A program made the position numbers and the translations under genes. Below, in pieces: positions 1 through 64,000 of a stretch of DNA of 64,000 nt; the first letter of the stretch is position 1; every line of letters begins with the position of its first letter. Below the pieces are notes generated by a model, which was given only the letters and a program-made list of their open reading frames with translations, had not been told where the DNA came from and searched no databases. Source of the DNA: a virus (taxonomy: Duplodnaviria > Caudoviricetes); the IMG/VR virus record IMGVR_UViG_3300020048_000106, positions 1 through 64,000 of that record. The stretch is one strand, 5' to 3'.

Positions 1-91
1 TGACACCAGAAGTTTGTACGGTTCCGTCTGCGATTAGAAGCACAGCCCCTATTGCTATTGGCTGGGGAGATGCGGCGTTTCGTGGATACAT
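1..91 (-). CDS. 5' part of a virion protein, truncated at window edge
   Basis: Hand translation from ATG at 91 gives MYPRNAASPQPIAIGAVLLIADGTVQTSGV, open to the edge; co-oriented with the structural operon. Confidence 0.6.
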   Translation of the reverse strand, partial: MYPRNAASPQPIAIGAVLLIADGTVQTSGV

Positions 92-107
92 TATTAAATT
101 TCTTCGT

Positions 108-794
108 TTAGAGGATTTGTGTTTGTGGCCGCAGCCAATAAGGTTTGAATGGTGCCGATGGAGGACCCCATGCAGCTACGAGGCTTGCCCTGCCTAGCGG
201 GTTTGAACCGGTAAAGTCACACGTGACAGACCGAGACACTGCTAAAACAGTCGCATCGCTGGCCGACGCGACAAGCAACCCTGCTTCTACCAGTACCCCT
301 CCGTCCGAAGTAAGCCCCGTCCAGTTTCGCCCAGAGGAACCGATGTAACCCGAATCAAATGCTACCGCGATTCCGTCTGCTGGAATGCTGATTGTTGTTG
401 AGCTTGGGTCCGCGCCCGAGCTCAGGTCAGTATCTACAGGAGCGGGAGCAATCCCATAAAGCGCGTAGGTAATAATCCCACACCTACTCACTTGTCGAGA
501 AAAAGTTACCGTTATTGTTCCTGTTGTCCCGGATGGGACGGCAATGATAGCTATTGCACTTGTATTTGCTCCCGAGCTTTGGTTAATCGTGTTGCTGAGC
601 AGGATGTCCGCTGAGACGCCTGCCACGGCGACATCGTTGACGTCTAATGCCGTGGTGCCGTTCGCTCTCGTAGCAACACACACTAAAATATGCCTGTCGA
701 TACTTTCATCGCCAAGGCTGCGGCCAGTGAACGTATAGGTCGTTCTATCTACCGAGTCTGAAATGGTCTGTAAAAAGACTCTACTGGCTACCAT
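108..794 (-). CDS. putative tail/virion structural protein
   Basis: ORF 108..845; likely start ATG 794 (MVASRV) with GGAG 6 nt upstream; beta-rich S/T/G/A/V composition; visibly lower GC than flanks. Confidence 0.65.
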   Translation of the reverse strand: MVASRVFLQTISDSVDRTTYTFTGRSLGDESIDRHILVCVATRANGTTALDVNDVAVAGVSADILLSNTINQSSGANTSAIAIIAVPSGTTGTITVTFSRQVSRCGIITYALYGIAPAPVDTDLSSGADPSSTTISIPADGIAVAFDSGYIGSSGRNWTGLTSDGGVLVEAGLLVASASDATVLAVSRSVTCDFTGSNPLGRASLVAAWGPPSAPFKPYWLRPQTQIL

Positions 795-882
795 GAGTCG
801 CTCCGAATGCGTGACCGATTCGATACGGCAAGCCGCCAGCGTCAATGTGGGTTACTGTGCCGGGTGCCTCTGGCGTCATGCG

Positions 883-1557
883 TTACTCCGCCAAAACTTC
901 GCTTGCGAGGACAACGTCCTCGACCGCGACCGTATGCGTGCGACCACCGAATCGAATGGTGAGGCATCCTGCACGATCAAAGTCGATCGCTTCGAACTCG
1001 CCGCTAATCGTGTCGTCGCCGGCCGCGACCAGGACCGGAGTCCCGGGGGCTGTCTTCGACCATTCGCCGGACATGAGCGAGGCCTGGGCTTCCTGGTCGA
1101 GCAGGTGCTGCGCGAGCGGGGTTGGCTTGTCGCTTGCCGAGACCTGCGACTGCCGCTTCGCTTCTTCCGGCGTGGTTAGCGAACCTTTGACGACTTCCAG
1201 GTTGCGAATCGGGAACTCGTTGACGTGCTCCATGCCGTCCAGCTTCACGGCAGCGATGCCGGCCGAAACTGTGCCTCGGTACATGCCCTCGAGCGGTTCC
1301 CCGCTTGGTCGCAGGATGCGAACCCGCGTGTTGTCCGGGATGTTCGACCATTGAACGCGATCGCCGCTGCCGTCCTTCTTCGGGCCGAGCCCGCAATGGC
1401 GGCAGAGGTCTACCAGCCCCACGTAACCAAGCGACGAACCGCCTCCAACCTTATGCAGCATCAGGGCGCGGACGTTGTGTTCTTCAACCAGCTCGGGAGG
1501 AAAGTCGTGCGTGCCGAGCATGGTCGCGAGGGTTTCGTAATCTTGGCCTTGGATCAC
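883..1557 (-). CDS. hypothetical phage protein with two small SH3/Tudor-like beta segments
   Basis: 224 aa; GTG start with AAGGA upstream; RVRILRP..EG.Y.G and PVLV..G....G.F segments. Confidence 0.65.
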   Translation of the reverse strand: MIQGQDYETLATMLGTHDFPPELVEEHNVRALMLHKVGGGSSLGYVGLVDLCRHCGLGPKKDGSGDRVQWSNIPDNTRVRILRPSGEPLEGMYRGTVSAGIAAVKLDGMEHVNEFPIRNLEVVKGSLTTPEEAKRQSQVSASDKPTPLAQHLLDQEAQASLMSGEWSKTAPGTPVLVAAGDDTISGEFEAIDFDRAGCLTIRFGGRTHTVAVEDVVLASEVLAE

Positions 1558-1588
1558 AGTCAGGTCTTCCTTGTAAAAGGTGGATATG

Positions 1589-1622
1589 AAAAGGGCCGCC
1601 CGGGCTGGGGCCTGGGCGGCCT
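1589..1622 (-). terminator. intrinsic terminator downstream of capsid genes
   Basis: Minus strand reads GGCCGCCCAG-loop-CCGGGCGGCC followed by CTTTT. Confidence 0.55.
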
Positions 1623-1649
1623 CGTTATATGACCGCCAGTGGCGGCCGA

Positions 1650-2507
1650 TTAGAGCCGGAAGGACTCAATCCAGTCGCACTGCAGCTTCGCCGCACTGCC
1701 CGCACTGGTCTTCACCGACAGCGTCGGAGTTAGCCGTACGCCGAGCGGAAGCGTGGCCTCCGCAACGGACTGGGCGATCCCGCCGACCTTGATGTTGTTG
1801 ACGAAGAACGACAACACGTCACCGTCGCCGCGGCCCGACGGGCTATACAGCAAGCCGAGCTTGACAAACGCCCCCGGCAAGTAGGTGTGGACGACACCGA
1901 TCGTGTCGACCACCGCGACGCCCGTCTTCCGGTAAACCGGACGGATGACGTTAGTGCCACCAATGGGAAGGTGGAACCCGATCAGGTCCGTGTCCTTCAG
2001 CACCATGGTCGTGTTGGCCATGAAGTTGGCCGCAGCGTTTCCGCCAGCCGCCAACCCGACAAACACGCCCTGAGCCGCCGAACTCGATCCGGACGGGATT
2101 GCAACCCTCGCCTCGAAGCCCCGCATGAGACTCGCCTTCGCCGCCGCGATCTGCATGAACGCCCCGGTCGGGGAGCCCACTTGCATCGTGATCTGGTGAT
2201 GCGCGGTCGCACCGGTCGACAGTTCGATCACGCCCGTGTCCGAAGCGACCTGCTTGATCGAACTGGCCGTCGTGGTCGTGTCCGTGTACGCGGTGTAGCC
2301 GTTGGCTTGCGCCGTGGCCGTCCCCGAAATCGCTGGGGCGATGTCGTTGAACCGGATGAAGTCATCGGTGTCGAAAATCGGCTCCGCGGGACGGCCGGGA
2401 GCCATCGAAGACTCGGCGGCCCATGCGAAGATCCGCGGACTGCGGCCGATGGCCCCGGTCTGCCCAAGGTGGTGGCTGTAAATGGCCGCCGCAATCGAAC
2501 TGTTCAT
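1650..2507 (-). CDS. putative capsid decoration/cement protein
   Basis: 285 aa, beta-rich, directly after the major capsid gene; GAGG SD. Confidence 0.6.
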   Translation of the reverse strand: MNSSIAAAIYSHHLGQTGAIGRSPRIFAWAAESSMAPGRPAEPIFDTDDFIRFNDIAPAISGTATAQANGYTAYTDTTTTASSIKQVASDTGVIELSTGATAHHQITMQVGSPTGAFMQIAAAKASLMRGFEARVAIPSGSSSAAQGVFVGLAAGGNAAANFMANTTMVLKDTDLIGFHLPIGGTNVIRPVYRKTGVAVVDTIGVVHTYLPGAFVKLGLLYSPSGRGDGDVLSFFVNNIKVGGIAQSVAEATLPLGVRLTPTLSVKTSAGSAAKLQCDWIESFRL

Positions 2508-2561
2508 TGTGAAACCTCTACGTTTGGATTAACTGGAACTGTGAAGTGCTGAGGGCGTGGC

Positions 2562-3608
2562 TTACAGCCGGCTGCCCACGAAGCACGCACGACGGTTGGT
2601 GCAGATCCACTGCATCCAGTTGTCGATGAAAACCTCGCGAACCGTGTGCTGATCCGCGGCCTGCTTCGGCTCGGATCGACGCATGTTGCCGCCCTTCTTC
2701 GAATAGGGGCGAATCACGGCCCAGTTGATCCCGTACAGCGGATCGCTGAGGTCGTTCTCTTCGAGGTACGGCACCCACTCAACGGTCACGCCGCCGATGG
2801 TCACCTGACCCATGTACTTGGCAACGTCGCTGCCGAGGTTGTCGTTGCGGCTTTCCGCCAGCGTTTCCAGGCGATCGGTCACCCGATACGTGCTGAAGAC
2901 TTCGTGCTGCTTCGGACCGAACGTCGCTTCCGGATGTGGGACGGGAGCCTTGAAGTGGGTGAACACCAGGGCCTTCTTGGTCTTGCGGACCAAGTCATCC
3001 TTGGTGACATGCTCGAACCCGAAGGTCCAGTTTCGCCAACGCGGGACGGTCACCGAACTTACGCCGGCCGCACCCTCCACGCTGAAGCCGGCCGGGTTAC
3101 CACCCATGAAGCCGCCTTCGGGAATCGCCGAGGGGTTCTTCTGCAGCCAGAACGGGATGCCCATCGGAGACTTGTCCGCGGGGCCAACCGGAGCGTTCCA
3201 CAGGTGCTCTTCGTTGAGCTCCGCGAGGTCGGTCAAGGCGTCGTGCTCACGCACCTTGAGCACCTTGATGATCGTCGCGCGGTCGCTCTGGAAGAACGGC
3301 TCGTCGATGTCATAAACAAAACCGGTGACCTGCTTGGCCCAGCTCACCTTGGCGTCCGCCATGACGTCTTCGACCTGCAGGTTGTCTTTGTCGTACAACC
3401 CCGAGACGCGAGCGTTGCCCGTGTTGCGCGTCTTGATCTGGAACTGGACGTGCGGGCCTCCTTCTTCCATGACCAGCTTTTCGGTCACGATCCGCTTGAA
3501 GATGTAGTGCTGCAAGCCAACCGACAAATCGGTCCACTTGTGCTTTTTGAAGCTGTTCAGCGTCAGCTTAACGAAGTCGTCAATCTTGTCCGGAGTCAAG
3601 AAAGTCAC
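2562..3608 (-). CDS. major capsid protein
   Basis: 348 aa after portal and scaffold; GIPFWL and RWRNWT segments resemble phage MCPs; GTG start with AAGGCAGG upstream. Confidence 0.8.
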   Translation of the reverse strand: MTFLTPDKIDDFVKLTLNSFKKHKWTDLSVGLQHYIFKRIVTEKLVMEEGGPHVQFQIKTRNTGNARVSGLYDKDNLQVEDVMADAKVSWAKQVTGFVYDIDEPFFQSDRATIIKVLKVREHDALTDLAELNEEHLWNAPVGPADKSPMGIPFWLQKNPSAIPEGGFMGGNPAGFSVEGAAGVSSVTVPRWRNWTFGFEHVTKDDLVRKTKKALVFTHFKAPVPHPEATFGPKQHEVFSTYRVTDRLETLAESRNDNLGSDVAKYMGQVTIGGVTVEWVPYLEENDLSDPLYGINWAVIRPYSKKGGNMRRSEPKQAADQHTVREVFIDNWMQWICTNRRACFVGSRL

Positions 3609-3667
3609 GTGTCACCTGCCTTCCGTAGCGGCCTCACGGCCAGTCAACATCCCTTGTAATGAACGTC

Positions 3668-4678
3668 CTATCGTTGGACGTTCTTGTCCCACCAAGCGAC
3701 CAGCGCCGGATCATCCGCGATCTCGTCCGCCGTTCGTTCGTCGTCCCGATCCCGCGACGACGCCCTTGCGGACGCGCTGCCCGAACTGATCGGGCGACGG
3801 GCTGCCGACTGCTTTCGCAACGCATCGGACTTTGCTGCCGCTGGCTTGGACTTGACAACGCCGAGCCTGTTACTGGCTTCGGCAACCGTTTCTTCCCAAG
3901 TCAGGCTAGTTTTGCCCTTCTTCTGCTGGTCGGCCGCGATCTTTTCGACCTCGGCAAATAGCTGCGTCCGGGCTTCGATCTGCGCGTTACTCAGCGCGAC
4001 CATTCGGCCGCGGCTGTCCCTCGCCTCGCCCAGCGACGGGTTAGACAATGCGTCCACTGCGTCGCTGAACTGAGTGATGATTCGTTCGTGCTGCAACTGC
4101 GAAACGAACTGCTCTAGGCCTTCCAGCTTCTTTTGGGCCGCGATCCGCAGTTCCTGTTCTCGCCGCACCGCCCTGGCGATCCCGAGCGACCGATCGTCAA
4201 ACGGCTCGTCGCTGTAAGCCTCATCGGTGCCGTCGTACAGCTCGAGCTTCAACAGCTCGTCTAGGCTTTGCTTTCCTTCGTCGGTGGAATCGCCGTCCGG
4301 CTTGCCCGCAGTCAGGAACGCAACCTTTTCTTCCAGGTCCAGGTATCGCCGCAGTGCCTTTGGCGATCCGAAATCCTTCAGGTCATCGTCCTCAAGCCCA
4401 ATCGCCTTGGCTCGCTCGATGTCGGCTTCGTCGAACGCTCGGGCTTCGGCTTCTGTGTTTTTCTCGCTGGCGGATTCCTTCCCGCCAGCGGCTTCGCCTT
4501 CGACAGATCCATCGTCGTCGGCACCTTCCGTGGTCTCTTGCTCTTGGTCTTCAACATCGGAATCGTCGGTGTCGTCCGACGTTGCTTCCGGGACCGGACC
4601 GCCGCCGTATGGTGCTTCAGCAAGCAGCATTTCTTCGGGGGTCAATTCGAACTCGGTTGCGACTGCTTCCACTGACAT
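3668..4678 (-). CDS. capsid scaffolding protein
   Basis: 336 aa; acidic disordered N-terminus, helical middle, basic C-terminus; immediately upstream of MCP. Confidence 0.7.
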   Translation of the reverse strand: MSVEAVATEFELTPEEMLLAEAPYGGGPVPEATSDDTDDSDVEDQEQETTEGADDDGSVEGEAAGGKESASEKNTEAEARAFDEADIERAKAIGLEDDDLKDFGSPKALRRYLDLEEKVAFLTAGKPDGDSTDEGKQSLDELLKLELYDGTDEAYSDEPFDDRSLGIARAVRREQELRIAAQKKLEGLEQFVSQLQHERIITQFSDAVDALSNPSLGEARDSRGRMVALSNAQIEARTQLFAEVEKIAADQQKKGKTSLTWEETVAEASNRLGVVKSKPAAAKSDALRKQSAARRPISSGSASARASSRDRDDERTADEIADDPALVAWWDKNVQR

Positions 4679-4721
4679 CGATTGCTCGCGATTAAGGTTT
4701 GTTGGTTATTGCGCAAGAGGC

Positions 4722-4735
4722 GGCACAGTGTCAAC
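4722..4735 (-). promoter_or_regulatory. TTGACAC-N-GTG motif upstream of scaffold/capsid genes
   Basis: GTTGACACTGTGCC on minus strand in the intergenic gap; member of a recurring family; -10 box not clear. Confidence 0.55.
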
Positions 4736-4737
4736 GA

Positions 4738-5874
4738 TTATCGAAGGATTAAATCCCACAAGTTCTCGGCGACTCTCTTGAGCGTGAAGTTGGAATGCTG
4801 GCCGAGCGACGCCGCTGCCGTTCGGTTGTTTACGGTCACGCCGGCTCCTTCCGCGATCGTCACGGTGGCGGTCGATGCGATCCGAAACTCGATCTCTGTG
4901 TCAGCCGGCCAATTGACGGTGGCTTGTTGCAGCACCGTCACGGTCACAGCCCCTGCATTGGTAAGCCGGACGTATCGGCCAACGTCGCCCAATCCAAGCG
5001 AGACTGCCGCGCCGGCTTCGGTCTTGGTGATCGAAAACACTGGGGCGATTTCATGGAATCCGCGAGTCCCGCCGCTGTTGGTTCCGTAGAACCGATTCGC
5101 TCCTGGGGTAGAGGCGTCGCCCACGAGCTGCACTGATCCAGCGTCGTACTGAACGGAGTTTTTGACGGTCGTTGGTGGAGCGACAGGCAGTGCGTGATAG
5201 CCCCGCGTCCCGGCACCGTTCGTTCCGTAGTATCGGCTGGCGGCGGGCGTGGCTTCGTCATTCACGAGCGCGAGCGTGCGGTTGGCGGAGAGATTTCCGC
5301 CGCCGTCGAGGCTGTTTGCAGTTGCGACCGTTCGGCTGCCGGGAACGAGGTTGGTCCCGTCGAACCCGGCCGTCTTTACGAGCTTGCCGCTGGTCCCGTT
5401 GAACAGCACCAGATGGCCATCAACCGCGGATGCCGGGCCCACAACGTCACCGCCGCCGGCTGGCGTCGAGTAGACCAAGTTGCCGTCCGCATCCACCGAA
5501 CTGACGAATTGGCCGGACGTGCCGGCATTGCGTTTGACCCCTCCGATCACGGTGGTGGTCGGAGGGGGGAGCGTGTAGTTGTTCGCCCCAGCAGAGATCC
5601 CGTTGAGCTTCGTTTTGTCCGTGCTCGACATCAGCCCGCGGGCATCCGTGGTCGCTTCCGGGATCTGATCAGTGCCGCTGACGTGCGCCGTGGCGTGAGC
5701 CGATGGCGTTCGGGCGTTGGAAAGCCTGGCGTCGTTCCCGAGCACAACCTGAGAACTGCCGGTCCCCGTGTTGAGCACCGCACTGTTCCCGAGCCCCATC
5801 GCAGCTCGCATGGCAGATTGGTTGGCGGCCTGCATCAGGTCGTGGATGGCTGCGGAAACTGTGATGTCTGCCAT
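4738..5874 (-). CDS. fibre/collar-like virion protein
   Basis: 378 aa G/T/A-rich; LGNSAVLNTGT, GNDARLSNAR and duplicated YYGTNGAGTRGYH/FYGTNSGGTRGFH motifs. Confidence 0.65.
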   Translation of the reverse strand: MADITVSAAIHDLMQAANQSAMRAAMGLGNSAVLNTGTGSSQVVLGNDARLSNARTPSAHATAHVSGTDQIPEATTDARGLMSSTDKTKLNGISAGANNYTLPPPTTTVIGGVKRNAGTSGQFVSSVDADGNLVYSTPAGGGDVVGPASAVDGHLVLFNGTSGKLVKTAGFDGTNLVPGSRTVATANSLDGGGNLSANRTLALVNDEATPAASRYYGTNGAGTRGYHALPVAPPTTVKNSVQYDAGSVQLVGDASTPGANRFYGTNSGGTRGFHEIAPVFSITKTEAGAAVSLGLGDVGRYVRLTNAGAVTVTVLQQATVNWPADTEIEFRIASTATVTIAEGAGVTVNNRTAAASLGQHSNFTLKRVAENLWDLILR

Positions 5875-6218
5875 TACCGATACCGAATGTTGAGTTTTCC
5901 GACGACTGCACCACCGCCGCCAGCGAGGGTGATAACCATGGCGGCATTCTTGCCAGCCACTTCGCGGTACAGCGGGCCGTCAAAGGAAATGAATCCCTCC
6001 CCGGCTGCTGGTACGCTCAGATCGAACACTGTCGTGCCGTTGATCGTGATGGTCAGGCCGCCGCCGGTTGGGGTGGCAGTGTAGCTGTACGCGATCCAGT
6101 CCAACGCCCAAAACTGGTCGGACGCGGCTGCAATGGTAATAACGGTGGCCGCACCTGCGGCTCCGGATGCTGTTACGAGGACCGGACTGGCGTCCTGGTC
6201 AATTAGATTGTGCCTCAC
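5874..6218 (-). CDS. small virion protein
   Basis: 114 aa beta-rich, coupled to neighbours. Confidence 0.6.
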   Translation of the reverse strand: MRHNLIDQDASPVLVTASGAAGAATVITIAAASDQFWALDWIAYSYTATPTGGGLTITINGTTVFDLSVPAAGEGFISFDGPLYREVAGKNAAMVITLAGGGGAVVGKLNIRYR

Positions 6219-6676
6219 GAGTACACCCTTTTGGCAAGCTGTTTTGCACGGTCCAGGTCGCCCGGCGTAAGCATGGCGCCCGATCCGTTTTTACTGTTGT
6301 GATCTGCCATCCCCCGGTCGCGGATGTACCGGTTGAAAGCCCTGGGAGAGGATGCCCGAACCTGCATGAATCCGTCAACGCTTGGGTCGGGCGTGAACTC
6401 GACGCCTCGGTGGCCGTGGGCTTTGCGGTGGGCCTCCATTTCCGGAAGCTGACTCGCGATGAAGCCGGCGGCGTCACTGACAATCTCGACTCGCTCTCGG
6501 CACGGACCGGCCGTTCGTTTCTGCTGCGGCTGCTCGAGGTCGCGGGCTCGGCGGTGTGGCTGGCCCTCGAGCTGGATGATGCCCATGCAATCGGCCTTCA
6601 TCATCGTGGCGAAGTCCATCCATTTAACATCCCCGGTCAGCTCGGACCGGAACGGGTACTTTGTCACTTTGTCCAT
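6215..6676 (-). CDS. hypothetical head-module protein
   Basis: 153 aa directly after portal; 4-nt overlap with the next gene. Confidence 0.6.
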   Translation of the reverse strand: MDKVTKYPFRSELTGDVKWMDFATMMKADCMGIIQLEGQPHRRARDLEQPQQKRTAGPCRERVEIVSDAAGFIASQLPEMEAHRKAHGHRGVEFTPDPSVDGFMQVRASSPRAFNRYIRDRGMADHNSKNGSGAMLTPGDLDRAKQLAKRVYS

Positions 6677-6678
6677 CC

Positions 6679-8421
6679 CTATCGCTTTACTCCTGTCCAG
6701 GCCGAGGCGTCCGGCACCGCCGGGGCACCGCCGTTGGCGTCCTGGCGAACGTATCGCCTTTCCGTGGAAGCCGGCATCGAACTACCACCGCCTTCGCCGC
6801 CGGGGCCCTGGCTTTCTGCCAGTGGGTTGCTGAACACCACGACCTCTCTCAGTCGCGGAAGATTCAGCAGTTCGGCGTAGATTTCCGTGAGCTGTGCGAA
6901 GTTGATCGTCCCGCCCTGCTCCGCGAGCATCTGGGCCATCGGTGCGTAAATCTGGGTCAACAGCGAGTTGATCGCTCCGATCCGCTCCGCTGGCCCCTGG
7001 TAGGTCATGCTGTGGACGTCGATGTCGACCTCATAGTCGCTGAATTGCCCCTCGCGCAGGTCCGGAGTCCAGTCGGCTCGCACCCGGTACTGCGGATACT
7101 GCGGGATGGTCATCTCGCCAGGGATCGTCGTGAAGCCGTCTTGCCAAAGCAGATACAAGAGCTCGCGAATGACGTCCGTGGTTGCGTCAAGGACTTGCTT
7201 CTGCATCTGAGCGCCCTTCTTGGACGCGCTCGAGTGGATGAGCTTTTCTTGGCCGACCGTGTCCGACGTGGCACCCAGTCCGATCAGGGCCGGCAGGTTG
7301 CCAGCCATCCGGTCGAATAGCTGCACCGTGTTCAGCATAAACGCCTGGTTGCCCGGGTCAGAACCGCCCTGGCGAATAACGGAAACCTCGCGAGCGTCGT
7401 TGACCGGAACCCACTGGCCGTCGATTGCGTTCTGCAAGCCTTTGGCCCCGTCCGTGCCGGCGGGTGTGTAAACTGGATTTTCCTTTTGACGTTGAGCCTG
7501 GTTGGCCTGCTTGTTCATCAAGTTGTTCGACAGGCGGTCGAGCGGTGCCAAGTGCGACGCGGGCCCCACCGGCATGATATTCTTCGGGACGGGGTTGAAC
7601 CCCAGCTTCCGATACGGACCTCGCTCGGTGCCAATCCACTTGTACTTGGCGATGCAGCGTGGATTGATCGTGAATCGATTCCGCGACTCCACCAGGAATG
7701 TGTAAACCATCTGGGCTCGCGGGACATAGATGTCCGCTACGTCAATGTCGTCGTAGATCCGGTTGTCGTCCGACTCGTACCCGACGCTCAGTCGATCGAT
7801 GCGATCCGAGCCGGCACCTGCTTCGAGCGTCGCCCCTTCGCCCATCTCGGCGACAACGTCCTGGTCGTAGATGGCTGCGTCATTCAAGGCTTCGCGCGGC
7901 AGCCGGTACATATCGCCGATGTAGGTCGCTTCGGTGAGTTTCTTGGCTTCCGTGTCGTAAACGAAGTCGTCGATCGAGATGTTGGAGACGAACGGCATCC
8001 CCGGGTCCATCTCGACGTTGCCCTCGGCCACAACTTGACCGCTGTCCGCCATGTGGATCTTAACGATCCCGACGTTGAAGAACGCATCCATGACCCATTC
8101 GGCGTGGGTTTCCGCGAAGTTGATCCGCTTGAGCAGGTTGTTGCCCGCGATCTGCATCCGCTTGGCGAACGCCCGATGCTGGGATGCGTGGGTGGAAGTC
8201 AAGATTCGCGGCGTGCTGCCGGCCAGCAACATCATGTAGGCGTCGACCGCCTGGTTCATGAGGTTCATGTACTTTTCGCGGGTGCCTTCCTCAGCCTCGC
8301 CGTAGCCCGGCCCGGCGTATTCGGCGATCAGGCCTTTCGTCAGCCGGCGGAACGGCTCGAGTTGGCGATAGGACCGCTCGACGGCGCCAGTCAGTTTTTT
8401 TAGCTGATCGTCCGTTAGCAT
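6679..8421 (-). CDS. portal protein
   Basis: 580 aa between terminase and scaffold/capsid; size and helical pattern of podovirus-type portals. Confidence 0.8.
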   Translation of the reverse strand: MLTDDQLKKLTGAVERSYRQLEPFRRLTKGLIAEYAGPGYGEAEEGTREKYMNLMNQAVDAYMMLLAGSTPRILTSTHASQHRAFAKRMQIAGNNLLKRINFAETHAEWVMDAFFNVGIVKIHMADSGQVVAEGNVEMDPGMPFVSNISIDDFVYDTEAKKLTEATYIGDMYRLPREALNDAAIYDQDVVAEMGEGATLEAGAGSDRIDRLSVGYESDDNRIYDDIDVADIYVPRAQMVYTFLVESRNRFTINPRCIAKYKWIGTERGPYRKLGFNPVPKNIMPVGPASHLAPLDRLSNNLMNKQANQAQRQKENPVYTPAGTDGAKGLQNAIDGQWVPVNDAREVSVIRQGGSDPGNQAFMLNTVQLFDRMAGNLPALIGLGATSDTVGQEKLIHSSASKKGAQMQKQVLDATTDVIRELLYLLWQDGFTTIPGEMTIPQYPQYRVRADWTPDLREGQFSDYEVDIDVHSMTYQGPAERIGAINSLLTQIYAPMAQMLAEQGGTINFAQLTEIYAELLNLPRLREVVVFSNPLAESQGPGGEGGGSSMPASTERRYVRQDANGGAPAVPDASAWTGVKR

Positions 8422-9065
8422 CTTATCGTTTTCCTTCGGAACTCTTCATACAGCTCATCCGCGGATGGTTCGGGCCAGTCGGCCTCTGGCATCCGCTCTC
8501 GCTCAGCGGCCGTGAATGCCGCGAAGGCTTCATCGTCTTCGCAGTCCGGCGACCACGTGTCACCGCTCGAAAACGGCGACAGTTCCCGACTGACACGGTC
8601 CGCCATGACCTCGATCTTTTCCCACGATCCGGGCTTCATATTAACGCCCGGACCCTCAGGCAACACTGTGTCAATCGCACGAAGTGAGCCGTTTTGTACA
8701 TCAAGGCACGGCCAACATGCAACGCACGGGACCGATCGGATCGAGACCCCACAGTAAAAGCACTTGACGATCACGCCTGGCGGAAGGCTCTCGCCGTACG
8801 CCCCGGGAAGCCCGTCCCGCAGTAACTTTGCGGTGAATGGGTCGCCCCGCAGCGACCGAATGAACGCCAAGAGGGGGGAGTATTCCATGCGGACGATCTC
8901 CGCGATCTGACGCTTGGTCAGCTCCGTCGACTGCAACAGGCCGATTACCAGCCTGGTTTGCGGCCTCAATTCGTCGTACTGCCGATCGAGCCCGGCGGAT
9001 CGCACCCCGCCGCGGCGAATGTTCAAAAGCTCCGGACGTGTGACCCGAGCGTTCGTTCGTCCCAT
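8415..9065 (-). CDS. putative DNA-binding protein (HTH-like plus Cys cluster)
   Basis: ORF 8415..9110, likely start ATG 9065; LTKRQIAEIVRMEYS HTH-like segment; CFYC..PCVACWPC. Confidence 0.5.
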   Translation of the reverse strand: MGRTNARVTRPELLNIRRGGVRSAGLDRQYDELRPQTRLVIGLLQSTELTKRQIAEIVRMEYSPLLAFIRSLRGDPFTAKLLRDGLPGAYGESLPPGVIVKCFYCGVSIRSVPCVACWPCLDVQNGSLRAIDTVLPEGPGVNMKPGSWEKIEVMADRVSRELSPFSSGDTWSPDCEDDEAFAAFTAAERERMPEADWPEPSADELYEEFRRKTIRC

Positions 9066-11017
9066 CCCTGCACTCCGTTTTTCTTGAGTCGTTGTTGCTC
9101 TGCTTCCCATTCGCGATGCGCCAATGTGTGTCTTGGGGGCACCAGCCCGCTCTGACCCTCGCCGCCGACGAATGCCGACTCCATCTGAGTCGGCATGGCT
9201 TTGATTGCGATCGCAGCCACACCGAGCCCGATGACGCGGTCACCGTGGGTTGCACCCTTGGCGTCGTCCGTCGCGTTGATGGTGAGGGCACTAAAAATCT
9301 TCTGGTCCTTGCGGATGTACTGGCCGAGCTCGCCCAGAAGGAACTTGGAGCGGACCGTGATCGCACCGGTGGTGATGGCGACTCGCAGGGTCTCGAATAA
9401 CACTTCCCGCGTGTCGGTCGAGTTCCACCACCCCATCTTTTGCCCGCGATCTCGCTTCCGTGTGCTCTGGCTGGTGCGGTAGTAGACGTTGGAGTATTCG
9501 CGGTCGATGACCTGCTTCGTGAACGCTGTCCCGGGCCCGTTGTGCTCCCACGCGAGGAATGCCCCGTGCAGCCATTTGGCAACCGCGATGGCCAGATCGG
9601 CGAAGTCTGCCGGCGCGATGGTGTTGCTGGCGAACTCGAGCACTTGCTCGCCAGTCTGCGTGTCGATCCCCTCCATCGTGGAGTTGGACGTGAAGGATCC
9701 GCCCATCCCCGAGCAAACGTCGCACGCCAGAACGAACGAGCTCCTGGGCGGTATTCTGGCGGCGTCGAGCGGCATCCAGATGTGGAACGGGCCGTTCTCG
9801 ATCAGATCGAATACCGGATCGGTGACCCGTTCCTTGTCGAACGTGAGGTTCCCGCGGACTGCTGCTGCCGTTACGGTCTTCTCCACCTTGGCGAGGCAGT
9901 CCGACCCGAAGATTCGGAACGATGACCCGCCGTAGTCGATGTCCAGCTCTTGGGCGATGTTCTGTGGGGTTGCCGCCGGTCGGTCGCACTCGCGGTCGTA
10001 CCATGGACTGCGGAGTACGCCTTCGAGTTTGTAGCCCTTTGTCCGCAGGCGGTCCATCATCTCGAGGATGGGCGTGTCCATCTTCTGATAGGACTCTGGG
10101 AGCGGGTTGTTGATCGGGTCTTCGGCGACGGGGCGCCCGTTGACCATTCGGTACAGCCCGCGGTTCCTGGTCGGGTTCTGTGACCAATGCAGCCGCAGCT
10201 TCACCATGTTCGATGGTTCGTGCATCAGCTCGTAATACGCCCCGTCCGCACCCTTGGGGGTTGAGACGATCAGGCGGCATTTCGTGATCTGCTGGGTCGA
10301 GGCCATCGCGTCCTTATCGGGACCGCGAGGGAACTTTGCCAGTTCGTCCATGCCGAACCACTTCTTGCGGCCCCCGGACGCGACGTTGGCGGTGGCAGCG
10401 TAGCCTGTGATCGACGATCCGTTGCGGCGGTTGGTCAAGCTGTGGCGGGCCCGGTCCCGCTTGTAGTCAACGCCTTTTTCGCCGGCCATCCATGTCGGCA
10501 GTTTCGTGAGCTGCCAATCGATCTTCCAAAACAGGCTGTCCGGGTCGTCCGGGTTGTCGACCGCATTTTCGTCTTTCGAAACCAACCCGACCGTAGCCAT
10601 GTCGTTAAACAGCCAGTCCCAGACGGCGAACAGGACGATCGTCCAGCTTGCACCTTCTCCACGGGACTTCTCGAGACCGGTGTCGTCATGCCCCAAGTGG
10701 GCGTGAATCTGCTGCATGATCGGAACTTGGTGCTCCCACGCGATGAACGGCAGGATGTTCGGCAGTTCGACCCCATTGACCACCATCGGCCGCGGTTCGA
10801 ATACCCAGCAGAACGCATTGAAGAAAAATAGCGGGTCGGCTTTGCAGGCCCGGATGATCTTCTTTCGCTTGGCGTGATCGCTCAGACACGCCATCCGCAG
10901 TTTCTTGCGGTAAAGCAGGTTCTCCTTTCGGTCTGTCGGCACGCTGGCGGCGAGCGCCCCGAACCCCTTGGCGATTAGGTCTTCAAACGTCGGGGGAGGG
11001 GGCGGCTTCTTCGCCAT
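9023..11017 (-). CDS. terL: terminase large subunit
   Basis: 664 aa; EKSRGEGASW Walker A, MDELAK Walker B, IVSTPKG, nuclease ACDV, WEHNGPG and HGDRV. Confidence 0.9.
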   Translation of the reverse strand: MAKKPPPPPTFEDLIAKGFGALAASVPTDRKENLLYRKKLRMACLSDHAKRKKIIRACKADPLFFFNAFCWVFEPRPMVVNGVELPNILPFIAWEHQVPIMQQIHAHLGHDDTGLEKSRGEGASWTIVLFAVWDWLFNDMATVGLVSKDENAVDNPDDPDSLFWKIDWQLTKLPTWMAGEKGVDYKRDRARHSLTNRRNGSSITGYAATANVASGGRKKWFGMDELAKFPRGPDKDAMASTQQITKCRLIVSTPKGADGAYYELMHEPSNMVKLRLHWSQNPTRNRGLYRMVNGRPVAEDPINNPLPESYQKMDTPILEMMDRLRTKGYKLEGVLRSPWYDRECDRPAATPQNIAQELDIDYGGSSFRIFGSDCLAKVEKTVTAAAVRGNLTFDKERVTDPVFDLIENGPFHIWMPLDAARIPPRSSFVLACDVCSGMGGSFTSNSTMEGIDTQTGEQVLEFASNTIAPADFADLAIAVAKWLHGAFLAWEHNGPGTAFTKQVIDREYSNVYYRTSQSTRKRDRGQKMGWWNSTDTREVLFETLRVAITTGAITVRSKFLLGELGQYIRKDQKIFSALTINATDDAKGATHGDRVIGLGVAAIAIKAMPTQMESAFVGGEGQSGLVPPRHTLAHREWEAEQQRLKKNGVQGWDERTLGSHVRSF

Positions 11018-11748
11018 CAGTGTCCTAGCATGGCGTCGAGTTCAGACGTGTCGTCGTCCAGATCTTCGGACTCTTCGTCCGGTTCATCCTTGCGGCCTGG
11101 CTTACGCGGCGACTGCTTTCGCTGCTCCATCAGCATTTTGCCGAAGAAATCATTGGGCTGGTTGCACCAATGCTGCAGCATGTGGACGGCCGCCTGCGAC
11201 GGCGCTTGCCCGTGAGGCGGGGTGAGGATGTCCTTTTCCTTGACCATGACTTTTCGAGGCTTGCCCTTCAGTGTTGTCCGGTTGAGCATTGACATGGCCG
11301 GGTGGGCTCGAACCCAATCTAGTTCGACTTCCGCGCTGGCGTTCGGCGGCAGCTTCTGTAGCGCAGCCCAGAATGCCATGTCCGCTGTTCTGCGACGAAC
11401 TACCGCCATCTCTTTTGCTGAGACGAGCTTTTGTGACAGGTAGGCTTCTTTGGCGATGTGGTTGATGTAAAGCTGCCGCTCATGGGCCAGCGATTTGCGG
11501 CCCATCTTTTCGGCTGCCTGAGCGTGGGCGGCGACGGGAAACACACCGGACTCGACCAACTTGCTGACAAGCTGAAGGTGTTCTTCCCGCCGGTTTTCAC
11601 GGATCAGCCGCAGTTCGAAAAGCTCCCGGAGCGTCAGTCGCTCGGCTTGGGCTTTCAGCTCCGGGTCATTAATCCCATGGAATGGCTTGACCTTCTCCGT
11701 CGCTGTCGTTTCCGTCGCTGATTTCGGCTTCTTGCTCTCGCTCATCAT
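11017..11748 (-). CDS. candidate terminase small subunit
   Basis: 243 aa helical protein coupled directly upstream of terL; positional call only. Confidence 0.5.
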   Translation of the reverse strand: MMSESKKPKSATETTATEKVKPFHGINDPELKAQAERLTLRELFELRLIRENRREEHLQLVSKLVESGVFPVAAHAQAAEKMGRKSLAHERQLYINHIAKEAYLSQKLVSAKEMAVVRRRTADMAFWAALQKLPPNASAEVELDWVRAHPAMSMLNRTTLKGKPRKVMVKEKDILTPPHGQAPSQAAVHMLQHWCNQPNDFFGKMLMEQRKQSPRKPGRKDEPDEESEDLDDDTSELDAMLGH

Positions 11749-12094
11749 CGTTCTCGTCGTCGTACAGCATCCCGTCCTTACGTCCTAACGCCGCCTTGGC
11801 AGCGGCCATCAGCTTTGCCAGCAACATCAGTCGGTCGGTCTCAAGCCCGATCTCTTCGTCGGTCATGTTTGGCAGGTCAAGCGACACTTCCGCGATTTCT
11901 TCGGCGACACCGCGTCGCAGTTGGTAAATCGCCTGCTCGGCCCGCAACTCCGACGCCAAGTGTTCCTGCAACAGGTCGCTTGCTACGTCCACGCACGGCG
12001 CACCGGGGCGGTCGTGCCAGTCGTTGATTACCTGGGCCGCGAGCGACACCGCTTCGGGCGTCGTCGATTCCAAAAAAAAATCTTCGGGGTTCAT
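11669..12094 (-). CDS. hypothetical protein
   Basis: ORF 11669..12244, likely start ATG 12094 (MNPEDFF); acidic and helical; 3' end overlaps the next gene by 80 nt. Confidence 0.5.
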   Translation of the reverse strand: MNPEDFFLESTTPEAVSLAAQVINDWHDRPGAPCVDVASDLLQEHLASELRAEQAIYQLRRGVAEEIAEVSLDLPNMTDEEIGLETDRLMLLAKLMAAAKAALGRKDGMLYDDENDDEREQEAEISDGNDSDGEGQAIPWD

Positions 12095-12121
12095 TGACAA
12101 CTCGCCTTGCCTTGGTAAAGT
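12094..12121 (+). promoter_or_regulatory. sigma70-like promoter
   Basis: TTGACA-N16-TAAAGT at the divergence point between the packaging operon and plus-strand genes. Confidence 0.55.
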
Positions 12122-12186
12122 TCGGTTGCAGTGTTGACCGCGTGTCGACTCTGAGTGTAACCCCCGACGGCACCCCCGGCAATGAC

Positions 12187-12594
12187 ATGGAATCACAATC
12201 TGACGCCCAATGGTGCCTGAAAGCGGTTGAGACGGCGGAAACATTCGAAAGGCTGCTCGGATTGGCTGCGGTATTCATCCTCGACGGCGAAGCGGATTAC
12301 AAGAGTGACACTGTGTTCACGCAGGTCCGCAAGGCGTACGGCGACAAGCTGAAGGCTTTCGGTTTCCACACAGACGACGTCCGCGCTGCCGCTTCACGCG
12401 ATCCGATCCGCGGACTCGACGATTACATCACCAAAGGCTGGTCCGATGTCGGTCCAGACGGCCTGATTGCCGAACTCGACATCCCCGAGCCCACAACGAC
12501 CACCCGCCCCGACGTGCCCCCGATCCCCCCACGGGCAATCGTCTCGACTGTGAAAGCCAGTCGCGGGGCTTCCAACTTACTTTTTGAGCGGTGA
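12187..12594 (+). CDS. hypothetical protein
   Basis: ORF 12094..12594; ATG 12187 (MESQSD) lies downstream of the promoter. Confidence 0.6.
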   Translation: MESQSDAQWCLKAVETAETFERLLGLAAVFILDGEADYKSDTVFTQVRKAYGDKLKAFGFHTDDVRAAASRDPIRGLDDYITKGWSDVGPDGLIAELDIPEPTTTTRPDVPPIPPRAIVSTVKASRGASNLLFER

Positions 12595-13003
12595 CACGGT
12601 GCCTCAGCAACGATTCCGACGGGCCAAGACCGTGACGCGATCACGGCACACTCCCGGCAAGATGAACACACTCGAGACCGCCTACGTCAACGAGCGGCTG
12701 ACTCCCATGCTTGCTAGCGGGTTGATTCTCGGCTGGTCATTCGAGCCGATCACTTTGAAGCTGGCTGAGCGGGTCAGGTATACGCCAGATTTTTTGTTAC
12801 AGATGCCGGACGGGACCGTTGAGCTTCACGAAACCAAGGCTTGCCGCAAGGGCGGTGCCTACCTGATGGAAGACGACGCCTGGGTGAAGCTCAAGATCGC
12901 CGATTCGATCTTCGCCTGGATGTACCGCTTTGCCCGTGCCGGCCGACTCGCGAAGTCTGACGGTGGCGGATGGCGAATTGATTATCTCCAACCCAAAGGA
13001 TGA
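12584..13003 (+). CDS. DUF1064-like PD-(D/E)XK nuclease
   Basis: MNTLETAY, YTPDFLL and ELHETK motifs; start uncertain. Confidence 0.7.
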   Translation: MSGDTVPQQRFRRAKTVTRSRHTPGKMNTLETAYVNERLTPMLASGLILGWSFEPITLKLAERVRYTPDFLLQMPDGTVELHETKACRKGGAYLMEDDAWVKLKIADSIFAWMYRFARAGRLAKSDGGGWRIDYLQPKG

Positions 13004-13009
13004 CGCAGC

Positions 13010-13243
13010 GTGACTGCGCAGGGATTCAAACTGACTCGACACCAGCGGGAAATCATGGACTTCCTGCGTTCCGGCGGCAGACTGAGGGTCGCGATTGGCG
13101 GCTGGTACTACAAGAACCGGCTGGTCCGACTCGCCACCGAGGATGTGTTGCGACGGACTGGTGAAATTGTTTTCATCACCATTCCTGGGAAGCGAATGAA
13201 CAGGGAATACGCCGTGCATTGTAGCCGCCACTTAATCACCTAA
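13010..13243 (+). CDS. hypothetical protein, possible winged helix
   Basis: 77 aa; LTRHQREIMDFL. Confidence 0.5.
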   Translation: MTAQGFKLTRHQREIMDFLRSGGRLRVAIGGWYYKNRLVRLATEDVLRRTGEIVFITIPGKRMNREYAVHCSRHLIT

Positions 13244-13271
13244 GCCCAAGCCTCCAACCCGAAAGATAGCC

Positions 13272-13700
13272 ATGCCGGTCTTTGACTACCTGATGCGATG
13301 GTTCTTGACCCCGAAACCGATTCCGATGCCCAAGCCCGCCCCGGAGCCTAGCCCGTTCTCGGACGTGGCTGTCGAGCTGCTTCGATTGCACAACGATGCC
13401 CGTGGCGGCAATGGCGAAGTCCTGCGGCTCGACCCGGCTCTGGTCTTGTTCGCCGAGAACTGGGCTACGCGGATGTCCAAGGCCGGGATGACACACTCCC
13501 GCCTGAACTTCCCCGGCAGCCGCAAGGCGGAGAACATCACCGCCGGCCAAGAAACGGCTGGCTCTGCGATGTCCACGTGGATGAACTCCCGTGGCCACCG
13601 CAAGAACCTGATGAACCCAGCGTACACCATTGCCGGGTTCGGCATGGCCAAGAGTGCTCGCGGCGTGCCGTACTGGTGCGCCGTGTTTTCGAAGCCGTAA
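13272..13700 (+). CDS. CAP (SCP/Tpx-1/Ag5) domain protein
   Basis: LHNDAR, L..DPAL, AENI..G, WMNSRGHRKNL, YWCAVF. Confidence 0.85.
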   Translation: MPVFDYLMRWFLTPKPIPMPKPAPEPSPFSDVAVELLRLHNDARGGNGEVLRLDPALVLFAENWATRMSKAGMTHSRLNFPGSRKAENITAGQETAGSAMSTWMNSRGHRKNLMNPAYTIAGFGMAKSARGVPYWCAVFSKP

Positions 13701-13757
13701 GGCCGGTCCGGTGAAAAGCCGGTTTTGTTTCTTTCTCAATCGCTACAGGATTTTGTA

Positions 13758-14390
13758 ATGCCAGTTTATCACGAAACCGCTAACGTGGATGTCGAAACGC
13801 CGAATCGCATCGCTTCAACCCCGAGCGTTATGTCGGTGTTTGAGGCGTTGTGTCAGCCGCCGGGCGCGCCCGATGGCGACATCTCCAAGCTCGTGCCGCG
13901 GATCGTCATCTGCCTCGGAAACAACCCGGCCGAGGTCATTGCCGCTGCCGGGGGTGGATCGCTGGTCCTCAACCATCCCCATTCCAGCATCCAGCACGTC
14001 GGCTTGACGTTTGCCAACGCCTGCCGGCTCGTTCCCGTTTTGCTCAAGGCGATCAGCGAAACTCTGGAGCGGCATGGCAAGTGGATGACCAAGAAGGATC
14101 TCGACGGTATGAAGGAGTTCACGGTCCACCAAGTCACCACCTGCACGGCGGACAATGGGTCGAGCGTTGTCTACTTCGACGGCGAGATGCTGCTCGTGCC
14201 GGTCGGTATGACCGTGCTCGACGCGATTACCTCGAAGGCAGGGGACAACGCCGTTTTCATGGACGACCACATGACCGAGTGCGACATGACACCGGACGAC
14301 TGGCCAAAGAATCTCAATGACGTTCCGGGTTACTGCTGCGAAAGCTGCGAGGGCGGCTGCGGCGAACCGAGCGACGACGACTTGCGATAG
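13758..14390 (+). CDS. hypothetical protein
   Basis: ORF 13725..14390, ATG 13758 after AGGA; C-terminal CCESCEGGC. Confidence 0.6.
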   Translation: MPVYHETANVDVETPNRIASTPSVMSVFEALCQPPGAPDGDISKLVPRIVICLGNNPAEVIAAAGGGSLVLNHPHSSIQHVGLTFANACRLVPVLLKAISETLERHGKWMTKKDLDGMKEFTVHQVTTCTADNGSSVVYFDGEMLLVPVGMTVLDAITSKAGDNAVFMDDHMTECDMTPDDWPKNLNDVPGYCCESCEGGCGEPSDDDLR

Positions 14391-14463
14391 CACGCGAGGT
14401 TTTTTATGCCGGCATGGCCTTTCACCATGCCGGCCCCTGTCCACCACCAACCGCCTGTGAGCC

Positions 14464-14691
14464 ATGAAAGTTATTTCAGCGCGATTCGAGTTTAAGGTTG
14501 AGGACTCATGGATTGGCGTGTTCTGGAAACACACCGAAGCCACCGTCGATAGCGGGAAGTTCCCGTTGTTTACGGACATCTGGGTCTGCTTCGTCCCCTG
14601 GTTCCCGCTGCACATCATGATCCAACGCCGCTGGCCGTCGCACGCGTTGATCTTTCGCACGAACGAGACATCACCCACCAACCAACCCTGA
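14464..14691 (+). CDS. small phage protein
   Basis: 75 aa; EDSWIGVFWK..IWVCFVPWFPL. Confidence 0.55.
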   Translation: MKVISARFEFKVEDSWIGVFWKHTEATVDSGKFPLFTDIWVCFVPWFPLHIMIQRRWPSHALIFRTNETSPTNQP

Positions 14692-14694
14692 GCC

Positions 14695-15117
14695 ATGCCA
14701 AGTTTCAATAAAGTCATCATCGTCGGCAACCTGACCCGCGACATCGAGCTGCGACACACCCCTGCCGGGACTGCCGTTGGCGATCTCGGACTCGCGATCA
14801 ACGAGCGGGTCAAGAAGGGAGACGAATGGTTCGACGAGGTAACCTACGTCGATGTAACGCTTTGGGGTCGGACTGCCGAGATCGCCAACGAGTACCTGAA
14901 GAAGGGCTCGCCGGTCCTGATCGAGGGCCGGTTGAAGTATGAGACTTGGGAAGCCGACGGGCAGAAGCGGAGCAAGCTCAAGGTCGTTGGTGAGAAGATG
15001 CAACTGCTCGGCAGCAAGTCCGACGGCGGTGGCGGGGCGCCGCGTTTCGAGTCGCACCCAACGACGCTCGGATCGTTGACGGAAACCCGATACGCCGATG
15101 ATGGCATTCCGTTCTAG
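14695..15117 (+). CDS. ssb: single-stranded DNA-binding protein
   Basis: FNKVIIVGNLTRDIELR, KGSPVLIEGRLK, C-terminal DDGIPF. Confidence 0.95.
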   Translation: MPSFNKVIIVGNLTRDIELRHTPAGTAVGDLGLAINERVKKGDEWFDEVTYVDVTLWGRTAEIANEYLKKGSPVLIEGRLKYETWEADGQKRSKLKVVGEKMQLLGSKSDGGGGAPRFESHPTTLGSLTETRYADDGIPF

Positions 15118-15159
15118 GCTCACCAACTACCGACCTGCGCCGACACTGAGGAATCTCTC

Positions 15160-15483
15160 ATGATTGTTGAATCTGAAATCAATCGGAAGTTTCGCGAGCG
15201 TAAAGACCAGGCGATGACGGTCTCGTACCACAAGTATGGCCCGATCCGCGACGCCTACCCACATAAGGTCGACGCGATCGCCAGCCTCAAGAAGCGGCTT
15301 CGGTTGTATGAGGAAACCGGTAATGCAGACTATCTGGTCGACATTTCCAATTTCGCCGAGATCGAGTTTACCTTGCCAGCTCACCCTGACTTCCATGACC
15401 GACCGACTGACGGTGGCGAGGGGAGGTCTTGGCACGCCGGCGGCCCGTCGACCGAACGACGCAACGACGGTGGGCGGCGGTAG
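15160..15483 (+). CDS. conserved phage protein
   Basis: 107 aa; YEETGNADYLVDISNFAEIEF resembles all-alpha NTP-pyrophosphatase-like phage proteins; GAGGA SD. Confidence 0.55.
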   Translation: MIVESEINRKFRERKDQAMTVSYHKYGPIRDAYPHKVDAIASLKKRLRLYEETGNADYLVDISNFAEIEFTLPAHPDFHDRPTDGGEGRSWHAGGPSTERRNDGGRR

Positions 15484-15516
15484 AGTCCCCACCGCGTTCT
15501 GATTTTTCACCTGACC

Positions 15517-15545
15517 ATTGACACCGCGTCGCCTTTTGTAATGAT
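15517..15545 (+). promoter_or_regulatory. promoter with TTGACAC motif for the tRNA region
   Basis: ATTGACACCGCGTC; TTGACA-N16-AATGAT. Confidence 0.55.
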
Positions 15546-15593
15546 TGGCGAACCTAAGACCTTCACCACAACCCTACTCAACAGGAACCGACC

Positions 15594-15977
15594 ATGACCT
15601 TCCCCGAAGCCGCCGCCGCACCCGTCCGCGGCGAGCAAGATCCGCGAATCTCTCGCAATGGACCCGGCATCCTCAATCAGATGGCGTCAATGCACGAAAT
15701 GACTCGCGGTGAGCAAGATCCGGATCAGAAGGCCCGCGAAAAGCGATGGCATGATGAGCAGGTCGAAGCGATGGCCCGGGTGGAGGCTAAGGCAGACAGG
15801 AAAATCGCCTTGGACCGCGAAGCCAAAGTCGCTGAACTGGCAAAGGATCTGCTGCTGAAGCTGGCTGCCGCTGATGTGACCACCCCGGTTGAGCACCTTT
15901 CCGGCCAGGCGTTCGCGATGGCAGATCATTTTTATGCCGAACGTGATCGGAGGGCCGCCGCGATCAAGAGCGAATAG
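15594..15977 (+). CDS. hypothetical coiled-coil protein
   Basis: 127 aa; AGGA SD. Confidence 0.6.
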   Translation: MTFPEAAAAPVRGEQDPRISRNGPGILNQMASMHEMTRGEQDPDQKAREKRWHDEQVEAMARVEAKADRKIALDREAKVAELAKDLLLKLAAADVTTPVEHLSGQAFAMADHFYAERDRRAAAIKSE

Positions 15978-16073
15978 CTGCCATTGCCAAGGGCAGCAAC
16001 CTGGGACCATTGGGCGTAACGGCCCTTCATTGGCTTTGGTCCCTCTCGTTCGGTGGGTGAAGCCGAACAAAAC

Positions 16074-16186
16074 GAATCGGCAAGCTCGATTGAGCCTAGA
16101 AACGGCAGACAGAGAATAAGGCACAGGCTTTAGCAGTCGTTCAGGCGCGGGTGTCGTCCGTGCGGGTTTAACTCCCGACCGATTCG
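16074..16186 (+). ncRNA. tRNA-like RNA A with expanded anticodon domain
   Basis: GAATCGG/CCGATTC acceptor-like stem, GCTC-GATT-GAGC D-like arm, GCGGG-TTTAACT-CCCGA T-like arm, variable arm; no canonical anticodon loop. Confidence 0.45.
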
Positions 16187-16195
16187 ATGATAGGA

Positions 16196-16315
16196 CAGGC
16201 GGCGGCCCTGTGGGAAAGGGCTCACGAACAGACCTGCCCGTGCCCGTGCGAACCGGGCTGAAATCACAAGTGACGTGAAGGCAGGTTCAAGCCGGTTCAA
16301 ATCCGGCCCGCTTGA
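16196..16315 (+). ncRNA. tRNA-like RNA B with expanded anticodon domain
   Basis: CAGGCGG/CCGCTTG acceptor plus A73, GCCC-TGTGGGAAA-GGGC D arm, GCCGG-TTCAAAT-CCGGC T arm; about 70 nt structured insert in place of the anticodon and variable arms. Confidence 0.6.
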
Positions 16316-16320
16316 ATGAT

Positions 16321-16393
16321 GCCGCAGTAGCTCAATTGGCAGAGCCGCTGTTTTGTAAATAGCAGGTTGCCGGTTCGATCCCGGCCTGCGGCT
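16321..16393 (+). tRNA. tRNA-Thr(UGU)
   Basis: Full cloverleaf: GCCGCAG/CTGCGGC, GCTC/GAGC, GCTGT-TT TGT AA-ATAGC, GCCGG-TTCGATC-CCGGC; CCA not encoded. Confidence 0.95.
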
Positions 16394-16424
16394 TGTAAGT
16401 TTTTGAACCACAAGGGAATCGACC

Positions 16425-16733
16425 ATGACAAGCATTGCTCGCGACATCTACAACCACTTGGCGAACCAACGGACCGAGCGGCTGAACCGCCAGGCACGGA
16501 TCGTTGGCGACGGCGCGGATGGCGCCTGGGAAGACTATGGCGACGTCTCGCTTAACGAAGCGGCGATTGCTGAGGCCATCGCGTGGTTCAGTTGTGGCGC
16601 GAAGGTTGGTGTTACCGACTTTCGTCCTGTCCAGGTCGAGGTCCGCGACGAAGCCAATCCCGACATCACCTGGAAGCTCACCGTCGAGCGTGAAGTCAGC
16701 TACCGCGTCCGTGGCTTACGGGGCGGGGAATGA
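16425..16733 (+). CDS. hypothetical protein
   Basis: 102 aa; AAGGGA SD. Confidence 0.6.
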   Translation: MTSIARDIYNHLANQRTERLNRQARIVGDGADGAWEDYGDVSLNEAAIAEAIAWFSCGAKVGVTDFRPVQVEVRDEANPDITWKLTVEREVSYRVRGLRGGE

Positions 16734-16811
16734 TCCTCAACATGCTTTGCCTTGCCGCTGGGTTCGTCCTCGGCACGGCTTTTGGCTTTCTGACTTGCTG
16801 GTTCCTTCTCG

Positions 16812-17237
16812 ATGACTGGTACTGATGTGACCGATAGCACACCCGACGGCCCGACGCTTCGAAAGCTGATTCGGGGCCTTAGCCAGCGTGACGGTGCCGC
16901 GCGGCCTGACTTGGTTGTCATGACGACGGAAGCCTGCGAACGGCTGCTTGATGCCAGGATTCTCGATCCGCCCGGTCGAGGTTTTCCAATGCCACCCGCC
17001 GGGCCAGGTTCTCGTGTTAATGTCTTCGGGATTCCGGTCGAGCACTATCCGACCATGCGTGAGTGCATGGATCGGTTGGTTGACCGTGGCGGCCCTCGGA
17101 TACGATTTGGCGCATTGATCCTCGACGGACCGGTCCCAGACGAATTGCAGGACCATCCGTTCATGTTGTCCCAGCGTTCGCCGATCGTTGGCTGGCTGGA
17201 AGGGAAGTTCGGATTTCGTGGAGGCGACCCAGCATGA
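16812..17237 (+). CDS. hypothetical protein
   Basis: 141 aa, overlapping the next gene by 4 nt. Confidence 0.5.
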   Translation: MTGTDVTDSTPDGPTLRKLIRGLSQRDGAARPDLVVMTTEACERLLDARILDPPGRGFPMPPAGPGSRVNVFGIPVEHYPTMRECMDRLVDRGGPRIRFGALILDGPVPDELQDHPFMLSQRSPIVGWLEGKFGFRGGDPA

Positions 17238-17479
17238 GCAACTTCACTTGCCCGATCTGCGGCAAAGACATCATCGACTCGCCGCGCGGGTACATCACCG
17301 GCTGCGAGCATTACCCGATCGACCACGGACCGCAGAAGCAACCCAGCTCGGTTCGCAAGATCATGGCGGAAACGGCTGCCGTCCGCCGCGATCTGTGGCC
17401 GCTCGTTGAACAAATCATTGCCGACGGACGTGTTGATCCGCCGACGAACACCAACCCCCTCAAGAGGACTGCGAAGTGA
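17234..17479 (+). CDS. small Zn-ribbon protein
   Basis: CPICG..GCEH. Confidence 0.55.
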   Translation: MSNFTCPICGKDIIDSPRGYITGCEHYPIDHGPQKQPSSVRKIMAETAAVRRDLWPLVEQIIADGRVDPPTNTNPLKRTAK

Positions 17480-18441
17480 CTACCGAATTGGTTTTTGATG
17501 ACGGCTGGCGTGAAGCCCGGCACGACGGCATCGACTGCAAGAATCCGATGCTTCAGGTATTTGGCGACAGGAGTGGCGTATGGTTCGACCGGCTGGTCCG
17601 CGGCGAGCCGTTGCTGCCGAACTACCGATACCGCGTGCCGATCGAGCCGGCTGTGACAGACGACTGCGTCGGTGAATGCTTCGACTGTGGCGGTCCGATC
17701 AGCCGCGAGAAGGGGTGCCCGCCCTGCGACCTGCCGCCGTTGGTCGAGCCCGAGTGGTACTACCTCGTCCAGGGTGACATCATGTCGGCGAACGACGAAT
17801 ACGAACAATGGATCGGTTGGTGGCAGGATTCGACACATCCTGCTTCTTGGAGCCCTTCAACTGCTGACTCTGACTCCGTTGGCAAACCATTCGACCCGAA
17901 CCGCTTCGCGCCCCGCCGCCGCCGAGTAACCAAGCCGGAACCCGTCGAGCCGGTCACCGAAACGACCCCCGTCCAGAACGCCATGGCAACGCTAAGCGAG
18001 GCGATGTTCAAGGACAGCGACTACGCCTGGACGTGGCACTGTAACGTAGCCATGGCGGCCTGGGATGCTGGTGCGCCGATCTGCGAAGCCAACGAGCGTG
18101 CAGCCGACTTCATCAAGAATGCCTTTGGTGTTGACGTGCGGGCTCTTGATGAGTGGAAGAATATGCCCATGAAGATAGTTGACACCGTGCCACTGGTCGA
18201 GTCAAATACCGCGACCAATGACCCGGTCCACATCCCGGCACACTACACCCAAGGCCCGATCGAATGCGTCGACTGGGTTCGCCTCGCCCTGACAGACGAA
18301 GAGTACCGCGGCTGGTTGAAGGGCGACGCACTCGCCTACATCTTCCGCGAACGGCTGAAGGGAGGCGACCAAGACCTCGACAAAGCCAGCCGATACCTGA
18401 CATTCCACCATCGCCCCAAAGTCACTCCATCAACACCATGA
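17476..18441 (+). CDS. multidomain protein with C-terminal DUF3310-like domain
   Basis: NDPVHIPAHYTQGPIECVD..WLKGDALAY..DLDKASRYL; internal CFDC/CPPC. Confidence 0.7.
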   Translation: MTTELVFDDGWREARHDGIDCKNPMLQVFGDRSGVWFDRLVRGEPLLPNYRYRVPIEPAVTDDCVGECFDCGGPISREKGCPPCDLPPLVEPEWYYLVQGDIMSANDEYEQWIGWWQDSTHPASWSPSTADSDSVGKPFDPNRFAPRRRRVTKPEPVEPVTETTPVQNAMATLSEAMFKDSDYAWTWHCNVAMAAWDAGAPICEANERAADFIKNAFGVDVRALDEWKNMPMKIVDTVPLVESNTATNDPVHIPAHYTQGPIECVDWVRLALTDEEYRGWLKGDALAYIFRERLKGGDQDLDKASRYLTFHHRPKVTPSTP

Positions 18442-18758
18442 TCACAGAACGAGTCCACCTACTGAACGAAGACCGCAAAGCGATCGCTGCCGCCAAGATG
18501 GCCAAGCTCGACGCATTCGCCAGCACAAACGACACGTCCAAGATGACCCAGAAGTCGATCGCGGCTGCTACCGGCCTGACGCTTCACGCGGTCATTTACT
18601 GGCGAGAGCGGGACAAGTACACCGTCCCTCGCCCGGTTGCCGAAGCTGAGCCGCCCAAGCTCGGACCCAAGAAGGACAAGCTGTTCTTCGTCGACGGCAA
18701 TGATCTCTGCATCGTCAACCCACCCGCTCCAACCAAGATGAAGGCATGGACAGCATGA
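18438..18758 (+). CDS. HTH-like hypothetical protein
   Basis: ATG 18438; MTQKSIAAATGLTLHAVIYW. Confidence 0.55.
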   Translation: MITERVHLLNEDRKAIAAAKMAKLDAFASTNDTSKMTQKSIAAATGLTLHAVIYWRERDKYTVPRPVAEAEPPKLGPKKDKLFFVDGNDLCIVNPPAPTKMKAWTA

Positions 18759-19066
18759 CCAGCATTGACAAGCTCCGCGCCGACGCCATCGCAAGGCAGC
18801 GAGAAGCCCTTTGGGCCATCGCCGAGACGAACCACATGAATAAGCAACTGCGGGACGCCTTGAATCTCATTGGCGAGCACGTCGCAAATTGCCTGCCGGC
18901 CGGTTACTCGATTGCGATTGCGTTGTCGTCCGACGAATGCGACCTGACACTGTTCGACCCAGACGGCAACGACATTGAACTCCCCACACTGGAACCCGAA
19001 GACAGTGCGGTCGATCAGGCGTGCCGTGAAGCCGCGGAGCACCTGGCCGGCGGATTGCAGCACTGA
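18755..19066 (+). CDS. hypothetical protein
   Basis: ATG 18755, coupled by a 4-nt overlap. Confidence 0.55.
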   Translation: MTSIDKLRADAIARQREALWAIAETNHMNKQLRDALNLIGEHVANCLPAGYSIAIALSSDECDLTLFDPDGNDIELPTLEPEDSAVDQACREAAEHLAGGLQH

Positions 19067-19103
19067 GACCGTACACAATATCCACAAAACCCCCGAGAGG
19101 CCC

Positions 19104-19397
19104 ATGGCAAAGAAAAAACCATCGCTCCTGGATAGCATTGCGACCATGAAAGCAGTCGCCCCAAAGCGTCCGCAGCCATGGTACAAACGTCTCCAAGAGT
19201 CAGATCCTAAGACGTACGATGAGCTTATCGAGGTCGCCCTGGACTTCAATGCAAAGGGCGTTGCTTATCAAAAGCTGGGCAGCCAGGTCGCGTTTCTGCG
19301 ATGCCTACAGTCGCAGGGAATTGCCACGAACGTGTCCCAATCATCGTTCGACAACTTCGTAAAGTGGGTGGGCGAGCATGGGAAAGAATCTGCTTAG
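19104..19397 (+). CDS. hypothetical protein
   Basis: ATG 19104 after GAGAGG; overlaps the start of the phosphoesterase gene. Confidence 0.55.
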   Translation: MAKKKPSLLDSIATMKAVAPKRPQPWYKRLQESDPKTYDELIEVALDFNAKGVAYQKLGSQVAFLRCLQSQGIATNVSQSSFDNFVKWVGEHGKESA

Positions 19398-20343
19398 CAG
19401 GATTGCCAGCGGTGACACCGAGTCTGCCAAGATGAACGACCTGAAAAGTCGACTCGATGCCGCTAACCGGATCATCGAGGAGCAACAGGAACGGATCGAG
19501 AACCTGAGCAAGGCCAAGTTCTCCATCCCGACCCAGAAGAAATCCCGCCCCACCAAGGGCTGCTTTGTCCGCTTGATCGTCCCTGACACCCACGGGTCCA
19601 TGATCGATCCCAAAGCGGCCGCAGCCATGTTTGCGGACATCCCCGAGCTGAAGCCGAAAGAGATCGTCCACCTTGGCGATGCGATCGACTGTGGCGGGTT
19701 CCTCGCGCAGCACCACGTCTGGGGCTACGTCGCCGAAGCGGAGTACACCTTTGAGCAAGACGTCGCCGCGGCCAACGTGTTCTTCGACAAACTGCAGTCG
19801 CTCGCGCCGCAAGCCACCATCCACTACCTCGAGGGCAACCACGACCGCCGGATCGAGACGTGGTGTGTCACCCAAGCCCTCCGCAGCAAGATCGACGCGG
19901 CCTACCTCAAGCGGATGTTTGGGGTTGCAACGCAACTGAACATCGCCAAGCGTGGCATCCACCACTGGGAGCAAGGGAAGCGGTACATGGACTGCCGCAT
20001 CCCTGCCACGATCCGGCTGGGCAACTGCTTTTTCACGCACGGCACGAAGCACGGCAAGAACGCCGCCTCCGCCATGCTCTCTCGGTTCGCCGGCAACGTG
20101 GTCTTCGGGCACGTACACAAGCTGCTCTCCGCCTCGGATCGGACAGTGAAGGACGGCGAGATCGGGGCCTGGTGCCCGGGCTCGCTTTGCTTCGAGCAAC
20201 CGCTCTGGCGACACTCGGATCCGACCGACTGGTGCCAGGGCTACGGCGTACAGCTCGTGCGCCCGTCCGGTGACTTCCTCCACATCAACGTCCCGATCAT
20301 CGACGGGAAGAGCTACCTCATGCAACTACTGGGATCGCGATGA
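19378..20343 (+). CDS. calcineurin-like metallophosphoesterase
   Basis: PDTHG, LGDAID, EGNHD, FTHG and FGHVH motifs; N-terminal coiled coil. Confidence 0.85.
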   Translation: MGKNLLSRIASGDTESAKMNDLKSRLDAANRIIEEQQERIENLSKAKFSIPTQKKSRPTKGCFVRLIVPDTHGSMIDPKAAAAMFADIPELKPKEIVHLGDAIDCGGFLAQHHVWGYVAEAEYTFEQDVAAANVFFDKLQSLAPQATIHYLEGNHDRRIETWCVTQALRSKIDAAYLKRMFGVATQLNIAKRGIHHWEQGKRYMDCRIPATIRLGNCFFTHGTKHGKNAASAMLSRFAGNVVFGHVHKLLSASDRTVKDGEIGAWCPGSLCFEQPLWRHSDPTDWCQGYGVQLVRPSGDFLHINVPIIDGKSYLMQLLGSR

Positions 20344-20777
20344 CCAATGAACACGCAATCTCCGTCATCCATCTGCTGCTCGCCGGACTGTGGGCGATCG
20401 TCGCCTACGTGAGCGGCTTCCGGCGCGGCATGGTCTGCGGCTGGTGCGCCTGCGAGGAAGTCCCGCTGCAGATCAGCCGCGGAGAGTTTGAACAACCACC
20501 AACCAAGGAACCAGTTATGACCGACGGCCCTACCTATCTCGGACTGCACACAGACACCGAATACGACCTTGAATGCCAGTGCTGGCACAACACCAGCAAC
20601 GAGCCGGTTCGGTTCTTCAACGCGGTCTTCGGCCCCCACGGACAGTGCCCACCAGGCGACTACTGGGTAACCGCAACCGCACCCGAGGAACAAGGGTTCT
20701 CGCTGTCGTTCACCAAGGATGAGTTCGAGAAGCGATTCAGGAAGATCGAAACACCAACCACGGAACCAACGACATGA
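20340..20777 (+). CDS. hypothetical protein with N-terminal TM segment
   Basis: 145 aa; possible in-frame internal start at ATG 20517 with AAGGA. Confidence 0.5.
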   Translation: MTNEHAISVIHLLLAGLWAIVAYVSGFRRGMVCGWCACEEVPLQISRGEFEQPPTKEPVMTDGPTYLGLHTDTEYDLECQCWHNTSNEPVRFFNAVFGPHGQCPPGDYWVTATAPEEQGFSLSFTKDEFEKRFRKIETPTTEPTT

Positions 20778-21235
20778 CCAAGCCTAAGCCAGAATACAGC
20801 GATCACAGCCAGTTCAAACTCCTGCAGATCATGCCGGCAGAGGGGACGCTCGCCATCTACAAGCGGGATGGCGAACCAGAGTTCGACGAGCCCGACGAAG
20901 CCGACTTATGGGCTGGCAAGCTCGACATGCTCGGGCTCGCTGTAGTCACTACCCGCCACTTTGCAACCACGTGGGATGAGGCTGGGAAGCCGACGCGACT
21001 CGAATACCAGAAAGACGTCGAAAACCGAGTCGTCGGCGTCTGCATGCGAGACGGCTTCTTCGACGTCTGCGAAACCGCCCGCAACTTCGTCTCCTACTTC
21101 AAGCCCAACCCAAGCACAAGTCCCGACGAACAGCGACTGGAAATCGCGGAATCGTTCTGCTGGAAGCCTGGCCAGCAGGTCACTGTCATGCTTCCCGACG
21201 ATGCCAGCCCCGTCCTCGTTACCTACCGAGAATAA
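20774..21235 (+). CDS. hypothetical protein
   Basis: 153 aa, coupled. Confidence 0.55.
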   Translation: MTKPKPEYSDHSQFKLLQIMPAEGTLAIYKRDGEPEFDEPDEADLWAGKLDMLGLAVVTTRHFATTWDEAGKPTRLEYQKDVENRVVGVCMRDGFFDVCETARNFVSYFKPNPSTSPDEQRLEIAESFCWKPGQQVTVMLPDDASPVLVTYRE

Positions 21236-21237
21236 CC

Positions 21238-21510
21238 ATGTCGAGCAACGAACGAGTCATCGGCGGAAACCGCCAAGTCCGACGGTTCGCCTACCTCCAC
21301 AAGAAGGATCACGATCGGTTCGGGATCCTTGAAGCGGTCTCCTATCGCGATGCCCGAGACTACCTGGGGAAAGGGTATTACTGCCGGACAACGTGGCTGA
21401 CGGACGACGAAGCCCGCAGCGCAGAGGACAGCGGCGAACGACGATGGGAAATCGTGTCGTCGGTCTTCCTGGACCCCAACGTAGCCTCATTCATCGGACA
21501 CAAGACGTGA
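21238..21510 (+). CDS. hypothetical protein
   Basis: 90 aa. Confidence 0.5.
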   Translation: MSSNERVIGGNRQVRRFAYLHKKDHDRFGILEAVSYRDARDYLGKGYYCRTTWLTDDEARSAEDSGERRWEIVSSVFLDPNVASFIGHKT

Positions 21511-21749
21511 GCGACCTATCAACGTGCGAGTTCTCCGTTCGGTTCGAGATCGATGGCCACAAAGTCTCGATGTCATCCGCTACGTCGCACCATCCCAATG
21601 AAGCAGGCAAGGCAGACAAGGGGTTCATCTTCGGCAACCTGCTCGTCGAGGTCGCCGGAAGACTCGAGGACAGCCTAACCCCCGACGAATGGCAGTCGTT
21701 CCTGCTAAGCGTCAGCCAACTGAACGAAGACCGCGACAACAGGTGCTAA
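21507..21749 (+). CDS. hypothetical protein
   Basis: GTG 21507 overlapping the previous stop. Confidence 0.45.
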   Translation: MSDLSTCEFSVRFEIDGHKVSMSSATSHHPNEAGKADKGFIFGNLLVEVAGRLEDSLTPDEWQSFLLSVSQLNEDRDNRC

Positions 21750-21751
21750 CT

Positions 21752-21943
21752 GTGAACGAAAAAGAAACCGCGTCGCGGGTGACGTACAGCCGCGCGGACG
21801 TAACCGACGAATGGGCGTACGACACCACCAACCACGTCCAGTGGCCCGAAACCGAGCCGCCCAAGAACCGCAAAGCCCGATTGGCCGAAAAGTCGCTCAA
21901 ACGGAAGCTGAAGAAACGACTGCAGCAAAAGGCCAAAGGTTGA
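21752..21943 (+). CDS. small basic protein
   Basis: GTG 21752; K/R-rich C-terminus. Confidence 0.4.
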   Translation: MNEKETASRVTYSRADVTDEWAYDTTNHVQWPETEPPKNRKARLAEKSLKRKLKKRLQQKAKG

Positions 21944-22035
21944 CACAGTGCCAACAACCCATGCTCGACCTCGACTGAACCCCGTACAGACCCGGTCAAC
22001 CCCCCCGCACGGGTCGACATGCAAAAACAAACGGC

Positions 22036-22059
22036 AAATGTCTCGTCGCCGAGACATTT
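22036..22059. repeat. palindrome copy 1, AAATGTCTCG-TCGC-CGAGACATTT
   Basis: Perfect 10-bp arms; 22-bp core identical to the copies at 39080 and 60948. Confidence 0.9.
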
Positions 22060-22804
22060 TCAGCCTGCCACACTTCGCCAACTTACCGAACTTCACTCGA
22101 ACAGTCCGGAAATCCTGGTTAGTTGCCGTTTTGGCCAGTTTCAAGACCCCAAAACCGTAAAAAATAAAACCTCAATTTTGTGGATTACGACGTGCGGGAT
22201 ATTTACTGTATGGAACCCGGCGCGGCGGGGCTGGCGGATAACTTTTGGCGGTCGTTGGGGCCCCCTTTCGTTGTTGTGCGGTCGATCGTCATCGTCCATC
22301 GAGCGTCTTCGGCCGTGGTGGCTGTCAGCTTGGCACACTTACCATCGTTGTCATGCCTTGCCCCCCTCCATGGTCGCTGTGTGCTGCGCAAAATCCTGCC
22401 GATTCCCTATGGATTGGGTAGGATCTTGCGCGCGTGGTCGTCAAGGCCCTGCTCGTGGCGTGTGTGCGTGGTGCTCGTGGCCTAGTGTGTGTGCCCTCGT
22501 GCCCTCGATGCGTGTGTGTGTGTGCGTGGTGTAGGCGGAAAGCCGATGCGGTGATCGGGTCGTCTCCCCGACCATGGTCAAGCGCACCCCCACCCTGTCC
22601 CCCTTCCACCTGCAACCGTGATCGTCTTGTTGTTCGGCTTCTTGGCGGCCGTGGTGATCGCTTCGGGCTCGTTGTGGCGGATGTCAGCGGCGCTGGGGAT
22701 CGGCTTGGCGGTGGCCAGTCTTGGCGGTTGTGCGGCAGTTTGCGGGGCGTGATCGGTATCGGTGTCGGCCGAGGGCGTGGGCGAAAATAGGTCTGTTGTC
22801 CAGC

Positions 22805-22846
22805 TGGGGATCGGTGTAGCGGCCGTGGGGATCGGTGTAGCGGCCG
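22805..22846. repeat. 21-bp tandem direct repeat, two copies
   Basis: TGGGGATCGGTGTAGCGGCCG twice in tandem. Confidence 0.9.
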
Positions 22847-22973
22847 ACAATCCGACTATTTTCATCGGATTGCGTCAACGCTGTGTTGACTATTGGCGGT
22901 TGGAAGCCGAAGATATGGGTGCTGGATACCCCAGCGGTTGAAACGCTCTCTATCTCCCTTCCACCCAAGGAAC

Positions 22974-23249
22974 ATGACAATGGATAAGAACGAACTGAAG
23001 GCTTCCGTTTACGCGATTCTCGGTACTCTCGTCGAGGTCGGTGGCTCATCCCCAGCGTCTCACCTGTATTTGTGTGTCGGTGGTGATATGCAAAATTGGG
23101 AGCTAGTGCGGGGCGTGCTGCTCAATGCCGGGCTGGTGACGATCGCTCCGTCGCATCTGGTTAGCTTGACCGCTCGTGGTCAAGAGTTGGGCGAAGCGAT
23201 CAACAAGGCTATGGCGGATGTCGTGGCTGAGCGGTCGGCAGCTGTTTGA
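22974..23249 (+). CDS. small winged-helix-like early protein
   Basis: ATG 22974/22980 after AAGGA; first gene of the early region. Confidence 0.55.
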   Translation: MTMDKNELKASVYAILGTLVEVGGSSPASHLYLCVGGDMQNWELVRGVLLNAGLVTIAPSHLVSLTARGQELGEAINKAMADVVAERSAAV

Positions 23250-23290
23250 CGGTTGACTCGGTGTTCTCTCTCTCCCTTCACACAAGGAAC

Positions 23291-23701
23291 ATGACAATGG
23301 TTACTGTACTCTCCCCGAAATGCCCGAAGGAATCGCCGTGGGGCGCGGTTGACAATCCCCCCACCGAATTGCTTCCGGGCATGTTTAGCGTCTCGACGCC
23401 GGGTCATGGCGGGATCTGGTTGGCCCCTGATCTCGCCAAGGTGGCCGAGGCTGTTATGGGCTCGATCATGCCTGATTGGCGGCCGTTCACTCGGTCGTGG
23501 TCGTGGCTTGAGGAAGATTGCGACTGGGTGGTTGCTGCCCTCACCTTCCCCGGCGGGTTTCGTCCTGATGCGGTCGCCTATGCGATGCGAGCGGTTTCGC
23601 AGTCTGGGTATTTGTCGGCCGATCCTGAATTGTTGGCGGCGTTCTGGTTGGCCCCTGCCGGCCTGGCGGTGATCGCCCGTGCGAACGACTTGGTTGTCTG
23701 A
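23291..23701 (+). CDS. DUF7007-like protein
   Basis: SVSTPGHGGIWL and WLEEDCDW motifs. Confidence 0.65.
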   Translation: MTMVTVLSPKCPKESPWGAVDNPPTELLPGMFSVSTPGHGGIWLAPDLAKVAEAVMGSIMPDWRPFTRSWSWLEEDCDWVVAALTFPGGFRPDAVAYAMRAVSQSGYLSADPELLAAFWLAPAGLAVIARANDLVV

Positions 23702-23794
23702 TCGTCCGGTTCGAGCGCGAGGGGGGTGCTAGTTGGCCCCCTGAGCGCCCGGATCGTCCGGTTCTGTCCTGTCTCTTGAAACACAAGGAATTGA

Positions 23795-24265
23795 ATGATG
23801 GCTGCAACGAAACGAGTTTACCGAACGCCAATTGGCCAGTGGTCGTACGTACGCGAGTCGGCCGGGGCGCCGCGAGTGGCTACCCGCATCACCGACACTT
23901 GGTTGGCGCGTGAAGCGACTAAATCACACTTCGCGGCCCTGCCTAACACAAAGCAGGAACGGTTCTGTGTGTTGACCCTCGACACAAAGGGGCATCCGCT
24001 GGAGTGGTACGTAGTGCATGTGGGTACGCTCTCTAGCTGTCATGCTCAGCCGGCCGACATCTTTCGACCCGCAATCCTCGACGGGGCCGCGAGTATCATC
24101 CTCGCCCATAACCACCCCAGTGGCGACCCGACCCCAAGCAGTGAAGATAAGCAGGTCACCGACCGGATGACGGATCTCGGCCGAATGATGGGGATCCAGA
24201 TTCTTGACCATATCGTCTATGGCGATGGCACGGGGCTGACGATCTCTATTCGCGATGCGTCCTAG
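23795..24265 (+). CDS. JAB/MPN (RadC-like) domain protein
   Basis: QERFCVLTLD, HNHPSGDPTPSSED, ILDHIV. Confidence 0.9.
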   Translation: MMAATKRVYRTPIGQWSYVRESAGAPRVATRITDTWLAREATKSHFAALPNTKQERFCVLTLDTKGHPLEWYVVHVGTLSSCHAQPADIFRPAILDGAASIILAHNHPSGDPTPSSEDKQVTDRMTDLGRMMGIQILDHIVYGDGTGLTISIRDAS

Positions 24266-24311
24266 AGGCGACACTGTGTCCCCTTCCACCCTCGAAACAC
24301 GAGAACAACGA

Positions 24312-25040
24312 ATGCCCAAGAAATACCCGATGTACCTGCCGCTCTCGCGTGGCAACTCGAAACTAGGCGAAGACGGGATCTGGCAATGGGGATTGCCGGC
24401 CGTCGCTACGTGCCCCGGCCGGTCGCCTGAATGCGTTCTGGCTTGTTACGCGCTGAAGCACCGATATCGCTTCCCCAACGTACAAACGCGATTGGAGGCC
24501 AACATGGCGGCGCGGTTGCATCTGCAAGACTGGATCGCGAGCGTAACGGCTCAGATTGCGATGCACCGAATCAAGGCTGTCCGTATTCACACCAGCGGGG
24601 ATTTTGATAGCGCGGCTTATGTCGATGCTTGGCGGGCGATTGCGAAGGCCCGGCCGAAAACCCGGTTCTACGCCTATTCGCGTTCGTGGTCGGTCGATGA
24701 TCTCGCGATGCGATCATCCTTGCGAGCGTTCGCGCGGCTGAAGAATGCGCAGCTATGGTTGAGTTTTGATCGCTCCATGGAAACCCCTCCGCGATGGGCT
24801 GATTGCAAACGGGCGTACATGGCGGTGGATGATACCGACATTCCGGCCAAAGGATCGGCCGATATGGTCTTTCGCGTGAGACGCAAGACAAAAGCGGTTC
24901 GGATCGGCGGGATTGTCGTTTGCCCGGCCGAGCGCGAACGGGCCGCGAAAGCGACGTGCGAAACCTGCCGACTGTGCATCGATCGGACTGATTGGGTAGA
25001 TCGGGCGAACGCAAAGCCGAATGCCCTGCCGGTTGTGTAG
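24312..25040 (+). CDS. GP88-like Fe-S/radical-SAM-related protein
   Basis: GNSKLG, TCPG..C...CYA, RIHTSGDF, YAYSRSW, CPAE..CETCRLC. Confidence 0.75.
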   Translation: MPKKYPMYLPLSRGNSKLGEDGIWQWGLPAVATCPGRSPECVLACYALKHRYRFPNVQTRLEANMAARLHLQDWIASVTAQIAMHRIKAVRIHTSGDFDSAAYVDAWRAIAKARPKTRFYAYSRSWSVDDLAMRSSLRAFARLKNAQLWLSFDRSMETPPRWADCKRAYMAVDDTDIPAKGSADMVFRVRRKTKAVRIGGIVVCPAERERAAKATCETCRLCIDRTDWVDRANAKPNALPVV

Positions 25041-25134
25041 CGTGCCATGGCGCGGTTCGCCCGGCCGTGATTCGTCGCGGCCGGTCCTACCCTGCTATGT
25101 CGCGGGAATTAACACAAGCCCTGGAGTAAGCCAA

Positions 25135-25497
25135 ATGGACGTTGTGTCGCGGGAATCATTCAAAAGCCTTGGAGTAGATCAAATGATCGTTATGTCGCCA
25201 GAAGTGAGAATCGTGCAGGTCGAATTGGTTAGCGAGGTCAAGGACATCGGCGCCGGCATGGCGAAGTTGCTTCCGGCCTCCGCGAGGTTTCGCTATTCGG
25301 TGGAAGTGCATTACGTACTCGAAACCGGGGAACGGGTTGGGACCGAAATCCGTGGGCTGACCCGTCCGAAACTCGCCCAGCGGGTTGAATCGACCAAGAG
25401 CAACATCGAACGCGGTGGGATGTTTGCCCAACAATTCGACCACGGGGCTGGCCCCTATTGGTCGTTTGTGACGAAGTACACAATCGGATTGCGATAA
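25135..25497 (+). CDS. hypothetical early protein
   Basis: ATG 25135 after GGAG. Confidence 0.55.
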   Translation: MDVVSRESFKSLGVDQMIVMSPEVRIVQVELVSEVKDIGAGMAKLLPASARFRYSVEVHYVLETGERVGTEIRGLTRPKLAQRVESTKSNIERGGMFAQQFDHGAGPYWSFVTKYTIGLR

Positions 25498-25531
25498 CCA
25501 CCCACCCCCTCGAAACACGAGAGACCGAACA

Positions 25532-25873
25532 ATGAAAATCAATAGCTTCAAAGTAACGATCAACAATTTCGACAATCAAGCCATGGCGGACGATCCGATC
25601 GGCGAGGTTGCCCGCATCCTAACCGAGTTGGTTGAGGGAATCGAGCATAACGGCCTGTACGAGTACGACGGGGATGACCTGCGCGACATCAACGGAAACC
25701 GTGTCGGCAACGTCGATTGCGACTATGGCGACATCACCGACGACGATGAATTGGTCGAAGTGTGCCCCGAATGTGACCATACGCAAGAGAGCGATGGCGA
25801 CGGCGGTAACGAGTGCCCGGTTTGCTTCGCGGAAGGCCTGTCTATTGTGATGGTGGTCGGTTATTCGGAATAA
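25532..25873 (+). CDS. acidic early protein with Zn ribbon
   Basis: DLRDINGNRVG; CPEC..CPVC. Confidence 0.6.
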   Translation: MKINSFKVTINNFDNQAMADDPIGEVARILTELVEGIEHNGLYEYDGDDLRDINGNRVGNVDCDYGDITDDDELVEVCPECDHTQESDGDGGNECPVCFAEGLSIVMVVGYSE

Positions 25874-25973
25874 CCGAAACCGGTTCGAACGCGGAGCCCG
25901 GCGCGATGGCGCGCCCGGCCGAGCGCCCGGACCGTCCGGTAACTGAAAGAGACTCTAACCCGAGGAAACGACA

Positions 25974-26894
25974 ATGAGCGTTGCGAAAGAAATGGCGGCC
26001 GAATACCCGGTCGCGAGCGATCTGATGACCGTGCTAGATGCGGGTGGCTTCCCCAAGGACCAAGACTGGGACGCGGGGACAACTACCTGGACACTTGATG
26101 ACGGATCGACGCTGACGGTTTGCGGCAATGACGTGACGATCGACGAATCGGACGTCGAACGGGCCGTCACTCCGATTGAGATCACGAGCGTATCGCAAGC
26201 CGAGATCGACAGCGACGGCTACGCGAATTACGAGGTTACGTTCAAAATCGGCGAACACGAGCGAACCGTGGAAGGCTATTGCCTCTGCGGCTGGTTGAAG
26301 CCCGGCGCGAGCGGTGATCTGGACGGCAGCGGATTGGCCCTGTGGGGCGATGCCCAGCCCGGTGGCTGGTCCGTTTGCGATGGCGACAGCCAGGGCGGGC
26401 GATTGCGGGTAAACGGCTGCGGTAGCGGCTGCGGCTCGAACATCCAAATCAGCAACGGCGTGGGTGGGAGCGCTATCAATATCGAGCCGTGGATGGTCCC
26501 TGAGTGGTACGAGTCGGTGATGTCCGCCCATTCGCTAGAGAAGGATGACGACCTCACGGCTTTCGACATCGCGGCCGAGATCGCCGAGGCGGTTCGCAAC
26601 GGGATCATCGAGCGGTTGGAGTCGCTTTGCCGGGATTACAAGGTCGATTGCCCCGAGCCGGATGCGTCCGAGGTTTACGAGTATCTGGACGATCTGGACG
26701 GACTGAGCGGAATCGCGGTCAAGGTCGGTGAGTACAAGGGATGCGGGGCCGTGGTCGCGTGGATCGACGATGATGGGTACGGTTTCGATTGGTGGCCTAA
26801 CCCGCAATCGTTGTCGGATCGGCTGCTGGCATCGGTTCGCAAAGAGGTCGAGCAGTACCTAGCCCGCGAGATCGAGCGAATTTCGGAAAACTGA
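25974..26894 (+). CDS. acidic hypothetical early protein
   Basis: 306 aa; GAGGA SD. Confidence 0.65.
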   Translation: MSVAKEMAAEYPVASDLMTVLDAGGFPKDQDWDAGTTTWTLDDGSTLTVCGNDVTIDESDVERAVTPIEITSVSQAEIDSDGYANYEVTFKIGEHERTVEGYCLCGWLKPGASGDLDGSGLALWGDAQPGGWSVCDGDSQGGRLRVNGCGSGCGSNIQISNGVGGSAINIEPWMVPEWYESVMSAHSLEKDDDLTAFDIAAEIAEAVRNGIIERLESLCRDYKVDCPEPDASEVYEYLDDLDGLSGIAVKVGEYKGCGAVVAWIDDDGYGFDWWPNPQSLSDRLLASVRKEVEQYLAREIERISEN

Positions 26895-26989
26895 AAACCG
26901 GCTCGCACGTAGAGCCCGGCGCGTCCCCTCGCGCCGGGTGAACGTCTGCGCCGTTGCAGTTTTGAACCGTCTCACACAAGGAACCGACA

Positions 26990-27226
26990 ATGCCCAAAAA
27001 GACAATGGCCCCCCCGAAGCTGACCGCCGAGCAAATTGAATCGATTCTGAATCGCGTTGTTCCGCTGATCGCTGCGCCCGAGGATCAAGAGTTTTTCCGT
27101 GGCGTGCTGCGGATCAAGGCCGAGGAACTGAGCGCCGCCCGGTTTGCTGAACTGATGGCGCGGATCATCGCCAAAGCCAGGGAGAAGAACGCCCTTCCGG
27201 TTGACACGGTGCCGCCCGTTGCCTAG
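26990..27226 (+). CDS. hypothetical early protein
   Basis: 78 aa; AAGGA SD. Confidence 0.55.
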   Translation: MPKKTMAPPKLTAEQIESILNRVVPLIAAPEDQEFFRGVLRIKAEELSAARFAELMARIIAKAREKNALPVDTVPPVA

Positions 27227-27272
27227 TCTTTAGTTGACACCTACCCGAAACTCGAAACCCGAGGAAACGACC

Positions 27273-27923
27273 ATGAAAGCACTTACTGAGAAGTATCGGC
27301 CGAAGACATTCGGCGAAGTAATCGGCCAAGAGAAGGCGATTAAAACGCTTGAACTGCTGCGATCTCGAACCGGGTTGGGTGGTCGCGCCTACTGGTTGTC
27401 GGGTCAGCCCGGCACCGGGAAAACCACGATTGCGAAGCTGATCGCGGCCGAGTTGTGCGACGATTTTTGCATCGAAGAAATCAACGCATCGACGCTGACC
27501 GGGCCGCGGGCCGTGCTGGAACTGGAACGATCGGCGAACCATATTGGCATGGGCGAGAAGCGCGGTCGCGCCGTGATAATCAATGAGGCCCACGGACTGC
27601 GCAAAGACGTTATCCGAACGCTGTTGGATACGCTGGAGCGGATACCGGACCACGCCGTTTGGTTATTTACGACGACCCGCGCCGGCGAGGCGTCGTTGTT
27701 CGAGGATTACGACGACGCGAGCCCGCTGCTGTCGCGTTGTACCGTCCTGCCGCTGGCCCCGTTTGGTAATCGCCAGGCGTTCGCGGAGTTTGCGAAAGCG
27801 GTGGCGATGAAAGAGGGGCTGGATGGCAAGCCCCTGACATCGTACGAGACGCTTTTGAAGAAGCATTCGAGCAACCTTCGCGCCGCGCTGCAGGATATTG
27901 AAGCCGGCGTGATGTGCCTGTAG
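27273..27923 (+). CDS. clamp-loader-like AAA+ ATPase (DnaX/RFC-like, short)
   Basis: LTEKYRPKTFGEVIGQ, GQPGTGKTT, INEAHGL, SRC motif; promoter TTGACA-N17-TAGTCT at 27201-27229. Confidence 0.8.
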   Translation: MKALTEKYRPKTFGEVIGQEKAIKTLELLRSRTGLGGRAYWLSGQPGTGKTTIAKLIAAELCDDFCIEEINASTLTGPRAVLELERSANHIGMGEKRGRAVIINEAHGLRKDVIRTLLDTLERIPDHAVWLFTTTRAGEASLFEDYDDASPLLSRCTVLPLAPFGNRQAFAEFAKAVAMKEGLDGKPLTSYETLLKKHSSNLRAALQDIEAGVMCL

Positions 27924-27954
27924 TTCTGTCCCTGTCCCTGTTAAGGATTTTGTC

Positions 27955-28278
27955 ATGCCGAAAGTTACGACGTCCCCCGCCCACGCTGAAGCCCTGCATG
28001 AGCTGGCGGTCAAGGTCATGAAGAATTGCATCGCGGCCGGGATCGACCCGGCTGAGGTTTACCCCTCCCCCGAAGCGTTCAAGGAGATGGTCGCCCACAC
28101 GCTATTGGAGCAATACATAGCGGCCGGGTTGCCCCCGGATCAAGCGTTCGATCGCGTATTCGGGCCGGGGCGGTTTGCTGCCCTGACCGAGGAACGGTTG
28201 GCGGCCGAAGCTGCAACGGTTGACGCCGTGTCTCGTCCGAGGGCCGTGATTGTCCTGACCCTGGTCAAGGCTAAGTAG
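27955..28278 (+). CDS. hypothetical protein
   Basis: 107 aa; AAGGA SD. Confidence 0.55.
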   Translation: MPKVTTSPAHAEALHELAVKVMKNCIAAGIDPAEVYPSPEAFKEMVAHTLLEQYIAAGLPPDQAFDRVFGPGRFAALTEERLAAEAATVDAVSRPRAVIVLTLVKAK

Positions 28279-28358
28279 CCCCTGCCTGCCCCCTGCGCCG
28301 GCTGATGCTGGCGCGGGGGGATGGTTGGTATTACCTGCCCGACTTCACACGAGGAAAC

Positions 28359-28583
28359 ATGATGAGCAAGCCCAAGCCCAAGCTGCTGGGATCGTCCGAC
28401 ACACGCGAGGGGATCGAGGGGATCATCAACCGCTACTACTACTCGACCAACTATCGAGTCACTAAGGCGAATGAGATCGTTCGCCAGCAAGACGGCTACG
28501 TCCCCAGTAATGTGCGGATCGTGAAGGCCGGATTCCGATTCCGTTTCGAACTCCTTCCCGAAACCACCAAGGAAACCAAATGA
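28359..28583 (+). CDS. hypothetical protein
   Basis: ATG 28359 after GAGGA. Confidence 0.55.
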   Translation: MMSKPKPKLLGSSDTREGIEGIINRYYYSTNYRVTKANEIVRQQDGYVPSNVRIVKAGFRFRFELLPETTKETK

Positions 28584-28789
28584 GCAAGCTGACACCCGAA
28601 GTCAAGGCTGAGATCGACGCGATGACATACGAGCAACTGCTGAGACGCTGGCGGTTTGCCACGCTGGGCAACCCTATGTTTCAAGGCGAGCGCGGATCGT
28701 ACTTCGCTGACCGCATGTCTGAATTGCGACGCAAGATTGGGCATGACGCTGCCGTCCAGGCGAGTAAGAACGTGGGGTGGGGATCATGA
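28580..28789 (+). CDS. small phage protein
   Basis: KAEIDAMTYEQLLRRWRFA..FQGERG.YF. Confidence 0.6.
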   Translation: MSKLTPEVKAEIDAMTYEQLLRRWRFATLGNPMFQGERGSYFADRMSELRRKIGHDAAVQASKNVGWGS

Positions 28790-29079
28790 GCCACTATCAC
28801 TACCTCAAAATCCGGCACCGCGAGAAGCACGACGGGCGGGCGTTCACGGTTTATCAAACCCTGACCGCGCCGCGGCGGTTTGTCGCCCGCTGGGATCTGC
28901 CCGGCGGCGAGGACAATACCCCAGCAACCGATGACGACTACACCGCGTCGTCGTTCTGTAAAGCGATCGATGCGCTGCTGCTGGTTAAGGGCGACATGGG
29001 GAATCCCATATCGGTCATCAAGCAACCATCAAGCAACGATCAAATAACAACCCGCATCCTCCAACCTGAGCTATTTTGA
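28786..29079 (+). CDS. hypothetical protein
   Basis: ATG 28786, coupled. Confidence 0.5.
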   Translation: MSHYHYLKIRHREKHDGRAFTVYQTLTAPRRFVARWDLPGGEDNTPATDDDYTASSFCKAIDALLLVKGDMGNPISVIKQPSSNDQITTRILQPELF

Positions 29080-29525
29080 TGCCGACTGAGACCTGCAACT
29101 GCGGCTGCGAGTCGCCAGGGGTCCAACGTGTTTGGTCCCCGCTCTTTCGCAACGCTGACCTCGGCCCTGTGTCGATCTGCGAAGGCCGGGCTGATCTGCT
29201 GGCCCCGCGAGCTGAGCAACAAGGCTGGTGGCTCGGCGATGAAGCTGACCGGGCGTTCGACCGTGCCAACGTGATTACGCGAACTGATTCCAACGGTTTG
29301 TACGAATCGACGCTAGTTGACCTCTTCCGGTTCGGATCGCATTACGGGGGCGTCCCCCTCGGCCAAGAACTTGAGGACTCGGCGACCGCGATCTACCTTC
29401 GAAACGGCGCGGTCTGGGTCGTCACCAACCTGTTCGCCATCGCAATTTACGAACTGGGTGCGGCATCCCGCCTTCGGCTCAAAAAATCTCCTGGTTCGGG
29501 CTTGCAGAGGGCTGTCTCAACATGA
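29079..29525 (+). CDS. hypothetical protein
   Basis: Coupled start and stop. Confidence 0.45.
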   Translation: MPTETCNCGCESPGVQRVWSPLFRNADLGPVSICEGRADLLAPRAEQQGWWLGDEADRAFDRANVITRTDSNGLYESTLVDLFRFGSHYGGVPLGQELEDSATAIYLRNGAVWVVTNLFAIAIYELGAASRLRLKKSPGSGLQRAVST

Positions 29526-30040
29526 CCACATTGCTACAATCTGAGCGGGGGACTACACCACGCTTTAACATGCGACTCGCAACCATCTATCGACTGTCCA
29601 GCACACAAGCCAAAAAACTGCTCATCAGCAACAACGAGCTGGTGATCGCATTCCCAACGCCCATCGAGCTACCGGATGACTTTCCGGCTGATCGTGTCGT
29701 CGGCTTGGCGATGCCCGAGCACTACCAATTCTGTGAACGGGCTGAGTATCAAGTGCTTCCCGTGCTGATTCCCGGCCGTTTGGAAGGGGAAAGCCCCACG
29801 AAGGGGACGCAAGGCGTCCTCGGTCGAATCTTGAGCCAGGATGAAGCCGGGAAGCCGCAACCGCGACCGCTCATCTTCGTGGAGTGCATCGTCGGCCGGT
29901 TTGTTCCGCCCTCGCGACGGATCATTCCGGCACCGGATGGCTTGATCGCGTGGGCCGGGAAAGTGTTTCACGACGGTGCGGAAGTGGAGCCGGCTGGCCT
30001 TTATCCGCCGCTAGCCTCCGCCGCCGCACCGGCCGATTAA
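29522..30040 (+). CDS. hypothetical protein
   Basis: 172 aa. Confidence 0.5.
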   Translation: MTTLLQSERGTTPRFNMRLATIYRLSSTQAKKLLISNNELVIAFPTPIELPDDFPADRVVGLAMPEHYQFCERAEYQVLPVLIPGRLEGESPTKGTQGVLGRILSQDEAGKPQPRPLIFVECIVGRFVPPSRRIIPAPDGLIAWAGKVFHDGAEVEPAGLYPPLASAAAPAD

Positions 30041-30163
30041 CACTTGGCTATGCGAGCCCGATGCGTCGGACCGCAAAAGAGCGTTGAAACTTCTACGGCG
30101 AGTCGGCTAGACTCGCCGTTTCTGTTTTCGCGAACACCAACCACCAAACACGGATGTCCACCA

Positions 30164-30517
30164 ATGTCTGCCCATAATCTGCTGGAAGAACTCCTGACCG
30201 CTCCGCAACAGCTCGCGCGGACGTACACCGGCCAAGCCATCCGAGCGGACCGATCGCCGGCCTATGCCCCGATCATCACCGCCGCCGCCGAAACCCGGAC
30301 GCTGCCGCGACCCTCGCACGTTGGCCAGCGGCTCACGCTCGCGATGGAAGTGGATGGCGGCGACTGCGTCATCACGTCGAGCGCGGCCATCAATCCGACT
30401 GGCAACACGATCATCACGTTTGACGCGGCGGGCGAAGCGGTCGAACTACTGGCGGTGCGGATCGGTGCCGATCTGTTCTGGCGCGTGGTCGTCAATGTTG
30501 GCGCGGCGCTGTCGTAA
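30164..30517 (+). CDS. small beta-rich protein resembling virion decoration proteins
   Basis: ATG 30164; AAAETRTLPRP..DGGDCVIT..WRVV. Confidence 0.6.
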   Translation: MSAHNLLEELLTAPQQLARTYTGQAIRADRSPAYAPIITAAAETRTLPRPSHVGQRLTLAMEVDGGDCVITSSAAINPTGNTIITFDAAGEAVELLAVRIGADLFWRVVVNVGAALS

Positions 30518-30544
30518 ATCGACCGTAAAACGACCGTAAAAACT

Positions 30545-30582
30545 AACAGCCCGCCGGCGTTGTAAACCGGCGGGCTGTTTTC
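30545..30582 (+). terminator. intrinsic terminator
   Basis: AACAGCCCGCCGG-N9-CCGGCGGGCTGTT followed by TT. Confidence 0.75.
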
Positions 30583-30683
30583 GTAATTACTGGCAACGCT
30601 TGACTCAGTGTCTCTTCTTGACTAGGGTTGAAGTTATCGACCCGTTCACAACGCGGACCCAACACGAGCAAGAAGTTCGACCC

Positions 30684-31001
30684 ATGGCCACAGCACCACA
30701 AATCTTTTCGTTCACGTACAAGGATCTGCAGGAGATCACCGGGCTGACGAAAGCCGGGGTTTCTCAACACGTAAGCCGGGGCAATCTTCAGGCGTACGAC
30801 CTCACGAGCGTCGTCGCTTTCATCGCCCGGTACGGCAAGCCCGAGATTCGACTCGAGATCATGGAGAAGATGATGGGGATCGACCGTCAGGTACTGGAAC
30901 GCGGGCGCCGGCAATCAACCGTGGGAGTCCCGCGGGAAGGTGGTCGCCTCCCCGCGGATCCCGCGGTAAAGCCTAAGCGGGCTCGAAAGCCCACGAGATA
31001 A
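30684..31001 (+). CDS. HTH DNA-binding protein (repressor or excisionase-like)
   Basis: FTYKDLQEITGLTKAGVSQHVSRG; upstream TTGACTCAGTGTC..N17-TAGGGT at 30600. Confidence 0.7.
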   Translation: MATAPQIFSFTYKDLQEITGLTKAGVSQHVSRGNLQAYDLTSVVAFIARYGKPEIRLEIMEKMMGIDRQVLERGRRQSTVGVPREGGRLPADPAVKPKRARKPTR

Positions 31002-31353
31002 TCGGCCGCTGCCCTGGCATTGGCGTCATCTCAACCAATACGTCGGCCACGCAAGGCAAATCGACCGGATGATTGCTTGCCAGTGTCTTGCCGGTTAGCA
31101 TTGAAAGACTGAGCACCAGCGTCATCCACTGCGATGCGTCGCCGTCTAGCCAGTTTTTTGACCGCGGGCCGGCGACAATCCAGTCGCGGAATCGCTTAAT
31201 TTTCATCGCATCGGCCATTTCTGGGGCGAAAAATGGCGAATCGAAAACCGATCCCTCGCCTACCCAGATTTCACCGTCCTGAATATCATCGGCCGAAGCT
31301 CGCTGCACCCGCGCGGATCGGACAGAACGATTGGCTGCTAGTGAGCGGCCCAT
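30973..31353 (-). CDS. hypothetical protein
   Basis: 126 aa convergent with the HTH gene; start uncertain. Confidence 0.35.
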   Translation of the reverse strand: MGRSLAANRSVRSARVQRASADDIQDGEIWVGEGSVFDSPFFAPEMADAMKIKRFRDWIVAGPRSKNWLDGDASQWMTLVLSLSMLTGKTLASNHPVDLPCVADVLVEMTPMPGQRPIISWAFEPA

Positions 31354-31581
31354 ACCGGTCCTTTAGGTAAGGTTTGTAGTGAAAGGCCTGATGACGATGT
31401 CAGGGGATTCACTACAAACATAGAAGGATCCCGCCATTGGTCAACCGATGGCGGGTGGATGTTCGGCACGGCTAGCGTGAGCCGGGCCGAATGTCTTTAT
31501 CGTTAAGGGGAATCCACTTTGCGGATTACCCGTAAAAACGAGACCTTCGAGACTACATAAGGGCGGATAAAACGGATTTCA

Positions 31582-31601
31582 AGTGGAGCCGAAGGGAGTT
31601 G
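31582..31601 (-). mobile_element. candidate attP core matching the 3' end of tRNA-Ala or tmRNA
   Basis: Minus strand CAACTCCCTTCGGCTCCACT = partial T-loop, T-stem 3' strand, acceptor 3' strand with U70 and A73; 97 nt upstream of the integrase. Confidence 0.6.
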
Positions 31602-31697
31602 CATTGTACGAAACTTTTTTCTGGTTTTTTCCGCCACGGCCCGAGCCGTGAGGTAAATCACCAATCGACAACTCTTCACACTGGACAGGCACCATCC

Positions 31698-32576
31698 ATG
31701 CTCATCAGCGACTACCTTGATTCCGTCTACGTCCCGTCGAGATTGCTCGACGCGAGCCCTCACACGGTCCGGTTGTACCGGTTATCCATATCAGCCTTCG
31801 CCAAAACGATTGACCGGCCGCCCACTCTCGACGATCTGACGAACGATCTGATCCGATTGCACCTGGCGAAGCGGATGTCCGCTCGACGCTCCCCAGCCAC
31901 CGCAAACAAGGACAGAGCCCAGCTGCTCGCTATCTGGCGGCACGCGACGACGCACGGGTACAAAACCACATGGCCGGATGTCCGTGAGCTACGCGAGCCC
32001 CAGCGGGCTCCTGTGGCGTGGTTGCCCGGCGAATGCGGCGTCCTGCTCGCCCAGTCGTGCCGCGAGCGAGGGCGGATCGGTGGTGTGCCGGCCGGGCTCT
32101 TCTGGAACGCCCTGCTCCTGGTGCTTCTCGATACCGGGGAGCGGATCGGTGCGGTGATGCAACTGCGGTGGGATTGGTTGAGCCGCGACGGCGGATTCCT
32201 CGCAATCCCTGCCGAGGCGAGGAAGGGGCGGACTCGCGACAAAGTGTTCCGCCTGAGCGACGCTACGGGTGTCGCGATCCAAAAGCTGCGAGAGTATCAA
32301 CCCGGTCCGCTCGTGTTCGCCTGGCCCCACAACCGGGGATGCCTTTGGCGGCGGTTTGGGATGGTCCTGTCTCATGCTGGGTTGCCGGCCGATCGGAAGA
32401 GCAAGTTCCACCGGTTGCGAAAGACAGTTGCCACCGCAGTCTACGCGGCGGGTGGTGATGCTCAGCGTGCCCTCGATCACCGGGACGCGCGGACAACCGA
32501 ATCGTATCTCGACCCGCGCATCACGTCTGACACCCGCACCCCCGAGCACGTTCAGGCCTATCGCGACCGGGACTGA
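31698..32576 (+). CDS. int: tyrosine integrase
   Basis: N-terminal core-binding helices; DTGER (R), HRLRKT (HxxR), LDH..TTESY (H, Y). Confidence 0.9.
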   Translation: MLISDYLDSVYVPSRLLDASPHTVRLYRLSISAFAKTIDRPPTLDDLTNDLIRLHLAKRMSARRSPATANKDRAQLLAIWRHATTHGYKTTWPDVRELREPQRAPVAWLPGECGVLLAQSCRERGRIGGVPAGLFWNALLLVLLDTGERIGAVMQLRWDWLSRDGGFLAIPAEARKGRTRDKVFRLSDATGVAIQKLREYQPGPLVFAWPHNRGCLWRRFGMVLSHAGLPADRKSKFHRLRKTVATAVYAAGGDAQRALDHRDARTTESYLDPRITSDTRTPEHVQAYRDRD

Positions 32577-32914
32577 CACCCGTCCCCACGCTTGGTAGAA
32601 GGGTTCAGTCCAGGCGCAACGACTCCCAGACTTTTCAGCCTGGGAGTCGTGCTGCTTGGCATAAGGGACGAGCCACGGCAGCAACGGCTTGGTAATCATT
32701 TAACGTGCTTCCAAGCGGGGCGAACCCTACTCCTACACGCCGGCCTCTTGACCGCGGGTCGGAGTCGTTAGAGCACACCAGCGGGAACGGTCGGTCACTT
32801 GTGCCTCCGATGGCACCCTGCCAACCAACTTGTCGCTGTACCTACTGGCCTCGGCTTTCCGGGTGGTTGACCCGCTGTGCAATCAGAGCTGTTCGATCAA
32901 GCCAGCGGCAATCG

Positions 32915-33166
32915 CTAGCAAAACTGGTCTTCCAATGCCCGGACGGCATTTTCGATCCCGGGATTTGAATCGTCTTCGGTTGCTGCTGTGGTCGCCAGCG
33001 GGCGCGGATCACATCTCTCGCATTGGCCGGACAGGTTCGATTCGATTGCTGACAATGGAACTCGCATGGGTGTTCCGCATCGACCGCAAAACTCGCGGTA
33101 ATACTGGGAGCCTGGAATACGGTCGCCGCGGTGAAGCTCGGCGGCTGGCTTTTGCTGTGGTTTCAT
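32915..33166 (-). CDS. small Zn-finger protein
   Basis: ATG 33166; CGRCG..CERCD. Confidence 0.5.
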   Translation of the reverse strand: MKPQQKPAAELHRGDRIPGSQYYREFCGRCGTPMRVPLSAIESNLSGQCERCDPRPLATTAATEDDSNPGIENAVRALEDQFC

Positions 33167-33254
33167 GGTTTGTAGAAAATTGATTGGTGATGGTTTCGAG
33201 ATCCACGGGTTGACCCAGCGTGAACACCGAGTCAACCCTGAATCGCGTCGAGAA

Positions 33255-34127
33255 CTACCGGCCGCAAACGACGCGGATCACATCGTTGCTGACGACGTTG
33301 ATGGTCCCTTCTTCGGTCAGCCGATCGAAGATTACCTGCAGCTCGGCGGCGACTGCCTTGGCTGCTTCGTTTACGGCTTTCCAGAGCCCATTCTTGGGCA
33401 GGACCAGGGAAATCTTCTGGTTCTTCGTGTCGATCTGCACGATCGCCATCGCTTCGCAATCCATGAGACCTGGGATCGGCGTATCCGGCTGGATGACCGG
33501 GAACTGGACGGGAACGGCATCGGGTACGTCCTGGCCCGAAGCCTTCGTTTGCAGTTCGACGGAGCGTCCCATCGATTCCCGCCCGCTACCCTGCACGACC
33601 ATGGCGGTTCGCGAGGTTTCGGCGAAGTCGATCGATCGCACTTGGTTGAGCAACGACGGCGGGACGTTCTCAAATAGGTCGCGGCGGACGATCTTGACGA
33701 AGTCTGGGATCGTTACGCCGTCTTCGAGCAATGCCATCGCCCTGAACTCGGGGGTTGGCGAGATGGTCAATTCAATGGCGTCCTCCTGCACTAAGCCAGC
33801 CGGATACCCAGTGACCAGGATGTTGCCGGCGTGGCAATCAGCCACCGTGATGATCGGCGATGAGACGTTTGGGGTCACCCCGTCCTCGGCTGCCAAGTAG
33901 GACTGCATCAGCTTGACAAAGCCCGCAATGTTGTGTGCGGTCATCTTCTTTGGTGGTCGCGGGATGGGCTTGATGGTGATCGCACCGCCCGGCTCCTGTA
34001 GGGCGTAGTGGGTTTTGCCTGGGAGCTCGATTACCTTGGCGTTCTTGGCCTGGATGGCGAGCTGAACAATCGAGTCGACGAACTGAGATAACATTGGAAT
34101 GGCCTGATATTTGTGGATGTTGCGCAT
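33255..34127 (-). CDS. YfdQ-like phage protein
   Basis: About 280-290 aa, follows the YfdP-like gene; start may be 34094. Confidence 0.5.
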   Translation of the reverse strand: MRNIHKYQAIPMLSQFVDSIVQLAIQAKNAKVIELPGKTHYALQEPGGAITIKPIPRPPKKMTAHNIAGFVKLMQSYLAAEDGVTPNVSSPIITVADCHAGNILVTGYPAGLVQEDAIELTISPTPEFRAMALLEDGVTIPDFVKIVRRDLFENVPPSLLNQVRSIDFAETSRTAMVVQGSGRESMGRSVELQTKASGQDVPDAVPVQFPVIQPDTPIPGLMDCEAMAIVQIDTKNQKISLVLPKNGLWKAVNEAAKAVAAELQVIFDRLTEEGTINVVSNDVIRVVCGR

Positions 34128-34195
34128 GGGTAGTTACAGATGGGATATAGAAGCAAGGCCGGGGCCGAAGCCCCGACCAGAAGTAAGCCGGCCGA

Positions 34196-34549
34196 TTACT
34201 CGGCGGCTTCGTACGGCAAGGCGGGCTGCTCGAAATCGTTCGTCTCGGCCTGGAAAACGAGCTGAGCACCGCCGCCACGAATCAGGCGGGCCCGCATGTT
34301 GTAGGCATTCGACCGTCGGTTCGGGACGCTCGACGCGATGTCGAAAGCGACCTGGACGTCGGCGAGGGTGCCGCTGTCGTCGCACTGGGGTTTGAGTTCC
34401 AGGTTCAAACTGACTTTCCGGGGGCGATTGTCCCCGGGTCGGTCGAGCATGTCCTTGATGACGTGCTGCAGCTCGACGGCGAAAGCGACTGCGACCTTGC
34501 CGCCGTCGATTTCTTCGATGTTCGCGAGGGATAGACTTTGGATTGACAC
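34196..34549 (-). CDS. YfdP-like phage protein
   Basis: GTG 34549 after AAGGA; IDGGKVAVAFAVEL..DRP..RKVSLNLELKP. Confidence 0.6.
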   Translation of the reverse strand: MSIQSLSLANIEEIDGGKVAVAFAVELQHVIKDMLDRPGDNRPRKVSLNLELKPQCDDSGTLADVQVAFDIASSVPNRRSNAYNMRARLIRGGGAQLVFQAETNDFEQPALPYEAAE

Positions 34550-34656
34550 TTTGGTTACCGGATTCCTTGGTTGGTGGTGAAGCATAAGAGGGGCCGGCCC
34601 GACCACGGAGGTATGAGCCTCGCTTTGGATCGGGCCGGCTCGCCGTGGAAAGCCGT

Positions 34657-34839
34657 TCACAACGAGTCCCTTGGCAACCGTCGGTATTGCGGCTTTCGCC
34701 CACCGCCGGCTGACTTGGTAAAGTGGTTGGATGTCCGCCGCTTCCGCTTCCGAGCGGCTGGTCGAGTGTCTGCGGAAGCAACCCCGCAGTAGTCAAATCC
34801 GTATCCGCACGCGACGATGATGAAGTAAAGCGGGATCAC
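34657..34839 (-). CDS. small hypothetical protein
   Basis: 60 aa coupled to the recombinase stop. Confidence 0.3.
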   Translation of the reverse strand: MIPLYFIIVACGYGFDYCGVASADTRPAARKRKRRTSNHFTKSAGGGRKPQYRRLPRDSL

Positions 34840-35501
34840 GCCTGATCGCTCCCGTACAAATCACGGAAATCGTCGTCGTTCGCCAGCGCGTGGGCGTAAA
34901 TGTTTGTGGTCCCAACGCTCGCGTGACCGGCCGCGTCGCGCACCTGGGACAGTGACCGACCCGTTGCGATCGCGTGGCTGCAGAACGAATGCCGGCCCTG
35001 GTGGATCGACACTTGGTTGGCACGATCCTCGCCGAGTGGGGTCAAGGCGGTCCGCCAGTGGTGCCGGACGTTGTCCCAGCTCAGCCGCTCGCCGGTTTTC
35101 TTGCCGCTGAGGCTGCAGACGAACGGGTCGGTCGGCTGGGCACCCATCGCGATGCGACGCTGATACCAAGCCGCAACGTCAGCCATGGCGAAGCGATCCC
35201 ATCGCAACCGGACGCGACGCCCGTGCCGCTGGCCGGTGGATGATGCCTTAGTGATTGCGGCCCGAATATGGATGCTTGGCCGGCTGCCGCTCAGGGTGAT
35301 GTCTCCCATGTTCAAGCCGACGATCTCTTTCCGCCTGAGACCGTAAGCTGACGACAGGCGGAAGACGATCATGTTCAGTTCGGCCATCTTGCTCGGCCGT
35401 TTCCGTTTGCCCGGCGCTGCCTTGGCACGCATCCACGCCAAGCACGCCAAAACCTCATACCCTTCCAAAATCCGTGATGTGTCAGTCTGCGGCATTGTCA
35501 T
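34836..35501 (-). CDS. second tyrosine recombinase, catalytic domain only
   Basis: ATG 35501/35495 after AGGAG; YGLRRKE (R), HQGRHSF (HxxR), GHASVGTTNIY (H, Y); no N-terminal core-binding domain. Confidence 0.85.
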   Translation of the reverse strand: MTMPQTDTSRILEGYEVLACLAWMRAKAAPGKRKRPSKMAELNMIVFRLSSAYGLRRKEIVGLNMGDITLSGSRPSIHIRAAITKASSTGQRHGRRVRLRWDRFAMADVAAWYQRRIAMGAQPTDPFVCSLSGKKTGERLSWDNVRHHWRTALTPLGEDRANQVSIHQGRHSFCSHAIATGRSLSQVRDAAGHASVGTTNIYAHALANDDDFRDLYGSDQA

Positions 35502-35527
35502 TCTCCTGTGTGAAGGACTGCGGATGG

Positions 35528-35556
35528 ATTCTAACAACGGGGGACGCGGTGTCAAC
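35528..35556 (-). promoter_or_regulatory. promoter of the second recombinase with TTGACAC motif
   Basis: GTTGACACCGCGTC; TTGACA-N16-TAGAAT. Confidence 0.7.
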
Positions 35557-35761
35557 GGTCAGCGGACTGATACCGCCGCTTTTGTGCTTCGATGTGCTCT
35601 CGGTATTTCTCCATGGTCTCAACGCGGGCGTTGCGGTATCCGAGTTGTTTCGCGTCGGCTGCAAGCACGCGGGCGCCGTCTTCGCAGCTGAACGCGAACA
35701 CTTGGTTGGGGACCACGCCGTAGGTCACTAAGACGACGTGGGTTTGTGCATGGGCACTCAT
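35552..35761 (-). CDS. small hypothetical protein
   Basis: ATG 35761; its TGA stop lies inside TTGACA. Confidence 0.5.
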   Translation of the reverse strand: MSAHAQTHVVLVTYGVVPNQVFAFSCEDGARVLAADAKQLGYRNARVETMEKYREHIEAQKRRYQSADR

Positions 35762-36216
35762 GGTAATTCCTGTTGTGGTTCGGGGGTTGTGGTTGCTGCG
35801 GGCTCGGGTTCCCCGCCGGATCGGACGATTAGCTCGGCTATGGCTGCAATTTCCTCGGCAGACATTGCTTCGTACTGGGTGAGCCGCTGGCAAAGCCTGC
35901 GGATCTTGGATAGCTTGGCGACCGATTCAAGCCGCTCGATGATCGCGGTCTGGACGGTGCTGCCTTTCGCCAGTTTGACGCCTCTCAGCTCTAGCCACTC
36001 GACGACGTCCGCCACGGTTCCGCTGCCGATCGCTGACATCATCGTGGACGTCTCCTTGCTCAGTAGACCGCCCTGGGACGCATCTCCGCCGGCGCAAAGC
36101 TCCGTGGCTAGGTCGCGACGGGCATCCTTACCGGCTGCGAACGCCATCCCCATCAGGACCATCTCGAGGTCGCGGCGGTTGGCATCGTTCAGGTTGACTG
36201 CTCGTGCTCGTGTCAT
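35758..36216 (-). CDS. hypothetical helical protein
   Basis: ATG 36216 overlapping the upstream TGA. Confidence 0.55.
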   Translation of the reverse strand: MTRARAVNLNDANRRDLEMVLMGMAFAAGKDARRDLATELCAGGDASQGGLLSKETSTMMSAIGSGTVADVVEWLELRGVKLAKGSTVQTAIIERLESVAKLSKIRRLCQRLTQYEAMSAEEIAAIAELIVRSGGEPEPAATTTPEPQQELP

Positions 36217-36851
36217 TGCTCGCACCTCCGAAACTCGACTACCCAAACCCAAGGGTTGGCGGCCCATGATTCGGGGCCGTTAATCGAACGCCATAGCTCC
36301 ATAAAGGCAGCAAAGTAAGAACTCTTCAGCGGATGGACCTGCATGCCGTTGATTTTGCGCGGGCTGAGGTCGATCCGCTCGACGCCTTCGGCCATCGCGT
36401 CCGCTTCGCTGATGTCGTGCAACCGCTCGACGCGAACGCCGGTGATCTCCAGCGTGATGCGCGAGGCCCAGCGTGGCATGTGGATCGATGGCTTCCACTT
36501 GCAAGCAATTACGGATTGGCTTGGGTAATTATCGGCTTTGTAAACCGCACCGGTTTCAGGCGATGGGTCGAACGTAGACATCGGCGCCCACGTCTCCCGC
36601 ACCCAAAGCCGATCGCCGGGCTTGCCGTAGGGGCATTTCAAATAGTTGGCCCATTCCTTTACGCGACTCACGCCGACGCCCAGCCATCCATCTGCACAGA
36701 TATTTCCCTCCCAGCCGAGTGCCTCGTGGTCGCCGAAATGAACCATACTCGGCTGCGGCTTGATGATCCGCCGCGTCTGCGTCTTGCGACCGTCAAGGAT
36801 CGCTCGCACCATAAGGCCGCTGAATAGGATCGGACGTTCTTTCATTGTCAT
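36213..36851 (-). CDS. ASCH/PUA-like phage protein
   Basis: ERPILFSGLMVRAILDGRKTQTRR, GDRLWVRETW, PSIHMPRWASRI, NPWVWVVEF. Confidence 0.85.
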   Translation of the reverse strand: MTMKERPILFSGLMVRAILDGRKTQTRRIIKPQPSMVHFGDHEALGWEGNICADGWLGVGVSRVKEWANYLKCPYGKPGDRLWVRETWAPMSTFDPSPETGAVYKADNYPSQSVIACKWKPSIHMPRWASRITLEITGVRVERLHDISEADAMAEGVERIDLSPRKINGMQVHPLKSSYFAAFMELWRSINGPESWAANPWVWVVEFRRCEQ

Positions 36852-38516
36852 CGTGTCGCCCCTTGCCGTTCGCGGATCTGGTTTTCCTCAGCCTTGCGGT
36901 CTTTCAAGAACTTCCCGAAGCTGTTCTTCGGGTTCTCGATCGCGTGGGTGATCGCAGCGCTCGCCGATCTCTTGTTCATCGTTGACACTTGGGCGTCGGT
37001 GAACCCGAGCTTGCCAAGCATTCGCGACTGGGACTCGGTCACCGGCTGGCGGGTCATGTACCCGGGCATCGCACACGATGTCGGAACTGTGGAGAGGTCG
37101 TACAGCGTTCCGCCTGTTCGCTGGAGCTCGTACCGGACCCCGACCGTGACCTTCTTGCGTCGCGCTTCCTCGATTCGCTTGGCTTCCTCCTGTGCTGCCG
37201 CGATCGCTTCGAGTGACGACCCGTCGAAGTCGTTCTTCTGCATCTCCTTCGCGCGCTCGAGCGTTTCTTCTGGGATGTTGCCGGCCAGGATGTCGGTCGT
37301 GCAAATTAACTGGTGCCTTCCCGCTTGGCCGATGAAGTCAAGGACATGGCAGTCTGGCTTCGCACTCGCCTTGATCGCAGCGATTCGCGACGCGGCATCC
37401 ATCCCTTCGTCGTCGATCGTTCCCGGAAGCGGCCGAGTGCCGCGGCCCACCATCTGGGTGTAGAGCGCGCGGCTCTTGGTCGGGCGCCCGATCGCGATCA
37501 ACCTGACCCGGGGAGCGTCGAAGCCTTCGGTGGCGACCCCGCAATTCACCAGATACTGGATCCGGCCGGCTTTGAAGTCACTCACGATCTGCTTGCGTCG
37601 CGGGTCTTGCGGGCTGAGCGACCCGTCAATGGCCATCGCAGTATCTGACAACACCGACCCGAACTCGCGGAAGTGATAGTCGCGGATCAACTCAGCAAGC
37701 CGGTGGGCCTGGTGAACGGATGCCGTGAAGACGATCGCCTGTTCGCCCTTCGCAACCTGGACGATTGGCTGAGCCATCGCGTGGAGCACTTCTTCGGCCT
37801 CCACCGCAACGGCCAGCTCGGCGTCGACCAAGTCACCGCCGCGCGTCGCCATCTGAGAGAAATCGAGCCCATCAATCCTTACGAAATGCTGGACTGGCTC
37901 AACCAGATACCCGTTTTGAATGCCCCAGAGGATGTCATAATTTCCGACAACCTGCTGGAAGACACACCCCATCCCGATCCCGTCGAGGCGATCGGGCGTG
38001 GCGGTCACCCCGACCACTCGCAAGTCGGGGTTGTTTTTCAGGAAGTAATCGACCACCCGTCGGTACGTTTCGGCAGCGGCTCGGTGGGCTTCGTCGATCA
38101 GGATCAGGCCGAAGTCCTTGGGATCGAACTTCTCGAACCGGTAGAACCCTTTGCTGCGGCTGTTCAAACTTTGGACGGACGCGACGACGATTCGATGCCT
38201 GGCACCGAACCGGTCCGCACGCATCGCCGCCTGTTCCAGCCCGACCTCTTCGTCGCAAATGTGTTCGAACGACTTCAGCGCCTGTTGATTCAGCTCAAAA
38301 CGGTGCGCTATCATCATGATTCTCCCGCGCGGCCAATGCCTCGCGAGACCGCCCATCATCACGGTCTTCCCGAGCCCGGTCGCTGCTACAAGCAAGCACG
38401 ACCGGGTCGTCTGGTGGTCCTGCTGGAGTAATACGGAAGGCACCGAAGATGTCGGCAAGGGCGTCGAGCTGGTAGTCTCGGAATCGAACAGGCTCTGGTT
38501 TAGGTCCATTGGTCAT
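36848..38516 (-). CDS. SF2 DEAD/DEAH-box helicase, N-terminus frameshifted
   Basis: ATGLGKT, DEAH, TATPDRLD, EGFDAP, QMVGRGTR in 36848..38509; Q-motif RFRDYQ is in the 38295..38516 frame. Confidence 0.85.
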
Positions 38517-38525
38517 GGCTCTTTC

Positions 38526-39485
38526 TTAGCGTTGGTGGTTGATCGATCTCTGGGCTGATTTATTCAACCAGCCCATGTTTCCGCAGTCCGGGCATTTTTT
38601 GCCCTCACACTTTGGGCACGGCATTGCGGGCAGGTAGCCCGACAATGCGTTCGCGGCCGACTCGAGATGCCGCAGGATCGAGTCCTTGCGTGATGTCACG
38701 ATGTCGAGCCCGTGTAGTGGTGGCAGGTCTCGGAGCGACTTCATGGCGTTTCTGATCTGCTGCAGCACCTTCTGGCCATGCACGCCGTTCTCGAGGGCTC
38801 GCTCGACTTCCTGCATGGCTTCGGACAGGACTGGCTTAGCTGCTGCTTCTGCGGCCTTCTTGGCTTCTTCCTCCTTCGCCTTCTTCTTTGCCGCTTCCTC
38901 CTTCGCCTTCTTTCGGGCTGCCCGCATGGTGATTGCTCCGCCGTTGGCAATTGCTTCAGCCGACAGCTCGGCGACAACCGCGGCTGCCGCGGCTGCGGGA
39001 AGGCCGACAAGCTCAGCGGCAGCCGATGGTGAAATAGCTGCCATCATGGCTGTTGCTTCTGGTGTCGATTCTTGGACAGAATGTCTCGTCGCCGAGACAT
39101 TCTGAGCCGGGTCATCAACAGGGCCAGGCATAGCTTCAGGTTCGGGCGTTTGCGTCTGCGCGGCGATTGTCTTCATGAACTCATGCGACTGCCTGAGCCT
39201 GTAAGCCGTCTGCCGATGAACGCCCAGCCGTTCGCTGCAATAGTCAGCAAACCTGCCGTACCCGACCGTCTTATAGAGCCGACGGTCGATAATCTCCGCG
39301 ATCGCCGCGGCGCTCTCCCATGCCGCATCGCCATACTTTTGCAAGATGGCCTCGCACTGCGCGAGCGCGTCGGTTTCGTTGTCCGCAGCCGTAAAGACCA
39401 ACTGCGGGACTTCGTTGTCGTTCACGATCTCGCCTTTGATCGAGGCTGCTGGGATGGTGATGCTGGCAATGGGAGTGACTGGCAT
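38526..39485 (-). CDS. DNA-binding phage protein (helical N-domain, C-terminal Zn finger)
   Basis: IIDRRLYK..YGRFADYC.ERLG..RQTAYRL; CPKC..CPDC; carries palindrome copy 2. Confidence 0.65.
   Translation of the reverse strand: MPVTPIASITIPAASIKGEIVNDNEVPQLVFTAADNETDALAQCEAILQKYGDAAWESAAAIAEIIDRRLYKTVGYGRFADYCSERLGVHRQTAYRLRQSHEFMKTIAAQTQTPEPEAMPGPVDDPAQNVSATRHSVQESTPEATAMMAAISPSAAAELVGLPAAAAAAVVAELSAEAIANGGAITMRAARKKAKEEAAKKKAKEEEAKKAAEAAAKPVLSEAMQEVERALENGVHGQKVLQQIRNAMKSLRDLPPLHGLDIVTSRKDSILRHLESAANALSGYLPAMPCPKCEGKKCPDCGNMGWLNKSAQRSINHQR
39061..39103. repeat. 43-bp repeat containing palindrome copy 2
   Basis: Identical to 60929..60971; includes AGAATGTCTCG-TCGC-CGAGACATTCT. Confidence 0.95.
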
Positions 39486-39487
39486 GG

Positions 39488-40621
39488 TTACTTGCTGCGG
39501 CTTCGGGGTTTCTTTACTTCGATCGGGAGTGGAGTTGGCGGTTCGGGCGGGGCTTCGAGCAGCCGGGTATTCTGGAAGACCGAGTCCATCAGCATTCGCA
39601 GTTGAGTGTCGATGTCGCGTGCCATTGCCTTGCCGCGATCACTCCGCATAGCCGGAATCCTCAGCCAGGCTTGGCCAAGGACATCTTTAACAAACGTCCG
39701 GATGTCAATGGCATCACGCTCTCGCTCCTGCTGCTCACCGATGGCAACGATTGGCTCGATCGGATCATCGTCCAGCGGCGTCACCGTGTCAATCGTCGGT
39801 TTGGGCTCGACGATCATCCCCAACTTCTCAACCAGCGAGTCCGTGACTTCCGAAATGACATCCCGGATGATCTCGTCGTCGGTGGTTGCTGCTGGCAATG
39901 GTTCGAGTGGCGGGCCGAGAACCATGACGGGCATCCGATCCCTTTCGGCTTGCCGCTTGACTTGTTCCAGCTCTGCGCGGAGCTGATCCATCTCGGCCTG
40001 TTGTTGCCGCATCCGCTCGGCTTCCGCGGCCTGGGTTTTCAACTGCTCCTGCAATCGCTTCGATTCGGCGATCGCATCGGCCATCTTCTGACGCTGGGCA
40101 GCCATCTCGGCTTCTCGCTCCGAAGCGGCTCTCGCCAAGGCTTCTTCGACGGCCTGCTTGCGGGCGGCCTCGGCTTCTTCTTCCAGCCGCCGCCGTTCCT
40201 CTGCGATCCGGGCCTGCTTCTCGGCCTCCTTACGTTCGGCGTAGACCTTCCGCGAGTCCTCGATCGGCTTCTGGATCTCGTCCAAAACCGCGAACCATCG
40301 CTTGGCTTCCTCGTCAACGAATCGACCGTACTCGAGGGCGCCTCGCTTCAAATCCTGGCGGCGGGCTTCGATCTGGGCCCGCCACGATCGGATCTCGCCG
40401 CACGCGCTCTGAGCGATCTTCTCGTCGCCGGGGCTGACGATGTATGTCGGAAGGTCACCGAATCGATCCATCAGCGCTTCTTTGAGAACATCGGGCGACC
40501 GGAAGGCCGACATCCCCAGTTCACCGGGAATGATCCCGACCGAGTAGTCGACATTGCTGCCGTCCCATGGGTTTTTGCCGGATTGCTTGTTGGCGATTCG
40601 TTTGGTGAAGGCGGTACTCAC
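39488..40621 (-). CDS. coiled-coil recombination-module protein
   Basis: RAQIEARRQDLKR..VDEEAK pattern followed by a long coiled coil. Confidence 0.65.
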   Translation of the reverse strand: MSTAFTKRIANKQSGKNPWDGSNVDYSVGIIPGELGMSAFRSPDVLKEALMDRFGDLPTYIVSPGDEKIAQSACGEIRSWRAQIEARRQDLKRGALEYGRFVDEEAKRWFAVLDEIQKPIEDSRKVYAERKEAEKQARIAEERRRLEEEAEAARKQAVEEALARAASEREAEMAAQRQKMADAIAESKRLQEQLKTQAAEAERMRQQQAEMDQLRAELEQVKRQAERDRMPVMVLGPPLEPLPAATTDDEIIRDVISEVTDSLVEKLGMIVEPKPTIDTVTPLDDDPIEPIVAIGEQQERERDAIDIRTFVKDVLGQAWLRIPAMRSDRGKAMARDIDTQLRMLMDSVFQNTRLLEAPPEPPTPLPIEVKKPRSRSK

Positions 40622-41136
40622 TGGTCAGCTTCCTCTTTTTGAGGGGGTTGGGGCGTGGTGGAAACGGTTGTCGACTGAGATTTGTGCTGCCGTTCGACTT
40701 CGGCAGCGATTGCAGCCTGTGCAGCTGACATTGGCAGCCCTGTGGCTACCATCCCGTAGTCCTTTTTCGGGATGAACGGCTTGACCCCGGTGTCAGGCAG
40801 CGCGAGGCGGATCGCCGCGACGTTGGTCTGTCCGAGGCACTTTTCAAGGACACACACCCGCAGTCGGATCGTCTTGCCGATCCAATCCGCGGGGACGTCC
40901 GATCCCGTCGCATAGTTCATCAAGCGACGGTTGGTTTTGCTGAGGATCAATCGCTTCTTTGCGTTCTTGAACACGAGGATCGGCTTGTCGATCGGGGTGC
41001 CGTCGGCTGACTTGGCTTGGCCGGCGTCAAACACTTCGGCGATAACGAGATCGAACTCCTTGAAGACATTCCCCTTGGCGAGGTCTTCTGCTTTCAGATA
41101 CTCGATTCCTGGGCTCTTGGCTCCACGCATGCTCAC
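40618..41136 (-). CDS. ssDNA-binding/annealing-like protein
   Basis: YLKAEDL..KPILVF..KRLILSKTN..DWIGKTIRL, next to an exonuclease. Confidence 0.6.
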   Translation of the reverse strand: MSMRGAKSPGIEYLKAEDLAKGNVFKEFDLVIAEVFDAGQAKSADGTPIDKPILVFKNAKKRLILSKTNRRLMNYATGSDVPADWIGKTIRLRVCVLEKCLGQTNVAAIRLALPDTGVKPFIPKKDYGMVATGLPMSAAQAAIAAEVERQHKSQSTTVSTTPQPPQKEEADQ

Positions 41137-42098
41137 AGTTCGTCCCCCGATGCAAGGTCTTCGTCGGACACTTCGTCAGCGTCCCAGTCATAAGCCGCGC
41201 CGTCGTCCTGACCGGCTCGGCCACCGAACGCGATGTCCAGCAGCGAGACAGTCAGCTCGCCTTTGTCGCGTCCTGGCCAGTGGTTTGTCTCCATTGCCAG
41301 CCTGTAGTCGAGGATCGTGCTGCAGACTTCCGCGAAGGCCTCGTCCAGCTTGTCGGCAGGGACCGGAAAGACCACTGCGTCAAACGGTGGTTTCTTCTCC
41401 TGGGCGATGATCTCGACCTCGAGCGATCGACCAAGACTCTGGCGAACAAGCTCGCGATAGATTGACAGCTTGTGGGCGTACCGCAGGTTGCGAAACTGAA
41501 CGCTAAACTTCCACGGATCGGCCGTGACGGTCGTCTTGATGTCGCCGATCGTGTCCGTTTGCAGCAGGTCGATCCTGCCCTTGAACCGGATCCCCTCGAT
41601 AACCCCGGTGACCGTGATTTCCGGGATCGAAGTCTTCACCAGCTCGGACGCCCGCGGGTTGGCGTGCAATGCGATCACGGCCTTGAGGGCTCGTTGATAC
41701 TGCTCGTCGGTCAGCACGGTCTTGCCCGGGTTGGCCTCAAGGAACTCGCGGATCTTGCCTTGGCAATAGCTCGTCGTTGTAGCCTTCGACTCTTTGCCGT
41801 TCTGTGTGCAGTTCTCCGGGTCCAAGTGGAACGGCGGGATGACTGCGAAATCTCGCTTGAACGTGTGTGGCTCAAGCGTCAATGCGTGGATGCCAGTGCC
41901 GAGCCGCATGTCGTTGCTCGGCTCCATCCCTGGGCCTGTCATGGCGTACAGAAGGTGCTTCCGGCTTTCCATGCCGTACACAATGGTCGACGGGTTTACG
42001 CGACGGACTGCTCGGTATTCATCCCACGTAAGATTGTGGATGGCCGTGCCAAGTTCGTCATTTACCGTCCCGAGAAAAGCTGCCTGGGTGGTGCCCAT
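41133..42098 (-). CDS. PD-(D/E)XK exonuclease VIII-like (DUF3799-like)
   Basis: MRLGTGIHALTLEP, KGRIDLL, GDIKTT, Y..KLSIY. Confidence 0.85.
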   Translation of the reverse strand: MGTTQAAFLGTVNDELGTAIHNLTWDEYRAVRRVNPSTIVYGMESRKHLLYAMTGPGMEPSNDMRLGTGIHALTLEPHTFKRDFAVIPPFHLDPENCTQNGKESKATTTSYCQGKIREFLEANPGKTVLTDEQYQRALKAVIALHANPRASELVKTSIPEITVTGVIEGIRFKGRIDLLQTDTIGDIKTTVTADPWKFSVQFRNLRYAHKLSIYRELVRQSLGRSLEVEIIAQEKKPPFDAVVFPVPADKLDEAFAEVCSTILDYRLAMETNHWPGRDKGELTVSLLDIAFGGRAGQDDGAAYDWDADEVSDEDLASGDEL

Positions 42099-42148
42099 TT
42101 CATGTCCTCAAGGGAAGTGAGCCAGCACGCTGCTGGCCTTGTGCTCGA

Positions 42149-42177
42149 ATCTTACCGAGTGGAGACGCCGTGTCAAC
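42149..42177 (-). promoter_or_regulatory. promoter of the recombination module with TTGACAC motif
   Basis: GTTGACACGGCGTC; TTGACA-N16-TAAGAT. Confidence 0.65.
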
Positions 42178-42191
42178 CGTGGTCGGCAAAA

Positions 42192-42650
42192 TTATTCTTT
42201 GGACAGGTCTTCCGCCACCCGGCGGAGGATCATTGCGATGCGTGGCTCGGTCTTTTCCATGTGCTCGGCGGCGATCTCGACCAGCTCCTTAGCTGCGCGA
42301 TGCACTTGGGCGGACCGCCGCTTGATGTCCTCGAGGACATGCGACCTGATCGCGCCGGCATCGACCATGGACACGATTGCCTGTTCGATAATTTTCGTGG
42401 AAGCCGCCATCTGCTTGGTGGCTTCCTGCGTTTGTTTCGCGAACTCGACGTGGTTGTCGTATGAGTTTTCTTGAGCTTTAGCCAGTCGTGTCGCCAACCT
42501 CAAGTGTGCGCGGATCATAAACCACCCAGCCACCCCCGCAGCGACCAACAGCACGACGCTGAGCATCGCTCCGAATCCGTGGTCCCTGCCAACTGCTAGG
42601 GCTGCTTCTGCTGCTGCGTCCATGTGTACTTCCGTGCTTGGGAGGTTCAT
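42192..42650 (-). CDS. membrane protein (TM plus coiled coil), holin/spanin-like
   Basis: GFGAMLSVVLLVAAGVAGWFMI TM then coiled coil. Confidence 0.55.
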   Translation of the reverse strand: MNLPSTEVHMDAAAEAALAVGRDHGFGAMLSVVLLVAAGVAGWFMIRAHLRLATRLAKAQENSYDNHVEFAKQTQEATKQMAASTKIIEQAIVSMVDAGAIRSHVLEDIKRRSAQVHRAAKELVEIAAEHMEKTEPRIAMILRRVAEDLSKE

Positions 42651-42663
42651 TGGCTGGTCCTGG

Positions 42664-43251
42664 CTATCGGAATCGACGTTGTGGCGGACATTGGCCGCCT
42701 GGACATCCGCTGCTGACGATAGTTCTAGCCGATGGCTGCCGGATTGTGGTGGGATAAGTCACCCGTTGGCCTTCGTGCTCACTGTTGTGGATCGCGTTGA
42801 GCTGGTCGAGCGACATGCTGTCAAGTGACCCCTGTGCGTGCCGGCCGTGGTTTTGGCCGTCGGTGTAGAGATGGCTCAGTAAAGCGGCGCGGGTCCATGG
42901 CTCGCCGCTTTTCAACCAATTACTGCCGCTGAAAATCGAAACGGCTGGCGGAGATTGATGTAGCGACTCGACATTGAGGTTGCATTTGCACGGTTGGCCG
43001 GACTGGCAGCCGCAAGTGCAAAGCGAGGAACACGAGCATGACTTGACCATCGCGGGCTGCTTGGCAGGCACGACGGCGGGTTTGGGGTCGGTGAGGATCG
43101 CAGCAATGGCCGGGACTGAGGCCGCCGGCGAGGCGGCCTCCACGATGGGGTCGGGCGCTTTTAAGCTCTCAACCGGCGGCCTCAGAAGCCCGGATAACGC
43201 TGCGATGAACAAAATGGTTGACGACACGGTTCGAACGAAGGCGGACAGCAT
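42664..43251 (-). CDS. exported Cys-rich protein
   Basis: Signal-like N-terminus; CSCSSLCTCGCQSGQPCKC; CPGGQCP. Confidence 0.6.
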   Translation of the reverse strand: MLSAFVRTVSSTILFIAALSGLLRPPVESLKAPDPIVEAASPAASVPAIAAILTDPKPAVVPAKQPAMVKSCSCSSLCTCGCQSGQPCKCNLNVESLHQSPPAVSIFSGSNWLKSGEPWTRAALLSHLYTDGQNHGRHAQGSLDSMSLDQLNAIHNSEHEGQRVTYPTTIRQPSARTIVSSGCPGGQCPPQRRFR

Positions 43252-43253
43252 GG

Positions 43254-44132
43254 CTAAGCTCCTAGCTTCGGGGGTTGTGGTGCGGTCGGATCAGGTGTCA
43301 CCGCCCTGATCGCGTAGAACAGGTGGTGCTTCACGGTTGATGCGTAATGGGCTCCCCAGCGGGTCCAGGCGACGCCATCGAGCCCCCAGCCGAGTCCGTG
43401 GCTGTTGACCATGCGGAAGTCGTACTGGTCAGTGCCGGTTACCCGGACGTCGTCCACAAGGACCGCGTGATTGCCCACGCCACTGTTTCCCACGAGCACG
43501 TCGCCGTTCAGCCGACGCCATGCGCCGCCAACGTGGATTGCCACGCCAATAACGAACTGCAGAGCTGCCGCGGCCGCCAGCTCGAACGGGGTCGAAACTT
43601 GATGGTACTCGAGGGCCCGGAACCGGTGCCGCTCTTTCTTGGCCGCATCGGGAAGGCTTGACTCGGTGTAGAACCTACCGGCTGTGTTCAGGCCTTCCGG
43701 CGCTACTCCGGTCCGAAGCATCGCCTTGATGTTGTTCTCCAAGCCCGACCCGCGATCACGGCCCCCGTTCGTCTGAGCGTAGAGCGATTCGCCGCTGAGA
43801 AACACCGGCGCCATCCCGGCCCACACGCGAGCCCTTGCTAACGCCCACGCCCCGGCGTACCCAGCACACGATCCGACGCTCCCCTGCGACCGCGTCCACT
43901 GTTTTGCTGGGAACATCTTGGCCGCGGGGGTGCGGTGCGGGTTCGCCAGGATCTCAACGATGTCTTTGTGGTCGCGAACGCCCGCAGAGTCAGCGAGCGA
44001 CGACATCGGGAAAATCTGCGACTCCCGCTCATGCGGAATCCATAGCCCGGTCGCGAACTGCTCGCCGTCAACCGTAATGAATGGCCGGTCCGGAACCTCG
44101 TAGTCGCGTCCGTCGATCGTTTCAGTGGCCAT
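43254..44132 (-). CDS. papain-like (C1) cysteine peptidase
   Basis: SQGSVGSCAG (Q, C), GNHAV (H), VNSHGLGWG (N). Confidence 0.85.
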   Translation of the reverse strand: MATETIDGRDYEVPDRPFITVDGEQFATGLWIPHERESQIFPMSSLADSAGVRDHKDIVEILANPHRTPAAKMFPAKQWTRSQGSVGSCAGYAGAWALARARVWAGMAPVFLSGESLYAQTNGGRDRGSGLENNIKAMLRTGVAPEGLNTAGRFYTESSLPDAAKKERHRFRALEYHQVSTPFELAAAAALQFVIGVAIHVGGAWRRLNGDVLVGNSGVGNHAVLVDDVRVTGTDQYDFRMVNSHGLGWGLDGVAWTRWGAHYASTVKHHLFYAIRAVTPDPTAPQPPKLGA

Positions 44133-44134
44133 GG

Positions 44135-44521
44135 TTACTCCTGCCGAAGGATCCTGCGGACGTCGTCACGGCTCTCGGGGAGGCGGCCGCTGCGGAGCAA
44201 TTTGTCATTGCTGATGAACAGGTAGGCTGGGAGCCCCGCAGCGTCCGCCGTGGCCCGATATGGAGCTGCATCCGGCAGATCCTTGTCATACACCCGGTAC
44301 TGGATGCCGATCGACTTCGCTTCTTCCCACAACGCCGCATCTGCGATGATCCCAGCGACCGCCCCGGTTCGCTCCGAAGATTCCTCAACGATTACGAACC
44401 AGGGATCGATCAACTCGACTTTTTGGCTGAACACCCCGCCGCCGATGGGCGGAAGCCATCCCATCTCTGATCCGCCGACAAACAACAGGGCGATCAGCGC
44501 GAGGCGTTGCACAAGCGACAT
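44135..44521 (-). CDS. membrane-anchored thioredoxin-fold-like protein without CxxC
   Basis: N-terminal hydrophobic helix; YDKD..GLPAYLFI. Confidence 0.5.
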   Translation of the reverse strand: MSLVQRLALIALLFVGGSEMGWLPPIGGGVFSQKVELIDPWFVIVEESSERTGAVAGIIADAALWEEAKSIGIQYRVYDKDLPDAAPYRATADAAGLPAYLFISNDKLLRSGRLPESRDDVRRILRQE

Positions 44522-44524
44522 GGC

Positions 44525-44860
44525 CTAGCCTCGGCGGGTTGTGGTCGGTTCCGCCGGTTTGCCGAACAAGAGACGACCCGCGGCGCGGGCTTCTTCGGCA
44601 CCGTCTTGATCTCCGAGTCCATCGAAGTAGGCAACGACCTCTTCCACGGCGCGGAACGCTTGGGCTCGCTTCTCCGCCTCCTTCTCGGCTTCGGTCAATT
44701 CGTCCGACCGGAGGATGTCGAGTTCGTCCTCGAACTGCTTGCGGGTGGAACGCTGCTGCTGCAACTGCGCCAGCTTCCCACGGTTTGCCCATAGGAATCG
44801 CACGGCTGGCTCACCGATCAGCACTAAGAGGGCAACGCCCCCGATAATCCACGTTGTCAT
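44525..44860 (-). CDS. membrane-anchored hypothetical protein
   Basis: N-terminal TM WIIGGVALLVLIG. Confidence 0.6.
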   Translation of the reverse strand: MTTWIIGGVALLVLIGEPAVRFLWANRGKLAQLQQQRSTRKQFEDELDILRSDELTEAEKEAEKRAQAFRAVEEVVAYFDGLGDQDGAEEARAAGRLLFGKPAEPTTTRRG

Positions 44861-45168
44861 TCGGAGGAATCCTCGGCGACACTGGCAACCAGGGCCGTCA
44901 GCTCCGGATCTTCATCCGTGTTGGTCGCTGCGGTGAAGCTGGCCTGCCGTTCCTGGTACTTCTGCCAAACGGTCCAGAGCGCCATCAGCACCTGGACAAA
45001 AAGCAAGATCTCGGCGACGCCGAAGCCTGTTCGCTTTTGTGCGTATCGCCGGGCCTGCTTCCGGGCGTCGCGACGGCTCATTTTGCCGTCGAACATCTCG
45101 GCAAGGTCGGGCCGATAATTCTGAACCTCGGCTTGAACGCGAGGTTGGTCCGCGAGTCGCTTATTCAT
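44857..45168 (-). CDS. membrane protein
   Basis: ATG 45168; FGVAEILLFVQVLMALWTVW. Confidence 0.55.
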   Translation of the reverse strand: MNKRLADQPRVQAEVQNYRPDLAEMFDGKMSRRDARKQARRYAQKRTGFGVAEILLFVQVLMALWTVWQKYQERQASFTAATNTDEDPELTALVASVAEDSSE

Positions 45169-45370
45169 TGGTTGGGGTGGTGGCGTGGCTGGCCAACCAT
45201 TTCCTCGCGTAGTTGAGTGCGACGCTCGCCGCGGCGGCGATGGCCAACAGCACGCCGTCACCGCTCGACTGCATCGCGGGGATAACCGCGGTCGCCACGT
45301 AGGTGATGACAGCACCGCCGGCCGCGATCAAGGCCCCGCGTCCAATGCTTTTCCAATCGTTCATGCCCAT
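45161..45370 (-). CDS. holin-like two-TM protein
   Basis: 69 aa, two TM helices, GGAG SD, first gene after the TTGACAC motif at 45425. Confidence 0.55.
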   Translation of the reverse strand: MGMNDWKSIGRGALIAAGGAVITYVATAVIPAMQSSGDGVLLAIAAAASVALNYARKWLASHATTPTNE

Positions 45371-45433
45371 CGTTTGATTCTCCGGATTAGTGACTGCCGA
45401 TTCGTTTGGTCTGAGTCTATAGGCGGCACGGTG

Positions 45434-48400
45434 TCAATTCAACGCTTTGGGTTGGGTGTCGAGGAACCACTTCCGCCACCGCTTCGCATTGGCACTGTCC
45501 TGGGCGGCGCGGCGGACCCGCTCTTGGTAATGCCGACCGCTCTCGTTGACGCCTTGGGGGGTCGTGTTGCCTTCCTCGATCGTCTGGAAGCGATCGCTTC
45601 GGAGCACGCCGCGGACGGCCAGGCGGACGTCCGGCTTGTCGCGGTTCTCATCGAGCCATGCCTTGAGGTCCGCATAGTCGGCTTCGTACTTGGTTGCGGC
45701 CGTCTCGTAGTCGCTGTTGGTGTCGGGGTTGGGTCGCCCGGCATGTGTCATGACCGTCTTGGCCAAGTCCTTGACGCGATTCTCGCGGTGGGCCTTGATT
45801 TCTTCTGCCTGCTCGGGCGTGACCAGATCGCGGTAGAAGTACGCTTCGGCCTTCGCCAGCTCTTCTTCGCCCCTTGCGTCGAGCGTGGCGCGGAACCGGA
45901 TCTCGTTCGGGAGGCTCAGCGTGCCCAACGGGTGGAGCATCTTGAGCGACTGCATGATCGTCTTGTCGGTCCCGCCAGCCGCCTTGTAATCCGCCTCGTA
46001 CTTCTTCGCCGCGCTCGTGTCCCCGAACCGTAACGCCTGCTTGTAGTAGTAGAGTGCTTCGTCTCGTGGCGTGATCGAATCGCGACTCATGCCGCCCCTC
46101 TGCGTGACACGCTGAATCTCATCGCGGGTGCGGAAGTATGCCGCCGACCCGCTCGAGATGGTTGACCACGCGAGGCTTTGAAGCCACTCCCCGGCTCCTT
46201 TGTTGGGACGCCCCATCACGATCTTGTAGGTGTTCCCCAGCCCGGCAGCCTGGAAGGTAAACTCGCCCATGTCGCGGATCGTCCGTGACTTGCGGACGTC
46301 AGGGAACGTGTCCTTGCCAGTCATCCACCCCATCGGCACCTTCACGGCCGGCGAGAGGGATTGGACGAACTTGTTGGTGGGCGACATCACCATCTCCTTG
46401 GCTACGTCCGACAGCGTCATGCGGCCGGTGGCAACCTGCATTGCCATCTTGTCCAGCGAGTCGAGCCCCAGCCAGTCCATGAAGTCTGTGGAAGTGCCAA
46501 GCCGGTCAAAGTACCGGACCGACCCGTCGGCATTGCGGCCGAGCGTCAGGTGCGGGCGATCCTTGATCTCATCGGGAAGTTCATCCTCTTCATCGGCGAA
46601 GGCGAGGTTGTTGATCGTGGTCAACACCGCCTGCGCACCGAACGCCAGCAAGTAGATCCGGCCCAGTCTGTAAGCCAGGTACGGGCTCTGGGCGACCGCG
46701 GTCACCCCCAACGCCTTAGCCAGCGTCCGGCCGGCGGCGGTCGCGGACTGCTCATGGTTTGCCAGGTTTGCGATCCCCCGCATGTAGGTGCGGAAGTTCA
46801 GCTCAGTGAACGACACGAACGGAAGACCGAACGCAGCGTCACGGAGCATTGCGCCGGCCGGCGAGAGGTCTCCATAGTCACCTAGAAGGTCCGCCGATAA
46901 CCGCATGGCCTTGCGGTCGATGTCGCGGATGCCGTCGATTTCGGCAGGGTTTGATCCCCCGTAGCTGATCGGCTTTCCGCCGTTTTCCTTGAGCTCCTTG
47001 CGGTAGGCCAGGAACGCGGAATATCGCAGGATCGATTCGCGGTAGTTGCTGAGCGCGCCGGCCTTCCGCCAGTACCCCGCCCACAGTTTTCCTGGAACCT
47101 TATCCCAGCCGCTTTCGTCCTCAAAGAACCGCTCGAACTCCTTGAGTGCGCTCAGGTCGCCCATCTCGTTAGGCAGGTGAAGCGACTGGGCGCCGCCGAG
47201 CTCCATCCACAACCGCACTTCCGGAGTGATCTTGTCGTGCTGCCGGTAGACGGCAAACAGCTCCTTCCCGGCCTGGATCATCAACGGCACGCTTGCCGCC
47301 TTGGGCATCAGGTTGACGACCTTGTCGATTTCCGACAGGCTCCGCAGGTTGTATTTAACGAACCGCTCGGGGCTGAGCAACGCGAACCGCTTGAAGTTGA
47401 AGGTGACGTTTCGTCTCCACCAACCACCAACCACCGCTGCCAAGCTGTTGCTCTGGATCTTGGACATTTCCTCCATTTGTGCCGCGATCTCTTTCGGCAC
47501 AACGATGGGCGTGTACTCATGCCCCATGACCAAGACTTCGCGCAGGACATCCGCCTGGATTCCCACCACGGCAGCATGGTTTGCCATCAGCTCGTTCGCA
47601 AGCTGCTCGGGGATCGTGTAGGCCTGGTACAACGCCCGGCCCGGACGAATCGCCGCGGACCGGTGGGTGTCGGGCATCACAGTTCGCCAGGTCTGGTAAT
47701 TCTTTTTCCCGATCGATTCCTCGATGAAGATTTCCTGCCGCTTGATCGCGCCGAGCAACCCATTCGCCATCTCGGCCGACGGGTCTTTCGGGTCGACGGA
47801 GATGCGACGAAGCTCCTTAAAGAACGACGCGGACGGCAGGGCAGCAAGCCATGGTTCCTCGTTCAGGATCGCGTTGCTCTTGATCGCGATGTCCTGACGG
47901 AACCCGAACAGTGGGTCGAGGTCGCGCAACTGCTGCGACCAGATTTTGCGATCTTCCGGGTCGGCCTGGGCTCGCATTTCGCGAAGGTAGAGAACGTGCT
48001 CGTACTGCTTCTTCCCGCCATAGAGCAAGTGCATGTTCTTGATCTTTGCCTTGCGTTCGAGTTCCGGCATCGTGTCGTACTCTGTGGTCAGCTTCGCCAA
48101 CGCCTCTGCCCGGATCGTGTCCGCGATCATCTGCGTTGCGACCTCCCACTCCGCCTGGACATAGTTCGCATTGATCGCCAGCGGGCTGCCGGTTTCGTGG
48201 CGCAGCCAGCCTCGCTGCATGTCGACCTGAGCGTCCTTGCTGCTGCCAGTCGTCGGCTCCTTCATGCGGTAATGCCACAGCACCTGATGGTGGAAGTAGT
48301 CTTCTTTTTTCAGTCGATCGGTCATGTCGATGCCGATCTGCTGGTGCCAGTAGATGTACGCCTCCTTCATCTCCCCATGCCACTTCTCGCGGAACTCGAG

Positions 48401-51400
48401 GGCGGCCTGGACCTTCGGGTTCTTCAGCACCTTGGCTTCGATCCGTGCAAGCTCGGCCTCGGCACGGGGGCGATCCAACTCGAACGGCAAAGCCCCCTCG
48501 CGGTTGCGGAAGTTGCGAAAGATAACGGCTCGCGAAAATAGGTCGTAATCCGCTGCGGACAACCCGCCGGTGGTGCGGCGCAACAGCTCTCCGGTCTTCC
48601 ACTTGGCGATTTCAACGGCGTCTTTCCAGACTCGCAGCAGAGATCGGCCTTCGCCGAACTGCTTCGTGCGTGGCAGGTGTTCCATTCCACCGCGACCGAA
48701 GTTCCTCGCGATAAAGTCAGGTGTGGCCTCCCATGTCTCCTTGATTCGCTCCCACATCCGCTTCCGGCTCAGCCCGCGGCGAGCCGACTCCCAGAACTTC
48801 TCGAGTGCCTTGTCGGGTCCGACGTGCGTGTTGACGTCTTCGGATTCAACCGCGTAGTCGTCAATGAGGTCCGTCGCCGACAGCACCTGACGCTTTGCCG
48901 AAGACAACGATCCCGTTTTATCGTTGTCGGGGGCGATGAACGCATCGACGCCAGGGGGCGGCGGCACGGCGCTGTCCTTTGCCGGCGGGATCACGTCACC
49001 CTGCCTGATTTGCTTCGCCATGCCTGACTCGGCCGGCGGTTTAGGTGTTGGTGGCGTGGGCGGACTCGGCGGGGTGGGTGGAGTCTTGGCGGCCGGTCCG
49101 AGTGATGCGCGAGAGACGCCCTGCGGAAGGGTTACCGATTCGATTGCGAACGAGTCAGCCAGGTTGCTCAGCGTCTGCCCCTGAGTGTCACCGAACGGGA
49201 TGAAGAACCGCGTCTTGTAGTCGATCATCCGCTGGAACCCGCCAGCGTTCTCGATCAGCTGCTTGCTGGAATAGTCGGCTCCATGGATCTCGATGTTGTC
49301 CTCGCCGTCGATCTTTCGCTTCTTGACCGTCCACCCGTTGTTCAGCGTGACGATCCCGCCTTCGTATGCGGCCTGCATCGCCTCCTTGGGCGAATACTGC
49401 AACGCGGCCTCGCCATCGCGCCGGACACCGAAGTTCTGCAGCGTGCGATCGATGTAGCGGTCGTCCATGATCCGGCCGAGGATCGTTTCCCCGTCCTGGG
49501 TCAAAGCCCGAACAACGCTGTGGCCGCCGATCACCTTCTTCCATACCGGAAGCAGGGCCCCGGTCAGCAGGTTCAGCGTTTCGTCGATCTCTTTGGGGGC
49601 GGCATTGAACTCGGCATCCCAGGCGTTCTTGGCGTCCAGTGGTGACTTGACGTCGCCCCGCGGCAGCGTCTCCCAGTATTTCGCGTTGTCGAGCTGTTCT
49701 AGGTTATGGCCGTACGACCTCCCCAAAACGCCAACGAAGGTCGCGTCGTGGGTCACCTTGCCATCTTTCGTTTGGGTGACCAGATTCCGGTCGATGACCA
49801 TAAACACCTTGCCCGTGGTCTTGCTGCGGACAAAGCTGTGGAGGGTGCCGGTGAACGTCGCTGCGGTGCGGATGGCTCCTTCATACGAAAGCGGCGATGT
49901 CTTCTTCGTGAGCGTCAACTGGACCCATTTGGTTTGGGCTCCGGTCGGGTGCTCGTACACCGTCTGCTCTGACGCCTTGACGATCTTCTCGGCCTTGACC
50001 GTCTCCATCCCCTGATCGAGCGTGCCGTCCTGAATCGCTTTTTCGACGATCGTGTCGAGCCGATTGGAGAACTCGCTGAACACAGTGGCTTGCTGCTTCG
50101 GCGGAAGGTTGAGCAACCGATTGAGGAATGACGTCATGTTGACGGCGTCGGGGCCGATAACACCAGGCGGCAGGTTGTCGAACCCCATGCGTGTCATTAG
50201 GAAGGCTCGGTCAATCCCTTCGATATTCCCTCTGTTTGCGTCTGTCAGGAACTGAGAGAGCGCGCGGACCGCCTCCGTGCTTTCAAGATTATCCTTGGCG
50301 TTGAATAGCCCCCCGTCGCCGGCATCTCGCTGGCCCTTGGTGAGTGCCCCGAGCTGGCCCAGTCGCCGGGCGATCGTGCTGATAAATCGCTTGTAGCCCT
50401 CAAGGCCGGGTTCGATCAGGTGAATCAGCGGGGCGGATGCCTGGTTCGACCGGTGACCTCGGCCGAGTCCTTGGATCGCAGTCGGGGCCTTCCATCCGGC
50501 TTGCCACAGGTAGTGCGAGCGTCGCTGCTGGTTCTTGTGCGACAAGCTGGCGTGATAGCTCGTGCCGGTTCCACCCGCCTCCGAGAAGATCAGGATTCGC
50601 TTGTCGCCACGCATGAAGGCGTTGCGATCCTTCTTGACCGCTCCCTTTGACCGCCGCTGTTCCATTAGCTTCTTGTCGCCATCGTAGGTCAGTCGCTTAT
50701 TGCGTCCGCTGATCTCGGCGACCATTTCCTCGCCGAAGTGGTCGATAATCATGTCGATCGGGCTCCGCGAAGCAACCTCGAGCGAGCCGACCTCTTGCAG
50801 CAATTTGTTCTTCATGGCGACCGCTTGCGGATCATGTACCGGCTTGCCGGCTGCATCCACTACGGGTCGCTCGCGAGTATTCCCGTTGTCGTCGGTGTAC
50901 TTTTCGTGCCGCTGTGTCGGGAATGATTTCTCGATCAGTTGCATAAGCCCGCGTCGTGGCGAGATGTCCAGGTCTTCAAACTCCTGGTCGTCTTTCCTGC
51001 CTGCGATCGCCCTTTCGGTTGCCGCGCCGTGCGTCGCCGTCAACTGAACCAGCACTGACCTGCCTTCTGCCAGGTCTTTTTCGATTCCCTTGATTAGCGC
51101 GGGGGCTGTCATGCCAGTGATAACGTCATTCCAGAATCTTTGGTTGGCACCCCAGAACGCGCTGATAATCCATTTCCGGCCCTTCGTGTTTTCGGTGAGA
51201 TCGAGAGCTGCATCGATCCGCTCAAGCACCTTGATCCAAGCCTCGGACAGTTTGTCGTAGATCCGCTCCTGGTCGGCCGTCAGCTCGTGGCGGACACGAT
51301 CGAACTCCACGCGACCTTCAGGCGTTCCGTCGTCGAACGACAGGTTGCGGGCGACGTACATCCCCATTGCCTTCATGTCGGCTGCGACCTTTTCCATGGC

Positions 51401-54400
51401 CGCCACACCGCCAGCCTCGATCTCGCTGATGAATGTCCGCTTGTCGGCAAACTGTGTCCCCTGCCCCCACAATCCAAGCCTGTCGGCGTATGCGAGGTTG
51501 ACCACTTCCGTGGCAGCCGTTGCAGACAGATAGACGACCCGGGCGTTCGGCAACTGCTTTTGGAGATCGACTGCGGCGAGGGCTCGCTGGGCTGCCGATT
51601 TCGCTGTTTGTCCATCTCCCGAGTCAAGGGAGTTGCCCATCATGTGAGATTCGTCGAAGATGACGACCCCGTCGAAGTCCTTGCCAACCCAGTCGACGAT
51701 CTGCTCGAGCCGCGACATGGTGTTGCCTTTGTCTTTGGCGGTCTTGCTGGCGCCAGTGCCCAGCGTGTCGTAGCCGAGCGCGACGATGCCCGATTCTAGT
51801 TCGATCTTGCTGCCGTTTTGGAATGACGACATCGGATGAAAGTCGGCCGGATCGCCTCCGACACCAACCCACTCGGCGACCGCGTCTCCGATCAGCGCGT
51901 CGTTTTTCGTGACGAACACCGCCTTGCGTCGCTTGTCGCCACGCTTAATGAAGTCGTCGTTGATGATGCCAAGTGCTTCGCGAGCCTTACCGACACCCGT
52001 GCCGTCACCGATCAGGAATCCTCGGCGTTCTCCGCTCGGTAGCATTTGGCTGTGGGCGTGGCCCGCGAGAGCAATTGCTTCGAGCTGAATGTCAGAGAGT
52101 CCAACGTAGGCTCCATCCTCGGTCACGTAGCCTTCGAACACGCCCGGGGCGACGTCAACCTCATAGTTGATCTTGGGCGAACTGACGGCAGCCATGGCGG
52201 CCGATTCGACGATGGGTGCCGGGTGCTTCTTCGCCCCCGCGACGACGACGCTCGGGGTGTAATCCTCGAACGTCGACTCGGTTAGCGCGGACGCCTTTGA
52301 CGCAGGTCTGGGCTGCGTGACCGCCTTGGCCTTGGTTACTCCTGTTCGAGGTACGCCCCCAGACTTTCGAGAAGGACCAGGAACGCTCCCTCTGGTCCTT
52401 TTCCCGCCACCGCCTCCGCCAGATTTTCGAGGCGCTCTTCCAGATTTCCGCCCTCCCATTTGGACGCGAGCATTGCCGCCTGCTGCTGGTGGGGCATCGT
52501 TGGCATCATCGCTACCACTTCGATTATCGTCTCTTCCCCCCCCCACATCTTCCCGATCCGGCCCCGTTTCGCCACTGGGATCTCGAGGTACATCATCAGG
52601 AACTGGGTCGCGTGCATTATCTCCGGGTTGATCTCCGCGTCCATCTTCATCAGAAGTCGTTTCGCGATCCGGTTGAGCGGGAGCTCGTTCAGTTGCTGGT
52701 CTTGCATCTCTTGCCTCCTGGGCCTTGTCAATCAGGTCGAATAGATCAGTCGCGGTCTGGTTGATCGTCTTACTGTCCCCACGCGGGACTTTGTCGATCA
52801 CCAGGACGCGAGTCGGGAACTCCGTGCCGTACCCGCGGTAAACGTCGCGGGCAACCTCGATGTTGGCCGTTACCCTGTGCGGCATGTCGGCCAGCCACCG
52901 TGTCATCCCGTCGCTCTGCTTGTGTAACCCGGCACTGACGATCGCCACCACCCGGCCACCTTCGGGAACGAGTGCCATCACTTCGGCGATGTGCTTGCGG
53001 TCCGTCCCCTGGATCATCGTGTCGCCCATCCGCTTGCCGGCGCGGCTGAACGGCGGGTTCATGAGCACGACGGTCGGCGGTGGCATCTTGTCGGCCAAGA
53101 TCGCACCAATCTGCTCGGCGTCCTCGGTGAACACCCCTTCCAAGTCTAGTTGCTGCAACCCCTCAGCACGAGATTCGCTCAGTTCGTTGACGTAAACGGT
53201 GGCTCCCGAGTTGGCGGCGTGAACCGCGATCCCGCCCATCCCGCCGCTCGGCTCGAGGACAACGTCGCCCTTGGTTGGGTTCGCAATCCAGGCGGTGACG
53301 TAGGCGTAGGCTGGGGGCGTCGAGAATTGCTGCATCGAGCTCTTTTCGCCCGTTCGCCCGCGTTGGCGCGGGACCAGCTCCATGATCTCCTGGATCCGCC
53401 TGACGGTCTCCTTGGCTTCATCTGCCGTCACGTTCGGGTCGGTCTTGCCCTGCAGGTACAGATTGACGCCCAGTTCGAGCGCATCGGTCGCCTCGGAATC
53501 GCCATAGTCCCCGCCGGCGCGACTGCCGCCGAACTCTTCGTTCGCCATGGCAAAGAACGATCCGGACGTCATGGCCGTGCCGGCCTCGAGTGCGTCCCGG
53601 ACCTTGGTCGCGAGCCGGGTTTGGGGGTCGCCCTGCTTTCCCTTCTGGTCGACCTTGGGCGACTGGGCGAAGAGAATGTCGCTTGTCTTGCCGACTGGGT
53701 CGGTGGTCAGCCCGAGCTTGATTGCCCGGCGCCACGCCGCTTCCAAATACACCCCCAGCTTCTGTGTGAGCTCCATGCCCGCCTTGTCGTACACGCCCTG
53801 CACGAAGCCAGCGAATGTAAGCCCCCGCTCTTTAATCATCGCCTTTGCGAGATTGATTGCGATCCCCATCAGCTCGGGGTCGGGCAGCGTTGAGCTCATC
53901 GATCGCTTGCTGGCGGCGGACAGCTCTTTGAGAAGCCGACTGACCTCCCTTCTCGCCTCTGCGGTCATTCGGTCCAGCGTGCCGAGGCTGACGTTGGGCG
54001 ATGACGACTGCTTGACCTGGATGACGGTGTTGTCGCCGACCTCCTTGATGCCTGTGACGGTGAACGTGCCGGCAGCGATGAACTCGTTTTCACCAGTAAC
54101 GGAACCGGTGAACTCCTGCGGCTCGGCGGTGCTGACCCTCGCCGCTTTCACGCCTGGCTCGATCTCGTAAAGCACCCCATCCGCAAACTTTTTAGCCACC
54201 TTGAGATTGGCGGTGATGCCATTGTTGGCCTTCTTGCCTCCAATCAGGATTTCGTCACCGACACGGACATTGCGATTGTCGACGCCCGCCGTGATTGTTC
54301 GATCGCCGCGGTACATCGTGACTTGAGACGGCTCTGCTTCGTTGACCTCATTGAGTAACAGCCAGGCTTTGAGATGCCGTTCGTGCTCGGTGATGTTGGC

Positions 54401-57400
54401 GTCGGGACCAGGCCGCTTGCCGTCGATTACGTTCTCCATCGCCCGGCGGAGGCTGTTCCCTGCGATTACGTCGTGCCTTGCGTCCTTCAGCAGCGACTCT
54501 CGCCCTTGCTTCTGGATGTTCGCGCGGATCCCCTCTGGGATCGCCTCGAGCATTGAATGGAATCCGACATCCGGGATCGGCATGTTGCCGGCGTTTCGAT
54601 TCCCGTACTCGACGATCTCGCGGACGAACACAGTGTTGCCAATCGAGATTGCGTCGTTGGCCAGGCTGACCTCCTGTCCCGTCTTCTTGTCATAGAAGAA
54701 CGGAGCCTTCGCTGGGTTCATTCCAATGGCGTGCCAGTTTTCGATGTCATCCGGGGTGTCCCTGGATGGGTCGAACTTGCCTTTGACAGTGGCGATGGGA
54801 TGCTTGTTCTTACCCTCGGCGATCCTCCCGGCGGCGTTTTCTTGGACGCTAAACCGGACGCTCCCGGACAATCTGGCGGCAGTGTCGTACCCGGCTACCG
54901 AGCCGACCTGATTGCCAGCGGTCCCCTTGTCTTCATGGATAGACACGACGTAGGTGCCGTGGTTCAGGAACGCCGGAATGTCGATCCTCAGCGCCACTGT
55001 TTGTCCGGGATTCAGTGATCTGGCAGCTCCGAACCGGTCTCGCTTGCCAGTGTCCAGTGCGGCCTTCGCGGCTTCGTCGGTCGGACGGTTCGCAAAGTCA
55101 CGGTTGTTGGTCGCTCCGACGGGGCGGAACCGCTCCCGCCTCTTGCCGCCGTACGACGCCAGGTCGCCACCGCTGTCTTCGGTCAACCCTTCGCCGTGTG
55201 CGACCTTCCACGCCATCTCGAGGTACGGCCGCAACCGGTCGATCACTTCTCTCGGGGCGCTGGCAAGTACGTGTTCGGCGAAGTCCACGAAGCGGTACGT
55301 GCCGGCTTCGATCTTGGCCTTCACGTAACGAATGGCGATGCTCGCCATCTCTGGGTCGACACCCATTCCCAGCCGGCCTCTGGCCTTAGACACGAGCTCG
55401 TCGAGTAGGGCTTCGGCCGTAGACTCTGCGGCTTTTGCCTTGTCTTTGGCTGATGGATTGCCAGCCCCATCTGCCCTGGGTGCCTTCGGGCTGATCTTGG
55501 CTCGCGGTGGTGCCGTTTCTTTGGCCTTGGCGTTGTACTCGTCGGTGTATCGCTGGACCTCTGATAGCTGCTCTGGCTCGCCCTCCATAGCCGCATACCC
55601 GCCGTCGCTCAATGACATGAGGTATTTGCCGTCTACAATGAAGCCACCGTCGATGATGTCCCACGACTCGAGCCCCGCGTTTTGCACCACGTCGTAGTGC
55701 ATGCTGGCTTTCGGGTCCGCATGGATTTTGCCGTCAGACGTCATGACCGCAAAGATTCGCTTTGACGGCTTGGCAGGTTCCGGCTTAGCCTTTGGTGGCG
55801 CGGGCGGAGGGGGCGGCGTGGAATCAACGTCGTCGTCGCTCCACATTTCGTCGGCCATCTTGTCCAGGTCGGCCTCGGACGGAGTGTCGCTGTCGCTTTC
55901 CGTCTCTGCTTCGGCCGCGGGCTCGACCGCCGACTCCTTGAACTGCAGGAATGGCACGTCGTAATCGATTGGCATAACAACCCCGACCGTCTCATCGCCA
56001 ACGCGGTAGAAGACGGGCGGTGGGTTTTTGCCTTTTTGGCGGACTACGTGTGGGATCGCCTTCGGGTGCATCTTCATCACGGTTTCGTGATAGTGAGCCT
56101 CGACGACCCACTGAGTGCCGCCGGTTCCACCGAGGATGTACTTGGCTTCGATCTCGCCCGACTTCTCTTTGGTGGTCCCGGCCGCCTCGTATTCGGCTTC
56201 ACCGAATGTCTCGCGATAGGCGACAATCTTGGCGGCTTCGGCATAGCCTGGCATGACCATGAAGTCCTCGAGCGTCTTTTTCGCCATTGCCGGGTAATCC
56301 GCTGGGATTCCCACCTTTGCGGCAGCAGCCTTAGCCCGGTCTTTGTCCGACAAGCGAACCAGTACATGGCCGTCAGTCAGTAGTCCATGTTCGCGAGCCG
56401 CACCGGCAAGCGCGGGGCCTGATTGCTTTTCCATCGCGGCCTTCATGACCTGAACGATGGTTCGACCCTTGCCAGTTCCGTGGGGCGGTTCGCCGTGAGT
56501 GAACGGAACCTGCTCGATGCGATCTCGCAAGGTCTGGACTCGCTTTTTCCATGCCGCCGAGTCCTTCTCACGCTGCTCCTTGGTGCGGCCTAAGTCCATG
56601 ACTTGGACCTCGCCGTCGGAGTCGATGCGGACCTTCGCCTCGATTTCCTTGCCGTCCGCGTCGGTGACCTTGAACTTTTTGGCTCGGTACGTCTTACCCC
56701 TGTTGCGAGCAACGCCTTCCGTTTCTTCTCCGTCCGCGATGTCATCGAAGGTGAGCGACTTCAGGTCTTCAAACGTCTTGGGCTGCTTCGGCTCTGGCTT
56801 CTTGCCGAATAGGTGCTCTTCGTCCTCGGCCGTCATTTCGGTCAGTTCGGGTTCCGCTTTGCTATCCACGACCTTCTTGACCGCGACTCGCGCGGATGGC
56901 ACGCGGAAGGTGCCGTCCTGGCCCTGTGGCTGCACTTCGACGACGTCCCCGCCATTCAGCACGCGGACCACCTTGCCGTCGTACTGGTCCTCGTTTTTCG
57001 ACCCTGGCTCGACGCTGACCTCGGTTCCGAACCATCGCGATTCGTCTTCCGTTGTGGACTTGGCCCACGGTGCGTCCGGTTTCGCCGCCTTGGGTTTGCC
57101 GAGGCTGACGGCCTGCTTTGGGTCGATTCTGTACTTGTGCCCTTTGCCGTCATTCTTCTCGATCGAGTATCCGCGATCGGACAATGCCTCAATCAACTGG
57201 GGCGTGCTCGCTTGTGGCACACCGATGTACACGCTCCCCACTCCGTTCGAGAACAGGTTCTCAATCAATCGCTCATTGAGTGCAATCTCTCCTGGTGTGT
57301 ATTTCCGGCCCTGTGTGGCAAGAACAACGCCTTCAGGATCGGTCACAAACGAGGCGATCGCCTGATCCCCACTCGCCCTGTCGATCAGCGATAAGTGTCG

Positions 57401-60298
57401 GCCCGACTTCTTTAAGAGTGTCGCAGGATCGATTGGTTTCGCAAAATCCGGCGCATCCCACATCGCCCTCGCGGCCTTGGCTACCAAGCCCTCAGTCGGT
57501 GCATCTTCAGAAGCGGCAACCGGTTTTGCGGGCTTGCCGAGGCTGACCGGAGTTGGGGCGGGCTTGGCTTCGGGCTTCGGGATCGCCGGCGTTTGCTTCA
57601 CGGCATCGTCAATGACGTAGTCGGCAATGCCTTCGAACCGCTTCCAATTCACATCCTTCGGACGCCGGGCGTTGTGCTTCGCGACCCACCCGCGGGCCTC
57701 AGCCTTGACCATCGTCGCGGCCTCGGCTGGATCCATGCCGCCTTGCACCTTGCGAGAGAACGATCGCAGGGCGTCTGCTTTGATGCGGTCGTTGATCTCA
57801 GCCGCGCCGACCGCTGTACCCCTACCACCCTCAAGTTGCTGAGCCTGGGCTTCGAAGGCGTCAGCCTTAGAGTCTGCCCATGCGGTTCGGCTGGGAGCGG
57901 CTGGTCCCTCGCTCTTGTTCCCCGCCTCTCGCTCGGCCTTCTGCTGCTCGTCCAATCTCACTTGAGCGTCGTAGGCACGTTTCCGGTCTTCGTACTGCCG
58001 CTGCTTTTTCGGATCAACTGCTGGTGCCGGGGTCCATTTCTGTTCCCCGGTATCCGACAGATTGACCCCCTTCCCGACGGATTTTGCGTGCTCGACTGCC
58101 TTGGTGAACGAGTCGAACCCGATCCCGTCGACATCGTAGGTTTTTCCGTGAGGCTTCTCGGCCTTCGGTGGCGGTGCCTGGCCGAGCCGCACCGGGGCGG
58201 GAGAAACTTCGGGGGTAACTTCGGGGGTAACTTCGGGGGCGACTTTTGGTGCGGTTCCACCAAATGCAGGGCCAACGCCAGCCTTAGAAGGCGAAGGCGT
58301 CGGTGGGCTGATTAGATTTCGCCTCTGCTCAATCGCAATGTCAAGCCTTCCTGTTGCAACCGCTTCTTGGTTAGACGCAACCCATTGGTCTAGTGCTTCT
58401 AGCGACTTGATGTTCGCGATTGCAGCAAGGTTTTCAACGTGATTGATAGCTGCGGCTGTGCTGCCTTTGCCTGTGTCGTCAACTTGCGGGGTAACTTGCG
58501 GGGTGGCGGCGGCGGAAGCCACATCTGCGGATAGCTTTGCCAGCGATTCCGATGCCGCTTGCTTGACCTTCCGGTTGGCAAACATCTTGTCGGTCAGCAA
58601 GTCGGCGTAAATCTGATCCGCACTCAACGGGCCTTGATTTCTCGTCAGTTTGACGACCTGATTGGCGTAATGCCTGACCCGCTCATTGAATCGCGGGCGC
58701 TCGTCGGGGTCGGACGGATTATTTGACCACGAGGTAAACACATCGTCCGTGTCCATGACCGACAGGTAGGACGACAGGTCTGGTCCTGCGGTTTCGGCCG
58801 GAACCGAATCGGAGACCGGTGCGGTACCGACTGTTGGGGGAATCGCCGGATTTTCCGGCGTTTCCTGCGGTCCTGGCGGTTCTAGTTCTGTGGTTTCGGC
58901 CGGAACCGGAACCGGAACCGGAGACTCGGTGTCAACCTCTGCATCAACCTCAGCGTCCTCGGGCGTCGACAGATACACCCGGCCGTCCTTCGTCGATTCG
59001 TACCGACCGCCGATCACAGCCTGTTTGGCAACGCCCGCGATCCCGTCAACGAAGCTCGCCGGGTCCATTCCGAGACGGGCGATCTCAATGCCGATTTCCT
59101 CGAGCGTGCGGGGCTTACCGTCCGCGAGGATGCCGTCGATCGTCTGGGTCTGCATCGGCATCGGGAACCGTTTCCCGGTGGCTGGCGGGGCTGGTGCGAC
59201 GGGCGGCTCGCCTGGGACGGTGGGAGGAACTGCTTCGGATCCGGCCGGCGCGGGGGGCGGTCCCGGTGGCTGGTTCGGGTCGACCGGGGGCGGCACCGTG
59301 TCAACCGGTGGGGCAGCGGGATCGGGCAGGGGACCGTTCGGATCGATCGACGTTGCGGCCATCTCTTTGAGGGCCTTCTCGCGATCCTTCTTGGCCTTTT
59401 GGTCCTGGTACAGCTTCGCGCCTTCGGTGATCGCCGAGAATCCGAGGGTCATGGCGAACGTGGACGCCGCCACGTCCCTGGTTTTTTCCAGGATCGCGCG
59501 AGGCGTGAGTTCCTCTTTAGATGTCCCGTCCATCTCCGCGAACATCGTCTGCAGGACTTCGGCCGTCAGTTCTTCGGGGAGCTCCTGCCCAAACGCACCG
59601 AGGACTCGCTTGCCGACATCCTTGAGCCCTTGGCCGATCGACTTCGCCGCGGCTTCCTTCGTCGTGCGGCCGAGCATCCCCTCGATGCCGGGGATTTTCA
59701 ACGCCTGGAAGATCATCATGGCGGTGGCGTCGCTGGCACCGCTGAGGGCCGCGTTGCCCGCCAGTACGTTGCCGCGTTGCCCGCTGTCTTTCCGGTCGAC
59801 GTAGGCGCTCTGCGTGGACGTCGTGGTGATCGCCGCGGCGGTGGCCGCCAATCCGACCGGCCCGCCCAGCACGGCCGGAACCGAGAGCGGCGCTGACTGT
59901 AACGCGGAGATGACGGGGTCAATGACCTGTGCAGGAACGCCCACGTCTTGGGCAACCTCGGACGCTCGGCCCGCCGCCGCGCCGCCCTGAGCCTCTGCCC
60001 ATCGCATCGTCGAGTCGGCCCTGTCGCCATGGCCAGTGACACGCTCGAGCAACGCCACGGCCTGGCCGCTGAGTGGTTCGGCGACTGCCCTGTCCAGCGA
60101 ATGCCAAAATCCAGAGTCTTTGAACTCTTCCTGGGCTTGCTGGGCGAACTGCTTCCGCTCAATCAGCGCACGCAGATCCTCTTCGTCGCGGGTGCCTCGC
60201 TTGACTCCCCTTCCGAGTTTGCCGGCCGCTCGGTTGGTGAGGGGCTTGTCAATCCACGAGGGATCTACTTTGTCTTCGTCTTCTTCGTCGATCGGCAT
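45434..60298 (-). CDS. 4954-aa polyvalent, probably virion-ejected protein (DarB-like: N6-MTase plus Strawberry-notch helicase, ART, LPD-type domains)
   Basis: Uninterrupted ORF; QFSTPP/LEPSGGMG/NPPF MTase about 52780-53600; GDGTGVGK/FDESH/SEAGGTG Sno helicase about 49150-52290; YRG..ENE ART about 54010-54380; helical C-terminal domain. Confidence 0.9.
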   Translation of the reverse strand: MPIDEEDEDKVDPSWIDKPLTNRAAGKLGRGVKRGTRDEEDLRALIERKQFAQQAQEEFKDSGFWHSLDRAVAEPLSGQAVALLERVTGHGDRADSTMRWAEAQGGAAAGRASEVAQDVGVPAQVIDPVISALQSAPLSVPAVLGGPVGLAATAAAITTTSTQSAYVDRKDSGQRGNVLAGNAALSGASDATAMMIFQALKIPGIEGMLGRTTKEAAAKSIGQGLKDVGKRVLGAFGQELPEELTAEVLQTMFAEMDGTSKEELTPRAILEKTRDVAASTFAMTLGFSAITEGAKLYQDQKAKKDREKALKEMAATSIDPNGPLPDPAAPPVDTVPPPVDPNQPPGPPPAPAGSEAVPPTVPGEPPVAPAPPATGKRFPMPMQTQTIDGILADGKPRTLEEIGIEIARLGMDPASFVDGIAGVAKQAVIGGRYESTKDGRVYLSTPEDAEVDAEVDTESPVPVPVPAETTELEPPGPQETPENPAIPPTVGTAPVSDSVPAETAGPDLSSYLSVMDTDDVFTSWSNNPSDPDERPRFNERVRHYANQVVKLTRNQGPLSADQIYADLLTDKMFANRKVKQAASESLAKLSADVASAAATPQVTPQVDDTGKGSTAAAINHVENLAAIANIKSLEALDQWVASNQEAVATGRLDIAIEQRRNLISPPTPSPSKAGVGPAFGGTAPKVAPEVTPEVTPEVSPAPVRLGQAPPPKAEKPHGKTYDVDGIGFDSFTKAVEHAKSVGKGVNLSDTGEQKWTPAPAVDPKKQRQYEDRKRAYDAQVRLDEQQKAEREAGNKSEGPAAPSRTAWADSKADAFEAQAQQLEGGRGTAVGAAEINDRIKADALRSFSRKVQGGMDPAEAATMVKAEARGWVAKHNARRPKDVNWKRFEGIADYVIDDAVKQTPAIPKPEAKPAPTPVSLGKPAKPVAASEDAPTEGLVAKAARAMWDAPDFAKPIDPATLLKKSGRHLSLIDRASGDQAIASFVTDPEGVVLATQGRKYTPGEIALNERLIENLFSNGVGSVYIGVPQASTPQLIEALSDRGYSIEKNDGKGHKYRIDPKQAVSLGKPKAAKPDAPWAKSTTEDESRWFGTEVSVEPGSKNEDQYDGKVVRVLNGGDVVEVQPQGQDGTFRVPSARVAVKKVVDSKAEPELTEMTAEDEEHLFGKKPEPKQPKTFEDLKSLTFDDIADGEETEGVARNRGKTYRAKKFKVTDADGKEIEAKVRIDSDGEVQVMDLGRTKEQREKDSAAWKKRVQTLRDRIEQVPFTHGEPPHGTGKGRTIVQVMKAAMEKQSGPALAGAAREHGLLTDGHVLVRLSDKDRAKAAAAKVGIPADYPAMAKKTLEDFMVMPGYAEAAKIVAYRETFGEAEYEAAGTTKEKSGEIEAKYILGGTGGTQWVVEAHYHETVMKMHPKAIPHVVRQKGKNPPPVFYRVGDETVGVVMPIDYDVPFLQFKESAVEPAAEAETESDSDTPSEADLDKMADEMWSDDDVDSTPPPPPAPPKAKPEPAKPSKRIFAVMTSDGKIHADPKASMHYDVVQNAGLESWDIIDGGFIVDGKYLMSLSDGGYAAMEGEPEQLSEVQRYTDEYNAKAKETAPPRAKISPKAPRADGAGNPSAKDKAKAAESTAEALLDELVSKARGRLGMGVDPEMASIAIRYVKAKIEAGTYRFVDFAEHVLASAPREVIDRLRPYLEMAWKVAHGEGLTEDSGGDLASYGGKRRERFRPVGATNNRDFANRPTDEAAKAALDTGKRDRFGAARSLNPGQTVALRIDIPAFLNHGTYVVSIHEDKGTAGNQVGSVAGYDTAARLSGSVRFSVQENAAGRIAEGKNKHPIATVKGKFDPSRDTPDDIENWHAIGMNPAKAPFFYDKKTGQEVSLANDAISIGNTVFVREIVEYGNRNAGNMPIPDVGFHSMLEAIPEGIRANIQKQGRESLLKDARHDVIAGNSLRRAMENVIDGKRPGPDANITEHERHLKAWLLLNEVNEAEPSQVTMYRGDRTITAGVDNRNVRVGDEILIGGKKANNGITANLKVAKKFADGVLYEIEPGVKAARVSTAEPQEFTGSVTGENEFIAAGTFTVTGIKEVGDNTVIQVKQSSSPNVSLGTLDRMTAEARREVSRLLKELSAASKRSMSSTLPDPELMGIAINLAKAMIKERGLTFAGFVQGVYDKAGMELTQKLGVYLEAAWRRAIKLGLTTDPVGKTSDILFAQSPKVDQKGKQGDPQTRLATKVRDALEAGTAMTSGSFFAMANEEFGGSRAGGDYGDSEATDALELGVNLYLQGKTDPNVTADEAKETVRRIQEIMELVPRQRGRTGEKSSMQQFSTPPAYAYVTAWIANPTKGDVVLEPSGGMGGIAVHAANSGATVYVNELSESRAEGLQQLDLEGVFTEDAEQIGAILADKMPPPTVVLMNPPFSRAGKRMGDTMIQGTDRKHIAEVMALVPEGGRVVAIVSAGLHKQSDGMTRWLADMPHRVTANIEVARDVYRGYGTEFPTRVLVIDKVPRGDSKTINQTATDLFDLIDKAQEARDARPATERAPAQPDRETTSDEDGRGDQPGDNARDPVPDDVPRDPSGETGPDREDVGGGRDDNRSGSDDANDAPPAAGGNARVQMGGRKSGRAPRKSGGGGGGKRTRGSVPGPSRKSGGVPRTGVTKAKAVTQPRPASKASALTESTFEDYTPSVVVAGAKKHPAPIVESAAMAAVSSPKINYEVDVAPGVFEGYVTEDGAYVGLSDIQLEAIALAGHAHSQMLPSGERRGFLIGDGTGVGKAREALGIINDDFIKRGDKRRKAVFVTKNDALIGDAVAEWVGVGGDPADFHPMSSFQNGSKIELESGIVALGYDTLGTGASKTAKDKGNTMSRLEQIVDWVGKDFDGVVIFDESHMMGNSLDSGDGQTAKSAAQRALAAVDLQKQLPNARVVYLSATAATEVVNLAYADRLGLWGQGTQFADKRTFISEIEAGGVAAMEKVAADMKAMGMYVARNLSFDDGTPEGRVEFDRVRHELTADQERIYDKLSEAWIKVLERIDAALDLTENTKGRKWIISAFWGANQRFWNDVITGMTAPALIKGIEKDLAEGRSVLVQLTATHGAATERAIAGRKDDQEFEDLDISPRRGLMQLIEKSFPTQRHEKYTDDNGNTRERPVVDAAGKPVHDPQAVAMKNKLLQEVGSLEVASRSPIDMIIDHFGEEMVAEISGRNKRLTYDGDKKLMEQRRSKGAVKKDRNAFMRGDKRILIFSEAGGTGTSYHASLSHKNQQRRSHYLWQAGWKAPTAIQGLGRGHRSNQASAPLIHLIEPGLEGYKRFISTIARRLGQLGALTKGQRDAGDGGLFNAKDNLESTEAVRALSQFLTDANRGNIEGIDRAFLMTRMGFDNLPPGVIGPDAVNMTSFLNRLLNLPPKQQATVFSEFSNRLDTIVEKAIQDGTLDQGMETVKAEKIVKASEQTVYEHPTGAQTKWVQLTLTKKTSPLSYEGAIRTAATFTGTLHSFVRSKTTGKVFMVIDRNLVTQTKDGKVTHDATFVGVLGRSYGHNLEQLDNAKYWETLPRGDVKSPLDAKNAWDAEFNAAPKEIDETLNLLTGALLPVWKKVIGGHSVVRALTQDGETILGRIMDDRYIDRTLQNFGVRRDGEAALQYSPKEAMQAAYEGGIVTLNNGWTVKKRKIDGEDNIEIHGADYSSKQLIENAGGFQRMIDYKTRFFIPFGDTQGQTLSNLADSFAIESVTLPQGVSRASLGPAAKTPPTPPSPPTPPTPKPPAESGMAKQIRQGDVIPPAKDSAVPPPPGVDAFIAPDNDKTGSLSSAKRQVLSATDLIDDYAVESEDVNTHVGPDKALEKFWESARRGLSRKRMWERIKETWEATPDFIARNFGRGGMEHLPRTKQFGEGRSLLRVWKDAVEIAKWKTGELLRRTTGGLSAADYDLFSRAVIFRNFRNREGALPFELDRPRAEAELARIEAKVLKNPKVQAALEFREKWHGEMKEAYIYWHQQIGIDMTDRLKKEDYFHHQVLWHYRMKEPTTGSSKDAQVDMQRGWLRHETGSPLAINANYVQAEWEVATQMIADTIRAEALAKLTTEYDTMPELERKAKIKNMHLLYGGKKQYEHVLYLREMRAQADPEDRKIWSQQLRDLDPLFGFRQDIAIKSNAILNEEPWLAALPSASFFKELRRISVDPKDPSAEMANGLLGAIKRQEIFIEESIGKKNYQTWRTVMPDTHRSAAIRPGRALYQAYTIPEQLANELMANHAAVVGIQADVLREVLVMGHEYTPIVVPKEIAAQMEEMSKIQSNSLAAVVGGWWRRNVTFNFKRFALLSPERFVKYNLRSLSEIDKVVNLMPKAASVPLMIQAGKELFAVYRQHDKITPEVRLWMELGGAQSLHLPNEMGDLSALKEFERFFEDESGWDKVPGKLWAGYWRKAGALSNYRESILRYSAFLAYRKELKENGGKPISYGGSNPAEIDGIRDIDRKAMRLSADLLGDYGDLSPAGAMLRDAAFGLPFVSFTELNFRTYMRGIANLANHEQSATAAGRTLAKALGVTAVAQSPYLAYRLGRIYLLAFGAQAVLTTINNLAFADEEDELPDEIKDRPHLTLGRNADGSVRYFDRLGTSTDFMDWLGLDSLDKMAMQVATGRMTLSDVAKEMVMSPTNKFVQSLSPAVKVPMGWMTGKDTFPDVRKSRTIRDMGEFTFQAAGLGNTYKIVMGRPNKGAGEWLQSLAWSTISSGSAAYFRTRDEIQRVTQRGGMSRDSITPRDEALYYYKQALRFGDTSAAKKYEADYKAAGGTDKTIMQSLKMLHPLGTLSLPNEIRFRATLDARGEEELAKAEAYFYRDLVTPEQAEEIKAHRENRVKDLAKTVMTHAGRPNPDTNSDYETAATKYEADYADLKAWLDENRDKPDVRLAVRGVLRSDRFQTIEEGNTTPQGVNESGRHYQERVRRAAQDSANAKRWRKWFLDTQPKALN
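52336..52707 (-). CDS. overprinted 123-aa protein in the +1 frame of the giant gene
   Basis: AGGAGG SD at 52714-52719, 6 nt before ATG 52707; 24 of the first 29 codons end in G/C while the host frame is A/T-ending and low-complexity. Confidence 0.7.
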   Translation of the reverse strand: MQDQQLNELPLNRIAKRLLMKMDAEINPEIMHATQFLMMYLEIPVAKRGRIGKMWGGEETIIEVVAMMPTMPHQQQAAMLASKWEGGNLEERLENLAEAVAGKGPEGAFLVLLESLGAYLEQE

Positions 60299-60339
60299 GG
60301 ACGCACTTGCGGTTGGGGTTGTGGATGACGCGGACTATT

Positions 60340-62583
60340 TTACCGTCCAAAGCCAAGACTGCTACCGAGCCTCAGACCGAGATTTGCGCCGGGAGCAACG
60401 GAGGACTCAAGGAATGTTTTGTTGGTCCTCAACATGCTAGCCTTGGGAGGGTCGTTTGGCGGGACTCGTTTGGTTCGCATCGCGGGGTCAAGGTAGAACG
60501 TCCCTGGCGGAAGCTGCTTGATCTTCTTGGCATCTTCTGGGTCGTTCTCGTCCAGCCGCTCGAGGTCTCGCAACGCATTCTGCTCTGCCGGCTCCATCAT
60601 CGCAAAGTGCATTTCGCCATCGTTGATCGTGTCGGCAACCGACTTCGCCGCCTCTCCGATGGGATCGGCAACGCCTCGCCGCTGCAGCTCTTCGATCGCA
60701 TCTCGCGAGATGTATCGTGCTGGGTGGTGGTCGTCCTCAACGCCCTTCATCGCTTCTGCCAGTCGCTTCAGTTGGGGCGGGGCCTTTTCGCCCATCCCCA
60801 TCGCCTGATCGAACAACTGTCGCACCTGTCCGATGGCTGGATCCTTCTGGAAGTATTCCTCATCCAGCTCCGCGGTCGTCTTGGTGACTGGCATGTCGCC
60901 AGCAACCGGGGGGGCGGCTGCGGGTGTCGGTGTCGATTCTTGGACAGAATGTCTCGTCGCCGAGACATTCTCCTGGGGGTTAGCCGCTGCTGGCGGGGGG
61001 GCGACTGCCTGACCTGGTTGCGAGAACTGATGCTGCAGCTCGAGCATCCGACGCATCTCCGCCTTGACATCTTCCTCCTTCATCGCTGGCGCGACCGGAT
61101 CGTCGATATTTCTCGGGTCTGCCTTCCACTTTTTCTGAAGCCGTTCCTCGGCCCCGGAATAATCCTTGAGGAACTTGTCGTAGTTCTTGTCTCCCCCACC
61201 GTACATCTTGTTCCACTGCTCTTCGACCGTGGCGGCCGGGAGATCCTGGTTGGCCGCGCCCTTTGCTTCCTCGAGGGCCATCTTGCTCTCGACTGGGCGC
61301 ATGGTCCCGTCTGGCGAAATCCAGATGCCGACATTGCCGTCGATCTTGCGGTATGACCTCGCGATGATTGCGTCGGCGCTGGGCGGTTGCTCCTCGTATC
61401 CCGCCAAGTCGGCTTCCGCGAACCGGTTCATGAACTGACCGGCCATGTCAGAATACTGCTCGGGCTTCATGTCAGGCTTGGCCGCGGCAATCGATCGACG
61501 CTCGTCTGCCAGCTGCGCGAGAACCCGCTTGCCCTCGGGGCTGAGGCTCATTTGACGCGCTGCCTTCAGCATGTCGTTGATGTTGGTGTCCATCTCGCGG
61601 GTCGCTTCGAGCTTCCAGTTTACGCCGGCTTGTTCGGCGTCACTGAATCGCTTTTTGTCCTGGCCTTCCGCGAGGTCCATCCGCCGCTCGTCGAGACCGA
61701 ACGTCTGCTCCCGCAGCCGCATGTTATCCAGCGACTCCAATTCGCTCATGTCAGCTGCACGCTTACGCAAGCCAAACTCGTCCTGGCGGATACCGAACTC
61801 GTCCTGACGCAACGCGAACTCGTCCTCGTACCGCCGGTCGCTCGTGTCGGCCGCCCGACGACGCATTTCCAGTTCTTCCAGGGAGAGTCCTTGCGAGAAC
61901 TGCTGACCTTCTCGACGGAATCCCATTTCCTCGCGGAACCGCCGGTCTCCAGTGTCGGCAGCCTGCTGCCGCATCTCCATCTCTGCCAGCGTCGCCCCTT
62001 GCGAGAACTGTTGTCCTTCTCGACGGAATCCCATTTCCTCACGAAACCGTTGATCGCCAGTCGCCTCAGCTCGCCGCCGCATCTCGAGCTCTTCGAGCGA
62101 CATCCCTTGGGAGAATTGCTGCCCGTCACGTCGTAGGTTGAAGTCTTCCCGCTGCCTGGCCTCGGTCGATGAGAGGGCACGATCGCGGTAGTCCTGATCC
62201 TGCCGCGCGGATCGCTCCCGGAAGTTCTGGGAACGGTCTTGGAGCGAGTAGTCGGCCCGGGCCCGCTGCCGATCCAGTCCGAGCCGAGCGTTCTGCAATG
62301 CTGCCTGCTGAGTGAACTGCTCCCGTTGCAACTGGGCTTCCATTGCCGCGCGACGCTCTGCCGCCTCGCGATCGAGCCCGGCGGTGGCCGTGTTGGCTGC
62401 TGCCTGAAACACAGCCGGATCGAACGTATTGACCACGCCCGGTCGGTTGGTGTGGAGCTGCGCGATCAATGCCGGGTCTGCCCCGTTGCTCGCCAGCAAT
62501 CTTGTGAGTTCTTGGACCCCCGGACCGGCCATGGTACGTCTACCGCGGCCGCCAAGCGGCGTCTGGTTCATTGTCTTCGCCAT
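60340..62583 (-). CDS. putative ejection/internal virion protein with coiled-coil repeats
   Basis: 747 aa Q/R/E-rich, directly upstream of the giant gene; carries palindrome copy 3. Confidence 0.7.
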   Translation of the reverse strand: MAKTMNQTPLGGRGRRTMAGPGVQELTRLLASNGADPALIAQLHTNRPGVVNTFDPAVFQAAANTATAGLDREAAERRAAMEAQLQREQFTQQAALQNARLGLDRQRARADYSLQDRSQNFRERSARQDQDYRDRALSSTEARQREDFNLRRDGQQFSQGMSLEELEMRRRAEATGDQRFREEMGFRREGQQFSQGATLAEMEMRQQAADTGDRRFREEMGFRREGQQFSQGLSLEELEMRRRAADTSDRRYEDEFALRQDEFGIRQDEFGLRKRAADMSELESLDNMRLREQTFGLDERRMDLAEGQDKKRFSDAEQAGVNWKLEATREMDTNINDMLKAARQMSLSPEGKRVLAQLADERRSIAAAKPDMKPEQYSDMAGQFMNRFAEADLAGYEEQPPSADAIIARSYRKIDGNVGIWISPDGTMRPVESKMALEEAKGAANQDLPAATVEEQWNKMYGGGDKNYDKFLKDYSGAEERLQKKWKADPRNIDDPVAPAMKEEDVKAEMRRMLELQHQFSQPGQAVAPPPAAANPQENVSATRHSVQESTPTPAAAPPVAGDMPVTKTTAELDEEYFQKDPAIGQVRQLFDQAMGMGEKAPPQLKRLAEAMKGVEDDHHPARYISRDAIEELQRRGVADPIGEAAKSVADTINDGEMHFAMMEPAEQNALRDLERLDENDPEDAKKIKQLPPGTFYLDPAMRTKRVPPNDPPKASMLRTNKTFLESSVAPGANLGLRLGSSLGFGR
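60929..60971. repeat. 43-bp repeat containing palindrome copy 3
   Basis: Identical to 39061..39103. Confidence 0.95.
61830..62140 (-). repeat. 108-bp (36-aa) coding tandem repeat, about three copies
   Basis: FSQG..L.E.EMR..A..T.D.RFREEMGFRREGQQ; nucleotide copies at 61891 and 61999. Confidence 0.85.
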
Positions 62584-62600
62584 CTGCGGTTACCTTTTCT

Positions 62601-63302
62601 TTAATACGTTCGCAGCATTGCGGGGATCAGGCGTTTGGCGGCGGACGTGTCGCGGGCATTGCCACGCAACGACATATCCATCTGGGCTTGCTGCGACGCG
62701 AACGAGCCCAACGAACTGAGCTGACCCTGGGACAACTGCATCTGCCGGTCGAGCGCGCGGGTGGTAATCTCGTTCAGGGCGGTCGATCGCTCCCGTCGAA
62801 GTTGCTCATCGAGCGCGCCCAACGCCTCGTTCCGGTCGCGGTCGACCCCGGACTGCATCGATCCCATGACGGTCGAATTATATAACCCTGTCCCGGACAA
62901 CTGCGAGCCCACGGAGTTTCGCGCGGCAGTCGAATCGCGATAGATGCGGTCGCGCGAAGCATCCCCCATGCCGTCAGTCGATGCGAGGTAGGCTTGCATC
63001 TGCTGGTTGGCGGCTGCATCCATGCCGGCCATCGCCTGGCCGTAGCGACCGTCGATGGCTCCGCGGTTCGCATCGAGCCCCTGCATGATCTGGCGGTGGT
63101 ACTGCGACGGAGCCATCTGGGCCATCTGCATCTGCAAACCGGCAGCATTCCCGACCTGATTGGCGCGGGTTGCCGCCGTATTGGCTTGGGTGGCTGCGGT
63201 CTGGGCCTGGGTCTGCGCGAGGTCTGCGTCAGCCTTCTGGCGAAACACCCCACCACCCAGTCCGGTGAGGTTAGAAAATGGGCCGCCCAGTCCGTAGTAC
63301 AT
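62601..63302 (-). CDS. putative pilot/ejection protein
   Basis: 233 aa Q/A/G/M-rich with a Gly-rich N-terminus, first of three graded genes before the giant ORF. Confidence 0.6.
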   Translation of the reverse strand: MYYGLGGPFSNLTGLGGGVFRQKADADLAQTQAQTAATQANTAATRANQVGNAAGLQMQMAQMAPSQYHRQIMQGLDANRGAIDGRYGQAMAGMDAAANQQMQAYLASTDGMGDASRDRIYRDSTAARNSVGSQLSGTGLYNSTVMGSMQSGVDRDRNEALGALDEQLRRERSTALNEITTRALDRQMQLSQGQLSSLGSFASQQAQMDMSLRGNARDTSAAKRLIPAMLRTY

Positions 63303-63318
63303 AATCCCGCTCCGTTAA

Positions 63319-64000
63319 TCAATATGCGAACTTGACGACATTGACGATGCCAGCGCCGTTCTCGACCGCCCAAGTTGGGTTCGGACAGGCAAATGAAATG
63401 CCCGTGTCGTCGACGCGATAAACCTGCACCCACGGCGATGAACTCAGCCCAACCGCGAGGTACTTCCCGTCGGGGCTCCAATCGACAGACCGGACAGTCC
63501 CCGGCGGAGTCACCCCGCGGAGTTCTGAAATGATCGCCCCGTCCCACCGGTAAACGAAGACCGCCGTATTCCCAGCAACCGCAAGCATCGTTTCTTGCAG
63601 GTTGAGTTTAACTGCAAGAACTGTCGAGTCGAACGTAAAAGTCTGCTCCTGCAAGAACAGCCCGTCCGTGGCCATTCGGTCTGTTTCGTAGACACCGATC
63701 CTTTTGAGTGAGCTGTATCCGACGATCAGTCGCGATCCATCCGCGTTGAATGCGGCGGCGCTGACCGTGTAGAGACCAGGCTCTCCAAGTGGCGAGTCTG
63801 ACCCCTGGTAGGTCCACACAATCGGCCCTGCTAAGCCCATGTCTCTCGAGTATGGCTGCAGGGTGACGCGGGGGGTTGTCGACTTTCCGTATGCTACCCG
63901 CTTGGTTGCCGGGCTGATCGCAACCGCAACCGTCGCGCCGCCGGAATTGGAGTTGGTGATCAGGCTGCCGAATCCGTTCTGCGAGTATTGGAACATGCTG
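63319..64000 (-). CDS. beta-propeller (WD40-like) virion protein, probably 5'-truncated
   Basis: AVAISP, AAFNADGSRLIVG, SVDWSPDGKYLAVG repeats; frame open to the window edge. Confidence 0.7.
   Translation of the reverse strand, partial: SMFQYSQNGFGSLITNSNSGGATVAVAISPATKRVAYGKSTTPRVTLQPYSRDMGLAGPIVWTYQGSDSPLGEPGLYTVSAAAFNADGSRLIVGYSSLKRIGVYETDRMATDGLFLQEQTFTFDSTVLAVKLNLQETMLAVAGNTAVFVYRWDGAIISELRGVTPPGTVRSVDWSPDGKYLAVGLSSSPWVQVYRVDDTGISFACPNPTWAVENGAGIVNVVKFAY

Follow-up and report, generated by a model that had tools for sequence, protein, structure and literature searches.

Why should one phage genome carry the same palindrome three times, once between genes and twice within the codons of unrelated genes? 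The genome (Caudoviricetes; IMG/VR record IMGVR_UViG_3300020048_000106) is 72,449 bp long in the record, and its first 64,000 nucleotides form the window analyzed here. An exact 22-mer was found at 22037-22058, 39080-39101 and 60948-60969, with no fourth copy in the whole 72,449-bp record, and 100 dinucleotide shuffles gave 0 matches. It consists of 9-bp arms and a 4-nt centre (TCGC on the plus strand) that is oriented identically in all three copies. In every copy the perfect arms exceed the 9 bp given in a sequence-only reading of this DNA (Table 1), and at arm position 10 the pair changes on both arms from A:T in copy 1 to G:C in the other two. In the whole genome, eight palindromes are perfect over arms of at least 9 bp; the three copies are among them and are the longest. 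The exact, co-oriented copies described in that reading were thus confirmed. Their co-orientation carries little weight, because copies 2 and 3 form one duplicated patch in same-strand genes, which leaves copy 1 as the single independent trial (1 in 2).

Table 1. Features discussed in the text, with positions in the window.
Feature	Position	Strand	Remarks
Non-coding gap, about 430 bp	21944..22370		within plus-strand early gene block; holds copy 1 and an A+T-rich stretch
Copy 1	22036..22059		10-bp arms; intergenic
Second tyrosine recombinase, integrase-type	31599..32576	+	detected in the genome
Small tyrosine recombinase	34836..35555	-	candidate enzyme of the sequence-only reading
SF2 helicase (ResIII/Helicase_C)	36848..38509	-	immediately downstream of P0001, same transcription direction
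P0001, 319 aa	38526..39485	-	N-terminal HTH domain, disordered linker, helical C-domain with terminal CxxC...CxxC zinc ribbon
Copy 2, presumed source copy	39077..39104		perfect 12-bp arms, 4-nt centre; inside P0001 linker codons (residues 129-136)
P0002, 747 aa	60340..62583	-	three 108-nt tandem repeats; gene adjoins a 4954-aa giant gene
43-bp patch identical to 39061-39103	60929..60971		palindrome plus 19 bp of P0001 gene flank
Copy 3	60946..60971		11-bp arms; inside Pro/Ala linker of P0002

The two coding copies also share 43 identical bp, as had been stated, within a wider stretch of 56 bp at 89% match. The repeat is in frame in the minus-strand ORFs of both P0001 and P0002 and encodes a common 14-residue peptide, so the claim of one peptide in two unrelated genes holds as well. 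Across the three copies 22 bp are identical despite differing flanks. The left flank of copy 2 is common to copy 3 and its right flank is weakly common to copy 1; sharing one flank with each of the other copies fits copying out of the P0001 gene. A 50%-identical homologue of P0001, P0007, has a related motif at the same place, which indicates that the segment is native to P0001. From the nucleotide comparison, the 43-bp patch in P0002 is interpreted as having been copied secondarily from the P0001 gene. P0002, called an ejection protein in the sequence-only reading, had no Pfam, PHROG or NCBIfam match.

The only close relatives are P0004, P0005, P0007 and P0008, proteins encoded by Logan contigs, and palindromes in them were deduced through back-translation alone. 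P0005 (93% identical) keeps the peptide. The altered peptide of P0004 (85% identical) can still be back-translated to a palindrome with arms of up to 13 bp, spanning 26 bp without a spacer (null rate 2-7%), and that of P0007 (50% identical) to one with arms of up to 16 bp, spanning 32 bp (null rate 0.2-0.5%). The copy in P0002 is still present in a relative that shares just 85% identity. If P0004 and P0005 came from one phage, its two sites would differ in the inner arms, which is awkward for a strict reading of sequence by a single protein.

In the model of P0001 (pLDDT 87), the palindrome-coded peptide lies in a linker of low pLDDT, the palindrome sitting 34 residues past the helix anchor. 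The modeled HTH domain resembles the DNA-binding domains of ParB and Noc. Residues 34-219 matched the ParB DNA-binding domain bound to parS (VIA Z 7.6, 126 residues, rmsd 4.3), and further matches were to Spo0J (Z 6.9, Foldseek probability 0.85) and Noc (probability 0.84); for a helical protein these matches are modest, with E above 1 in Foldseek, and the top structural match was Raf1 (Z 10.4), not ParB. Pfam, PHROG and NCBIfam searches with P0001 gave nothing significant. A partition site had been put forward as an alternative function of the repeat: the predicted ParB/Noc-like fold of the protein encoded across copy 2 agrees with this, but neither a ParB_N CTPase domain (PF02195) nor a ParA-type ATPase (by PF13614) had a match in the genome. 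P0001 is the presumed reader of the palindrome.

Homologues of P0001 are numerous as proteins (421 at E<=1e-3, many covering residues 30-150 only). Among GenBank phages, neither megablast with 38-46 kb and 60.3-64 kb nor tblastn/blastn with P0001, P0009, P0148 and one IMG/VR locus gave a match; searches for related loci in IMG/VR and JGI metagenomes with P0001, P0002 and their small alignments found no relative. The exact 22-mer had no match in IMG/VR. A looser arm pattern retrieved 14 and 18 stretches from genome and metagenome contigs, none with a TCGC centre; most were unrelated one-off palindromes, but they pointed to the gp10 family of BcepMu, considered below.

We then examined 80 IMG/VR loci found through the N-domain of P0001 alone. 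At 56 of them (70%) a perfect palindrome of 16-28 bp, with arms of 8-14 bp, lies within 28 codons after the HTH, compared with 1.3% of 1926 random 84-nt windows from the same loci. P0001 has both features that define this family, namely homology in the N-domain and a palindrome after the recognition helix. Superfamily members less than 50% identical and with different C-domains keep the palindrome at one fixed gene position, and there are relatives in which this N-domain is joined to a Dam methylase or to DUF5131. Its sequence is not kept: the 56 loci have 49 distinct palindromes, most without a spacer, whose arms vary between phages yet stay complementary, so that the peptide is re-coded. Residue pairs around a central Ile/Met obey the reverse-complement codon rule (P-G, T-V, K-L, E-S; S-D, G-P, C-H, L-N, A-A), and both residue pairs fit the rule in 44 of 83 sequences versus 4.4 +/- 1.9 in shuffled sets (maximum 13). 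No second copy was found within +/-10 kb at any of the 56 loci. Multi-site occupancy is thus not the family norm; the two extra copies make our phage unusual among its relatives, and they could be accidents.

A similar arrangement was found in the gp10 family of Mu-like phages. Palindromes of up to 32 bp stand at the same spot after the recognition helix, that of BcepMu gp10 itself being a perfect one of 30 bp, and in some members the arms are exactly as in this phage. Among 57 distinct genes, 80% of cells pair versus 30-40% with partners slid, and 145 cells changed on both sides versus 17-61 in the control (covariation score 0.42 versus at most 0.15). Two central pairs switch together, from T:A to A:T and from C:G to G:C. 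The palindrome is gone from one clade. At locus L083, a Mu-like phage has a gp10 without it and carries a palindrome with the same arms in its repressor gene instead. The link between P0001 and this family is transitive only, through phrog_1733 and phrog_15077; hhalign of P0001 against the gp10 family aligned only 11 residues, those coded by the palindrome, and the gp10-family model is poor (pLDDT 64) and had no PDB match. An HTH gene with an in-gene palindrome recurs in hundreds of other phages, each with a different palindrome. No description of an in-gene palindrome was found in the literature on DUF3102, on BcepMu palindromes or on palindromes of transposable phages.

The columns sharing the most excess mutual information with the arm bases clustered at positions 1-4, 6, 7 and 10 of the recognition helix. 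The helix accounted for 7 of the 9 top columns in the P0001 superfamily and, independently, for 6 of 7 in the gp10 family, in a raw signal, uncorrected for phylogeny or neighbouring-codon linkage; the codons nearest the palindrome scored below the recognition helix. The sequence comparisons also support the earlier suggestion that the repeat acts at the DNA level, with the dyad symmetry and the look of a protein-binding site. On balance, we lean toward the view that the palindrome is P0001's own dyad-symmetric site, that the original stands in its own gene, which is the arrangement typical of the family, and that here it has been copied twice more. P0001 would be a dimer-type HTH protein binding the palindrome as double-stranded DNA, and the palindrome sequence peculiar to each phage would be matched by the recognition-helix residues of that phage's protein. 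The site would have been copied with 19 bp of gene flank into the P0002 linker and alone into the non-coding gap, which predicts P0001 at three places, separated on the circular map by 17, 22 and 33 kb. As a guess, we favor a loading or tethering role, in which the site would bring the C-terminal effector part of P0001 to the phage's own DNA; the copy 1 site may also mark an origin-like or regulatory region.

Pairing alone might matter instead. The repeat could fold as a hairpin or cruciform in mRNA, in supercoiled DNA or in DNA that is single-stranded during replication or packaging, with or without a structure-specific protein. The arms do covary freely, and the single-strand folds reach -11 to -14 kcal/mol (z -4.3 to -5.8). 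Minus-strand RNA of copies 2 and 3 would have a GCGA tetraloop of the GNRA type. Copy 1 looks terminator-like on the minus strand, and TTTGA or TTTTG comes after the stem in gp10-family genes. A+T-rich centres within G+C-rich arms favor extrusion; those of CAATTG, CCATGG and AAATTT would do so for a cruciform too, and this counts against our preferred explanation. A hairpin loop, however, needs none of the symmetry that runs through the centre, mostly with no spacer and with covarying central pairs, nor would it require the arm sequence to track recognition-helix residues. The three copies here keep an identical sequence, though any stem would do, and since copy 1 lies in a plus-strand block and copies 2 and 3 in minus-strand genes, the three RNAs would be unlike. 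In a scan for the terminator consensus only copy 1 passed, on the minus strand, and the scan total was no higher than in shuffles; the G+C-rich hairpin with U tract of an intrinsic terminator was not found, copies 2 and 3 being without a T run. Rfam searches, at the gathering threshold over the window and permissively over 21.7-22.5 kb, returned only a tRNA and noise. We consider a purely structural role unlikely. A small antisense RNA from copy 1 that pairs with both mRNAs was set aside, as relatives normally have one copy and symmetric centres.

The symmetry could also be a selfish or mutational by-product, maintained by template-switch correction of quasi-palindromes and spread by ectopic gene conversion, the extra copies or all copies being functionless. 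In-frame palindromic insertions are known in Rickettsia. The 19 bp of hitch-hiking flank in P0002, the location of both coding copies in disordered Pro/Ala linkers, the rarity of extra copies in relatives and the gp10 clade devoid of a palindrome would all agree with such an origin. It is nevertheless improbable, for the palindrome is kept at one gene position in about 70% of a family less than 50% identical with varied C-domains, and it covaries with the recognition helix. Persistence of the P0002 copy at 85% identity and the reappearance of the same arms in the repressor gene of the L083 phage also argue against it. Mobile palindromes of the REP, MITE or RPE type have many dispersed copies and spread independently of particular genes; here there are three copies, and the family trait is tied to one gene position.

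Phage lambda O and SPP1 G38P are replication organisers. By analogy P0001 could be another, with copy 1 as the working origin and copy 2 as an ancestral in-gene box. P0001 is directly upstream of the helicase in a recombination/replication cluster, and copy 1 lies in a 430-bp non-coding, locally A+T-rich gap, where the cumulative G-C minimum of the early gene block (22173) is 115 bp from it and the skew flips from -0.08 to +0.1. Copy 1 is also 97 bp downstream of a promoter-like motif, TTGACACAGTG, at 21940. A sigma-70 scan near copy 1 found nothing, and TTGACAC-type promoter motifs showed no consistent spacing to the three copies. The DnaA-box-like 9-mers around copy 1 were considered no more than chance would give. 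Against an origin, the boxes are single rather than the clustered iterons with an A+T-rich element of an initiator-gene origin, and an A+T-rich stretch and skew minimum occur near copy 1 alone, with no A+T-rich unwinding stretch beside copy 2 or 3. Moreover, relatives fuse the domain to methylases, the gp10 family belongs to phages that replicate by transposition, and the skew change could reflect mosaic gene origin. Replication boxes are accordingly a distinctly improbable account of the three copies.

The leading proposal of the sequence-only reading was a target of tyrosine recombinases, one of which would pair directly oriented copies, excise circles of 17 or 22 kb and create an in-frame P0002-P0001 fusion. 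The phage does encode a second such enzyme, as had been noted, the arms are inverted around an asymmetric centre in one orientation, and joining copies 2 and 3 by excision would indeed preserve the reading frame; the last follows from the duplicated patch and hence is no evidence for recombination. This account is very improbable. The centre is 4 nt and not the 6-8 bp claimed for the spacer. In most relatives symmetry extends through the centre, so that no asymmetric spacer sets a direction, and a single copy is the rule. Identical arms recur in BcepMu-type loci, in which a transposase is annotated as the recombination enzyme next to the gene. The arms also track the recognition helix of the HTH protein whose codons hold the palindrome, excision would remove essential genes, and the sites are at least 3.5 kb from either recombinase gene.

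Returning to the palindrome as P0001's own site, we tentatively propose that it exemplifies a widespread, undescribed, self-addressed phage module: a ParB-like HTH domain with its recognised palindrome in its own codons after the recognition helix, which delivers fused parts in cis. Site and reader would travel, recombine and diversify as a unit, giving rise to dozens of specificities, and the symmetry of the DNA would dictate part of the protein sequence. A fused Dam methylase, DUF5131 or zinc-ribbon domain would be delivered in cis to the phage's own genome; in this phage, the address would have been multiplied to three places. If so, the DNA-binding domains of a large phage protein family have their DNA target within their own codons, and the 49 palindromes at 56 loci would be a natural library of reader-site pairs for studying the co-evolution of protein-DNA specificity. 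It would also be a clear case of a DNA-level constraint writing amino-acid covariation into a protein. The module would offer the first functional handle on the BcepMu gp10/DUF3102-type genes beside the Mu-like transposase, as well as on the N-terminal regions of certain phage Dam methylases. In the present phage, three occupancy sites would be defined, one at a possible origin-like region.

Among known systems, BcepMu gp10 and phiE255 gp41 (annotated as DUF3102) are like P0001 in being HTH proteins of about 300 aa whose genes have a perfect palindrome directly behind the recognition-helix codons. They differ from it in their coiled-coil C-terminus, in a gene upstream of the transposase and in usually having a single copy, and direct sequence similarity is not significant. 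No published function was found for this family. The core sites of tyrosine recombinases (loxP 13-8-13, dif 11-6-11, FRT) share with the palindrome inverted arms, an asymmetric centre and direct repeats, and two such enzymes are encoded here; unlike them, the palindrome has a 4-nt centre, belongs to a family in which full symmetry and a single copy are the norm, and is tied to an HTH gene, not to a recombinase gene.

Some origins lie within initiator genes, as does the lambda ori in O and the SPP1 oriL in gene 38, the latter with a distant oriR. The resemblance is in a DNA-binding protein whose sites fall within the inter-domain part of the gene that encodes it, a second site being distant; these origins have several adjacent iterons and an A+T-rich unwinding element, whereas here there is a single palindrome per site. 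Cluster O mycobacteriophages have dispersed 17-bp palindromic repeats, TGTTCGG-NNN-CCGAACA (PMC4351075). These likewise show dyad symmetry and TGT...ACA ends, are scattered mostly off promoters and are predicted to be sites of dimeric proteins (PMC4351075), but they occupy many positions on the genome map and are untied to a particular HTH gene, whereas here there are three copies with the source in the reader's own gene.

A further parallel is offered by ParB-type proteins. The palindromic sites of ParB and Noc are parS (TGTTTCAC-GTGAAACA) and NBS (TATTTCCC-GGGAAATA) (PMC7383237), and KorB of plasmid RK2 is another ParB-type protein with a palindromic site (PMC11790492). Unlike ParB and Noc, P0001 lacks the ParB_N CTPase domain and a ParA partner; its sequence shows no detectable similarity to ParB, and its modeled fold matches modestly. 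In the P0001 family, furthermore, the site stands at one fixed position in the codons of the DNA-binding domain and is hypervariable between phages, and the C-terminal parts vary (zinc ribbon, Dam methylase, DUF5131, coiled coil). The likenesses to ParB, Noc and KorB are a dimer-type HTH whose modeled fold may be similar, a target that is perfectly palindromic over 14-16 bp or more and has TGT...ACA-like outer bases, and specificity that comes from few recognition residues and can be re-programmed. In those systems several sites are dispersed over the replicon, many inside coding sequence; here, too, a palindrome comparable to parS-type sites of about 16 bp occurs in several copies, also within genes. 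The first parS was itself found inside spo0J.

Exact matching recovered the 22-mer palindrome at the three positions reported by the sequence-only reading, with the 4-nt centre (TCGC) oriented alike in all three copies. No match was found in shuffled sequence, and the whole 72,449-bp record, whose bases 1-64000 make up the window, contains no fourth copy. The perfect inverted arms are longer than had been noted (10, 12 and 11 bp in copies 1, 2 and 3), and the asymmetric centre is 4 nt, not the 6-8 bp spacer that typifies tyrosine-recombinase sites. Position 10 of both arms is A:T in copy 1 but G:C in copies 2 and 3. Among the eight perfect palindromes of the genome with arms of at least 9 bp, these three are the longest. 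The reported 43-bp identity of the coding copies was confirmed (39061-39103 and 60929-60971), and the match extends to 56 bp at 89%. Both lie in frame within minus-strand ORFs, those of the HTH protein P0001 (copy 2) and of P0002 (copy 3), and encode, as claimed, an identical peptide, of 14 residues. Because copies 2 and 3 represent a single duplicated patch carried by same-strand genes, copy 1 is the sole independent trial of orientation, and co-orientation is weak evidence. At 61806-62129, P0002 has three tandem 108-nt repeats encoding a 36-residue Arg/Glu/Gln-rich unit, identity with the first being 71% for the second and 65% for the third.

Palindrome copies, host genes and gene blocks of the phage
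Feature	Position	Strand	Content
Block 1	1-11.7 kb	minus	major head protein, large terminase
Block 2	12.1 to 31 kb	plus	small early genes; tRNA at 16.3 kb
Second tyrosine recombinase	31599-32576	plus	
Block 3	from 32 kb	minus	small tyrosine recombinase, SF2 helicase, P0001, PD-(D/E)XK exonuclease, 4954-aa giant gene, P0002
Copy 1	22037		
Copy 2	39080		in P0001 gene
Copy 3	60948		in P0002 gene
P0001 gene	38526-39485	minus	HTH protein, 319 aa
P0002 gene	60340-62583	minus	747 aa, no family assignment

Public contigs searched with the arms of this phage and any 4-nt centre gave chiefly unrelated matches and one recurring group, Mu-like prophages of Betaproteobacteria. Here the gene of a 300-325 aa protein, placed directly upstream of a transposase and a MuB-like ATPase, contains these arms in frame at residues 122-128. 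This protein belongs to phrog_1748, the family of BcepMu gp10 and phiE255 gp41 (annotated DUF3102). Employing protein similarity, blind to the palindrome, we sampled 57 distinct gp10-family genes; the majority contain a long perfect palindrome there, whose arms reach 16 bp and in many cases adjoin without a spacer, and that of BcepMu gp10 spans 30 bp. The outer bases are conserved, whereas the inner 6-7 bp vary among phages, so that the encoded peptide is altered. Pairing was found in 80% of cells (30-40% with slid partners) and changes on both sides in 145 cells (against 17-61); the covariation score was 0.42, against at most 0.15, and no shuffle reached the observed values. Both central pairs covary, and the symmetry therefore continues through the centre. 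One gp10 clade is without the palindrome.

Hypervariable perfect palindromes as long as 32 bp, in the gene that immediately precedes the transposase gene, were seen in BcepMu (L127, NC_005882, 6485-7438) and loci L049-L126, which together represent Mu-like phages of Pseudomonas, Burkholderia, Ralstonia and Stenotrophomonas; we found no published mention of this gp10-family feature. In L083, the single phage of the palindrome-less clade that was looked at, our phage's arms occur in a palindrome in the post-HTH linker of an Xre-type repressor gene (7106-7633, minus). An Accumulibacter prophage fragment (L012), the only other multi-copy case inside any single fetched locus, has two copies in opposite orientation, at 692-715 and 4664-4687, one in a gp10-like gene and the other flanked by a convergent HTH_31 gene and a virion-morphogenesis gene.

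A full HMMER scan yielded 421 homologues of P0001 at E<=1e-3, most with the N-terminal HTH domain and many with a C-terminal zinc-ribbon domain. Motifs centred on Ile or Met are found in the family 11-19 residues past the helix anchor, and their flanks follow a reverse-complement codon rule (P-G, T-V, K-L, E-S); one step farther, the pairs are S-D, G-P, C-H, L-N or L-S, and A-A. Both residue pairs conform in 44 of 83 sequences (shuffled, 4.4 +/- 1.9; maximum 13). Windows compatible with a palindrome show a roughly 3.5-fold enrichment at the motif position; 51 of 146 proteins have one there, whereas each of three control regions gave 23. At the DNA level, 80 IMG/VR loci were retrieved via the P0001-type N-domain. 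Perfect palindromes of 16-28 bp occupy the expected place in 56 of them (49 distinct), typically ending in TGT or TGG and centred on CAATTG or CCATGG, whereas arms of 8 bp occurred in 1.3% of random 84-nt windows from the same loci. No second copy was found within 10 kb in any of the 56. Such same-position palindromes, here and in most of the gp10-family genes, bear out conservation of an in-gene palindrome, though not of its arm sequence, in related phages. Two P0001-family members match phrog_1733, as do gp10 proteins, which links the two families transitively; direct profile comparison of P0001 with the gp10 family recovered no link.

In the 80-locus set, the C-terminal parts joined to the N-domain vary, Dam methylase (two loci) and DUF5131 being among them. 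These two kinds of fusion suggest a more general role, as a tether that would carry an effector to the DNA of the phage itself. The fused HTH-plus-palindrome modules, all from uncultured phages, are found on Dam-type adenine methylases of 693 and 367 aa (L128, 9977-12058; L143, 9968-11071) and on a 471-aa DUF5131 protein (L135, 9800-11215).

For close relatives known from proteins alone, peptides were back-translated and scored for palindrome-encoding capacity. P0005 (93% identity to P0001) has the peptide unchanged. In P0004 (85% identity to P0002) it carries three substitutions, yet is better kept than the adjacent linker, and it is back-translatable into 13-bp arms, a capacity shared in this protein-level test by only 7% of all alternatives to the two altered central residues and by 2% of windows taken at random. 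P0007 (50% identity to P0001) shows a related motif at the corresponding point of the linker, back-translatable into 16-bp arms (null, 0.2-0.5%); P0008 (44%) shows a different, Gly/Pro-rich motif there, compatible with arms of at least 12 bp (base rate 1% per window). By this indirect evidence, the altered peptides would still be compatible with palindrome coding. The P0002 copy is older than the split from the P0004-encoding relative.

We computed mutual information between each N-domain column and the arm bases, subtracting a shuffle baseline and without phylogeny correction. In the P0001 superfamily, seven of the nine top columns fall within the first ten residues of the recognition helix (positions 1-4, 6, 7 and 10); in a separate analysis of the gp10 family, six of seven are positions 1-3, 6, 7 and 10 of the equivalent helix. 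These positions make up the side of an HTH helix that is inserted into the major groove. Simple linkage is disfavoured by the lower scores of the columns whose codons lie closest to the palindrome. In the AlphaFold model of P0001 (70 sequences, pLDDT 87), the residues encoded by the palindrome belong to a linker of low confidence. Residues 34-219 align to the ParB DNA-binding domain on parS with Z 7.6, modest for a helical protein; matches to Spo0J (Z 6.9, Foldseek prob 0.85) and Noc (prob 0.84) are likewise modest, and Raf1 outscores all three. Neither a ParB_N domain nor an AAA_31 ParA is present in the genome.

Identical sequence at three sites with unlike flanks points to sequence-specific recognition by one protein. 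P0001 is the candidate, and as the predicted reader it would occupy all three copies. Formation of a hairpin or cruciform is consistent with the covariation, the stable folds and the A+T-rich centres, but we consider it unlikely, as it leaves unexplained the through-centre symmetry, the link to recognition-helix residues and the identity of the three copies.

Copy 2 is presumably the native, family-typical site. Its left flank has 19 bp in common with copy 3 and its right flank a weak likeness to copy 1 (5/7 bases), a pattern that would fit the P0001 gene having been the source of copying on two separate occasions. Neutral upkeep through template switching and ectopic conversion accounts for the hitch-hiking flank and for extra copies being rare; it leaves unexplained why a highly diverse family retains the palindrome at a single position, and is quite improbable. 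That the copies are tyrosine-recombinase sites, the reading favoured earlier, is very improbable, given the 4-nt centre, the symmetric, single-copy norm of the family and the same arms in transposase-bearing BcepMu-type loci.

GC3-based ORF calling resolved three gene blocks, and the second recombinase reported earlier is indeed present. Within the plus block, copy 1 occupies a non-coding, locally A+T-rich gap of ~430 bp and follows a TTGACACAGTG motif at a distance of 97 bp. The cumulative G-C minimum of the co-oriented block is 115 bp from copy 1, and GC skew shifts from about -0.08 to +0.1 at 22.2 kb, inside co-oriented plus-strand genes (21500-28500); this reversal could mark an origin or a junction of modules with different ancestry. 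Given the nearby skew minimum and change, the A+T-rich gap and the placement of P0001 before the helicase, copy 1 may have an origin-like or regulatory role.

Several other features were observed. AT skew also reverses, between 22 and 24 kb. Eight strict TTGACAC-N1-3-GTG motifs (4734, 8674, 18179, 21940, 27201, 39792, 45437 and 59304), oriented as the local genes, are probably the promoter -35 family of the phage; the one at 21940 precedes copy 1 by 97 bp. Just downstream of copy 1, a 30-nt block with a ribosome-binding-site-like AAGGAA and a start codon begins three small plus-strand genes (22957-22986, 23274-23303 and 24282-24311); these resemble starts of paralogous genes or a common translation signal. 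Through a common half-site match, ~35 nt at the extreme record end were seen to recur at about 205-240. The record, classed linear by IMG/VR, is given as 72,210 bp in the protein table; from this entry and the recurring stretch, it would seem to be a closed circle whose assembled ends overlap by ~240 bp (1-245 versus 72,205-72,449).

We found no description in the literature of a phage HTH family with a palindrome fixed within the codons for its DNA-binding domain. The in-gene position of copy 2 parallels lambda and SPP1, whose origins are located within initiator genes. The three copies resemble the 17-bp palindromes scattered through the genomes of Cluster O mycobacteriophages, for which reader and role are unknown (PMC4351075). 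P0001 and its palindrome are paralleled by ParB, Noc and KorB with their parS, NBS and OB sites (PMC7383237, PMC11790492).
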